64,000 nucleotides of DNA from positions 14,294,948 to 14,358,947 of the forward strand of contig NC_092673.1 of assembly GCF_964355755.1 (NCBI RefSeq), in the 5' to 3' direction. A program made the translations under genes and the position numbers. Numbering within the stretch: position 1 is the first letter of the stretch; each line of letters opens with the position of its first letter. The DNA comes from Antedon mediterranea. Taxonomy: Eukaryota; Animalia; Echinodermata. This document shows positions 1-64,000 of this stretch, in pieces. The notes beneath the pieces were generated by a model that made no database searches, had not been told where the DNA came from, and saw nothing but the letters and a program-made list of their open reading frames with translations.

Positions 1-490
1 CTTATTGAAAAACATCTGAGGAGCTGGACTAAGAAGAGTTAGATGAAGGGGGTCATATCCTAGAAGAAATCCTCTAGAATGAGGATAAATTCATACATGT
101 ATGCATTTAGTGTAGAACTATTAATCTCAAAATTATATCATTGTTTACAAAATCATTCAATATGATAAAAGGTAGATAACTAAACAATGAAGTAATATCC
201 TAGTGTATTATTAATAACAAAGATCGGCACAAACATTTTATGTCATGAAATATATTAAATTAAAAACTTGGAAAGGGCACATACGATACGATAAAACTTT
301 ATTGTCACAACGGCAAAATATACAGTTATGAGATATAGGTCCTTAAGTACACTCAAGTTAGTATAAATAACCTGATAGCTGATAGAATATATGTATAGTA
401 AGTAAAAAGAGGGAAAAGTTTGTAATTGAGATTGAAGCTCCTGTTCTGAATTACTGTCAAGAAGAAGCAGAATATTGTCATACGTGTATT

Positions 491-953
491 ATGGAATACG
501 CTCCATAAAGCCATCAAATACAAGAATTCTCGGCTTACTCTTCGAGATGGACTGCATCTTGCAGTAGGAATATGCTTCTTTACCACGATGGTAACCACTG
601 GTTGGTAAAATTCAGACTTTGGTTCCATCTGCCATGCCGATGCTTCTTAAAATTACTTTAACATTAACGAAACTCTTGCAGAGTAACGCAAAGAACTCAT
701 GGCAGCTCACATAGGCTACGCACCAGAAGTCTTTTTTTTTACGAATTCACCACCTACATTTAAAGGTGACATTTCTAGCCTCGGAAATATGTTTCTGGAC
801 ATTATGGGACTATGTCTGAACATAGTACCTCTATGTAAACTCGGCAGGAAGTGTACACATACTATTCCAGAGTAAAGACCGACTATTTACTACATTGCCG
901 ACAAGCTGAAGAAGAAAACCAAATCTTGTGTATCTCAATGGTTTAATATCTGA
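491..953 (+). pseudogene. Protein kinase C-lobe remnant (subdomains V-XI)
   Basis: Hand translation gives SDFGS (~611-626), GYAPEV (~714-731), GDISSLG (~766-786) and CTHTIPE*RPT (~852-885). In-frame stops, frameshifts and a missing HxD catalytic loop. Confidence 0.8.
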
Positions 954-3139
954 TTTGTTGAACTTATGCAGACTTCATCAACCTACCTCGTAACTATCGT
1001 GCAATCTTACATATTTCTGTAAAATTTTTCAGCTAAAGCAATTATTACAATATAATCATTGTGCAATTTTAATGCAATAAATATATGATATATTTTTAAA
1101 ATGTTGTTTTGTTTACAAACATAATTGAAAGTCTTGTTATGTACCAATTATCTAAAATAAGACCATTGCCATTCTGGAGATCCACATAGACGCGCAGAGA
1201 CTATGGCGCGCCAAGTTATCTTTTATAAATACATCCATTAGTTATCTCTATTCAAAACTTAGATATACAGTAGTTAGATACTGTACATTTCTATTGATGG
1301 ATATTGATTGTGTATTAATCACTCAGTCAATCCGGCGAGATTGAGAAGAAGAAATATTAATATTGTATTTCTACATTTGTCTAATAATAATTTTTTTTTT
1401 TACATAATTGTAATTTGGCGTAGAAACATATGATGCTCACACATAGAAGCCCGTCTTAGGGACACTCCTGTTCAGGGGACACTTATATATATATGATTTT
1501 ACTGCCAACAAATATTTATAATTTGAGGGATCCAGATCGATCAATTGTTGTCACAGTGACACGTGTGTAGAGATACAGTAGAACCTCTTCTTTGAACTAG
1601 CTTACAGTTAGGCCTATCTTGGCAGCAGAACAAAAAAGAAGAAAAGTGATAAATGTTTGACTGAGCACTGTTGACATGCTGCTTACGAGTGGATTGTACT
1701 CATTACATTCTTTGCTTAATTATCGCCATTTGTGGTTTTTACTACATACTTTTTGTTTAGTTCTTTCTGATTTGTCTTATTAGCTTATTTAGAGACTATT
1801 TTGAACATCAGTTTTGCTAGGCCCTATCGTGTCTGTGTCTCCTTTGTTTACCATGCTGTACAAAGGACTGCACAGTGCTGCCAGCTCCTTTGTTTCTGGG
1901 CTTGGCTATAGGTCTGTGTCAGCCTATTAGTCATGTATTGCTATGCTTAGTTCTCGCCAACTCTTGTTAATAAGTTAAAACATTTTAAATATTTTTTGGC
2001 CTGTTTCTACGGGTTGTCGTGCTGGGAAACATGTGCACAAATTTGTGCGACTTCATCATTAAACACAAGGTCGATATATGGCTAACAAAGACTGTTATGG
2101 TGACCTCTAATAAAAAGTAAATTAGCACGGCGCTGAAACAATGTGCTTTAATCAAAAGTGAAAGTACTTTACTCTTACGCTTTTTTTCCCAAATTTTTTT
2201 TCCTTATGGTAAAATAATTTTTCAGATTTATAGGAGGGCGTGCGAAGGGTGCGCGCGCACCAACACCAGCCCCCCTGCATCTGTCTATTGCAGTAGTATA
2301 ACGTCATTTTTTAGGCAGGAACAGGATTGGTACCTATAAGAAGAACACTACAATTGCTAAATAACAATGTAATGCAGCCTAGGCCTGCCCTAACTAAACA
2401 AATATTAATATTATAATACCACACAGTGAGTTGTCTAGGCTAGTTATGGTCTAGACTATACTACAACTACTACTAATTAATTAAAGAATACAGTATATAA
2501 CCAAATATTTGCATATTTTAAAATATAAATCTTGTTCAAATTGTATTTTATATTAGGCTCATCGAGTACAGAGTTCACAGTCAGGTATTTCACATTATAA
2601 AAAAAACATAATCATTAAATAATTGTTTTAAATAATTAAAATATATTGTTTGATGTTAGTGTTACTTTTCGTGGTTGTGTTAAAATATAATATTTTGTTG
2701 ATACTTGTTTTTACTGATACTGTTTTATTGAATACTAATATGGTTTTTATAGTTTTCAAATTTTGCTAATTGTTTATTCAATTATTGTAAATATTAACAA
2801 AATTGACATGGACAGACACATGAATTTAAGAAGGCATTTTTGCTATTTATTAACAACGGTCATATATACAAGGGAAACTCTTTACCATTGAACAGAATCT
2901 AAATACATTTGGATTTGGGTTGAAGTTAAATATAATGATTTTTTTAAGGACATCTGCCACAATATTCCATTATATCAGGAATCAGACAGTGAAAGTGCCT
3001 ACAATAATGCAGATTATGTCCCCTCTATTGAAGAACGGTCTGACCCTTAATATTTGTGAGTTATGTTTTTTTTTCTCAATAAGTTCAAGTATAAAGATGC
3101 ACTGTTTCTAACATTCTTGCATGTTTTTTAGTGAGGACT

Positions 3140-4195
3140 ATGAAGCATCAGCACATACCGACAGAAGAAGTATCTTGTTGGCCAAGTGAACTAATGGCTC
3201 TTTTCGAAAGAAGTCGAACATGTGGAGGTGTAACAGAACGTAAAATAAAAACGAGAATGTAGCACTACGGTACAAATTACAGCCAAGTGCAAATCTTGTT
3301 GGTTTTTGAATGGTATAATCAGCCAAAACATGGCAACATGTTTTTATTTAAAATACTATTGTCAGAAAAAAAGAAACTTTTTCATATGAAAATAATCATA
3401 ACAATAATTTAACCAAATGACTCATCTTTTTTTTAATTTAGTAAATACAGTAACATTAAATTGCTTGATAATTTGATTTCACATCTTTTTTTTGCTGCCA
3501 GCTACATCATGTATTTTCTCAGCACAAACAAAAGGATCAATTTCAAAAGGAAGTGGATCTTTCTGGGGATATGAGGTGCGACTCAGAAAGTCGTCCATAT
3601 TGAAGTTGTAAAGCTTCTACAATAGTAAAATTTTAACTTTAAGATCGTGTTGGGTTAGGAGTGCATTTGAGATGATTTGTTTGAATGAATGCCTATTGAG
3701 CAAATTGGAAACTGGATACCATCAATTATTCGGATGGTATACTGGATCGTAAGTTCAAGCCCAGAAACAAAAATATAGTAGATGATGAAGAACTTGGGAA
3801 ACAGAAGTTTCAAACTATTTACAACCATGTGAGAGGTACTGTATACATAATCATGAAACACCTTTACACCCCAAGTGTCTCCATGAAGAACTGTCACCAC
3901 GTGATTATATCCTCCCTAGTAAGTTACTATATTTTTAAAGATATTAAATTGTAGATGTTCAGACCATAATTATTTTAGAGTAGGTCATGTTTCTAGTAAA
4001 TATTTTATTTCTTTTTAAGATTCAAAAGCTGATAAGACATTGTCAAAAGTGCTGAATTCCACTTATCTGCTGAATTCTGTAAAACAATTGTCACCTTCCA
4101 TCCAAACTTATTCATACGAGTCCTTCCATCAGGTAATCAACCATTTTGCCCCTAAGATGCACCTTTATCGCTTCAAGGGTATGGTTGCAAGGTAC
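3140..4195 (+). mobile_element. Kolobok-type DDE transposase remnant with introns
   Basis: LSGDMRCDS (~3559-3585), WIPSIIRMVYWIVSS...NHVR...HPKCLHEEL (~3700-3895), LSPSIQTYSYESFHQVINHFAPK...KGMVAR (ORF 4040-4261). I associate this motif set with Kolobok transposases; the superfamily call is from memory. Confidence 0.6.
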
Positions 4196-4775
4196 AGTAC
4201 TTTAAATTATTTATCCATAATATACCACTTTTTCTTATCAAGTTTATTATATTATTTTTAATATATTGCTGGTTTTCTCATTTTCAAAATATTCATTACT
4301 AAGATGCTTGATGTTACATTTGGTAAGAAAAATTAATTAAAATAGCTGTTTTGGAAAAATAAAACGTTATCTAAATATTGTGCAATTCGATTTAACACTA
4401 GAAAATGTTCTGCCAAACTCAAAGGCAAGGAAACTAGTTGAAAGGATGAAAAACCTCCGTCGCATCAATGAAATTAAAAATGTCATCAATAAACAATAAA
4501 TATTGTGATTCTCACGTATGCGCAACATAACTCTGATAGGCGCGTGGCTATGAATTTCGTAAAAGTGGCATTGAAAAAAGACATTAAGCTATTACTTACT
4601 TATCCAAGAATAAAAATATCAAAGGGACATGTAATTACTACTATGCTTTCGCGTCAATCAAAAATGTATTCCAAAATTCCTATCTCTGTAATGTAAAATA
4701 ACTTTTAGTGACGTCACATCAAGTTTTTTACAGGTTTCCCAGGTAGTATGACTATGGCAAGCTTAAAACTTTAAT

Positions 4776-6290
4776 TAAATGTTTAATATGACCAAATTAC
4801 TTGCGAAGTGGAAGGTAAACTCTTGTACTGTATGTCTTTCTTGGGATATCAGTTATACAGTACTGTAATGTATTTGTTTAAATAATAGGTCTAGACCCTG
4901 AGATATTAATATTATTTGTTTCTCATTTAAATAGACAAAGGTTAAAAAGGATGATGGTCATGCATAATGGTCATAATTGTAACACATTCTTATGTCTGAG
5001 TATGTGGTCATAAGTTACGTAGTATAAAGCGATTACTTTGACACATTGGTTTACTTCACTGACATAATCCCAATTTGCATTTGACATGTAACATTAATAA
5101 TTGCCGTTGTAGTTTTTGTAAGTTTTCTTCATACCGTAGTCTGTATCGGAAGCATAGAAATTTGCTGGGCTTGGAAGGTAATCATTTCAATGAAAACTAT
5201 GTCGAGGATAAAGTGGATGCAGATGCAGACTTTGATATGAAGCTTTATGGTGGTAATGATATAACAATCCCTGAAGTACTGAAAAAACATTTAGCATTGT
5301 TCATACTGAAAACAAAAGAGTATCATATCCTCCCAAAAGTGACATATTTGAAAATGCAATGTTCCTAAAGTCCATCAGTCAAAATAATCATGCTGAACAT
5401 TTTTTCCACCACCGGATACACTATTGATTGGAGAATTTTGGACAGAGAAGATAGAGAGTACCCCTGAATAGTACGGGAGGACATTTACATAAAAAAGAAG
5501 AAACGTTCTCTCAACCGTGACTTGAAACTAGAATTACCGTCCTTGTATAGTGGAATCTTCACAAATCCTCATAACACTCGTAGGATTCTACTGATGAAGG
5601 CACGTGAAACGTGACGAAAATCCCATGTATGTTAACTTTGTGCTGTAAGTTTGTTTAAAAAACACTTTACAGTTATCATTTAACTCCCTAAGTTCTGAAT
5701 ACTGGTTAAAAGAATTATTGTTTATCAAATTTGGCAATGGTTGAGTCACAAGAATGTATCCTTGGAGAGGAAATTAAAAATGGAAAAAAAGGGTTGTGCA
5801 TATCAGTATATTACAATTTTAAAGGGGTTAAAACATTATCTGGCTCAAAATGATGTTGGACAAGCACACATCAAGTGCAGAGTCAACATCCTGAGGTATT
5901 AGTTGGTTATACAAGTGGTACAATTTCACCAATAATGAATTTTTTCATCGTAATCCCAATGCATTATGGTTATTGTTGTTTGAGTCAAGATATAGAAGCA
6001 CTCTAAAAAATATCCATCTTGCACTCCTTGTTAGATACAAGCTACTGTAGTACATAAGTATGTACAAGGAAATCCTAAGGCCTTTGATCTCTGATCTAAA
6101 CATTTTGGAAACTACAGGCATTATACTGTACTTGTTAATGGACATCAGTATCATCGACTAGAATTTATTGGTAAGCATACCTGCTGATAACTTGTCAAGT
6201 CACTCTATTGGTGTGTTTTCTTGTAACCTTTGTTTATTTTGTCGATTTTGTATGGCTACTAAGGATGAAATTCAGGTCAATTTTGATGAA
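4776..6290 (+). mobile_element. CMC/EnSpm (CACTA)-type transposase remnant, family A, copy 1
   Basis: HLALFILKTKEYHILP (ORF 5075-5368), RYRSTLKNIHLA (~5988-6023), IPADNLSSHSIGVFSCNLCLFCRFCMATKDEI (~6177-6272), typical of animal EnSpm transposases. Many deletions and stops. Confidence 0.75.
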
Positions 6291-6471
6291 ACATTCATTG
6301 TAACACTAAACTGTCATGCATAATCATAAATTGTAAATTAATTAAATAACTTTTTGTTTTTATATCATTCACTAAAAAACAGCTATAATTGATATAACTA
6401 CACACTGACATGAAATAGAATGAAACAATTAAATATACTGTATAAAAAATATTTATATGATTTGCCCTTTA

Positions 6472-8160
6472 GGAAGCGTTTTACTGTAAAAGTGCAAGGG
6501 ATCGTCCGGCCACAGGTTACTTAGAGGAGCATATGCTATACATTCGCAAAAAAATGATAGATGCATCTACCTCTAGTAGTACAAACAGGAAAGTTGCATG
6601 TACAGGTAATTTACTTTACTTTTTATATCAGATTGTTATTTTTATTATAACATTTATTTATAATACATGTTTGCTATCCTTCTAATGTACAGGCGAATAC
6701 TAATTCAATGACAATTATTATTATAAAATGATTAATTCTGCAGTAATGTGTTACTTTTCTGCAGTAAGTAATCCACATCCTGAACCACTATCAGAAGAAG
6801 TACAACAGTGGATGGAACGTACATCAAACTACCGGTTTGAGTGGATCAAGAATAAAAGAACGCTCTATACAGGAAATTGTAAACAAATTTCCCAGACTTT
6901 TAGATGAGAGTATGGTAAGCCAAATTCAACATACTGTATATCAATAATATGTTCTTACCAGCTATTACATATCACTGCTCTGCAGACAATTTAATTTATA
7001 CTAGTTTTTTTTAAACTTGTGGTGTCAACTGCGCATGGAGTAATTAAAATACCTTTAGAAAATCGCCAATATTAGTTATTACCATTATGCTGTGTAGTTG
7101 TTAATGCTGTGGTCTGCTTTGCATCTTAGTTTTTTCTACATTCCTTTTTATAGATTGACCAGGATTTTAATTCACTCTATCCAGAAGTAAGTGATAACAT
7201 TTACAAAAAGTGGAAGGGGATGGTAGATTCAATTTATGAGTATGAATACCAGATGTGCCCTTTTTTGAGGGCAGCAATATGCTTATCACCTGAAAGCGAT
7301 TTAAAATTGTTGTCTCCAGGTTTTATGTTTTCAAAATTATGTTAAATACAATTTGTATATATTTGTATATTATCTACCTTTAATACGATGCTATTTGTAA
7401 AAATTGTATTAATGGAGAAGGTTGTTTAAGAATCTCATGGTAATTTGATTAAACATTCTTCATAGATCAGAAATCTATTTTGGGAATATTGATGATGCCA
7501 ATTCTATTTGACACGCCTAAGAAGCCGGCTAGTGTTTATTCAATCTTGCCTACATTTATAGATTCACGACGAGTACGTAAATATTATTATTTTTATTCGG
7601 GCAAAATGAGTGTAGTTGTACACGTCATATAATTTAACATAAGTATTTCTTTTACTATTTGTATTATTTTTTTGTTTTATGGACTGAATTCTGGAATATA
7701 AGAAGTTAATTAAAGTTAAATAAGGTTGTAAACAAAATACGTGATCAGACAAATATTGAAAGTGAATCTTTTAATGCTTAAGTGCAAACAATCATTTTAG
7801 AGTTAAAAGAACTTCATAATTATTATATTATATCCAGATTTGGTTTGCAATTAGTGCTTTATTTTTGTTTCTCCGGGAAATAATAAATATTGATCAATAT
7901 TTGGAAAATGTTTGTCACCACACCCACAGCCCTACATATTGGCTCTTGGAGCCGATAAGTTGACAAGTAAGGAACACTGTGTGGTTATGGAAAAAATGTA
8001 ATCAAGCAGCCTTCCCTGCTACAAGGCACACTTTGTGCTTGATTGTAACTACCAAATGCAAATGGGTTTGAAAGTTATTTTAAAGTTGTATTTATAAGCA
8101 GTCAAAAGATAAGGTTGAAAGTTCCTCATTGAGGGCTTTTTTAGGACTTATTTGAAATTC
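6472..8160 (+). pseudogene. SAMD3-like second ORF of the EnSpm element (multi-exon, decayed)
   Basis: Exon-like pieces separated by GT-AG introns: ATGYLEEHMLYIRK (~6510-6550), WMERT...VNKFPRLLD (~6808-6905), IDQDFNSLYPE...YKKW (~7154-7213), PQPYILALG (~7923-7950). Lies downstream of the EnSpm transposase, as in animal CMC elements. Confidence 0.65.
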
Positions 8161-8380
8161 AAACAAGTGTAGTAAAAAATGAGTAATATAAAGCCATAAT
8201 CTGAAGCAAATTTACTATTTAGTGGAAGTCATTTGCAAGATAGTGATGCAAAATTAAGAACTTACATATCAGATATAGATGATTTTATATTAAAGATGTA
8301 TGAACTGCGAGATTTTTTATTAAAAAGAGCCGTAACAGCGTTAACAAACCAGAGAATTAAAGTTGAAGATGTACCTTTTC

Positions 8381-8699
8381 GGCTACCGGTTTTACTAAAG
8401 GGAGCACATTTATATCGGTATTTAGATGCGCTACCCAATATTTTATAATGGGTAGCACAGCTTAATGGGCATACTATAGCATTAGGCTACCGGTTTTACT
8501 AAAGGGAGCACATTTATATCGGTATTTAGTTGTGCTACCCAATATTTTATAATGGGTTGCACAGCTTAATGGGCATACTATAGCATTCGGCTACCCGTTT
8601 TACGAAAGGGAGCAAAATATATCGGTATTTAGTTGTGCTACCCAATATTTTATAATTAGTAGCACAGCTTAATGGGCATACTATAGCATTAAGCTACCC
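8381..8699. repeat. Tandem repeat, 104-bp unit x3, probably subterminal repeats of the EnSpm element
   Basis: Units starting ggctacc at 8381, 8485 and 8589, near-identical, with a partial fourth start near 8693. Confidence 0.95.
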
Positions 8700-8714
8700 A
8701 AGAGGGAAATTGTA

Positions 8715-9050
8715 TTTTTATTTATTTTATATATTTATTTTATTCACAATATTTAACCAGGGTGGCCCAATCAGTCAAAAAGACTGGTTTCCCTTCAATA
8801 GTACTTAACAGTAACATAATAGAACTTCAACTACAGTAATGCCTTAAAGTTACTTTTGAAAACATTTAAATTACTTAACGATTTAGTTTCTTCACTTAAT
8901 GTGAAGATTAGCACCTTTCCATTTAAATGATTGCTTATATTACTCTGTTCTACATTTTTCCAGGGAAAGTGATTTGCAACTACTTCTTCTAAAATGATTT
9001 TCATTAGAAAAACTTTTTTCTAATAGTGCATTTACAAATAATATTTGTTA
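8715..9050 (-). mobile_element. CR1/L2 LINE 3' end remnant
   Basis: The minus strand reads KCRTE*YKQSFKWKG (ORF2 tail-like), followed by a short stem-loop and an (AAAT)n-like tail at 8715-8745. Confidence 0.5.
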
Positions 9051-10086
9051 AATAATTAATAGAAAAATATTTGCTATCGCCATTGTTATCGTAATAAAAA
9101 AAATACAATATTTCTTTTCTCCGCAGAGAAGAAGCGCGTCGCAAATATTTTGTGGATGCCACAACGATTCTCTATTTGGAGGATACTCGTAATGTTACCT
9201 GGTATGTTTGCTTCTCGCTATAAAGTTTGAGATCTTAAAGCTAGATGCAACATACCATTCAAGAAGGTATGGAAGCCAAGAAAAACTGCGGGTGGATGGG
9301 CATTAGACATTGACCGTCTCTATGAAACTTTAAAAATTAGATAGGATTTTCTAGAAAACGTGGATGGGCCAGAATTTTGGCGAACAAACATATGGACGAC
9401 GGCCAACAACTGTCTTGTCACTATCTAATATCAATAGTTCCCAGGAGCTGGTTGGAAATAAGATGCATAGCCCTCATATGTTTTGGAGGGTTGGTGATGA
9501 CCTGGAAGGCAACCTAATTTCAGAGGGGAAATGTATCTTAAACAACTGAATAAGAGAGCAGGAAAGAAAAGGAAATTCTGAATTTTTGTCTTGTGACTCA
9601 AAATGCCAAGACGCAATTGTTGGAGGTAAAGTTGGTCCACACAGGATGGATGGCTTTAACATTTATATGTCGTGCACCAAATCAGAGTAAAGTTTCGGTC
9701 AACATTGGAGAAAATGATTGATCGGGTTCATCCAGAAAAGTTATTAGATATCAAACTTGAAAATATGGGGATTTGTGTAGACCATGCAATTACACAAACA
9801 ATGGAATATAAACTAGAGAAGTTAGTCAAGGAGCTTCTCAGTAAGATGTTTTTCCATATAAAAAATCATTTTTAACGTTTATTACCGTAGGCATATTTTG
9901 TTAAAACTTCCGTGAAAAAAAATGTATAATAGGCCTATTGTAAGCACAACATTAAGTTTCAATAACAAATATTAATTAAATCTCTACAGGTTAACCTTAT
10001 TAATTGATGGTAGAGATGGCACTAAATATCGGGCCGCAAGAATACGTAGGCTGGAAGCAAATATTAAAGCCGGAGGGGTACACCGT

Positions 10087-11411
10087 CAGGGGCGCAGCCA
10101 GTGGGGGGGTCACGGGGGTCCTGACCCCCCCTTTTTTTTAGAAAAAATAAATAAAAACATGAGACAACAATACAGATCAAATCATCCTGGAGATACTGTG
10201 GAAGATTACTACCGAGCAGTATTACCAAATCAACTTCTTGATTACAAACCGAGTTAAAAACCCGTTTTTCTGCCGATAACAGGCCATGCTTTAAAATATT
10301 TGGCGTAGCACCCGAGTCTATAGTGAAGTGTAATGTTGAAGAAGTCTTCAAGGAACTTGAATTTGGTACGATGATCTGCCAAGACACGAACATCTTCATT
10401 CCGAGCTTCAGTGATGGAAGCGACTGTGTAAAATTAGCGGATCCAAATGTGTTCCCGAATGTGCGTGCACTTCTTCTAATCGCGTAGGCCTATGCCCGTA
10501 ACGTCTGCTGAAGCTGAGTGGAGTTTTTCGACTTTATGGAGAACGAAAACCTGTTTGGAAAATCACATGTCTTATGAGCAGCTTTCGGGACTGTGCCTCA
10601 TGAAAATACACTTTAACATGAACATTAATACAGAGAATGTCATTCGCGAATTCTGTCTCCAAGCCAAGAAGAATGTTCCAAACTTATGTTTAAAGATGCA
10701 TCACGCGATGTCAAGAGCGCCGTTATAGTAACTAACGTAAAATGTATGATAATAATTTAGAAGTTAGTTATTACAATTATGTATAAGCTATCACCTATAC
10801 TATACATTCGAACAAAATAGGTATATTTTTAAACAAAATATTGTATGTACTGGGTATGATAAGCGTCTCACATACACACGGAGCCAAGATAGCTTCTTGG
10901 ACTTGCACAGTGTATGAACTCCAACCTTACGGTTCTCATTTAATAACATCACTCCCTCCATGCTATCATTCTAATTTCTTTTTTCAAACTTTTGCATCTC
11001 TACGTTCATTTCATGCAACTTTTGTATTGGTGAAAAGGGAGGAATTCAAATAATTCCTCCTCTGAGTTTACAGCCTCTCTACACAAATCAACAAACAAGC
11101 AAGAAAAAAAGTGTTTGTCTGTGGCAGCCTGGAATATAAAAATGTTCTGTAATGAAAATGAGAGTTGTTTTTTGTTTTCTTTGTTTCAGTTTATTAGTGT
11201 TAACATTGTCATATTTGTGTGTGCGTAAACCGATTCAAATGATCTAGATTGCCCTAGACCGCCAAAGCTTCCAGGGGGCTTTGCCCCCTGGACCCCAACC
11301 GGGGGCCCTTGGCGGCCCCCTGGCCCCCAGCCCATGGTTGCTCGCTTCGCTCGCAAAATACTCACATATTGGTTGACCCCCCCCTTTAATTCTTTGCTGG
11401 CTGCGCCCCTG
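10087..11411 (+). mobile_element. Internally deleted hAT element with 15-bp TIRs and 5-bp TSD
   Basis: TIR caggggcgcagccag / ctggctgcgcccctg. TSD accgt at 10082-10086 and 11412-11416. hAT C-terminal dimerisation motif PVTSAEAEWSFSTLWRTKT...LSGLCLMKIH (10492-10728). Confidence 0.92.
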
Positions 11412-11559
11412 ACCGTGACAAAGATGGGGGTTTTCATATTCGGATTACGAAAAAGTAGGACGAAACGGGACAGAAAGAAGAGGAAGTGGGCCTATTACCA
11501 ATACCAGTAAAAAAAAAGGAAAAGCGCTGTGAATAAACGGTTAGAATCTGAGCATACTG

Positions 11560-12107
11560 TAGACAACAAAACCTACAGTATAGTCAGGAAATAAACAAAC
11601 TAAATAAAGAATTAGCACCAACTTACATAATAAACAGATTTAATATCAAAGAAAATCATTATGACACAAGATCTCAAGATCAACTAATGCTACCTAAACC
11701 TAGAACAGACTATACAAAACGGAGCCTGTCTTTAGAGGTGATAAATTATGGAATGAACTAAGTAATTTAATATGAATGTAGATGTGTAAATTAAGATTTT
11801 CAGTTTTTAGTTAAATTCTTATTAATAATTTAATTAATATCTTTAGTATTAAGTTTAATTATTTAAGTAAAAATAGACTTATGCTCTGTTCATTTTGATG
11901 TTTATTCTTTTGTAAATTTGGCTTTTACAATCTATTGTAAAATTTTAATTCATTCTAGTTTAAGTATAAATTAAGATAAACTGTTGTTGTTACTTGTTTA
12001 ATTGTTAAATTTGATTTATGTATGTCTTACAGCCTTGTCGAAAAACACCATTGAGGTGAACAAGTGTTACCGTGATTAAATAAAGTTTTTATTATTATTA
12101 TTATTAA
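11560..12107 (+). mobile_element. 5'-truncated CR1/L2 LINE (ORF2 tail, 3' UTR, (TTA)n tail)
   Basis: HYDTRSQDQLMLPKPRTDYTKRSLS / RGDKLWNEL (~11657-11760), then an AT-rich UTR, a stem-loop, aataaa and (tta)n at ~12080-12107. Confidence 0.75.
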
Positions 12108-12508
12108 TTAGAAGTCGAGAAATTGAAAAGAAGAAATTTGGAGTATAAAGAAAGCAATTTAAAGGCTATGTTGGATAAAGAACAAGAGCTAAGGTAGAAA
12201 TCAGTACAAGAAACTACTTGTTCAGACCATATTCCAAAACTCAATTATAATGATTTTAATAATTTAAAAATGACAATTGGAAAAGGCACATTTGGAGTTG
12301 TGCGGTTGTATCGCTACAGAAACCAACGCGTTGCAATAAAACAGTTTAAAAATCCTAAACGTTTAAGAAAAGAGAATCTTCGAAAAACTATAATAAAAGA
12401 AGCTAATATGATGCTTTCCATTAAACCGCATCCCAACCTAGTAAAGTTTGTAGGATGAATACCATCTATGGACCCACCTAGTCTTGTTACGTTCTTTGTT
12501 AAAGGTAA

Positions 12509-13140
12509 TTACCATCCTTGTATAGTGGAATCTTCTGACTGACGTCATCAAGTCAGAAAAGGTCACCAATCCTCATAACACTCATAGGATTCTACTATTA
12601 AATGAAGGCACATATTAATCCAAGGTATATTGAATTTTGTGCTGTGAGTTTGTTTAAAAAACAGTTCACAGTAGATTTAGTACATCTACATTACAGTAAG
12701 TGAATAATGTAGAGTCACTTGGACAGGAAATTAAAAATGGAAAAAGGTTGTGCATATTATTTATTTCTTAGCAGTATATTCCCATTTTAGAGGTGTTGAA
12801 ACATTATCTGGCTCAAAATGATGTTTGGATAAGCACACATCAAGTGTAGAACGTCACATCATCCTCATTTATTAGTTGGTTATACAAATCCCCTTTTTTC
12901 TCCTTTACCATGCCACCTAGAGTCTGGGACGACTGAGTCGACACAACTTGTGCTGACCGAGGTTCAATTAGACTGATCCCTGAAAAGCGACGAAGGCGTT
13001 TCCCCTACTTCGGTTTGGGTTTTTTTTGGCATGGTTGGAATTTCCCTTTTTTCGTATTAGTTTATGTACATGGTACCAATTTCACCAATAATGAATATTT
13101 TAATCATAATCCCCATGCATTATGGTTATTGAGTCAAGAT
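12509..13140 (+). mobile_element. EnSpm family A, copy 2 (partial, with ~180-bp insert)
   Basis: Aligns by eye with 5534-5995 (tccttgtatagtggaatcttc; aatttcaccaataatgaat; atgcattatggttatt). Extra sequence at ~12887-13066. Confidence 0.85.
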
Positions 13141-13142
13141 AC

Positions 13143-14570
13143 AGCCCTTTTCCACGAAGTGCGAAACATTTACGAAAAGAAGAATTTAGCGGTAGCTCAC
13201 CTCCGTGATAAATGGGAAAGTCCGCTATAGCGCCCTCTAGTGGGACCACTCCCACGTAATACCGTCATCATTTCTTTTCGTATCGTCGTACTGACAACAC
13301 AAAGTTTTTTAAGAGAAGATTGGAATTCCAAGGAATTCAAGAGACTAATCAGAGTCAAGCTAGCCGAGGCTAAGTTTATCGTTTTATAAAGAATTAGATA
13401 CGTTGGAATACGTTGCCTCGTTTGCTTAAACAAGGCAGAAATGCCGTTCTTTATCGTTTAATTTGAACTTGACACGTTGGAAACCGTCAGAAATATTTGT
13501 AGAGTTCACCGGCTGAGTGTAGGCAACAAATAACAATAGAATATCAGTCAGGCGTATTGTAAACAACAAACTACTTACGCTAGGTTAAATAGGCTGTCTG
13601 TTAAACAGTATTGTGTGTCTGTTAGACAGGTGTTTGCCCGCCAGTATGCCAAAGCAAGAGTGCGTTCAGTGGGGCCCGCGTTCGACTGTAAAGTGAGATT
13701 GCCACATGCGATGCATTAAGTGCCGTACCTGTAGCCAAGGCGAGCCTTGCGACGTTTGCGTACGTTGGACTCCAGCCAAATTTGCATCGTTACCGCAGCT
13801 CATGGAACGTACTGTTGAAGATATTCCGGAGGAGACCGCGCCTGAGTGGTAGCTACACACGATGTCGTGCCACGCGAGGAAGAGCCTCTTGCGGATGAGG
13901 TTATTCTTGGCGCCGCGCCTGTTCCCGCTGCTGCCTCTGCGATCCTACTGAGTTGTCTCCGGCGATTCTGCATGCCATTGCGGCGGCGGTTAGGGCTATA
14001 CCAAGGGACAAGCCTGTGGTGGCCCCAGTTCAACGTCCTCCTATTCCGTACTATCCAGTGCCCCCTCCTCAGACACCACTACCACCTTTTTCTGAGGGTC
14101 CTCCGATGGAGGAAGGCTACTCAAGCGATCAGACTATGGTCACGCCTTGGATGAGGAGAGAGCCGCATCGCTTAGGGGCTCGGCGAGGAGGGATTACAGG
14201 CGCTCGTGAACAGAGTTCTTCCGGCGGTACTGGTATATCTGGGAATCAACTTCTCTCCTTGAGCCTAAGCCGACGCCTTCTACTAAACGGTTCTCGACTT
14301 TCGGCGTGCGTACACCGCTTAGAAAAAGTACTACCTGTCCGGTGGTGCCTCTCGACCAGGAGTTGGTCGACCGCTTAGATACGTTTGCTCGCGATTCAAC
14401 ATCAACACGTCGAGCAGCACCGTACGACGATACGAAAAGAAATGATGACGGTATTACGTGGGAGTGATCCCACTAGAGGTCGCTATAGCGGACTGTCCCA
14501 TTTATCACGAAGGTGAGCTACCGCTAAATTTTTCTTTTCGTAATTGTTTCGCACTTTGTGGAAAAGGGCT
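13143..14570 (+). mobile_element. DIRS1-like retrotransposon derivative: ~149-bp inverted terminal repeats around a gag-like 5' remnant
   Basis: 13143-13291 is the reverse complement of 14422-14570 with a few mismatches. From ATG 13646: MPKQECVQWGPRSTVK*DCHMRCIKCRTCSQGEPCDVCVRW (Cys/His cluster like the DIRS ORF1 N-terminus), then a Pro-rich GC-rich region. No RT or tyrosine recombinase (YR) sequence, no TSD seen. Confidence 0.7.
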
Positions 14571-14919
14571 TATGTCGGGTTTATCCAGGTAAGCAGGCAC
14601 AATATAGACCGTTGTTACTTGTATAGATGATGGTATTAAATTGGTTATTGTACCATTTTAACTTATAAGGAGAAATTTAAGTCAGACTTACTTTGTAAGT
14701 AATGGAAATGCCTATGCACAACAAGATTAGGTTTTAAAAAGAACTGGTGATTCGGTGACGCGACGCATGGGTATAAAACAATAACTAGAATCTAATGATT
14801 TATACAACATACCGGCAGTAAGTTTCAGATGGTGCACCTAATTTACACTTTCAGACATCCAGATATACTTCTCAAGTGGTTTAAAAAATTTGTAATAATT
14901 ATATTTTTTCTCTTTTTAG

Positions 14920-15830
14920 GTATCTATAATAGCTCTGGGTGAATCAATGAAGCGGGAGGCGATGTTGTTTGGGAAGCGGAGAAAAGTACACGACTGAGTT
15001 GCGGTCTATTCGGCGCATCGTGCCGGTTGCCAGCTTTGTCAAAGTGGTAGCAGATTTTGAGGCGTCGATGTATGCGAAATGACTGGATGCTTTATTTCAT
15101 TATACACAGGTAAAAATACAAATTTTTGTTATTTTAGCATTTCCTTTTTTTTTCATCTTTCAACTGTGCTGCACTAAAAATATGTTATAACAACAATTAT
15201 TTCATTTCCCTGTTTTTTCTTATGTTCCTATCTTTAACTATGCTGCACCAAAAACTAAACGCTGGAATAATGTTATGTTATGCATGTTTTCTTATCTTTC
15301 TCTTAGGCTATCATTCGCAAGGTCCAAGAAGTTGGCCTTCCAACACGTCTACATGCAGGAACCAAACACCATTTTTTTTGCCAGTGGAGCATGTACATGC
15401 TGTCTTTCATCGTCTGGAACAGGTTGCAGGCAACTCAACACTAATATTGGCAATGATGACGTACATGCGGATTTATGAAGATGTTTTTACTTCTATGGAT
15501 TGGACTGTTTTTCGGCAGCAAATCAAGACAAACATTGATGTAGAAGGGTAATCACCACACCAATGTCTTAACCAAAAGCAAAGAATAGTAAGAATAACTT
15601 CAAACATTCATTTTGTCAACAGCTTAGTTTTGTCTTTCACATGCGTATTGTTTTTTTTTTATCCACAGCTAATGTACACTTCTACTTACTCTGTAAGGGT
15701 TGACGGTTTCGATCCATGCAAAGTTGGTTGGCAGCGAAGAAGACATACAGAACCAGTCATGCAATACTGCACGAGCAACGGATCGTCTGAACCAGTTGTG
15801 GGTCGAATACGTCCCATAACTACTTATTAG
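14920..15830 (+). mobile_element. MULE/Mutator DDE transposase remnant (catalytic region, with introns)
   Basis: VVADFEAS and FHYTQ (~15044-15108), intron, AIIRKVQEVGL (~15307-15340), LPVEHV...DWTVFRQQIKTNIDVEG (to 15548). Confidence 0.85.
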
Positions 15831-16189
15831 CGTTATTTTAAATTGTTTCTAATTTTATTGTTTTTAATTAAATTTTTCAATATATTTACTTTGATCTTTA
15901 TTAATTTGCAGTATAATTGTTATTATGCTAGCTACTGTACCTTCACACACACGGTCCGAAAATAAACAAAATCTAAGGGGATAGTTTACGGTATCTAAAG
16001 GAAATTAGGGAAAATGTGATTTTTTTTGCTTGTTCAATAAACACAAAATTAGACTGAAGAAGGCAAATTCTTCACATTAACAGGTTTTAAATACTATTAT
16101 TATTCAGCTTTTTTTTTAAAGAGCAACACAATTATTGTTTTTTTACATTGTACGTTTTTTAATTTCTGCCACCAATTATGTTTTAACAT

Positions 16190-16476
16190 CCGCTGTACAA
16201 ATGGAACCATCACACTTTATAGCAATTAGTAAAACTAATAGGGGTTATTCAGTCATTAATGATATGGTGCCATATACCAAGACATACCATACTTTTGCAG
16301 CAGCTGCCAACAGAAATCCTAAAATCCATAGCACATCAGTACCACTTTTAAGTTCAAGGGAAAAATAGGGGGTATTCATTTGCTCATATACGCAAAAGTT
16401 GCGAGTGCTGAATGGCCTATGTTATCCTTCAATTGTCCAAAGCCAATAGAGAACCTAAATTCATCCGACCTTTCTA
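16190..16476 (+). pseudogene. Possible ubiquitin-specific protease (C19) His-box remnant
   Basis: SHFIAISKTNRGYSVINDM...GIHLLIYAK (one frameshift) resembles the USP pattern H-Y-x-A...ND...YLLFY. No Cys box seen. Confidence 0.4.
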
Positions 16477-17168
16477 CACAGGAATTGCCAACTGGTTCCA
16501 ACAATATAAGTACCAAAGAAAAAAATTCAGTAGATGATTTAAACAAAATGCCGTTTGATCCTACTTGACAAGTACCACAGGAATTGCCTATTGGTTCCAA
16601 GAATTTAAATACCAAAACCAATTCAGTAGATGATTTAAGCAAAATGCCGTTTGATCCTACTTGACAAGTACCACAGGAATTGCCTATTGGTTCTAAGAAT
16701 TTAAATACCAAAACCAATTCAGTAGATGATTTAAGCAAAATGCCGTTTGATCCTACTTGGCAAGTACCACAGGAATTGCCTATTGGTTCCAAGAATTTAA
16801 ATACCAAAACCAATTCAGTAGATGATTTAACCAAAATGCCGTTTGATCCTACTTGGCAAGTGCCACAGGAATTGCCTATTGGTTCCAAGAATTTAAATAC
16901 CAAAACCAATTCAGTAGATGATTTAAGCAAAATGCCGTTTGATCCTACTTGGCAAGTACCACAGGAATTGCCTATTGGTTCCAAGAATTTAAATACCAAA
17001 ACCAATTCAGTAGATGATTTAAGCAAAATGCCGTTTGATCCTACTTGACAAGTACCACAGGAATTGCCTATTGGTTCCAAGAATTTAAATACCAAAACCA
17101 ATTCAGTAGATGATTTAAGCAAAATGCCGTTTGATCCTACTTGGCAAGTGCCACAGGAATTGCCTATT
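16477..17168. repeat. Tandem repeat, 99-bp unit x7 (33 codons)
   Basis: ggaattgcc at 16481 and 16580, recurring with period 99. The + frame is ELPIGSKNLNTKTNSVDDLSKMPFDPT(W/*)QVPQ. Confidence 0.98.
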
Positions 17169-17348
17169 CATATACCGGTATATGACATTGAATGAATAAA
17201 GGAAGAAAAAAACCATGGTCAAATTTTTTAACTGAAACACCCGACAATTATCTTGCTCGCATGTCACAAAATGGTACATTTGGAGATCATTTAACACTAC
17301 AAGTTGTTTTTGAATTATTTTACATTTAGATAATTGTAGTCATCGCAG

Positions 17349-17433
17349 TTTTCACATTTGTGGGTGATGCGTTTTTACATTTGTGGTTGTTCTCACATTT
17401 GTGGGTGATGTGGTTGTTCTCACATTTGTGGGC
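17349..17433. repeat. Cluster of acatttgtgg motifs, probably a DNA-transposon subterminal repeat
   Basis: Four copies of acatttgtgg within ~85 bp. Confidence 0.6.
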
Positions 17434-17509
17434 CCTTCCCTACCTAGACCTACTTTAGATCTGACTAGGCCCATTTGTTTTGTTTTATTTGTGCATTGTA
17501 TATATTATA

Positions 17510-17665
17510 GGTGATCAAGTTGAGGCTAAATTCAACCATATGTGGGATACACCTCGAAAAAATATAGAAAAACAAAGGAAGGCAAGGCGAAGTGGAGCAG
17601 GTGCTATGATGATACAAATGGGCAAAGCAGATGGAGATTTTGTTGCCACATATGCAACCAAGAAA
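17510..17665 (+). pseudogene. MADF/Myb-like DNA-binding exon remnant (Harbinger ORF2-like)
   Basis: AG/GT-bounded segment GDQVEAKFNHMWDTPRKNIEKQRKARRSGAGA, resembling the C-terminal helix and SGxG motif of MADF domains. Confidence 0.45.
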
Positions 17666-17851
17666 GTAAGTTCCGTTGGAATATTCTAAATAACCAACTA
17701 TTTTATAAACATGTTTCCTAAACATGGTTGGGCATTTATTAGCCAATAGATGGTTTAGCTGACTATTAGACCATCATTGGGTGTGCTCAACCTTTTCACA
17801 GTGAAGTAAATTCTAAAATACAAAGAAAATAATCACTGTAAACTACTGTAA

Positions 17852-19005
17852 TAAATGTTTAATATAACCAAATTATTTTCGAAGTGAAAGGTAAACTCTT
17901 GTACTGTATGTATTTCTTTGAATATTGATATCAGTTATAGGTCTAGGCCCTGAGACATTAATATTATTTAAATAGACAAAGGTTACAAATCGGCAAAAAT
18001 CTTTACAATGGATGATGGTCATGCATATGGTCATAATTGTAACACATTCTTATGTCTGAGCATGGTCTGAGGCTATGTTCAGACCCATGGCGTAACTAAG
18101 CATTTATTTTTTTTTAAATATAGTACAGCCATAAACTTGTCCAGTCTAGTCTTCCTGTGGATGCAGATGCAGACTTTGATATAAAGCTTAATGGTGGTGT
18201 CGATATAGCAATCCCTGAAGTACTGAAAAAACATTTAGCATTGTTCATACTGAAAACAAGAGAGTATCATATCCTCATCAGTCAAAATAATCAAGCTGAA
18301 CATTTTTTCCACCACCTAATTTTGGACAGAGAAGATAGAGAGTACCCCAAATAGTACGGGAGGCCATTTACATCAAAAAGAAGAAACCTTCTCTAAATCG
18401 TCATCAGGTCATAGAACACTCATAGGATTCTTTTAGTGAAGGCATGTGAATTTTTTTGCTGAAATTTTTTTTAACACCAAGTTCTGAATACTGGTTTAAA
18501 AAAATATTGTGTTTTAGATTTGGCAATGGTTGAGTCACAAGAATGTATCCTTGGAGAGGACATATAAATATGGAAAAAAAGGTTGTGCATACTTATCAGT
18601 ATATTCCAATTTTAGGTTCCAATTATTTGGCTCAAAATGATGTTTGGACAAGCACACATCAAGTGTAGAATAGTATACAAAATCCTGAGTTATTAGTTGT
18701 TTAAAGTGGTCAAATATCATTTTCGTCGTAATCCCAATGCATTATGGTTACGAGTTTGAAGTTGTAAATACTCTTGGGGCTAAGAGATGCAAACAAAAAC
18801 TACAAGCATTCTATTTTGTAGTTGAGAATTTTGAGTGAAGATACAGAAGCACTAAAAAATCCATCTTGCACACCTTGTACATACTGTAAGTATGTACAAG
18901 GAAATCCCAAGGCCTTTGATCACTGATTTAAACATTTTGGAAACTACAGGCATTATACTTGTTAATGGACATCAGTATCATCGACTAGGATTTATTGGTA
19001 AGCAT
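17852..19005 (+). mobile_element. EnSpm family A, copy 3
   Basis: Colinear with 4776-6179. Retains a block deleted in copy 1: EFEVVNTLGAKRCKQKLQAFYFVVENFE*RYRS (~18752-18850), the D-x-F-E-x-x-N-P-L-G motif region. Confidence 0.88.
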
Positions 19006-19034
19006 AAGTGGCAATACAAGACTTATTTTATTTA

Positions 19035-19520
19035 GATTGCCAATTAGAATAGCCCCACAAAGCTGACAAACAAACCACTTTCAACACTAATACAAGTTTC
19101 AAAAAAAGCATACGTACTGAAGCCACACAAATTCATTGCCAGGATTGCAAGCTTATTTGATGCTTTCAATGGAAGAGCCTAAAAAAAAAGAAATTGAAGA
19201 GGCCGGTGTCTAAAGATTCTGAACACAAAAGATTTCTTGAAGAATTTAAGATGGATCAAATCGTCCATTGTGTTTCAAAGGATGGTTTCTGTCTATATCA
19301 TGTCTGCTAGACATAATATGGCAAGATTTACATGACAAGGATGTAATGATTCTGTTAACATCTCGTTTTAACCAAGATGTTTTAGAAAATCTATTTTCTA
19401 CTATTCGGAAAATGGTGGATTTCGAGATAATCAATCTCCATCAGAATTTTGATATTCCTTCTGATTGGTATTGGTTGCAAAACTGATTCACCATCTATGT
19501 CATCAAATTGTGCTCAAGGT
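19035..19520 (+). mobile_element. P-element/THAP9-like transposase C-terminal remnant
   Basis: LFDAFNG (~19153-19173), GWFLSISCLLDIIWQDL...LLTSRFNQDVLENLFSTIR (19268-19410), then frameshifted GGFRDN. Confidence 0.85.
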
Positions 19521-20067
19521 AATAAGTTTGGGTTGACCTTAACATTAAGGCTTTCTTTGTAAAAGACACTTAAAAAGAGCATGGAAACTTCGTAATGAAG
19601 CAATAATATCAAAGGACAGTCAAAACCACCTTTTAGGTAAATAGGAATTTGTTCCTCAGTTTCCTCCTGTTTATATGTTTTTTAATTTTACTATCATTCA
19701 TCTAATATAAATCTCATTTCACATAGGAGTTAAATTGCAAAACCATTATTATTTAACAATGCAGTAGATGGCTATTGAAGATCTAACACCTATGCTACGT
19801 GCGCGTTTGTTCTTTTGTGGCAATGGCGGGCCGGTTACATAATAATGTCGCTTCCTTTATGTATAGCGCAAAGCACATCATGAATGGCGGCTTCTTTCAT
19901 GTATTTCCCCCCTAAATCAAAGCGGTGGAAATCGCGCTTATTTGGGAGGGGTGACTACAAACTAGTTTATAAGGGGTAACACAGATTGTTTTCTCTAACA
20001 CTTACCATTTGGTTAAGATATACTGTATTGATATTACATTGTTGACAAACTTAATTCGTATTTTATA

Positions 20068-20320
20068 ATGGATGGACCAACTATTGTTAAGAAGGGTAGA
20101 GGCGTTAACATTCCAAAGATAAGACGGCAAGAGACGGAAAACAGTATTGGAAATGTATAAAAATGACATGTTCTGGAAGGTTGAAGGGGACGCACTTTTT
20201 GTTAGTATGGCTACTCCACATAGCCATGAAGTGGACGAAGAGTCTGTTAGCAGAGACATACTAAAGGCTGGATTATGTCAACGTGCTGCCGACAACCCAA
20301 CACAACTACTCCGACAGGTA
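20068..20320 (+). mobile_element. FLYWCH zinc finger / MULE transposase N-terminal exon
   Basis: ATG at 20068; YWKCIKMTCSGRL (~20145-20184), then after a frameshift HSHEVDEESVSRDILKAGLCQRAADNPTQLLRQ and a GT donor. Confidence 0.7.
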
Positions 20321-21130
20321 CGTCAATTTAACTTTATTTACCCGACGAATGGTCTCTTACTAAGGAGAGTAAACGGTTCCTGCTTCACCAAGATGAGACG
20401 AGATGCTTATGTATTTAGGCCTATTTGTTTTAAATAGTTTCCGAATGTAATATAATATTTACGATATTTATTTTGTAGTTTAAATATTTATCGTATTTAT
20501 GATGTTTAATTTAGTACTGTATTTAAATGTAATTTAGTATTTAAATGTTGACAATTTCCCGATGCAATATAGTATTTAAGATATTTAATTTAACTCACAA
20601 TGTTAAAGATGTGTAACTTATCTCACCGTAAAATGTTTAAAAAATTCCCGATGTAGGCCTACCGTATAGTATTTAAGATGTATATTATTAATATAATTTA
20701 TCATATTTAAAATGTTTAAATTTACGGTAACTTAGTATTTAGAATGTATTATATTAAGATATTTTCTTAATGTAATGTAGTATTAATGTTTAATTTAACT
20801 CATAATATTCATGGTATTTAAAAATAATTATTAATATTTCATTAGCTAGGTTCGTGCGTGTGATTGTTTCGTTTTTGCGTATGAAAAAAACATTTCAAAA
20901 CACCAAGGTATCTTAGGTAATAGAAACCATTAATTAACATACACTTTTTCATAGTTTTGTTATTGTCGGCAATGTGGGTTTTCCGTGTGCCGACTAGGCT
21001 ATTTCATAACCCATTCACATAGCCAGTCGGCAAACTGGTCAGATACCATCAAAACTAGCCCTTCATAAGAAATTTGGATATAGTCTTAGCATAAGAACTG
21101 GCAAGTGCTGCCTGAGTGGACAGGAATAAA

Positions 21131-21302
21131 AGAAATACAACAAAGGAGACAGTGTGGTGAATTGTGGGTGGAGACTGAATAAGAGTAGAAATACAACAAA
21201 GGAGACAGTGTGGTGAATTGTGGGTGGAGACTGAATAAGAGTAGAAATATAACAAAGGAGACAGTGTGGTGAATTGTGGGTGGAGACTGAATAAGAGTAG
21301 AA
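21131..21302. repeat. Tandem repeat, 56-bp unit x3
   Basis: agaaata(c/t)aacaaaggagacagtgtggtgaattgtgggtggagactgaataagagt at 21131, 21187 and 21243. Confidence 0.97.
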
Positions 21303-21926
21303 AACAAATAAGGTAGCTTGGTAGAGATAAACAATTTTGGAATGGAACCAAAAGAAACAGCTTACTAATGAAACTTAAATTAGTCAATGGAATAATTTTA
21401 CCGATCTGGGAATATGTTCCTAATGTTAAGTCCAAAAGGGTTTGTACTTTTTAAGTAGTAATTCCCAGTGGTTTTCCGTCTTTGCAAGTTTTGTCGCTCC
21501 ATTTGACATCGTGGTCTATTGCAATAACTCTGAAATTTGCAATCGAGTGAATTAAAATGTTCGGCTACAGGTTGAATAGATAATTCATAAAGTAATATAC
21601 TGTGAGGACATATAAAAATAAATGATTTATAAAGTAATAATAATATACTGTGATATGAATGATAAATATGTGAATACAAATTCGCAATAAAATAATGAGT
21701 GATCCGTGTGAAAAAGCCAAAAAAAGGTACGAGTAAACAAAATAAAAGGGTACAGGTAAGCAAGAAAATAGGTACGGGTAAACAAAATAAAGTACTTGGA
21801 CAAATAATTGGGTACGAGTTGGTATGTGTACGGGTTGGTTTGGGTACGGGTTAGCCAAAGTGTGTAGTAGCAGTGGTGGTGAACAGACGTGTTTTTCTGC
21901 TCGCTCCCCAGGCCTCATCCTAACAA

Positions 21927-22766
21927 ATGCCAATGGCCTCGCTACTGGAATCAACTCCAGACATGGAAGAATCTGACGATGCTGTTTTAAAAGCAATTCA
22001 TACTGCTTTATCTGAATCGACAAAAGCTTTACCTATAACATCAAAGCTACGAAGTGGAAAAGATACCGGACCAAGCCTAGACGCGGTACTGTCTAAGGTT
22101 ATTTCTACAATTCAACCTGTGCTAATTTCAATTGTGTCTGCAGCTGTGAATGCGTCGACCAAACACATGATCGAGCTTCTCGCAAAGGGTGACAAAGAAA
22201 GGAACATGGCAATAGATGTAGCAGTGAACTCTGTGAGTAGAATTAAAAGTGAAGTACAGTTAAATAGATTTGCGCTCGATAGATTAGAGCAATATAGTCG
22301 AAGAGACAACATCAAAATATATGGCATACCAGAAGCTAGTAATGAATCCATGGACGACTTATTTATAAATGTAGCGGCTGAAATAGGTGTAAACATTTAC
22401 ACATAACGACATTAGCGTCAGTCACAGGCTACCTAGTTAGGGAACTAACAAACTTATAATAAAATTTGTTAAACGTAAAACAAAAACACACATTATGCTA
22501 AATAAACGAAAATTAAAGGAAACGAAAATTGAAGGAAACCCAAAACAGGAAGAAAGTCTACATTGAAGATGATTTGACCCAACTAAGAAGTAAGATTGTG
22601 CGTATGTTGAAACGAGATGAGGAAATTAAACAAGTTTGGACTGTCGGTGGGCGTGTGTATTGTAAAACCTTAGAAAATGGTAAGGAAACAAAACTGTTGA
22701 TCGATTTACCGGATGATTTGATGGCAAGAAGATAAAGTGAAAGAGCTTGGCCTATTTATTGACTAG
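21927..22766 (+). mobile_element. LINE (CR1/L2 group) ORF1, disrupted
   Basis: Coiled coil, then LEQYSRRDNIKIYGIPE, DISVSHRLP, IIKFVKRKTK, VYIEDDLT, VWTVGGRVY. Stops and frameshifts. Confidence 0.9.
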
Positions 22767-22819
22767 GACAGGCACGCAGTGTTTTACAGGATCACTCCTA
22801 TAGCTCTCCTACATCGAAT

Positions 22820-23022
22820 AGTCTTCATTTTACTAGCTTAAATGTGTGTGGTCTGAGGAGCAAACTCAAATTGGGTGTGTTAGAACAATATTTATGTAAT
22901 TCAGACTTCGTTTGTCTGTCGGAAACGAAATCGGATTCAATTGATGGTAATGATATTGAGGGATTTGTTCCATTTGTGAAACTGGCTAGCGAGGGCGAAC
23001 GTTTTGGTGGTTTTCGGGGTTG
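22820..23022 (+). mobile_element. LINE ORF2 AP-endonuclease N-terminus (3'-truncated)
   Basis: SLNVCGLRSKL...DFVCLSETK...RFGGFRG immediately after ORF1. Confidence 0.85.
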
Positions 23023-26000
23023 ACCAGAACCCAATACCTTTACAGTATATCAGCCAAATCTGTGTTAGTGTTGCCAGCAGGTAAGCTGTAAAAAGAAGGA
23101 ATGCTGCAGTCTAGGGTTCCTCACTCAGCAGCCTTTCTCTAGCCGTTGGTCTCTTGAATTTGATTTGGTTTTTGTTTTTTTGGCAGTTTGTGAGGATTGA
23201 TCTGATTGGTTGAGCATTCACATATGAATGGTTAAAAACTTTTCTTAGTATTTCAAATTAAATGGTTTAAACTATGAATGCCTAAAATCTTAAAAAATGA
23301 CCACTAAAATTAGCATTCAAATGCTTATCAAAGGCAAACCCAATTAGTGAGTGCTGACACCATCCAAGTACATCTGGTGGCAATAAGTGGCCATCAAAAC
23401 ACAATAAGGCTGTTGACTAGGATATTTTTCAACAAATAAAGAAACAAAAAAAATGAAGAAATGTAAAATTGAAATGTTTTTCATTGCAGAATCTATAGGA
23501 CATCAGTTGATTGAGAAAAATAAATCAACTAAGATGGAAAGCTGCAGCTACTTTGAATACTACTTCTATAAACTGCCACCTACAACTATTTGAATTTTTA
23601 AAAAACTTCAACACTGGTTTAAATAATTTTGAATTAGCAAAATGAAGTATTTAGGAAGACGTTTGTATTGCTGGTTTTCACATTGATTCAAGTCAAATAT
23701 AAATTTAAACAAAAATTTGCCTTGGAAATGATGGAGTACATCTATGGCATGGATATGCTGTATTGCATGCATTTAATTCTTATAAATATATTTCTGCAGT
23801 ACTGTACCAATTGATAGGTTGAGCATTTATGTATACTATTGAATGTATATTAGTGCTAATTTAAACTACAAATAAATGAAAACAACAGCAGAATTTAAAA
23901 AAAAAACCTCTTCTGCTCATGGTCAGAGCAGATGATGGAAATATTTTCTGCAAGACAATCCTTGAAGTCTAATACAACATTTTCTACTATACTAAATGAC
24001 ACCATGCAAACACTTCAAGACCAATTAAAAAACAAGCTAATGAAACAGAAGTGAAATTTAAAAGAGAGAGAAAAAAAAGAAAAATAGTAAAGTAAAGTAA
24101 AAGAGTGATGTCGAGAGAAGACAATCAGAGGCACTAACAGAAAATCCTCAATATTTTCATCCTATCTTGATAGGAGAGTTTAAAGGAAGTCATGCCTGGA
24201 ATGACATTGACAACACAAGGTGACATCATGTAATCTGGATAGAATTAAGACACTCAAAAAAGTGGTGAAGAAGAAAATGAAGATGGATGCTGAAAGTTGT
24301 TATAATATTATTCGATAACAATTGATTTAACGATTTGCTAAAAACAAATGCATCATTTTTATAAAATTTCAACTGAAATAAGGTTTAGAAGGAAAGTCAA
24401 ATTTGACAGGGATTGACCCATGAACAGCCCAAAACATTCCACAAGTAGAGACAATTTCTATTCATAACTTCATTCAGCTGCATATAAAATGGAAATTATC
24501 TATCTCCACCTTAAACCACGGTTTAACATTTTTGTTAATTGTCTAGTTCGCATCATCTCTGTTGTTCAATAATGGTTGTATTTAGATGTTGCCATATCAT
24601 AACTTGGAAGATTAAAGTTGTTGGTTGCTTAAAATGTCATCAGTGGTAGACTGTCAATTCTACATTGTACTGACAATGTGACAACCATTTGTTCTCTGCA
24701 CTGTCGAAATGCTGCTGAATTTGATTTGAAATAAAGTATGCATTCAGTGATGACAATGAATGTTCATAATTAAAGAATGTTACTTCCTGGCCATGTGACT
24801 TAAAACTCTTCATAGTCACCATCTTCTATATTGTATTACTGTATTCATAGGCCTACAAGCCATTACCATTTGCTTCAAGAACAAATTGAAAAGTTTCCTG
24901 GCAAAGAGCAAAAGTAATATATCAATGCATTTGTTACCAAATACTGTATATAATGCAGTATGAAGTTAGTATTTCCCTTATTTTCTGCTTGATATTGTGA
25001 TATGTCAGCTCAGTGTTCATCTTGGTAAGAGAAGTTTTTGTTTTTCTTCTGTCCGAAGATAGTCTGGCTGTATTCTGGCATGACATGACTTTCTGGTTCA
25101 TTATCTTTTGTTGAAAATATCACCCTATATTTATCAGTAGAAGAAATGTTTTTTGGATGATACTATTAGTATATAATTCTGGACACAAAGTTTTAGCTGA
25201 TCCTGATCTTATGGTGAGCAACAGGTATAAAGTTATCAGCAGCAAAAAACAAAACGTCATGTAGTTGTGGTATGGCAACACCTAATACATTTCTATTATT
25301 GAACTGTTGGCATATATACGATAATGTTAACCTGTAGATTGCACCAGAGACCTCCAGATTTATTGCAATTGAAAGAAATGAAATACCATAGCTGAAATTA
25401 TCTCTGCATGTTGAATGAAATGAAAGACTGTCAAATTCATATTTTTAAATTCAAAATCTAGAATAAACATTGTGGCCTCTGATTTAGGGTAAATTAAACT
25501 ATCTTAACATTCATATCTATTTCTCATAATATATTGAATGTTATCAATCATAAATCATATTTTACTTCCCAAAAAATTGATGTTTTCCAAAATTATTTAT
25601 TGCCGAAGGCATGTGCACAGTACACCTAAGAAAACTAACTGAATGCAATTTTATCAAAATATGAAAAAAAAATGACCTCTTTAATTTCATTTATGTTGCT
25701 TATCACATGAGACTGAATTTGACTCAATACAGAAATAAATGAACCTATCAATCATGTTTCAAATTAAATTGTGAAGCACCACGACCAACTTAACCAATTC
25801 ACAAATTATGTACAATTATACCTGCATTTATTTCATGTCTATAGACCAACTAAAAACATTCACATTCATAAGAATTTAAAAAGAAAAGATAACCAGAATA
25901 CAAGAAAATGATTCCTACAAGAATTTTAAAAAACAAATCACCCTCTAACTGTTTTGGGATTTGTTCACCATAATTGCTATACAAATTTAACAATTAAACA

Positions 26001-26689
26001 AAAAAGTAGGAGGAATAACTTTAACAAAAAGACATCAACAGACTCCTATTCCTTTCCATGCTCCACTCAGGTAAACTCTTGTTGTTTCAAAGCACATTTA
26101 TGATGATGGCGACATTGAGATGAATGGAAACTATTAAAACATCCACTAATTAGGATCTTTGAATGAATTATAATGGGCTTGGAGCGACCAGAAAAGAGAA
26201 AAACGATCTCAAAGAATCTGTGCCAAAAGATACACAATTTTTTTTATTCTTATTCATGGTTATTTTTTTGTTTTACACAAGAATGTATCTGACAGCAAGC
26301 AATGAATGCTAAAAGATGCCTTGGAATATAGAATGCTTGCAAAATTAATCGGAACCAGAAAAAAGATTTACAAAGACAAAAAGGTTTATGAATTTTCAAT
26401 CTATTATTAATAAGGTTTACAAATATTCAATTTGTTACCTTATAAACAAATAATGAATATTAAATAATGATGCATCACCAATAAATCCACAAGATTATCT
26501 GGGTATAATGAGCTGAAGAGCAAATGCAAGATAATACTGTAATATAAAATGGTCAAATTTGATTTTAACTAAGCTTATTATTAAGCATTAAGAATGTCAA
26601 ATCAAACTGTATAATAAGATGATATCATACCTAATGAAATCACAAATGAAAAAGGAGTTTAACAGATGATGATGGAAACATTTACAAAT

Positions 26690-26793
26690 CTAACTTATGT
26701 AATGTAAACCAGTTATTTCATTAGACAATCTCGTACACCTTGTGGCCATCACTTTTGTGTTAAATGTCTGTCTAATCTAATTCGTACTCTTCA
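26690..26793 (+). pseudogene. RING-finger (C3HC4-like) fragment
   Basis: TPCGHHFCVKCLSNLI at ~26735-26783; flanks are degraded. Confidence 0.55.
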
Positions 26794-26969
26794 GGTATAT
26801 TCTTATATATGACACCAAACAATTGATGCTAAAAGAAGCCTTGGAATAATAAATAAAAGCTTGCAAAATTAATTGGAGCCAGCGAAAAAATTTACAAAGG
26901 TAAAAAAGGATCTATTATTAATAAGGTTTACAAATATTGAATTTGTTTATAAAAAATAACGAATGGTAT

Positions 26970-27500
26970 AGCCATAGTGAATGGGAAATATCTATATGCC
27001 TACCATATTAAGAAATAAAAAAAAGGTAAAAACTTATTTTTGACATGGTATTTAGACAGGTAGTGAATTCTACTTTTGATTGTGACTTGAACTCGTTCAA
27101 GGAATTTAATTCATGCAACTTTTTAAGCTCCGTTTTTAGAATGGTAGAATTCGAGAAACCCTGACACTCCTTATAAACAAGCCCTTGGCTGCAATATATT
27201 CTGGTAAATAAATGGAAGGTGTATTCCAGAGTGCAGGATATGGATGTGGTAGATGGCCATCTAACGGTAAATCATAGTAGAAATTTCAATGACCCTATAA
27301 CAGAAGTCCACAAAGTAATCGTGCAAAATTGAAGTTGAAAAGATTGCGAGGATGTAAAAGAATACTTTTATGAATTTATGTGGTGGGAAAGATATGGCAG
27401 GACAGGGGAGGAAGCTTTTTTTTTGTCTTATGTAGGATCGACCCACTTTTATTTCTTTATCAATAAAAAGTTTGTTACAATGCATTGCACTTGAGTAATG
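26970..27500 (+). mobile_element. Merlin (IS1595/ISXO2-like) transposase remnant, deleted paralog of 36310-36810
   Basis: IYSGK*(W)K...GHLTVNHSRNFNDP...EFMW; nucleotide similarity to 36310-36810. Confidence 0.8.
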
Positions 27501-28125
27501 TAATAATACAATACAATATAACTGACATTAAATAACTTTCAGTACATCTGATATTTCACTCCTACCATTGCATTTATAGTAAGGAAAGAAGAAAAAAACA
27601 ATATTTTCCTCTATGTTATACACTCTTACACATTTTTCAATCCTTAACAATGTATGTATAATTTACCACAAAATTCTTTATTTTATAACTCTTTTTATCT
27701 CTTTTAGGCAATCAAAAAATAGTTATATTTTACTTTACCTAAATATCAATTTTATAAACGTTAATTTTATTAATGAAGCTTTATATGAAAATATGCGACA
27801 GACAATAAAGAAAAAGAAAAAGTATACCAAGAGCTAGTCCTAAATTGTCACAAAAATGCTTCAAGACATAAGTTGAACAAGTTCAAAATGCAAAATGTAT
27901 GTTGAAAAATGTTGACATCAACGAATCAAATGATCGGTCATTTGATGTTGGTAAACAATGGGGTGAGAGGCCATCACTTATCAGCGCTTTTTTTGCCGTA
28001 CCCACACTTATTTGGTTTTTTTTTTACAACTTGTTGGAGCCTTAAAGTATTTTAATACAGTTCTTTAATAATTATGGTTAATATTCAGTGGAATAAAGCG
28101 GCTACAGTGGCCCTAATAATAGTAT

Positions 28126-28696
28126 TTGGGAAACACAAAAATCCAAAAATTAATTAGATGGTACAAGGCGAAATGGGCTAATACAATATCTGCCAGGATC
28201 TGCCCATATAAAAAATGCAGAAGGCCAAAAGATGATAATGAAGTAATAGGTTCTGTTGACATGCAGAAAATAATCATGTTGCCAAGAATTCCATTCCTGG
28301 ATGTAAACCGTGTCAGTTTATGCGACGTATGATCGAGTTTCATAAACATTTGCTCCCCTCGGTAACGCCAAAAAGTCAATAGGTGTTGTGTGGGACGAAG
28401 ATGTTTCTGGACGAGATGCAGACTATGTGGCAAGCACAAATTTTAAATTCCTCAGACATGTATAAAATCGAGACAAGAAACGATTCACCTTTTGGGTGGA
28501 TAATTGTTTGTCAATGGTTAATGAAATTAATCGTAGTAATGATGGACTGGAACAAATCACCTTCAAATATTTCGAAACTGGCTACACATTCATGTCTGCT
28601 GACGCATTCCATCACCAAATTGAGTTGGGAATGAAAAAGTCCAAGAATGGTGGAGAAGATTTCTTGAAGATTGTTAATAATGCAATACATCTTTAA
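28126..28696 (+). mobile_element. Sola1-type DDD transposase remnant
   Basis: SVDMQKIIMLPRIP, LWDEDVSGRDA, WVDNC, ITFKYFETGYTFMSADAFHHQIE. Confidence 0.7.
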
Positions 28697-28829
28697 AATA
28701 AAATTCACGTTACATATTTTCTATATATGTACTAATACCTATTATAACTGACAAAATACATTAATTTGTCTTTAAAATTTTAAACTCAAACATGTTTTGC
28801 TTATTTACTCAAAACTACATTTTTTTAGA

Positions 28830-29300
28830 TAATGCTCTTTCGTAAATCAGGGCAGTATAGACGAAGACGCACTAATCATCAACAACCCTAAAGTAAACTC
28901 TCTTGAACTTATTAAATCCATCTCCAACATTATACCAACAGAATATTTCATTTAACTTTTCTTTCAATACCACAAATACTGTATGATATATTTGGAAACA
29001 CACATTTCCATCAACTACACAACACTGTCAACAGAAAAAATTCACTACTCAATATATCAAAAGCCATACCAAAAATATACATACATTCATAAAACATCCA
29101 ACCATAACCCAGCAATATTTAAAAGTATCATCAAAACTGAATCACACCGATACAATCGACTATCTTGCAACATAAAAGAATTTCGACACATTAGCACCCT
29201 TTTTTCATTAAGATTAAAGAAGATAGGTTACAGTCGTAAAATTAATTAATAAACATGATACAATTTAAACACAATCCAAAGAAAAGAATATAATGCAAGG
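28830..29300 (+). mobile_element. Penelope-like element, RT C-terminal/thumb region
   Basis: YLETHISI...IYQKPYQKYTYIHKTSNHNPAIFKSIIKTESHRYNRLS...RLKKIGY (28983-29249). Cut by the Harbinger insertion; similar A/C-rich sequence resumes at ~31322. Confidence 0.8.
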
Positions 29301-29307
29301 TATTATT

Positions 29308-31318
29308 AGAGAGGTTTCACAACCTTACAAAAACGTCATCATTTTTAAACTTTTGAGTTGATCCCCATTTCGTATTCGTAAATGGGTATTTGTTGTAACG
29401 AAAATAAGCAGCCGTATTCGTTCGAATATAGTTTTTAACATATTTATCATCTTTTTAAAAACATGCAATATATTTCAGATTTTAGGATAAATCTACATGA
29501 TATATTGAAAATAACTGACTAAAAATTGGAAAGTTAATTTAACAAAAAATAGGATAAATAGCAAGTTGAAAGTTCTGTATTATTTTGGTCGCTAGCCAGG
29601 CTGCGCAGTATAGCTATCAATACTACTACTACTCGGCCTAGGGCCACCTGATCGCGTGATAATTCATGGCTAGCCTCGTGAGGTTACCTTGATTGGCTAG
29701 TAGTACTGTAGTAGTACCTAGCACTAGCTATATATATAGTATAGGCTAAATAGGCCTACCTCAGGCAGGCCTAACTAATTGTAGTGCCGCTACAAATGCT
29801 TAAGTGGAGCGCGTCGTTCTAAATGCCTGGACGCGCTCCGCTGTGCGTATACCTTGGAACGTCTACTACGTTGAAGGCACTTGAATAAGTCAGCGACGGA
29901 ACCTAGACGTAAACTATTATTACTCACTTGTATTATCATACAGTCAAAGACTATATTATAATGGTGAGTACTTTACGTTGTAGTCTTTTATAGTAGTTAA
30001 GTAACTAAACCAAGAGACTAGCAATCTCTTTATAATACTTCTGCTAGGCCTATATAAGCCTACTACTAGGACAAGGCCTCTAGCTAGGAGAGGCCTAGGT
30101 GTTATTATTATAGCCGTGCCTATAATACGATATAGTATAAATACATAATACTAGTACTAGCTACAGCTAGTTAGTATATATTATTATTAAGCCTATTAAT
30201 TATATAGAATAGGGTAGATAGAATATGTAGTACTGGCATATATTCAGTAAACTATTTAGACTAGCCAGGCAGTAATATTATTAGCCTACTACTAACTAGC
30301 CTACCTAGGCCTCCTACTACTACTAAACAAGGCTTGGCTTACTTTTCCCTAAAGTGTAGATGAGTAAAAATGCTGATGTTATATTAAATCTTTTTTCCTT
30401 CAGATTATGGCCACTGTGACCTGCACTAGTCGGTTCAACCCAAAATTGGATGTTATTTTATTGAAAGAAGTGTTGGCTGACCCGCCTTTTTTAGTGCCGC
30501 TTGGGGAGAGGAAAATGAAATGGGATAGAGCGGTAAATAAAATAAATCAACTTGAATTTAAAATTACAGCAAGAGCTGGAAAAGATAGATTTAAGCAGAT
30601 TAAATTAAATCGTCGTCATAATTTTCCACGGTCCTCCCTTGGCATTGCCATTCTCTGTGGAAACGAATCGAGTATAATAATAATAATATTAATAATAATA
30701 ACAACAACGTTAAAAATCTAATGCAATCATTAAAAATAAATATAGCGATATACCTAGGCCCTACCATTACAGATAATTTACTTATCCTAGGCCTAGATTA
30801 AGTCTTTACTTAGGCTAGGTCTAATAAAAAGTAGGCTATCTTTTTGTCGTTGAACGTAAGTCTATTTCAAAAAGTATAACGAAAAATATATGTTAAATGT
30901 CTTCTAATTTAGGTCTAGGCATTTTTTAAGCAATAATGATAGGCCTAAAAAACAATTGGCCTGCCTATAGGCCTAGTAGGCTATTCCATCGATTGAGTTC
31001 GATTTTTGAACAAATACAATTTAAAATTATAACATAAGTAAACTTATACTTACACAATAATGAATTCCGATTAGAGTATTAAATAAGAGTACTTTAAAAT
31101 GTAATTATGTTTGTAAATTCGAAGGATAAACTTTTGTTTTTGATTATGTAATCAAAACAACATAGAAATGTCACGTCACGCTAAACGGCCCCCTCTATAT
31201 TCGCGATTTTGTTGTCAAGTCCGAAATTGAATTTACTGGGCATACGAAAACGATTTTGTGACATGTGTGTGGCGTATCCGTTTTCGTTATCGTATTCGTA
31301 AGGTTGCGAAACCTCCCT
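29308..31318 (+). mobile_element. Non-autonomous PIF/Harbinger element with Myb/SANT ORF remnant
   Basis: 21-bp TIRs agagaggtttcacaaccttac / gtaaggttgcgaaacctccct. 3-bp TSD att (29305-29307, 31319-31321). Myb-like RFNPKLDVILLKEVLA...KWD...ITARAGKDRFKQI (30407-30600). Confidence 0.85.
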
Positions 31319-31410
31319 ATTAACAACTACAAACACTTACTCAACAACAAATACAAAATACAATACGTATTTTATAAAATGATTGTAAGAAAGTATATGA
31401 GAAACAATAA

Positions 31411-34045
31411 AGCCTCATTCACACTTGATTAAATCATAGGCAGATTTTACCGAGATCCTGGTAAAGTCTCCAACTTCATTCGCAAACGGTCAACCATTTT
31501 GAGAAACAAAGCTAGCTGTAGCGAACGATTGCTTTTATTGAAATATGGAGCCAGAAATCCCATCAAGAAGGATTCGAGGGCATGAAGTATATTTTGAGGG
31601 TATGGGACAGTATCACCTGAGAATTGCTGGAAGCCTTTCCAGATTGCCCATATAAGACATGGGAATCTGCACGGGATAGAATTGAATATCTAACAAAAAA
31701 TACCGTGCCGCCAAAAAAATAAACAATAGCAGCGGACGTGGACGGACGACATCGCCGTTTTACAACAAGCTCGATTGGTAAGTAGACCAAGCTTACTTAC
31801 CAATATGTAATCATTCAGTTTCATCAATATTTTCATTTCATACCTGTCAGTGTCACCCGGCCTACCATAGGCCTATATAGTAATGTTTGCCTTGAACGCA
31901 AATCGAGGCAAGAAAGTGGAAGATGCCATTGACAAGTCAATTAAATAATTAATTAAACTATAAACAAAAACAGAATAATCAAACAACAAAGAGAACGCCT
32001 CCAATGGGAGAAGAGTTTAGAAGAAGAAAGAAAACGGAATGAAGCAGTGAGAGAAGAATAAAAAGGCGCAGGCAAGAAAATTCCTGTTGCAGTTGGCAGG
32101 TATTCTTGGTAATGCCATGCAAAATTTTGACAGCAATTCTGGCGGCAACCACTTTCCTCCAAACAATTATGCCCCAAATAATTATGACCCAAACAATGAA
32201 ACACCACCTACATTTTGGCAAGATCCCCGAAACATGTAAAGGTCAACAAATGTTGTTACCATTACCACCATTAATTCAAACCAAAGTTCTTAATATTTAA
32301 ACACTTTCCTAATCAATATTTATTATGTAGTGCAAAAACACCTTGTAAAGTTTACATGTAAATCAAATTAAATCTAATTATAACAAATTTTAAATACGTA
32401 AGTCAAATTTTCTTGTCTTGTTTAACTAAAGACAATATCATTATATATATACAAAATTTACATTATCAATGGTATACAAACAAAAATATGCTAATATAAA
32501 ATGAAAAAATACCGGTAATTAAATTACGGAATCAGAACTGACTACAAACTCGATGTAAAACATGCGCAGTCGATCATGTGACGACAAGCAATAGCTTAGC
32601 GCTTCATGTACGCGGTACGCGGTAAAGTGTTTGCTGGAGAAATATAGACAACTTAACCGGCGGTAAAGACGTGTCTGGAAATACAGACACTATCGAATAC
32701 GGCGCCTAAACAAGGGAAGGCCAACTCAGACAGCGTTGTACGGTGTTGGCGCCAGCGGGGGGGGGGGGGGGGGGGGGGGTACGGGGGCTCTAGCCCCCTC
32801 GTCGGGGAGCCTTTTTTAATTTACAAGTAACCTTCTGTACCGTGGGGCACCTAAAATAAATTTCCTGTATGTCATGAATTTCTCACCACTCGGAAGTCCA
32901 GATGGTACGCATGCATACACCTGGGAGGAATAAACTTATTTCCCAGACTGAAAAAGGTCTACGCTTGCGTTTTTGAAGCCTCTAGGCCTGATGTTTCCAA
33001 AGTATAAAATGCAATTTTTTGAAGACCTGCAGCTCTAGTTTTAAACATTTTCTTAGCTCAGCCCCAACAATAAAGCTGGTCGTATTTCGAAGAACAAGAA
33101 GTACATTTTCCGGGACCTAACATCTCTATTTTTCAAACATTTCTTAGCTCAGTCACAACCCATGATAGGGACTTACATATTTTTGTTCATGTTTTGAAGT
33201 ATAATAAGTCCAATTTCCGGGACCTCCAACTCTATTTTTATAAATTTTCTTTGAACTTTTATTTTTTAAATTGAAAAATATGGATTGAAACAGTCATCGC
33301 GCATCGTTTTTTTGCACGCAGTATTTTATTTATGCATTATAAAAAATGGAAAAAATGGCTACCCTAAATCTGATTAAAATGACCTCAAATGACGCTAGAA
33401 CGCGTTGCTTCCGGGGGCTTCTTGGCGGCCCCTGGCCCTCAACCTAGTGTTGCTCGCTTCGCTCGCATAGCCCCCTCGTCGGGGAATGTAGCCCCCGGGA
33501 AGATCCTGGCGCCACCCCTGCTGAGTTGGCCTCATCATGAAAGCGTTAAGTTCTGGTGTCCATCGTTCAACTAGCCCAAGCCACAACAGAGAGTCTTAAA
33601 TCAGTCTTTAGAACGTCAAATAACGCAAATTTTGCCAGGGCCTTCGGCCCCTGCACCCTGACCGGGGGCCCTTGCCGGCCCCCTGGCCCCCAGCCATTGT
33701 TGCTCGCTTCGATCGCACCCCCCCATTATAAATGCTGCATACGGGCCTGTTTATTATTATATGAATTGTACGCATGCGTTATTGTGCAACAAAGCAATAA
33801 AGGTCAACCAATTAGAAGCAATCTCAGTAACCTAGGTAGCTTTAACTGATTCCCGCTGTTCACACTGGATTATTCAGGCCGGTTAATCTCCCTCGGTCAG
33901 TTTTCCTGGGAAAATTTCACTCCAGAACACTAACCTCCTTGAAAGGGCAAGTTTAACGGAGTGAGACTTACTGGGATGTACGCACTGGACTTAATCCAGT
34001 CTAACTAACTAACTAACCGACATGTATGTTATTTTGAATGAGGCT
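31411..34045 (+). mobile_element. Second Harbinger-like derivative with trihelix/Myb ORF remnant (right end uncertain)
   Basis: Ends agcctcattca / tgaatgaggct. TWESARDRIEYLTKKYRAAK..SGRGRTTSPFYNKLD (~31658-31775) and coiled coil QQRERLQWEKSLEEERKR (~31983-32040). TSD not conserved. Confidence 0.6.
32741..33520 (+). mobile_element. hAT-like MITE with GC-rich subterminal block and degenerate internal repeats
   Basis: Imperfect TIR cggtgttggcgccag / ctggcgccacccctg. Shares ggcggcccctggccc...ttgctcgcttcgctcgc with 11310-11355 and 33675-33716. Inverted homolog at 40760-45090. Confidence 0.7.
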
Positions 34046-34089
34046 TGTTATACCTGCTAAAAATAAAAGTAATAACATTCAAAGTTTAG

Positions 34090-34550
34090 AAATAATGGGC
34101 AACAGAGAACACATGTGATCCCACTAAAATTACAAATACTCTTAATGACTTCTTTTCTCAAATAGGTCCCAATCATGTGAGCCAGAAAACACTGGCTCTG
34201 TAGAAAATAATATTTCCTTTAATCATGTTGATAAAGACAATATATTGTAAAACTACTAAAACTTATTTCTCAAGAAATCTGGTAATGATGAATTACCTGC
34301 CAAACTAGCTAAAGTTGCATACAAGTGGAAAAGTGCTTGAGTTTGTCCCATATATAAGAATGGCGACAGAACTAAACCTAGCAACTATAGACCATATCTA
34401 TTTTACCTATTTTATAACAAGTATTAGAAAGTATTATAAAAGAGCAGTTTTGTTTGACCAAGTCTATGAATTTATTAATGAAACTATTTAATTTATAACT
34501 GTCAATCAGGTTTTCGATCAAATTTTTCTACCATGTCATCATTATTAAAT
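34090..34550 (+). mobile_element. CR1/L2 LINE ORF2 remnant (pre-RT and RT start)
   Basis: ITNTLNDFFSQIG, WKSA*VCPIYKNGDRTKPSNYRP, QSGFRSNFST. Confidence 0.88.
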
Positions 34551-34862
34551 GAGAGCAAACACACACTAGCCCTTCTTCAGTAGATAGGGCCTAATTATAT
34601 AGTTAATAAGACAACAAATATGCATGTCTTCAAAGGGTCGGGAAAACAATGCATGCAATCATTAAAAGCTTGCGCAAAAACAATGCTGGGAAAAAATAAA
34701 AAATGCCAACCTAAAAAAACAATAATAATTGTATTGTCTCTTTCCAACTTGTATATATAAGGACAACAAATTTGGTTAGATGTCACCATTTCAAGAACAT
34801 TTCCATAGAGTTTGGCTTGGCAAATATAGATAATAACCGTAATTACATTTAACCTTTCAAAA

Positions 34863-36810
34863 TGTTGCCGATGATTGGTGTCAATCACCAATTTGATGGA
34901 CCTGAGTCCTACATACGTTGGTTGCATGACAGAGGAATTATTCACACAGAAAAGCAATGTGCTAAATGTGGGAGAGAAATGAGGATGGCATCAAGAGCCA
35001 GTATAAGTAAGTAAGTACTTTTATTATTATTATTTATTTATTTTAGTAAATTTAAGGAGACTGTTAAATGTAATTTTGTTCAGGTCTTTGTACTTTGTAC
35101 TGCTGTATTTTATGGTGTAACCACACTGTAAAAACAATTACATCTCTGGAGGTGTGCTATAACAACATTGAGAATGTTGCTATGAACTATCTGTTACAAT
35201 CTTCACTCTTATTTCACTGTCAGTGTGATTTTCCGTTTTGTATTTGTTGTATATATGGAATATTATTCAGAAATAAAGTGATCAATTCAATTATATATTA
35301 TTATATAAGTTATTTTCACCCTTTCAAATTTTAGTAATACAGTATAATGAATAATAATATTTATTTCACTTTTTCCATATTGTAATACATTGAGTTGTAA
35401 TTTTTCTGATTCCTAACAACCTCATTTTATTTATGAAACTTTGTTCTTTAATATTTAATGATCTTTCGCCTATTCTATATATTTATTTAAATTGACTTAA
35501 TGTTTTATATTTTTAAGGTATTGATACTTATGCTTGGAGGTGTGCGAAATGGTCCTCAAACATAAGTTTACGATTGGACAGTAATTTAATAATTAATTTG
35601 TGATTATATTAACCTTATTAAATAAATCAGGTAATTACTGTTTTTTAGTAAATTAAAACAAGAAACCATGGTAGACTAAGATACTTAAATGTTTCATTTG
35701 TAAACAAACAATTTATATTTAAAGGTTCGTACATTGAATTTAGATAATTATTTTACAAATATTGAGTATATTACCCATATGCTATTAATTAAGATTAATC
35801 AATTATATTTCAATTCATGCCTACAGTCTAAATTTAAATAAATTCATATTAGGTTAGTCTTAGACTAAAGAATATTCTATTCTTTAGTCCATGGTTAAAT
35901 ACTTAAATGTGCTGTTATTAATGTTATGTTTTTCCTTTTTTAGGTAATGGAAATGACATAACAGACAGAACAGAAAGTGACGCAACATTTTCGGTGGTTA
36001 CGCGATATATGCAGCTCACGAAAACTAATGGAAAGCCCCTAAACCTGCATCCTCGGTGTGATTGTACAAATAGATGAGAGTGCATTAGTTACAAAAAGAA
36101 GGTATGGACAACTAATTCTTCTCTCATAATTTAAACATTGTCACATATTTTTTTAATTTATTTACAGTCAACAAAAATGATTTCTGACTGGTATTTAAAT
36201 GCTGTATTTAAGATGCTATGTTTAATATATTCTATACTAGAAACATATTATCATGCTGTAAATTGCCATATCTCGTAACTATGCTGTTCTTCTTCCTAAT
36301 ACACAGATAGGCATAGCGAAGGGATATATCTATATGCCTACCGTATATTAAGAAAAGAAACTAATGTACCATGGAGTAAAGAATATTCTTTACTCCATGT
36401 AATGTACATTATCATTTCATTCCAGAATGGTAGAGGTTGAGAAGCTCCGACACTGTGGGTGTTTGGTCTGTCCGACACGACTTATAAGCCAGCCCTTGGC
36501 TATAAGGTGGTGGAAAACAGATCTGCACAAACTCTACTACCACTCATCAAAGCACACATATGATACATCCAGGAACAATAATATATTCGGATAAATGGAA
36601 GACGTATTACAGAGTGCAGGACCTAGATATGGTAGATGGCCATTTAACAGTAAACCACAGTAAGAATTGTGTTGACAGGAGTCTACACTCAAAACATGAG
36701 AGTCCTACTGAAATCGTGCAAAATTAAAGTTTAAAAGAATGCCAGGGTGTAAACGAGAAGGGTTGCCGGAATACCTTGACGAATTTCATGTGTGCAATAG
36801 GATCTTGACT
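34863..36810 (+). mobile_element. Merlin (IS1595/ISXO2-like) transposase, multi-exon pseudogene
   Basis: Exons: QCAKCGREM (~34955), YAWRCAK (~35529), VIVQIDESA (~36058), WVFGL...VENRSAQTLLPLI...PGTIIYSDKWK...HLTVNHSKNCVD...EYLDEF (36425-36790). Confidence 0.88.
36370..36399. repeat. 30-bp perfect palindromic insert with 8-bp TSD (minimal MITE)
   Basis: catggagtaaagaat|attctttactccatg flanked on both sides by taatgtac (36362-36369, 36400-36407). Confidence 0.9.
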
Positions 36811-37559
36811 TTATTTTAATTTTATGAATCTGTTATTTTATCTGGTTTAAATTTTAATGCAATAGTTTGGTTCACTAATATAAACCACCAATGCATGAAA
36901 AAAGTACAAAGAATAAGTAAATCCAAACCAAAAGATTATAAAATGGTTAATCCTATAAACTAATAGTGGACCACAGGCATTTCCAGATTACCCTATGGGG
37001 AGTAAATGCGGTGTCTATTCACATTTTAAGTCGAAAACAAATCAACAAAATACTTAATAGCATTCCAAAATGCTGTAAATCAATTAAAAGTAAAAGAATC
37101 AAAAAACTAAAGGTAATGTATGCCACACATACAATGATATGTACAAGAAGCATACAAAACTAAGTGACGTAAGTACTGTAAAGAAGAACTGAACTACCAA
37201 TTCGTTGCCGCGTGAATACACATGTGTATAAGCAGACGCTTTCGATTCACGCAAACAAATTTGCCTAGATATATAGTATATAGCCCTATATTTCATCTCG
37301 TAAATTAATACACGAAATTTACGAAATTATTGTTAGAAAAGCCTTATGTATGGGTTGAATTATTGAGCAAAAAATACCTCAAATTTACAGATTTCCTACT
37401 GTTTAACCGGGTGTTTTTATACTGTACATATTTTTAATGTTATACTGTTGATGTGTAAAATAGGGTGTCTGGAAAAATATAAATAATAAAACTAAGTGAG
37501 CATATTTTTTCCCGATTTAATGTCAATAGTGTATCTATAGTATATATCATACTACAATA

Positions 37560-39745
37560 CCAATAGGTAAAGGGAGTCAAAGGCCATTCAATGCTCTCTC
37601 TCCTTAACGGTGTCGATGTTTCAACTCATGTGCTAGTCGATTATTTACATGGAATTTGTATTTAAATAAATCTCAAGACTATTTGGTTACCAATACATTT
37701 ATTGAGCAATACTATTGTCAAATAGTCTTGAGATTTATCTATGAACAAAAGGTATAGATATGCCTATATCAATATACACTCCATACGCTAGTACATAGGT
37801 GTCATAATGGCAATCAATTAATATGCATAGGTTATTCTCTAGTATTGGAGTGAAGAAGAGCCTAGTTGGTTTATGGATGTCGAACAAAAATAAACCATAT
37901 TATATTGGAAATAGAATGACTGAAATTGATGCACGAATGGTTGCTATAAAACCAAACCGACCGATCTCCAAGGCCCTTCACTGGGAATTTAGCAGATTTT
38001 AAAGGTGAAAAATAAATTTAGTTTAATAGTTTTCATCAGGTCAAACTCAATTAAACAATATTTTGATAGCAGCAAAACACAACATTCATATATTAAGAAA
38101 ATATTTATTTAAAAAAACAGAAATAGAAAAAAAAGATAAATGTGTACATTTAAACGATGGGTAGGATACATTTTTAAAAGATTAGATATATAAGCGATTT
38201 TATACAGGAAATGTTATCTTGTATTGAATTTGTTTTAGGAATCCAATTAGAGATTAAAATACTTGTCTCATAAGATTCATAAATAAACATTAAAACAATA
38301 TCACAAGCAAAAGTAAGCATACTTATTAAAAATATAAACTTTCATCTTCTATGATTTATTTTTGTTTTTTCAATTAATGGTAAAACACGGCACTCTGTAT
38401 TGTTCTTATCTAGCTTCAGAATTTCGGTCAGTTTTATTATATTATGGCGTGGTTGTTTTGAAAGAGATCTTGCCTGATGATTACTTCGCTCATTTTTCAA
38501 TGATGTCAATTGCTATACATATTCATCTCAAAGAAGAAATATCTACCGAGGAATTAGAGGAAGCAAGTAGTTTGCTAAACCGGTTTTATGGACTTTTTGC
38601 GATTTACTATGGTACGCTACATACAGTACAGTATAAATATTTTATTTAATACAAATACGATTTGATAGACCTTGAATAGGCTGACAAAAAAAAGTCACTA
38701 CATATTGTGCGCTAGGCTTCAAATACTAGCCAAAGAATACCGTGCACAACTTCATTTTTTGCTTTGTTGTTTTTATTATTACTATGTTTTAACAGTGTAT
38801 TTTCGCGAGCATTTTACTCTTAACACTTTCACCGCCAAAGACGGAAATCTCCGTCTTTCAATGCCCAGCGCCAGACCGCCAAAGACGGAAATTTCCGTCT
38901 TTGGCTTTTTATTGCACAATTTGTTAGATCAGGTATATGGACCGCATGTAGAAATTTCAACATCCAAATCGATCTGGACCGCAAATATTTTGATACTTTA
39001 TTAACCCTAGTGCCATTGACCCCAGCTGGCCTACATCGTGTCCTATCCGTAAACAACATAATGTGCTTACTGCGGATGAAGCAATTGCAGAAATATTTGC
39101 CGACTCTGACTCTGAAAATGAATATTTATTATCCCCAGATGATGAAGGTATATTTGTACCTAAATCTGGTTTATAAAATGTAATAAATAATTGGAGATAA
39201 TTTAGCTAGCCTGCCCTAGGCTAGTTTGTAGAATAGGTTGAGAATCGTGACACTGACAGACGGTGCAGCCGGGCTAAAATCCTCATTATCTCTTCTTTGT
39301 TCTCCGATTGAGCCTAAAGTGCTAAAAGTGAGCCAAGTTCTTTGTACAATTATGTGGTATTACAGTTTTATTTCAATAAAGTGTTTGGTACCATTGGAAA
39401 GTTTATTTCTATCTCATTATTTGAGTGTATATTGCATGTTATTCTGATTACAAACACCTTTGCTATGAGCTTTGAAAAACAGGTAAATTTAACTAAAATG
39501 GCTGGCGGTGAGGGGTACTTCCTGTATTGAATGCCTGGCGGTGAAAGTGTTAATTATACTGTACACTGTTATCTATATCTTAGGTGAAGAAAACTGTCCA
39601 CTAAACCTTCACAACATGTGCAAGCATCTTGTACATTGTGTGCGGTTAGGTGAACCACTTTGGGCATTTGGCTGTTTTACTTTTGAAAGTAATTGTGGCC
39701 AAATGGCGAAATTTGTTAGAGGCACACATGATGTAGGAATGCAGG
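37560..39745 (+). mobile_element. CMC/EnSpm transposase remnant, family B, with introns
   Basis: GVKGHS...VDYLHGIC (~37573-37660), YIGNRMTEIDARM (~37902-37940), ASEFRSVLLYYGVVVLKEILP (38413-38612), NLHNMCKHLVHCV...PLWAFGCFTFESNCG (39583-39744). Confidence 0.88.
38824..39549 (+). mobile_element. Non-autonomous piggyBac element inside an EnSpm intron
   Basis: TTAA TSD (38820-38823, 39550-39553). 14-bp TIR cactttcaccgcca / tggcggtgaaagtg. Acidic N-terminal remnant DEAIAEIFADSDSENE. Confidence 0.9.
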
Positions 39746-40759
39746 TACAGTATGTCATATGAAAATGAATGCTAAATTAATTAAGTTTACGAAACTCCTC
39801 GATTATTTTGAAGCATTAAAAAATAGGCTTATACTAAGTAACACTATTTGTTTATTTTTTATAAAACTTGCAATATACATTTCCTCTGTGTAAACTACAG
39901 ATTCTATTCTATTAGGCCTAATGCTATTAATGTATTTGTTGTGATCTATTTCATTTACCTTGGATATCTTCTACTACTACTATTATTTGCAGAGAAAAAA
40001 TTGATGAGAAGAGTTATAAATCTGTATCAATCAGACAGAAAGGTATGTTTAGTTACATTTTTCTCTGGCAATCATTAATTTTGTTTCCAATTACATTTCC
40101 AAAGAGGATAGAAGCCCAATGCTGTTGCGTGGTCAGTAGTCCATACAAATTGCCTGAAGAATTACATAAACATAAAGGCCATCTTCTGACGACGTAAACC
40201 AACCCCAACGAAAAAGTCTACGTGTTGCTAGACAGCAAAAAACAATGTGTATTTTCTGTGACATAGAAATAATAAATTATTTTGATGAGTATATCACAAG
40301 TCCTAACTAACAGGTAACAATCTGTTTACTGTTATTGAATTATCAAAATTGTACTTGTTTTTTCAGGTAATGCTGTACATTTTAAGATACAGTACATACC
40401 TACATGCATGATCAAAGTGATGGTAAACACTAAAGATACAGTTAGTAGGTCTGGACAAATGCGGGGATTCCAAATTAGCAGACGTTTTAATGGACTTCTG
40501 GTAGGTATCCTGTGTTGGCTGGAGGAGGGTAGAAGCCACTCGCTCGCCCGGATCTTCGTTGTGGGTCAGTCGGCCTAGCCTACTATTTACTACTATGCCA
40601 GCCTACACTATAGGCCTAGAATAGGGTAGTCCTAGCCTAGCAATCTAACAATACCTAGGCCCTAATTTATAAGTACTGTAAGTAGAAATGATGAAACTGC
40701 AGGACCGACTGGGCAGATGGGGGCAGATAGATAGTTCAATACTCAGGGGTGACGCGGGG

Positions 40760-43700
40760 GGGGGGGGGATAAATTCCCCTGAGGGGAGTGGAGCGAGCAT
40801 CACTTGGCTGGGGGCCAGGGGGCCGCCAAGGGCCCCTGGTGGGGGTCCAAGGTGGGGGGGGGGGATCCCCGGAAGCAACGCGTTATAGCCAAAGATCTTA
40901 TATACTAAAGATGTGACACTACCCGCGTTTACGCATAACACTTTAGAAGCGTCAAATTATAGTGCGCCCCCTCGCTTAAACAAGTAACGAACTTTTGCGT
41001 GACGATCGCAGTATTCTTTAGGGATTGAGTATTCGCGCCAAAGTTTGTATGGTTAACAAACAATGAATTAAAAGAGAAAAAGTGGAGGGATGTACTGTGC
41101 TGCAATTAATTGTAAAAGCAATTCAAAGGCCAACCCAGAACTTAAGTTTTACAATTTTCCCAAAGACAAGAACAAGTAAATTTATGTAATTAAATAAGTA
41201 GCCTACATCTTAACATATGCTATGTAGGGACTAACCTTACTTTACTGTATTCAATTTATACATATTAATAAACTAGGCTAGGTAGGCCTATTATTAATAA
41301 TTATTATTTAAACGTAGGTATGAAATGATTACCGGTATTATTATCAGGCTACTACTAGTAGTACATTAATTATATAACAGTGAACTTACACTAATTTCTT
41401 CACTGTTCCCTGGTTATATTACTTTATCCTTTAAAATTTAGTACTGTACCTTAAACAACTTTTAAAACTTTCAATTCAAGAAACATTTATTGACCAAATA
41501 TTATATCATTACAATTGTTGGCATATAAGTAAAAATTTGGTCGAAAGACTACAAGAAGCCCAATTGGCATGTCGCTGTAGTCCCCCTTTTTACATTATAC
41601 AAATAATAATAATACTTAATATAAACAAATTGTGATCTTAATTATTTCATGCTTTCCGTCTCATGGTTAATATTTGCTTTCTGTCTCATGGTTATTTTAT
41701 TTTTTATTTGTTTAATTTAACTAGCCGTTACGTACATTACAGTATATTAACGCATGGAATGATTATTATTATCATTATTAGGCTAGGACATTAGTTATAA
41801 TAACAGTGAAATTACACTATTTTTATTGTTCCCTGGTTATATTACTTATCCGTTGAGTAGCCCTAACAAAAAATTTTTAATTGCATCTTATACTTAATAT
41901 TTATGAAATTCAACCGTTAGTTAGTGGTTTTAGGTTAGGCTTAAGTATTTGACTTTAGGCCCTAACCAATTTGAAAATCAATTAGCATGCACGCAGACGT
42001 CCTATAATTACGTAAACGTTAATTATGATAAAGCAAAAACTCACTAGACAATTATTAATTTACAGGTGTGCAAAATTGGCCCAGAACACACGACGTGCGG
42101 ATTTGAGAAGGAAACCAAGTTCTTATTTACACCGTAATTGCCACTTGTGCAATATTCATTTTGAACAATCTCAAATACTGATGGTCACAGGCAGACTAAA
42201 TCAAGATTGCATTGAGAACTTATTTTCTAGAGGGAGAGGGGGTCATCGCTATAACCCGATGGTAGATGAATTTAGAGCCTCCCTGAAGGAAGTTATGTTC
42301 AACAGGATGTTGTTCCGTTAGGGGAATTCGAATTGCCTAGAAGACACTGATCGACAGTACAGCTAAATGGAATTGATGCAAATGCAATAATGATGGCCCA
42401 ATCATCATCATCATCAACGCCACAATCGCATCATGTTGCCGATCAAGAAGACAACGATGCGACCACTGACGACGACTGCTGCTTAGAAGACTTTGAGATG
42501 ACTCTACTTATACTTTAGTATAATTATGTAGCCGGTTACGTCGTCAAGAAAGTAAGTAAGTGTAAAGCACAACTGCGATATCTGTAACAGTGCGATGCGA
42601 GAAACCAATTGAAAACTGGAAGACCCAAAGCAGTTCCTAACACATTTTAAGTCTTATATGCCCATCAACCAGTACCGACTTCGGAGGATTAATTATGCCT
42701 ACTGACAATGTAGTTAATGTCCTAACTTTAACAAATAGTTACATACATCAAACATCATCAGAAAAATAAAGTTAGAAATCGGCGCTACCATGTTACATAG
42801 ATTTGGTATGAAGTTGAATGTTTGTTCACCAGCAATTGAAACATTGCTAATTGAAACATAAGTAAACCTAGTCCTACGCATATTCTATGCTGTTAAATTC
42901 TTCAACAGAGACATAATCAGAAGAAGAGTAACAAATTTACATTTCTGAGGCATGGTAAAGTTGTAGGAGGTCTGTACGCGCCCCGGTCTGTGCATTATCG
43001 GCTAGAAATGATGATCATTACGACGGTCTGGTATGATGAATAATTGTAAATATGATGATTTTATTTCAATGTTTCTACATTTTTTATATTTCCTCTCGGT
43101 GGCCCGTGCATCATTTCGCAATAGTTATTGAGTTAATTTTAAACTGAGACTACTATAACATAAAACTAATTGTTATCTCAGGTTTTAAATAAATTATAAT
43201 AATAAATGAATGTCATGGCGAATGATGGGTACATAATACAGTAGGCCTAGTATGAATTGTCTCAGAATTGACTATCATAATCTGTTTCATACCATGCCTG
43301 TAGGCTTAAGCCTATGATTGTTTATAAATATATTCCGAAAAATTACTGCAATAAAATAGTCGAAGTAGTGATTTTAAAAAGTGACTTCTTGTTCTTTTTT
43401 AATTGTTTATAAAAACACATTATTTGACTAATATATTTTCCTAATCTGCACTGTTTTTCTGCTGGATGAAAAAGAACACATCAACAACAAAAACGGAATA
43501 CGATGCGCTTAGTGTTAATACCAGAGGGACCGACTAGCATAAATAAGTAGTAGTGCGGATGTGAGTGATGATTACTCCTAGATGATGATTTTGAGGATGA
43601 TGATAAACATTCAATAATAACAACAATATTCAGTAATTAAAACAAATAAAGATATACAAAGTACAGGAAATAAGTCTATCATTATAATTTAATCGCACAT

Positions 43701-45090
43701 TACCGCAATTATTGTGATGAAAAAAAATGAGTATTCAGTTACAATACAGTAGACATATCTGATCCATAAATCTACTTGTTTGAGCGAGAGGGCGCCCTAT
43801 AAAATGAGCTCCATGTGTGTTACAAGAATTGCACGTAAAATTCCGAGAGTGTCCCATCTTTATATATAAGATCTTTGTTATAGCGTAATTTGAGGCCGTT
43901 TTAATCAAATTTAGGGTAGCCAATTTTTTTCAATTTTGTATGGTACATAAATAAAATACTGTTCGAAAAACACATTGCAAGAGGTCCGGTATGATGACTG
44001 TGTAAATCCATTCTTTCAAATTTAAAAATGAAGTTTTTAAAGTTCAATATGCCTATCATAGAAAATATACGCGAACGTAAAACCTACCCACGGGCCAAGA
44101 GGTATATTGTTATAATCGCAGAGACGTAGGCAGGTTGCTGTCTGGGGGTGCGAAAATTGTAAATGCGCAAGATATCCATGGTCTGATCTGTAAGAAAATT
44201 TTGAAAAATAGGGCTGCTAGGTTCCCGGAAATTGCAATTATACATTGATATATAAAACGAAATTACAAGTCTATCAGAGAACAAGCTCACCGAGGTTGAG
44301 ATGGAGCTAAGGACATTTAAACAACTAGAGTTGTTAGGTCCCCGGATATTGGATTATAGTATTTCGAAAAAAAGAAACAAAATATATAAGGCTCCAGGAC
44401 CAGCGCCCTACCATTAAGGTTGAGCTGCTAAGAAAATTGTGAAAAATAGACCTGCTAGGTACCTGGAAATTGCACTTATATAGGCCCATATTGATAAATG
44501 AAACGAAATTATAAGTCTACAGAACCAGAGCTAAGAAAATTGTCAAAAATAGAGCTGCTAGGTCCTGCAAAACATTGAAATATGAAACAAAATTATAGGT
44601 CCAGCCCACCATGGTTGGGGTTGGAGCTAAGAACATTCTGAAAAATAGAGTTACTAGGTCCCGGAAATTTAACTTATTATACTTCGAAGCATAAAACAAG
44701 ATAATACCGGTACGTCTCCAGAACCAGCCCTACCATATAGATAGATATAAAAAAAAAATGAAAAAATAGAGCTCTAGGTTCAATGCACTGACTGTATATT
44801 GTACATCGAAATATGAAACAAAATGTACGGTAAGTATACATGACCAGCTCTATAATTGGGGACGGTTGAGCTAAGACAATTTTGAAAACTAGAGATGCAG
44901 GTCTTCAAAAATTACACCTATACTTAAAAAAAATTCAGACATAGAGGCCTAAACAAGTTACCATTTTTACCTTTTATTTGGAGGGGAATGCGTCCACAAG
45001 CGTAGACCATTTTCCGTCGGAGAAATCAGTTTATTTCCCAGATGTGAATCTGGAATTTCGATGTACGAGCAGTTCATGACATACAGGACA
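40760..45090 (-). mobile_element. Inverted copy of the 32741-33520 MITE family, split by the P element, with expanded degenerate ~110-120-bp repeats
   Basis: Joining 40889 to 43885 restores the reverse complement of 33350-33440. 44150-45090 matches 32865-33250 in reverse and repeats ctaagaaaatt..gaaaaatag..ctgctaggt.c.ggaaatt about 6-7 times. Non-coding, so strand is only relative to the other copy. Confidence 0.75.
40890..43877 (+). mobile_element. Internally deleted P element (THAP domain fused to transposase C-terminus)
   Basis: ~30-bp TIRs caaagatcttatatactaaagatgtgacact / agtgtcccatctttatatataagatctttg. 7-bp TSD ttatagc (40883-40889, 43878-43884). THAP YCAAINCKSN...FYNFPKD, intron, LCNIHFEQ, joined to TGRLNQDCIENLFS..RGG; then YVAGYVVKK..CDIC. 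Confidence 0.93.
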
Positions 45091-45189
45091 TTGGAAATGT
45101 AATAACTTAGCTATAATAAGATGTTGGCTAAACGAAAATGGTATGTTTTTTGTTTAGTAATGTAGGCCGAGCCTACAGTGAAAAGCGTC

Positions 45190-45480
45190 TATTTCAGGTT
45201 CAGGTAATCGTAAATTAAGAAATTGAACATACGAACAATAAAATAGATCGCGAAGATAATTCGTACCCTTTTGCTGTCGATACACAGTACACGACGTAAT
45301 GCGTCAGTAAACTTCGCCTGGAAAGTAACTACAGTACACATTCTGGTCCCTGGGTGGAACATGATATCACGAGTAAACCGCAATGGGCCGGGCCCAATGT
45401 TAAACGATTCGTACAAAGGGACACCGCCAGACAAGTGCATACCTATTGTTTATTAGATCGCTGGCAATAATGCATGCATA
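45190..45480 (-). pseudogene. Possible Ulp1/C48-like cysteine protease fragment
   Basis: The minus strand reads TIGMHLSGGVPLYESF and, frameshifted, VYRQQKGTN..DLF. This loosely matches the TIG...LYDS...QQxG..CGLF pattern of TE-associated Ulp1-like ORFs. Catalytic residues not preserved. Confidence 0.3.
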
Positions 45481-45762
45481 ATAAAGTGTAATAGCCCTCC
45501 GACGTACTTAACAAAAATGGAACTTCGCGGTTTTCTAGTCGCTGAAGCTACAAAGTGAACGCGAATGATTTTTACTTTATAATTATAGTACTCGCATTCC
45601 CCGACGTGGGGGCTACACATATCAGATAAATACAATTTTAATAAAAAGCAATCAAATACTTGGGCCTAATTAATATACAACTCTTAATTAAATTATGTTC
45701 CATGTAATTTGATCTTAATTTAAAAGCACTATATTTCAAAGAATGTTACGATACTAATTGAT

Positions 45763-45813
45763 GTGAAGCGCCGCTGATTATAATTAAATGTTGTATAAAT
45801 GTGCGCTATACAA

Positions 45814-45848
<35 letters not shown>
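45763..45848 (+). mobile_element. L2/SINE-type 3' terminus with (TAA)n tail
   Basis: gtgaagcgc...gcgctatacaag followed by (taa)n at ~45814-45848. Confidence 0.55.
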
Positions 45849-47129
45849 TTAATATCATTGTATTTTTACTTTTGACGCTGACAGGTATGTGAACAAAACC
45901 ATCTCGTACATCGCTAGTATTCACAACCAAAGTTCAAGAACATTTATTTGGGGATTTTGTTTTAAGTTACAACATTTTACTGAGCGGTAATAACTTCAGT
46001 ACGGTTATTTTCTTTTTGTAATTGGGGTTTCGTTTCATTATCAACCCATCACAGAATCCAATCACTATACATGTCCATCAATTGAATAATTTTGGAACAA
46101 GACCAAGGACTCCGCAATTGCCAAAGTCAGAGCTAAGTAGTGCTCGTGCATCTTATGAAAACTACTGCCATTATTAAAATGCACATTGCAAGACTGAAAT
46201 ATTATATACATGATGTGTGCATAAATATAATATATTTACTGTATATTATTATGTAATGAGTGTTATTTGTCGTCCAATGTTGTATACAGTACTCATAATA
46301 GGCCTAGATCTTAAATTATACAGTATTAAAATAAAATAATCATGGGTTAATAAAATTAATTTATCTTACAATTTATTTAAGGGCTATCCAAGAAGATACT
46401 GTAATAAAAAAACATTTATTTTAGATTAATAAATTAGGAAATACATTTAATAGGTCTCCAACTTGCCTAAGAGTAACAGTGGTAGCAGGTCTAGAAGGCT
46501 AATGTAGTGAGAGTGAGTGGCTGCCCATACGTAAGTAGGCTATTATTTATATTCAATCCTATATGAAATACATCTCTGGCTGGCACAAATATGAAATAGG
46601 CCTTAACCTAAAAAGTTGGCTTAGGCCTAGAAAAAAGCTTCCTTAGGTTTGGTCTACACGCACAACATAAGGAGGGTGGCCGACTGCCATGGCTGAAGGC
46701 TAGCCCTACACAGACTGTGCCCGCCTTCTCTATTATGTAAGATACGCCATCCAGAATAGACAGGTCTAGAGAGAGAGAGAGAGGCATACACCAGTTAATC
46801 GGTATTTTTGTTTGCATTAAAATTCACTGACTTGTGAACTACCATAAAACTACATCAGCAGCTTGCCTTAATCTTAATATTAGAAGCAATAATGGTGTGA
46901 ACTTATGGTGATGGTGAGAATTTATAATAAGGCCTAATAGGCCTACCCATTTAAACTAGTCCCCTAGGTAGGGACTTGCACATATTTTTCAATGTATCTA
47001 TTTGTGCTTGAAATGTTTTAGACTGGAAGAATGCTGTATTTGAAGCATTTTTAACTTTAGATGAAAAAAATTGACAAAGAAATTAAAAAGTTACGAATAT
47101 TTATGTATGTATTAAATTTGATACTTTAA

Positions 47130-47910
47130 TTATCCGTGTAGGAATTAGTAAAATAAGCGCAATAGCCATAAAGGTGGCGGATGCTATCGAGGGAAAACTC
47201 CAACCAGTATATATGGCCCCACCTACTAAAGATAAATGGGCCGACATATCAGCCGATTTTGAAAGACGGTGGAATTTTCCACAACTGCATCGGAGCCATT
47301 GACAGGAAGCTAGTTTATTAATCAAAGCCCCTGGCAATTCTGGTTCCCTATTTTACAACTACAAAAGAACCTACTTCATTGTGTTAATGGCCTTAATAGA
47401 TGCCAATTACAATTTCATCTGTGTAGACGTTGGCAACTATGGTTCTAGCAATGATGGAGGTATTTTATCTAAAATGCAATTAAAAATTGCTTTAGAAGAA
47501 AATATTACCACCTAAAGTTTTACAGTACCAGATATGCCAGAGTTGGATCCAGTGCCCCATGTGATTGTAGGGGACAAACGTCATGAGACCATACCCAGGT
47601 AATAAGACACTGATTTAAATTTTGTTTATTGTGGTGGCAGGTCTAAAAAAATATATTTTTTTTATTATAAAGACTTTTTTGACACCAACACATCATAAAG
47701 AATTATTATAACTATAATGTATATTTCAGGTAAAAAGAACTTGACAGAAAGAAAAGGATTTATAACTACCAAATAGGCGAATCTCAGAAAATGTTTTTGG
47801 CATCCTGACCAACAAGTTTCGAATATTCCATCTTAAGTTGGAGCTGAAGACGGCCAATGTGGATAAAGTTACTGTGTGCAACAATCCTGCATAATTTTAT
47901 ACGCAAAACG
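47130..47910 (+). mobile_element. PIF/Harbinger DDE transposase remnant (HARBI1-like)
   Basis: WADISADFERRWNFP, CIGAID, IKAPGNSGSLFYNYK, IVLMALIDANYNFICVDVGNYGSSNDGGI, VIVGD, MRPYPG, ENVFGILTNKFRIF. Confidence 0.93.
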
Positions 47911-47919
47911 GGATTAAAC

Positions 47920-48092
47920 AGTGGAAACACGTGCAGAGTCTAGCAGATGTTTTTTTGGAAACAATGGACGAGTGAGTATTTATCTACTCTTCAGACTCGC
48001 AGAAAGTGGCTCAGTAAGGAACTAAATGTAATTGTAAAGAATGGTGATGTGGTGCTATTGAAGGACATTCAAGTTCATCGTTTGAGGCTGGT
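47920..48092 (+). mobile_element. BEL/Pao LTR retrotransposon integrase C-terminal (DUF5641-like) fragment
   Basis: QWKHVQSLADVF / WKQWTSEYLSTLQTRRKW...GDVVLLKD. Confidence 0.85.
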
Positions 48093-48299
48093 TGGCTAGT
48101 TAACCACCTAGCCCCTAGTCTAGGCCTAGCCTACCCTGAATATAAGGCCTAGTAAAAGGTTTTTTATGACAGGAAATAGTATAATAAATTAAAATTTATC
48201 AATATTATTTATGCACAATTATATAATATCAAAACATGTTGCCTCTTTTTGATTGATTATATTAGGAAAAAAAATTAATATTTTACAATCTAATCTTCT

Positions 48300-49260
48300 A
48301 GCGGGAAGCAGTATGATCAATCGAAGCCAATCAAGCACGGATTTAAAATTAGGACACTCGCGGATTCCATCTCTGGTTATGTATACAACTTCGCTGTTTA
48401 TATGGGACGATTTGGCAATCCAGACCACCGCGATCTCGAACGTAGAGCAATTCTGAACCTCATCACTCCAGACCTTCACAACCTCAACTACAGATTGTAC
48501 TGCGACCGCTTTTTTACATCGATGCCACTTACAATAAATCGGGATATATTGCTGCGGAACTGTTATATGCGATCGACAAGAATATTCACCATCACTCAAA
48601 CAACATGAAAACAAACTTGGAGCGTGGAGAATTTCATTTCGCGAAACATGACGACGGGATGTGTGGATATGCGTGGAAGGACAAAAAGCTAATCTACTTT
48701 CTGAGCAGCGCACATTCAGGAGATCTACCCCTAACGGCCGTGATGCGTAATATAGATATCCGCGGAAATCGTACCAACATACCATGCCCACAAGCCACCG
48801 CAGACTACAACAAATACATGGGAGGGGAGATCATGCAGATCAAATCAAGTCGTACTATGCAGTCAACAGGAAATCGCGTCGCTGGTATATGCGTCTCTTT
48901 TGGCAATCATTCGACACTTCCATATCCAACGCCTTCATTCTACATACAGAAACGCGACCTGCCGCAGAAAGACATTCACAAATCCAATTTCGCTATAAAA
49001 GCTCACGGAAGAATTAATCGGAGGTTACAGCTCACGAAGCACAATAGGACGTCCCCAAATAGCCCATCCTATACGCACAGACCCAGGTCACCAGCACACT
49101 CTCACCGACCTGAGGCCAGTATTTCCAAGGAAGCGTCGCTGTAGTGTATGTCTTCAAAACAAAACAAGACATGAGACCTTCTATGGTTGTGCAAGTTGCA
49201 ACAACACACCACTGTGCAACCATGTTGGTCGAAACTGTTTCGAAATCCACCACAGAAACA
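48300..49260 (+). mobile_element. piggyBac transposase (PGBD4-like), C-terminal two thirds, frameshifted
   Basis: KQYDQSKPIKHGFKI..LADSISGYVYNFAVYMG, LYCDRFFTS, WKDKKLIYFLSS, DYNKYMGG/DHADQ, RWYMRLFW, and a Cys-rich tail RRCSVC...CASC...LC...CFEIHH. Confidence 0.95.
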
Positions 49261-49439
49261 TTGAAAACTGAACATTTCCCTCGCAGTTTTAGTTGGAAGC
49301 GTCTTCTTTTAGTGTTCAGAGGTCAGAGGGCTTGTGAGTTGATAGCTATTTTTAAAATGGTGAAACAGTCCGGCTTCTGAGTTAGAAGAACTGCTCCATC
49401 TTCAATTGTGAGTACAACACACTACAGCACACTTACAAC

Positions 49440-50656
49440 ATTGGGTCATGTTGAAGCCTACTCGTGGCGGCCCTGTTACGTCGTACTACACCTGATGAAC
49501 CTGTATGGCAAGCTAATTCAACATGAAGATGAATGTGAAAAGTCAATGGTGAACACTGAACATTTTATATAAAGTCATATAATATATTTGTTTATTTCTT
49601 TCAACTGTAGAATTTGGCATTGAAGGGATACATCTCATTGTAGAAAAACTCAATGAATCAATAACAGCTGCCAATGTATCTCAAGACGAGTTAGATCTGG
49701 AATGGAATCTCTTCAAGAAAAGAGGGGTATTTCTAAACCCCGCAAACCCCCAAAAAAACATAGCAAACCCAACCGAACCAACATAAAAGTGATTGAATTA
49801 TGTAGTATACAACCCACTTGGTATATCCATGTAAAAAAAAAATGAAATTTCTACTGTACATATTAAATCATCATTATATTAAAATTCCTAAAATATTTTT
49901 TCCACACTACCGAAATAAAAATAAATGTTCTGTTTCTTGGTAGAAAATCTTAAATCATTAATAATATTCTTGCAGGAGGCAATAGTAATAATAAATACAT
50001 AAATTAATTTGCTACACTTTCAGGTACAGCAATATTATCCAGGCCAAATGGGAAGAAATCATCCCTTCAATTAAAGAAGAACTTCCCAACATTTCTTTAA
50101 TGGACCTAGCAGTCCCAGCCAGCTCTTCTGAAGCTGAAAAAAGGGGCTTTAGCAGAATGAAACAGCTCAAAACTATATATAGGTCATGTCTTCAGGATGA
50201 TCGGGTCACTGACCAGATGGTCATAATGATGCAGTCTGGTAAAATTTCACAATATGATCTGCTACCTGCAATCAACTTGTGGAACAGTTTCAGTGGAGTT
50301 ATCAGAAGTACTGATAAAATGGAAGATGATTCACAAGACGAAGAGCAGGAATCAGATCATGAGGCAGACTTTAAAATGTATGACAGTGACAGTGACTTTT
50401 GAATTCTCTTTTGTGTGCAAAACAAATTTAAAATTTGAAAAAAGAAAATGTTATTAGTAAAACATAGTTGTTCATTGAGTTTTCTTATAAAAAGATCAAT
50501 TATCTTTAAATTGCTACTGCACTGTTATGCTGAGGGTCGAATGAGTATACTAAATGATTTATGTTTGGAAAAAATTAGTAAAAACTAGTAAAATAGTGTA
50601 TGGGCTAGTGAAATGCCCAGGGGGCTAGTAACATGAAAAAGATAAATCGAGCCCTG
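49440..50656 (+). mobile_element. hAT transposase 3' part (ZNF862-like) with right end
   Basis: LEWNLFKK (~49696-49720), PASSSEAEKRGFSRMKQLKT.YRSCL (50100-50402), gggctagt subterminal motifs and terminus tcgagccctg at 50647-50656. Confidence 0.85.
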
Positions 50657-51067
50657 GACCTTTATTCTCAGCCCACCGGACCAAATCTGGGCGCGATGTG
50701 AAAGCAGCTTAATTAAGGTCATCATTTAATAATGTGCTGTTAAAATCTATTTACAGAAAAGTTACTAATCATAGATTTATTTATTATAAAATATTAGATT
50801 TCAAATCATGGATAAATTTGTTATTTGTTTTATAAGTAAACCTTTATTATTAAATAATATTATATTAAACAAAATTCTAAAAATATTTACTAAACCATGC
50901 AATAGAACCATTGCTTGAAACATTACTTTACAATACAAGAGAACTAAATAATTAATCAACAGTATGGAATGGTAAAAAGATGTGTAATATTATTTAAAAG
51001 TTAACTGTAAATAAGTAAATTATGTAGGTAAAATATATATATTTCAAATTGCTGTTACCACAGACGT

Positions 51068-51435
51068 TCATAGTAATACCATGTCTCCACTCTTAACATC
51101 AGCTACAATTTCCTCCAATTCTAAAAATGATACCTCATATTCTCCATTCTCCAGATCATACCTAATGCAAAATTCCATCCCTACCATGTCTGTAAGCGTT
51201 CCATCCCACCACTTTTTATCAGAGTCGCTGTCATTCCAGAGGTGTTTAATTTTTTCCCAATCAAAAGTTCTGGTTTTTTGTTCCTTCAACTAATGTGCAA
51301 TTCTGACCAATTTCAAAACAGCTCCATTTGTTAGTTCTTTGTCTGTCAGTGCATTAAGGTTGCCGCGTTGAAGGTCTGAGACCAAAATACCAATACTGGT
51401 ACAATATGGCTTAATATTCATTTCGTACAAAACTG
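51068..51435 (-). pseudogene. Last exon of a gene ending in a Tudor/Spindlin-like domain
   Basis: KIKHLWNDSDSDKKWWDGTLTDMVGMEFCIRYDLE...LEEIVADVKSGDMVLL*. Minus-strand acceptor near 51433; one stop at 51291. Confidence 0.5.
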
Positions 51436-53005
51436 TAAAAAAATCAATTTAGGCTAAATGCATTTTAGGTAATTTCAAATACAGTAAATTTCTAAAAATG
51501 TCATAATTATACTGTATTAATAACCCTATAAACTAGTAAAGAAACAACACATTAGCCAAACAGCAAAATTATATAATAAAACAAAATATTATGTGTATAG
51601 GCCTAGTGTATAACCCTTAAAATACAATATAAAATTGAATTACTATTAAAATACAATTATAAATGTTATAAATTTAATTAACTATAGTGAGGCATATAAA
51701 TGAATAGGCAAACTGCCTTAAAATGTGACAGAACAGAAAACAATGCCTAGAGTACTGATTTATATACCAATTTATAATTATTATAATTTAATAATTAAGC
51801 CTACAAACTAGTATAAAGAAACTTAGCTACAGTAAATATAAGCCTTGTAAAAACAAAATATGTGTACGCCTATAACCCTTAAAATACAATATAAAAATTA
51901 AATCATACATTTTATACAATTTAATAATGCTTTATTTATCCCTCCTGCAAACCCCACTCTCTTCAAAATAAACCAGTGTACCACTATTGTACACTCTATT
52001 TAATTAATAGTATTGATTGTATAGGTTGGAAAAAAGTAATAGAATTGAATCATATATATATATGTTTGTCTTGTGAAATTTTAAATAGTTTATCCATCCT
52101 GTAATTGGCGGATTACTCGCTGTTGGATGAGTATGAAATAAAAAAATAAAAAATAAAATATATATATATATATATAGGAAAATAACTACTTACTATTGGT
52201 TCAAATGAAAAAAAATGAGACGAAACTGACTTCTATTTTTTTTTAAATTTCTTAGCTTACTAGGCTGAAGTGTCTGAATCCTTCGCGGTGAACAGTAACG
52301 TCTGCTAGGCTGTGCCATCACCGCGCTGTTGCGAGCTAGACTAGCGCCAGTACGCAGACATATTAGTCGATATTTAAACATTTGTTGGCTCACCGACTGT
52401 GGCCAAATTTAGCCAAAATGAATGGTATACATACATAAATCATTAATCTCTTAATAAACTCTGACGATTTTATACTTACCGTCGACTTTTTCTAATTTTG
52501 TGTAAAAAACGACTCTGATGTAAAGCATGAACGCAACAAAGGTTTGTTCAAGCAGAATTCTAGATTTATATATCTAATAATATTATATTATTGGAGAAGA
52601 TCATACACTTGGTTGTTTTTTTTTAATTAGCCAATCAGATACTAAAAAACATTGCGCAAAAGACCCTAGGCCTACCTGACCCTTCTTTCTGGTAACAATT
52701 TTCTATTCCCTTTAATTGTCAACTTCCTTCTATTCTAGCCTATGTCTAGCGGTTTTGCTAGTCCCTACTAGCTAGGCCTATAGTGTAGTAGTAGGCCTAG
52801 TAGCTAGGCTAGTACTAGTAGGGACCGCACACTGACGAGTGCGCATCTTTAGTGCGCACACATTGCGTTGCAACGCGCAATGTTGGAATGAGCTATATGG
52901 GTTGCGTTTTGGACGATTCGTACGCGTTAGCCCTGCCGCGAAATCTAAATTTACGGACGATCGTCAACATAAACAAATAATTTACAACCCCAAGAAATCC
53001 CCGTG

Positions 53006-53146
53006 ATTTTAACCTAGATAGTACTCATTTATGTAGGTAGGTAAGGAGGATTAATTTTAACCTAGATAGTACTCATTTATGTAGGTAAGGAGGATTAATT
53101 TTAACCTAGATAGTACTCATTTATGTAGGTAAGGAGGATTAATTTT
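53006..53146. repeat. Tandem repeat, 44-bp unit x3
   Basis: attttaacctagatagtactcatttatgtaggtaaggaggatta at 53006, 53054 and 53098 (first copy 4 bp longer). Confidence 0.95.
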
Positions 53147-53489
53147 CAATTTTTAGTGGATAAGGAGTGTAGGGTTATTAATTAGCTAGTCATAAATGAA
53201 AAGTACGATGTTTAATTAGTCTAGAACAGTACGATTTTCTCGCTGTAATACCATCGCAAGCGAGCGCAAGGCATATCAATGACTATGTCTTGGCTTGAGC
53301 CAGCCGAACGTACCATCACACGGCATCGGCTAATTTTTGCAATAGGCCTTTATATCAATAATATTTTATGTTCAATTGTTTAAAATAAAGCTAGGCCTAC
53401 AGTATATTTAAACATACAGTATATATTATATTTACAGCAGTATTTATTATAAACTTAAATTAATTTTAAAACTAATACATTTTTTTCAG

Positions 53490-54814
53490 GCAGTAAATGA
53501 AATGCTTTTCTCTCATTGTTTGCTGACCAATCTACAAAATGGCAATCGTATAGATCCAATTGACGACTTGCGATTTAAGCACATTCATCAACTTTATCTC
53601 CTTCGTGAGAAAACCAATAGTACTTGGTCGACCGTTGTAACTTGGTTGCAGGACCTTCATAGACCAAACTTTCCTGAGAACAGTGGAGATGGTAATCAAT
53701 GGAGATGGTAATCAATGGAGATGGTAATCAATGGAGTCTGAGAATAAAAAATCAATGGATGTGGATCTTAAAAGAACGAACAAGATTGTTGAAGAGCAAG
53801 AGCCATCAACCAGAAAAATTTAAAGCCTGGGAGGAAAGAGTGTACACCTTTCCAACTCCTGCAAGCTCTCGTCCTCCAAAAGAAATTATACATAATTCAG
53901 AAGAAGACCTACAGCAGGAGATTACTGATTTAAAAGAAGAAATCAATTTTTTACAAGAACGACCATCACCTCACCAACAAGATGTCCAGAAACGAGGAGA
54001 AGACAGAAATAAAAAGAGCAACAGAGACCTGCGAAGGCAAAACAGCAATCTTCTAGAAGAGCAAGTCAACTTAAAAGCAAAGTTAGGCAAGTCAAGAATC
54101 ACAAGAAAGAAAATGCTGGCTGTAGTTCAAATGATGGTGATAGTATTGAGTTGCTACAACAAGAAATAGTAAACCTACAGCAATTATGTGATGAGCAAAC
54201 TACACGGATCACTTAGCTTCTTGATGCTAATGCCGAATTAAAAGGTACGAACGAGGAACTCAGCAAGACAAAAACTTTCCAAATGAAGGATGAGAAAGGC
54301 AGATACAAAGATGTTGTGCATCCTTGTGTTTGGAATCTTTTAAATTGTCATGTGAGTTTTGGTAATGTTGGTGGTTTATGAATATGTTAAATATCAAGTC
54401 ACAATATTTCAGAAACCCAAGTGAGAAACATGAATAGACAGCGACTGATTGTAGCGCAAAGGCATATCGGCACATTAACCGGGTTACAAAACACCACTCT
54501 TGGAACAGATGAGACACCTAAAGCAGGAAACGTATATGACTTACACAATAACGGATGAGGAGCAAAACTCGTATATTCTAGGACTAGGACTACGACAGCT
54601 GGTTTCTAAATCATCCGCACATACACTGAAGACTGTTCTGTGCGATTTAACAGACATCTGTAACAGCTACAAAGAAAACAAAGAGGAAAAGTTTTTTAAC
54701 GAGCGAAACAACTCTGATTTTTGTCATGAAACACAATCTGTGCCGAGACACAACAAATTACCAGAGGTTGTTGATGACTTTAAAAATGGTGATCTAACAA
54801 TAGTTATCAATTAA
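53490..54814 (+). mobile_element. Unassigned DDE-type transposase remnant, internally deleted
   Basis: Coiled-coil N-terminus, GRYKDVV..CVWNLLNCHVS, NTTLGTDET (first Asp candidate), YILGLGLRQLVSKSS.HTL...L.DI, then a jump to the C-terminal VVDDFKNGDLTI*. A 16-bp x3 tandem at 53684-53736 shifts the frame. Confidence 0.55.
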
Positions 54815-55069
54815 AAACACACTGCTAAATGTACCACACATTTCTGTTAAAAAAAAAAAAAAATTCCAAACCCGAAACCTAGAAATACCGGGATGGTGTC
54901 CGCGGGGGATGGTTTGACCACTTGTAAATACAGTTATAATTTTGTTTGTGTGTTTGTACCAAAGGTCTACAGTTTCCGATCTAAAGTAATAATAATATTG
55001 ATTTAAAGTTTTTTAGGCATAGTAAATGTTTTTTTTTTTTTAACTACATTTTATTGAGTTTAAATATTT

Positions 55070-55570
55070 TCGGTTACCCCGGTAACAAAAAAGTAATCTC
55101 TTGGCATCTTTGCAAACTACTATAAGATTTGTAATATTATGAAGTACCTGTAAATATACAAAATAAAAAGATTATTTTATAGCAATTATATTACTATCTG
55201 AAATTGTTTACTATTTATAGAAAAGGAGTAAAAACGATAAATGTTTTTTAAGCCGTTGCCATGGTAACCATATAATTTATGGCACCATGAACACTTTGAT
55301 TTTTTATAACATATATTGTAACTAAAAAAAGATATTGATGATGCTAAGCAAATCCCCTTAATTACTGAGTTAATTTGTATTGTTTATTTTATTAATTGGG
55401 CGTGTCTGGTTACCATGGTAACCAACAATTAACTGCTCCGCACCTTTACAAACTAAAAAAATTGATTCGCAATCTCATGATGTACCTGTGTGGAAAATAT
55501 GAAATAAAAAAGATTATTTTATTATTATTATTTATATGGCAATTCTATGAATGTCTGAAGTTGTTTACCT
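55070..55570. repeat. Diverged direct repeat with GTTRCCATGGTAAC-like palindromes (subterminal region)
   Basis: 55072-55211 resembles 55407-55568. Palindromes ggttaccccggtaac (55072), gttgccatggtaac (55255), ggttaccatggtaacc (55408). Confidence 0.65.
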
Positions 55571-55756
55571 TTTTTTGAATATATAATGAGGTATTATAAA
55601 CAATAGCAATTTCATAAATCTTGCCAACTTTTCCTATTGAAAACCATACGGAATAATACCGAAAATTGTTAATTTCAAAATTCCATATCTCCGCAACCCA
55701 TGACATGATTTACATAAATGAGGTAGCATTCAACTCACAAAGTCTTCTAGGCCTAG

Positions 55757-55815
55757 GGTAGAGTCCCCTATTTGCGTCATACCCTATTTGCGTCATACCC
55801 AATTTGCGTCAATTT
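55757..55815. repeat. Triplicated atttgcgtca motif, probable left end of a DNA transposon
   Basis: ccctatttgcgtcata repeated with 16-bp period x3. Confidence 0.6.
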
Positions 55816-56139
55816 AGTAATTAATCATTTCTAATTAATTAATTACTATTTTATTTCAGTTTTACCTTTTGTTTTATAGTACTTCAGCTATTTTTACAAT
55901 AGAATCCAAGACTGCTTCGATTCGGTGCACCCGCGTCTCGCGAAAAAGAACAACAAACCAGAGGGGTCCAAAAACCGGAAGTAAAAGGTCAACTAAATAA
56001 GCCAATAGGCTAACACGTGGTTTGTCCATTTAAATAACAGGGTACGCTAACGGAAAATAATTACGTGATGGAAATGTTTTGAAAAGCTACCCAAGTTTAT
56101 AAAATAGCAGCAGGACTAGTCCATTTGTGCATAATACAA

Positions 56140-56600
56140 TTTAATACTTGGAGTCACGTTACAAAATAACTTAAAATGGGATAAGCATATTGGGGATATT
56201 GTCCTCAAGGCTAATAGGAAGATTTTTATTTTAAGGAGTCTAAAGAAATTTGGCTTCAACCCTGATGAACTATGCTCTGTCTACTGCGGGTATATTAGAC
56301 CCCTCCTTGAATATGCCGATGTTGTATGGCACCCCGGCTTAACCAAATCGCTTAGCAACTCTATAGAATCTGTCCAACGCAGAGCATGCCGTACCATATT
56401 GGGAAGGGATTTTAGTTCGTATGACAAAGCTCTAAAGGTCTGTAACATCTCATCCCTTACTGATATGAGAATAGCTCACAGTCTCAAATTTGCCAAGGGA
56501 ATATCTCAGACTGTTCATTCTGCTGATCTTTTACCGGTGACACGGTTTGAAAGTCATGGGAGGTTGCTCCGTAATAAGAATAATAATAATAATAATACAT
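56140..56600 (+). mobile_element. CR1/L2 LINE ORF2 C-terminal remnant
   Basis: LGVTLQNNLKWDKHI..KANRKIFILRSLKKFG...YIRPLLEYADVVWHPGLT...IESVQRRACRTILG. Confidence 0.92.
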
Positions 56601-57703
56601 AGTTTATAGGGGTGTAAAATACGGTTAAAAAGTTGGCATTTAAACCCAATTGGCGTCACAGTGTAATTTTCCTATGTATACTTATGTGCTTTTTAATATA
56701 TACCTTTTTTTTTTAAATGATAAACATTTTTGTTACCAAAATGTGTCTATCATCATTAATGTGTTTTTTTCTGTGTGTTTATTAATATTATTATTATTAT
56801 TAATTTAAAAAATAAATGTGAATGTGCAGGGGTGGGAAGGGGGTTGGCAAAAATACAAAGACAATGTAATCAAACAAAGTTAGGCATTAATCCATGGTTT
56901 AGGCCTAGGCCTACATGCAATGGAAGTAAAATACATCATACAGAGTATTATTAAAATTCCCCTCCCCAATATTCAAACAATTCAATTCAAATCAGGGGGG
57001 GGGGGGGTTTTGGGAGACACGCGTGCGGTCACGTGAATAATCCGGGGGGAGTGGGGGACACAGCGCGAACTCGGGGACATGGCACAGCGCATTATATTAC
57101 TTGTATTGTGTATAAAAAATTGTTTGTAAACTACTATACTTCTTGATTGGCTGACTGTATTTATCTCTGATTGGTTCGTATAATTTATTATCAATTAGGG
57201 GTGCCAGTGTAAAAAAATGGCGTTGATGGCAGTATTTAATTTATAAATATAATTTATTTTAGTTTTCATGGAGGAAATTTATTTTGTACATGGTATTACA
57301 CTAACATGGTAATTGGTATACCGTAGGCCTATGACTATATAATATATATAAGGTCTATATATATAAGTATTACAGTATATTTAGCGATAAAATCTTATTC
57401 AGTACATCTTTATTATAATATAAGCCTCAATTATTGATGTTAATAATACAAATAATATTAGGTCTAGATAATTATTTTTTGGTCTATTATAGCCTACCAT
57501 TTTAATAATATAACATGCAGTTATATTTTTTGAATATTATTATTGAACTTGCCTTTTGATATTAATACTAGTAGTTGCATAGACAGACTGGTAATAAAAA
57601 AGTATACACTAGAGTTTTGCTATCGCTATCTGTTCAGAGTCCCGTGTTTTTCGTTATCAAAACTTAGGTTAACGTGTTATGTTAAATGACATTAATTTTA
57701 GAT

Positions 57704-59395
57704 ATGGCTCCACCAAGATTACCAGAAAAAGTAAAGCTTAAGAGACATCGATATACCAACCCTTATTTTGCGTGCTATCGATCGTATAAAAAAGGGCGAA
57801 ATATCGACAAGTCGAGCAGCATCAATATACAATATTCTACGGACAACTCTTTCCAATAAGTTGCATAATCGACGACCAATAACAGGCAAATCGGGCCCAA
57901 AAACAATTTTGACAGATGCCGAAGAAGATGTGAGTATTTTAAGTTAATATTGTAAAGTCACGACCAAACCAAAGACCCATAAAAACAATGATAATCAGGG
58001 TCGGATTTAGAAGAGGCTTGGAATGGCCCCTTCCGCCCTTTTGTATACTATAAAAACACTTGGTGTATCCTGAATCCGCCCCTAATATTTGTTGCTACTT
58101 TGGTTGTATTTCAGTTATTATCAGACTGGTTAATTAAGATGTCAAGAATCGGGTATCCGTTGACGAGATGGCAGCTTCAAGATGAAGTAAAGCGTATAAT
58201 AGACGAAGATGGAAGAGAAAATGTCTTTGTAGATAATCTGCCAGGAAAAAAGTGGATATCACTTTTTTTTAAACGCCCCAAGACTTACTGAGCGGATTCC
58301 AGAACACCTCGGAAAGGAGAGGGCAATTGTGTCGTATGAAAAGATCACAAATTGGTTTACAGAGTTTGAGATGTATGTTCAAGAACAGGGGTTGGAAGAC
58401 ATCTTACAAGACCCAAGACGTCTCTTTAACGCAGATGAATCCGGATTCCCATTATGCATCAAGAGCGGGAGAGTGATAGCAGAACGTGGTGTTAAAGACG
58501 TTTATCAGGTCGGCAGCAGTACCAAGTCTCAAATCACGGTGTTGGCTTGAAGTAACAACGATGGATTTTACGTCCCTCCCATGATGGTTTTCCCAGGGCA
58601 ACGGTTCATCTATAACCCATTGTTGTGCCATCCACCCCAGCCGCAATACCAACAACGTCCGCTAAAGAACCAGAAAAGGATGATGCTGCTTTAAAATTGG
58701 CAACATTTGAATCTGTCCTTGAACAGCAAAAGCTGTCGTTATTCGAACGCCACTACGACAACGGGTATGATTGTGAAAACAATGAGTACCAACAATGGAA
58801 GATTTTTAAAAACGCAGCGATTAAGTCATACTTTAAATCTATCACAGGTGAATCAGTCCCTCAACCAAAATTCAATGACGAAGAACCAATCCCAACAACA
58901 TCAGACGTGTCACAAGTATTTAGGGACCACATAAGGTACCCCACCAAAGAAATAAAGGCCAAAGTGGTACACAACGCGATGCCCAAGGCGCTTTCTGGCG
59001 CGCAATTTATTGCGTTCGCTGAGGCAAAGGCTAACAAAAGGGCAGAAGAAGATGCAGCGAAAGAAAAACGAAAGGAGGAACGGGAAGCAAAAAAGAAATC
59101 AAAGGACGCAGCTGCAAAAGCAAGACAAAGCAAAATCAACAGTGACATTTGCAGTGGTTGCAAAAAGGCATTTGTCGACAACGATGACTGCCTTTGGATT
59201 GGATGCGAATGTGGACGGTGGTTCCATTGCCTTGTTAGGTGTTGTGGGATTGACGACTGTGACAACATGACGGAGGACGAAGTACATGACCTGGAATGGC
59301 AATGTAACTTATGCTTTAAAAAAAAGACCCATTTCAGTGTGGGATGTGCGAGTCGCCAAATGACATTAGTGTCCATGGCGGGTCTGATTACCTAA
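57704..59395 (+). mobile_element. pogo/Fot1-like transposase (HTH-psq, CENP-B HTH, truncated DDE_1, PHD finger), internally deleted
   Basis: Exon 1 RAASIYNILRTTL..GPKTILTDAEED, intron, DWLIKMSRIGYPL...PGKKW, RLFNADESGF...ITVLA..DG..VPPMMVFPG, then a jump at ~58622 to the C-terminus with CSGC...WIGCECGRWFHCL..C...WQCNLC. Confidence 0.92.
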
Positions 59396-59991
59396 TTTTG
59401 AAACTTTGGTATTTTTTTTAAAGGTTTTGATGTTTTCTGTTGGGCGCTTTGTACTAAAGCGCCATATAAATGAAATAAAAATAATGAATAGCGGCACTTT
59501 AAAAGTTGGTTTCCAATTTTTAGTGAGTATATAGGCTAAATATTAGTAATCTACTACTCCATGATACTGCTAATTCATACATCCGTACGATATTACTACC
59601 AGGAGGAGGTATGCACTTATGCAGTCCAGGCTAATTTATACAATATCTAAAGTTGCCGAGCCAACATAAATAATAAAAATATACAGTACATAGGCCTATA
59701 TATATATATTAACATTACCAAAGGTCATTCTAGAACATACATAGCACAAAAGGTTAGAAAAATTTGTAAAAGCACGTCATTATTTAACTCAACACATTTA
59801 ATTTATTCAGCTATCATTATACATGCATTTTACCAAAAATATCAATGTATTGAGCCATTTTTTGCAAGACCATTTGTGACCTGCTACCACGAAAGGGCTG
59901 TAAACTCGCACCGCGATGTATTGAGAAATTGACCTTTTGAACTAGAATAGGCCGTAATACATATAAATTTTTCAAAATGAGTTTTTGTGTA

Positions 59992-60904
59992 CCGTATTTT
60001 CCGGAGTATAGGTCGAGACTTTGTGGGAAAATTTTAATTGCAAAATCGGGGGGTCGACTTATACTCCGACCATACGATTTTTGAAAAAAATCAGGCCGAA
60101 AAAATATGTTCAAAAGCCGTCAGCTGTCAAGGCCCAGCAAGGTCAGTGGCCTATCATCAATCACTCACAGAAGTTTTCAATTTAATACCTACAATTACAT
60201 TGTACAAAATAATACAACTCCAACAAGTACTGGTCAATAAAATATTAATATATCACAATGACTCATTTTGATGTTAATATTACGCTTTTAAGATAATTAA
60301 GAATAAATAGTTTTCTTTATGCTTCTTATTCACTCTCGCGAAAACATCGTAACACACCACAGACGTCGGAATGTCCATGCAGCATGTTTGTAATTGCGCG
60401 ATATTTTCATTTATACACATGCGCAGTTTGTTTGTTTGTTCGTAATTACAATTACTGCGCATGTCTATTCATAAAATAAATTCTCCTTAGTCGGGCGCGT
60501 GTACATTTACAGATAACGCAATTTACAACTACTCGCCTGTACAACAATTAATAAGCTTCCTAATGGAAAACTCGTTTTAATTTATTCGAGTGACGCGAAA
60601 AACATCGCTGATGGCAAGTAACGCTACATCGCTGTCATTTATTATAGGCTGGTGAAGACGGCGGCGAAGTCGTCGTCATTACGTCCGTCCGATATTGATT
60701 AGGCCTACACTTTAATAATATAAACAAACAACCACATTTCATACATTTCTAGCCCTCTTTGAACTTTAAAGTAAGTTGTGTTATTAGCCGATTTTGGGGG
60801 GTCGACTTATATTCAGGTCATACCAAAATCAACGATATTCTAGGCCAAAGTTGGGGGTCGACTTACTGTATACTTGGGGTCGACCTATACTCCGGAAAAT
60901 ACGG
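59992..60904. mobile_element. Tigger/pogo-type MITE
   Basis: Perfect 25-bp TIR ccgtattttccggagtataggtcga, TA TSD (59990-59991, 60905-60906), internal ggggtcgac(t/c)ta motif x4. Confidence 0.95.
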
Positions 60905-61148
60905 TAATAAAGAAAATATAATCATTAATTTTACTATTCCTGAAGTTTGGGTTTGAAATTCCATCTGTAAGTTGTCAAAATCAGTCATTTTCTGAAGGGA
61001 TTCTGTATAAATTGTATAGAAATGTGTAGAAAATGTGACCACAATCGCCGAAAACCAAGCTTCCTTTGGACAGCCATATTTTGCTTGCCTCTGCGATTTA
61101 TGACGTCACTGAATGTTAGTTTGTTGTCTATTATGTTTAAATATCATT

Positions 61149-61305
61149 TGATTGGTCAGTTTTAGCTTGGCTTGGTTTTTTTTTGTACGTTTAATCCAAT
61201 TGAAAACGTACTTTGTATCGTAAACAATGGTTTCTAAGGCCAGAAAACCTCAACTTTGATTGGCTTATATCTGTCACGTGTTAAAATAACGATTCGCGAT
61301 TGGTC
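61149..61305 (+). promoter_or_regulatory. Putative CCAAT-box promoter upstream of an acidic ORF
   Basis: gattgg/ccaat at ~61151, 61196, 61258 and 61298, plus cacgtg (~61275); ATG at 61392. Confidence 0.35.
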
Positions 61306-61391
61306 ACTCATGCGGAAGTATTCACTTCGTGTTCCTTACGCGAGCTGACAGCTAGTCACAGACACGCTTTTATTTCTGTAAGAACAATAAG

Positions 61392-61720
61392 ATGGAGGAA
61401 CAGCTTGATCGTAGACTTAAAAACGTATTAAATGAAGCTAGAGGCTTGGATCTTAATGATGATGATTTTCAGAAATTGTTGGATTTGATTGATTGAGTAT
61501 TTTGATGAGAGAACGATGTTGGATGATGAGGAATTGAAGGAAGAGGAAAGGGCTGATTATAATGACGATTATGACGAAGAAGGCCTGTTTTCGGAGGACA
61601 ACGAAGACAACATAACGAACCTGATGGGCCAAGGCCAAATGAAGAGAATGATAATGTAGGCCTAGATATTGATGAATCCCAAGACGAAAATGGCATGATT
61701 GATTTTATGCGACAATGACA
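61392..61720 (+). pseudogene. Acidic N-terminal ORF remnant, probably from a transposase
   Basis: MEEQLDRRLKNVLNEARGLDLNDDDFQKLLDLID, then frameshifted D/E-rich sequence. No diagnostic motif. Confidence 0.35.
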
Positions 61721-61842
61721 TCTCTCCAAGTCATTCCCCACCCCACATAACACCACCCCCCCCCCCAAAAATAACCCCTCCCCCCACCCTGACTCCCTAC
61801 CCTATCTGGTATCTCCTCCCAAATAGGATATTACAGGTTGAC

Positions 61843-63848
61843 GGGTAGTAACAAAGTGCGAGGCAGCGAGGCACGCGAGGCAGGGAAGGCATGCAAGGCA
61901 AGTCAGAAATTTATGCGAGGCATCGTTTTACCATCATCAAAAAATGCGAGGCATCATTTTATCATTTCTCAAAATTGCAAGGCAGGAAATCACCGAAATT
62001 GAAGTAGGCCTAGCCTAAGCCTAGGCTAGTTTCCTTTTGCATCTGCCTTGTATTTTAACCAACTTTATCCTGAATACCACAGCTTAGAATTAGTAGGCCT
62101 ACTTTAATGAAGAAAAATCACATAAAAGTAACAATAAATCCATTAAATTGGTGATTTTACAGACGTTGTTTTTCTCACATTTCGCACACTCAATGTTCAA
62201 TATTTTGGTTTCTATGGAACGCCAAAAAAGCAAAATTAATTAGAGGGCTAAAAACTCTGTGGAATCAATTTATATTTTTATTTTTTCAGTACACGCGCGC
62301 CTACTACTGATACTGTAGATTCATCGCGTACTGTCGGTAAACACAAAGGACGTCGCATAGTACTACTACTACTACACTGACGATGATGCCTTCCCTGGGC
62401 ATCATGGGAATTAGGTCAAACTTGTAACCAGGAAAAAGTTTCAGTACACGTGCGCCTACTCTACTGATAAAGCGATACTGTAGCTTCATCGCTAAAGGTA
62501 AGAATCGCGTACTGTCGGTAAACACAAAGGACGTCCCCTTACAGTACACTGTACTATGCCATACAATCTTTACATACATTACATGTTCGTTGTATCATAC
62601 GGGGTGGTACGTACGACGTGTGAGATTAAATTAATTTTTAATATTAACTTTCGTGGGAAGATAGATTTTAATTTAATGCAATAATACTGAATTTTATAGA
62701 AATTTGTGAAATCGGGAGATATATTTAAAATTCGGGAGACCGGGAGGTGATGTTAAAATTCGGGAGACTCCCGGATAAATCGGGAGGGTTGGAACGTCTG
62801 GTTATCAAATTTGGAGTAAAAATACAAGCGAAGGAAACTAGCGCCAGGTTTATTAGTACGTACATGGACAACAATAAATAAAAATCGTTCGTAATATACC
62901 TAGCTTACTAAAACAGGAATAGTGTATCATTATTAAATATTACACCAATTATTATTTTATCAAAATTGATTAAATTATTTTCTACATAGGCCTCTTATCT
63001 AGGTTAGGGCTAAGCATATTAGCTAAAGTTTAATTTTAGGCCTAGTATTACAAGTCTTTTTTCACACGCGCTCCAGAATTCTGTCGCAATTTTTTTCTTT
63101 GCGGCATGTTATTGGATCGGCACCTTTTATTCACCGCCAGTTATTGAACTTGTCCTGGCAATCGCTGTTCACCGTATTTGCGAGAGAGGTACACGTGTTG
63201 TTCCTAGAGAATGGAATGTCAAAAATGTCTTTGGCACGCCGCTCAGAGAGAAGTCTGTGCGTTGCTGCTGAAACCACGTGCTATAGGAGGGGAATGCACC
63301 ACAATCCTCTGAGCTGAGGGCTGAATCATTCCGCTACCTGCTAAATAGTAAAGAGGGATTTTCCATCTCTCGGGTCTACCGGATCTAGGCGCAGGGGTGT
63401 GATAAAATATTATTTTCACTCTGCTATGTTCGAGAGACATGTGAGTGAACACGCTCGAAATGCCAACAAACATTGCAGTCATTTGATGAGTGTGTCGCTA
63501 TAACAATTATTGTTTATCGAAAGTTGAAGACTGTCGTTCAGATTTTTGAACCGTAGTTTGGGCACTTTTGTAAAAGTAAAATTTGATACGATATGACTTA
63601 AATGAAAAAACAATCGTTACATAAAAATAAACAACATGATGAGTGTATACACGAATCTATTTAGATACGCTTGTATCGATTGATTATTAGACCTATAATA
63701 TAGCATAATAGCACGTTAAGATATGCCTCGCACCTTTTTGAAATTGTAAACTATATGCCTCGCATGCCTCGCACTTTTGGAAATGATAAAATGATGCCTC
63801 GCACAAATATTTGGCATGCCTCGCTTGCCTCGCACTTTGTCAACACTC
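61843..63848. mobile_element. Non-autonomous MULE-like element with repeat-built TIRs and 9-bp TSD
   Basis: TSD caggttgac (61834-61842, 63849-63857). Ends gggtagtaacaaagtgcgaggca / tgcctcgcactttgtcaacactc. ~130-bp TIRs made of gcgaggca repeats. Confidence 0.88.
62712..62800. mobile_element. Isolated hAT-like terminus nested in the MULE element
   Basis: Five cgggag motifs ending in gggagggttggaacgtctg; no partner end found. Confidence 0.5.
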
Positions 63849-64000
63849 CAGGTTGACACCCAAATAAGATCTTCAAGAAATGAGCCCTATTATACTCTTA
63901 TTTTACCAATTTTAAAATGGCCACTAAAATCCCCCAGGGGAAGGGGATTCCTGTAAATTTTGTCGTCCTCATTCCCGAACATCAGTTGGACAACATATTA

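What the first reader, a model, noticed from the sequence alone, without database searches (positions are those of the whole stretch)
1..64000. Candidate flamenco-like unistrand piRNA cluster built mainly from DNA transposons
Seen: about 30 coding remnants from at least 14 unrelated TE groups (EnSpm, Kolobok-type, hAT, P, MULE, Merlin, Sola1, Harbinger, piggyBac, pogo, DIRS, BEL, Penelope, CR1/L2) read on the + strand. This includes young TSD-bounded nested insertions. Only about 3 read on the - strand (8715-9050, 45190-45480, 51068-51435), and there is no intact host gene in 64 kb. Known: cut-and-paste elements generally insert in either orientation, and Drosophila flamenco accumulates TE fragments antisense to its single transcript, mostly LTR elements. 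Inference: this locus is transcribed on the - strand as an antisense TE library feeding PIWI silencing. One dominated by intron-containing DNA transposons in a non-insect invertebrate may be undescribed.
Basis: partly seen in the sequence, partly recalled or inferred. Interest (0 to 1): 0.9.

Follow-up and report, generated by a model that had tools for sequence, protein, structure and literature searches.

The report
One-way transposon graveyard in feather star
In 64 kb of DNA from what is likely a feather star, nearly every recognisable broken jumping-gene piece points the same way, the layout expected of a locus that would make transposon-silencing small RNAs from the opposite strand, but those RNAs remain untested.

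Summary
The strand bias is real. A Pfam scan of 293 plus- and 301 minus-strand stop-free segments found transposon domains from 8 elements, all on +. With homolog searches, 15 independent insertions from 11 groups are tool-backed on + against 1 on - (p=5e-4). TSD-bounded hAT-, piggyBac- and P-type insertions also face +. A LINE here is 98% identical to an Antedon mediterranea protein, so the host is likely a crinoid. Best reading (0.55): a unistrand piRNA source transcribed on -; transcription and piRNAs are untested. It fails the flamenco-like definition (no Gypsy found). This scan noted the same layout in other genomes (18 notes), including a sea urchin. Candidate new member of a known kind.

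The parts
2980..3900 (+). Kolobok-type transposase remnant, frameshifted
   Evidence: read by eye from recalled motifs translation; no Pfam hit
4768..8150 (+). EnSpm/CACTA remnant A (transposase 4991-6320; likely second ORF at about 6760-8150)
   Evidence: profile of homologs P0146/P0159, E 5e-14 and 7e-15; P0159 carries Transposase_21 and DUF4218; second ORF by eye only
5405..5581 (+). Penelope-type GIY-YIG 3' fragment nested in EnSpm A; repeated in copy C at 18345-18416
   Evidence: profile E 1.5e-21 and 1e-7; homolog P0036 carries GIY-YIG
   Evidence: recalled motif and AATAAA-rich end seen; no BLAST or HMM support
10087..11411 (+). hAT-type element, 15-bp TIR, 5-bp TSD
   Evidence: Dimer_Tnp_hAT E 2.4e-6; TIR and TSD
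12198..12455 (+). protein kinase pseudogene fragment with in-frame stops nearby
   Evidence: Pkinase E 4.5e-9; PDB kinase hits; sequence
12480..13142 (+). EnSpm composite copy B
   Evidence: same-strand match to copy A, 69-81%; tblastn 6e-5
13143..14570 (+). DIRS-like element with 149-bp inverted terminal repeats
   Evidence: ITRs 95% complementary; orientation from a recalled gag zinc-knuckle motif only; a composition score favoured the minus frame
15330..15590 (+). MULE transposase C-terminal remnant
   Evidence: by eye, recalled motif; no Pfam hit
17192..17326 (+). OTU-like protease fragment
   Evidence: Pfam OTU E 0.014, weak
17845..19016 (+). EnSpm/Penelope composite copy C
   Evidence: 74-84% to copy A, same strand; profile E 6.5e-11
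19050..19560 (+). P/THAP9-type transposase remnant
   Evidence: TNP-like_RNaseH_C E 1.8e-3
20090..20440 (+). MULE N-terminal remnant
   Evidence: by eye, recalled motif; no Pfam hit
21900..23050 (+). LINE ORF1 plus start of the endonuclease
   Evidence: by eye; 6 of 6 PDB hits are exonuclease III-family proteins or the related Crc protein, E 0.45-2, weak
26700..26800 (+). RING finger fragment
   Evidence: zf-C3HC4 E 0.0013
26960..27365 (+). Merlin remnant 2
   Evidence: same-strand match to Merlin 1, E 8e-13 protein, 73-83% DNA
28250..28700 (+). Sola1-type transposase remnant
   Evidence: by eye, recalled motif; no Pfam hit, no Atlas hit
30377..30640 (+). Myb/SANT-like ORF of Harbinger type
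   Evidence: by eye, recalled; no Pfam hit
31430..32240 (+). second Myb/SANT-like remnant
   Evidence: by eye, recalled; no Pfam hit
32718..33717 (.). non-coding high-depth repeat; its second copy (about 40700-45100, split by the P element) is inverted
   Evidence: inverted matches 71-85%; depth
33990..34620 (+). LINE reverse transcriptase remnant
   Evidence: blastp E 6e-6 against 28 homologs; tblastn 0.005
34840..36800 (+). Merlin remnant 1, coding pieces split by GT-AG introns
   Evidence: DDE_Tnp_IS1595 E 8.4e-4; splice signals in sequence
37560..39760 (+). EnSpm remnant D
   Evidence: Atlas: best three of 30 hits score 0.96, none of the 30 with a common Pfam family; nearest named cluster DUF4218 0.88; recognition value below the tool's 2300 mark; pairwise E 0.013 to P0159
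38824..39549 (+). non-autonomous piggyBac-type insertion in EnSpm D, TTAA TSD, 13-bp TIR
   Evidence: orientation from a recalled N-terminal motif
40890..43877 (+). P element with THAP domain, TIRs and 7-bp TSD
   Evidence: TNP-like_RNaseH_C E 4.3e-3; THAP E 0.035; TSD
   Evidence: no Pfam hit; depth
46930..47900 (+). Harbinger transposase remnant
   Evidence: DDE_Tnp_4 E 1.2e-8 and 4.3e-3
47944..48096 (+). BEL/Pao C-terminal fragment
   Evidence: DUF5641 E 8.7e-11; link of DUF5641 to BEL/Pao is recalled
48280..49270 (+). piggyBac transposase remnant
   Evidence: DDE_Tnp_1_7 E 5.7e-10, zf-Tnp_2 E 8.2e-6
49990..50400 (+). hAT C-terminal remnant
   Evidence: by eye, recalled motif; no Pfam hit
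51068..51432 (-). likely terminal exon with a Spin/Ssty-like tail; the best counter-oriented remnant
   Evidence: acceptor and frame; pairwise E 0.005 to P0031; composition score; no homolog found
53550..54815 (+). internally deleted element of a Spin/Ssty-tailed family, read as a DDE transposase
   Evidence: tblastn E 1e-41 to P0030; Spin-Ssty domain on P0030; transposase reading from recalled motifs
55979..56607 (+). young LINE 3' fragment ending in a TAA run
   Evidence: 98% to Antedon mediterranea RT protein P0002
57700..59400 (+). pogo transposase, internally deleted
   Evidence: HTH_psq E 7.3e-8, HTH_Tnp_Tc5 E 3.5e-4
59992..60904 (.). Tc1/pogo-type MITE with TA TSD
   Evidence: 27-bp perfect inverted match; family label recalled

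Best explanation
The window is a gene-free-looking pile of transposon coding remnants that almost all face the plus strand, and it is likely part of a unistrand piRNA source that would be transcribed on the minus strand, so that its RNA is antisense to many transposase and reverse-transcriptase mRNAs. Shown: the orientation bias, the family diversity, nested insertions with intact target-site duplications facing the same way, and one non-coding repeat family present in both orientations. Inferred: elements insert either way; copies antisense to the precursor give silencing piRNAs and are kept, sense copies are lost; later deletions reduce each to a fragment. The promoter would lie to the right of the window, either its own or read-through from a host gene.
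For: 8 of 8 Pfam-detected elements on + from strand-balanced input. Tool-backed 15:1, p=5e-4; with by-eye calls and all three reader minus:3, p=2.7e-5; DNA transposons alone 11:1 tool-backed (p=0.006) and 19:1 with by-eye calls (p=4e-5). Purine excess on + in 28 of 32 2-kb bins, p=1.9e-5. Protein-like segments 25 + vs 4 -, against about 8 vs 3.5 in 10 local shuffles. TSD-bounded hAT-, piggyBac- and P-type insertions face +, so the bias is not only ancient. The one non-coding repeat family with two copies has them inverted, as expected if coding content is what is selected; n=1. AATAAA is not depleted on - (113 + vs 110 -), which argues against simple poly(A)-signal avoidance. Precedent: a slug cluster makes piRNAs from the strand opposite dense TE fragments (PMC11615739); sea urchin gonad has clustered piRNA-like RNAs matching DNA transposons (PMC13666137).
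Against: Transcription, its direction and piRNA output are inferred from layout alone, and 'antisense' is circular until RNA is seen. No genome was held, so there is no background: the window was picked for its bias out of perhaps thousands, and the tool-backed p of 5e-4 would not survive that. Ten of the 25 plus calls rest on recalled motifs that Pfam did not confirm. Tool-backed plus calls against all three reader minus calls give 15:3 (p=0.0075), compatible with a 65:35 intron-type bias (P=0.078). The purine skew is as strong outside my annotated intervals (0.036) as inside (0.041), so it may be mutational or replication-linked. Most remnants are badly decayed, whereas molluscan clusters are reported to favour young elements (PMC6128900).
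Confidence: 0.55

Rival explanations
1. The window lies in a very long intron of a minus-strand gene or in a long non-coding RNA, and sense insertions were purged because their splice and poly(A) signals disturb that transcript; no piRNAs are made.
For: Antisense bias of TEs in genes is well known (PMC1391917; PMC3088655). Many elements here carry introns, and donor-like AGGTAA is commoner on + (33 vs 12, one of 13 motifs tried), so sense copies could disturb splicing. 15:3 fits 65:35 (P=0.078).
Against: [quoted passage not shown] 25:3 under 65:35 has P=0.004 and DNA elements alone 19:1 have P=0.002. AATAAA is not depleted on -. Mean intron length in a feather star is 2.7 kb (PMC13079724).
Confidence: 0.22
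2. Chance plus ascertainment: a TE-rich heterochromatic window whose one-sidedness comes from selecting the most extreme of many windows, local duplication and easier recognition of plus-strand frames.
For: No genome background available. Local same-strand duplications exist (composite A/B/C; 26286-26964). Ten plus calls are by eye.
Against: The blind Pfam scan alone gives 8:0, and the extra read-through scan of the minus strand found no TE domain. Duplicates were counted once. The composition skew is window-wide.
Confidence: 0.13
3. Orientation is set at insertion or capture, not by silencing: for example targeting linked to a fixed replication-fork direction, or a giant mobile element that captured fragments in its own orientation.
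For: Non-TE fragments (kinase, RING, OTU) also face +, as captured pieces might. The skew outside annotated remnants fits a fork or transcription asymmetry.
Against: It needs one mechanism acting on 11-15 unrelated groups, both DNA and retro. Insertions have their own TIRs and TSDs. No helicase or carrier hallmark was found in the Pfam scans, and the non-coding repeat occurs both ways.
Confidence: 0.1

Closest known systems
[quoted passage not shown]
   Same: Non-insect invertebrate; densely packed TE fragments on one strand, piRNAs from the other.
   Different: piRNAs are shown there and untested here; TE classes of the slug cluster were not in the passages read.
flamenco and flam-like clusters of Drosophila (PMC10643416; 12 of 20 passages)
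   Same: Long TE-dense region with most fragments facing one way.
   Different: Their bias is driven by Gypsy and they act in ovarian somatic cells; here no Gypsy was found, 19 of 25 are DNA transposons, and the tissue is unknown.
piRNA clusters of the pond snail Lymnaea stagnalis (PMC6128900; 4 of 4 passages)
   Same: Enriched in DNA transposons such as Kolobok and hAT5; the window holds a Kolobok-type remnant (by eye) and a hAT-type element with a 5-bp TSD.
   Different: The passages report no orientation analysis, and snail clusters favour young elements; most remnants here are decayed.
Planarian type A (Seed) piRNA clusters (bioRxiv 10.64898/2026.01.28.702291; 12 of 16 passages; supplements not seen)
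   Same: One-strand clusters depleted of genes and enriched in antisense TE sequence in a non-insect.
   Different: Enrichment is for LTR elements; DNA transposons there were raised mostly in sense orientation in type B clusters.
piC-DoGs, read-through piRNA clusters downstream of genes (PMC11615739)
   Same: Dense antisense TE fragments in a long transcript; a possible origin if a host gene lies to the right.
   Different: No flanking gene could be seen, as no genome was held.
Antisense TE bias in introns (PMC1391917, 12 of 23 passages; PMC3088655, 9 of 9 passages)
   Same: Same direction of bias relative to an inferred transcript.
   Different: Weaker, and weakest for DNA transposons; PMC3088655 left DNA transposons out.

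Membership tests
flam-like unistrand cluster (van Lopik 2023) | TE-dense region with strong strand bias | tested here: met
   15:1 tool-backed, 25:3 overall; about 53% of the window annotated
flam-like unistrand cluster (van Lopik 2023) | Bias driven by antisense Gypsy elements | tested here: not met
   No Gypsy-type domain in Pfam scans; only a BEL/Pao fragment and a DIRS-like element are of LTR type
flam-like unistrand cluster (van Lopik 2023) | Expression in ovarian somatic cells | not testable with these tools
   Needs tissue RNA data
unistrand piRNA cluster (general) | Uniquely mapping 24-32-nt 1U piRNAs from one strand | not testable with these tools
   Needs small-RNA sequencing
unistrand piRNA cluster (general) | Long single-strand precursor and promoter | not testable with these tools
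   Needs stranded RNA or CAGE and flanking sequence; no genome held
unistrand piRNA cluster (general) | Depleted of intact protein-coding genes | tested here: inconclusive
   Only broken kinase, RING and OTU pieces found; no tRNA or Rfam hit; short exons not excluded
piC-DoG / read-through cluster | Host gene upstream on the precursor strand with read-through | not testable with these tools
   Flanks unavailable
long intron with antisense TE bias | Moderate bias, weakest for DNA transposons; poly(A) signals depleted on the transcribed strand | tested here: inconclusive
   Full count exceeds 65:35 (P=0.004), the tool-backed 15:3 does not (P=0.078); AATAAA 113 vs 110

The most novel reading that the evidence does not exclude
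Echinoderms, reported to have lost envelope-carrying gypsy elements (PMC13172572 discussion), keep a flamenco-style one-strand archive aimed instead at cut-and-paste transposases of ten or more superfamilies, with antisense kinase, RING and OTU fragments riding along; this crinoid locus would be a master piRNA source for DNA-transposon control.
Probability: 0.3. Interest if true: 0.7.

Novelty: new member of a known kind. Interest (0 to 1): 0.45.

Why it matters
[quoted passage not shown] If confirmed, this locus would show that orientation-selected TE traps also act on DNA transposons in a deuterostome lineage, and that such loci can be predicted from sequence alone. The test is cheap: one small-RNA library. 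The layout itself is not new in animals and recurs in this scan's notes on other genomes.

Tried and rejected
Own genome: none held, so no background strand test and no flanks. Sequencing runs for 22500-32400: no RNA holder listed. Runs were laid on 21400-41300 (X1-X4) and 44100-64000 (X1, X2, X4); all are contigs. X1 (RNA only by guess) has depth that rises and falls with the repeats as in the other runs, apart from higher depth on the young LINE, and gives no strand or splice information; it was not used either way. Summed depth was low over most coding remnants and far higher over non-coding repeats; the tool warns this is not copy number, so it is a hint only. Homolog search for minus remnant 51071-51289: 0 of 8 candidates scored. 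Atlas for the Sola1 candidate: no usable hit. Metagenome scan with the hAT candidate 49995-50399: 1 of 261 stretches passed, a bacterial-looking ORF matched by chance, rejected. LINE profile and BLAST did not support 8715-9050 (one search used a different frame). EnSpm profile did not reach EnSpm D or 45190-45480. Pfam read-through did not confirm Kolobok, DIRS, MULE, Sola1, Myb or the second hAT. Weak Pfam hits on the 96-bp tandem repeat and unrelated hits with E above 0.004 on both strands were dropped as noise. tRNA and Rfam scans: none. No notes on this genome or look-alike stretches. PMC4662822 (12 of 15 passages), PMC7618676 (12 of 12), PMC13343488 (12 of 13) and PMC8538981 (7 of 7) added context only.
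Full report
Source. The window is AT-rich animal DNA. Its young LINE fragment is 98% identical to a protein labelled Antedon mediterranea, so the host is likely this feather star or a close relative. No genome was held. Contigs of public runs match single stretches of up to 2.6 kb, so the sequence is real DNA; none spans a whole laid stretch.

Is the bias real? TE domains came from 8 elements, all on +: hAT, P twice, Merlin, Harbinger, BEL/Pao, piggyBac, pogo. The minus strand was then scanned with stops read as X, except 16493-17168, and gave no TE domain. These long chunks are less sensitive, and the matching plus scans were targeted.

Homolog searches added more on +. EnSpm remnant A matches full-length Transposase_21 proteins. 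A Penelope GIY-YIG piece sits inside it. That composite recurs twice on the same strand at 69-84% identity, so I counted it once per family. Also supported: a second Merlin, EnSpm D, two LINE pieces and a Spin/Ssty-tailed element. This gives 15 tool-backed insertions from 11 groups. Ten more were read by eye from recalled motifs (Kolobok, DIRS, MULE twice, LINE ORF1, Sola1, Myb twice, non-autonomous piggyBac, hAT); Pfam did not confirm them.

On the minus strand, 51068-51432 looks like a real terminal exon, 8715-9050 rests on a recalled motif, and 45190-45480 has no coding support. Binomial tests: 8:0 p=0.008; 15:1 p=5e-4; 15:3 p=0.0075; 25:3 p=2.7e-5; DNA elements 19:1 p=4e-5. Two annotation-free checks agree: purine excess on + in 28 of 32 bins, and protein-like segments 25:4 against about 8:3.5 in shuffles. 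The skew is equally strong outside my annotated intervals, so it is not specific evidence.

Anatomy. Elements with intact ends and TSDs face +: a hAT-type element with a 5-bp TSD, a piggyBac-type insertion in EnSpm D, and a P element with a 7-bp TSD inside a non-coding repeat. That non-coding repeat has two copies in opposite orientations, a single hint that coding content is what is polarised. Merlin 1 carries GT-AG introns. Broken kinase, RING and OTU pieces also face +. No intact gene, tRNA or Rfam family was found; about 47% of the window is unannotated.

Mechanism. The best reading is a unistrand piRNA source read on the minus strand (0.55). Shown are the bias, the diversity and the nesting; inferred are transcription, direction, piRNA output and selection. 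A long intron is the main rival (0.22). [quoted passage not shown] The full count exceeds 65:35 (P=0.004) but the strict 15:3 does not (P=0.078), and AATAAA is not depleted on -. Chance with window selection cannot be excluded without a genome (0.13). Insertion bias or capture is least likely (0.10).

Comparison. It fails the flam-like definition, where bias is driven by Gypsy (PMC10643416, passages); it may still work like one. The closest case is the slug cluster with piRNAs opposite dense TE fragments (PMC11615739, passages). Snail clusters are enriched in Kolobok and hAT5 (PMC6128900, passages), coral clusters in LTR and DNA elements (PMC13343488, passages), and planarian Seed clusters in antisense LTR (preprint, passages). 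DNA transposons make up 34.7% of a feather-star genome against 15.9% LTR (PMC13079724, passages), so their dominance here may reflect background. I found no paper on crinoid piRNA clusters or on antisense-polarised DNA-transposon clusters in echinoderms (searches); the library lacks most subscription journals.

Earlier notes of this scan report the same layout in other genomes (18 notes), including a DNA-transposon array in an arthropod and a sea-urchin locus with read-through RNA. These are unchecked leads, not support. The sea-urchin note led me to PMC11615739 and to the read-through option.

Verdict. Observation confirmed, interpretation plausible but untested, novelty overstated. Candidate new member of a known kind; interest 0.45.

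Noticed in passing
window 12198-12455, 17192-17326, 26700-26800 (+): Kinase, OTU and RING fragments share the orientation of the TE remnants; they could be TE cargo or host pseudogene pieces that would give antisense piRNAs against expanded gene families.
   Followed up: partly
window 16423-17168 (+): 96-bp tandem repeat, 7.2 copies, 96% match, keeping a 32-residue frame on +, just upstream of the OTU fragment.
   Followed up: no
window 4768-6320, 12480-13142, 17845-19016: An EnSpm remnant carrying a Penelope fragment occurs three times at 69-84% identity: an old local duplication or a composite non-autonomous family.
   Followed up: partly
window 53550-54815 (+) and 51068-51432 (-): Pieces of a family whose full-length relative P0030 (1104 aa) has only a Spin/Ssty tail in Pfam; it looks like a poorly classified DDE transposase group.
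   Followed up: partly
window 10087-11411: hAT-type element with a 5-bp rather than 8-bp TSD; from recall this marks the hAT5 group, which is enriched in snail piRNA clusters.
   Followed up: partly
window 13143-14570: 1.4-kb element with 149-bp inverted repeats at 95% and no TSD, read as a non-autonomous DIRS; its orientation is the least certain of the plus calls.
   Followed up: partly
window 23051-26699 and 1-2979: Largest unannotated blocks; the first has an A-over-T skew like the coding remnants (0.083) and may hide more decayed elements or host exons.
   Followed up: no
window 61945-63803: High-depth non-coding element with about 40-bp inverted ends and no clear TSD.
   Followed up: no
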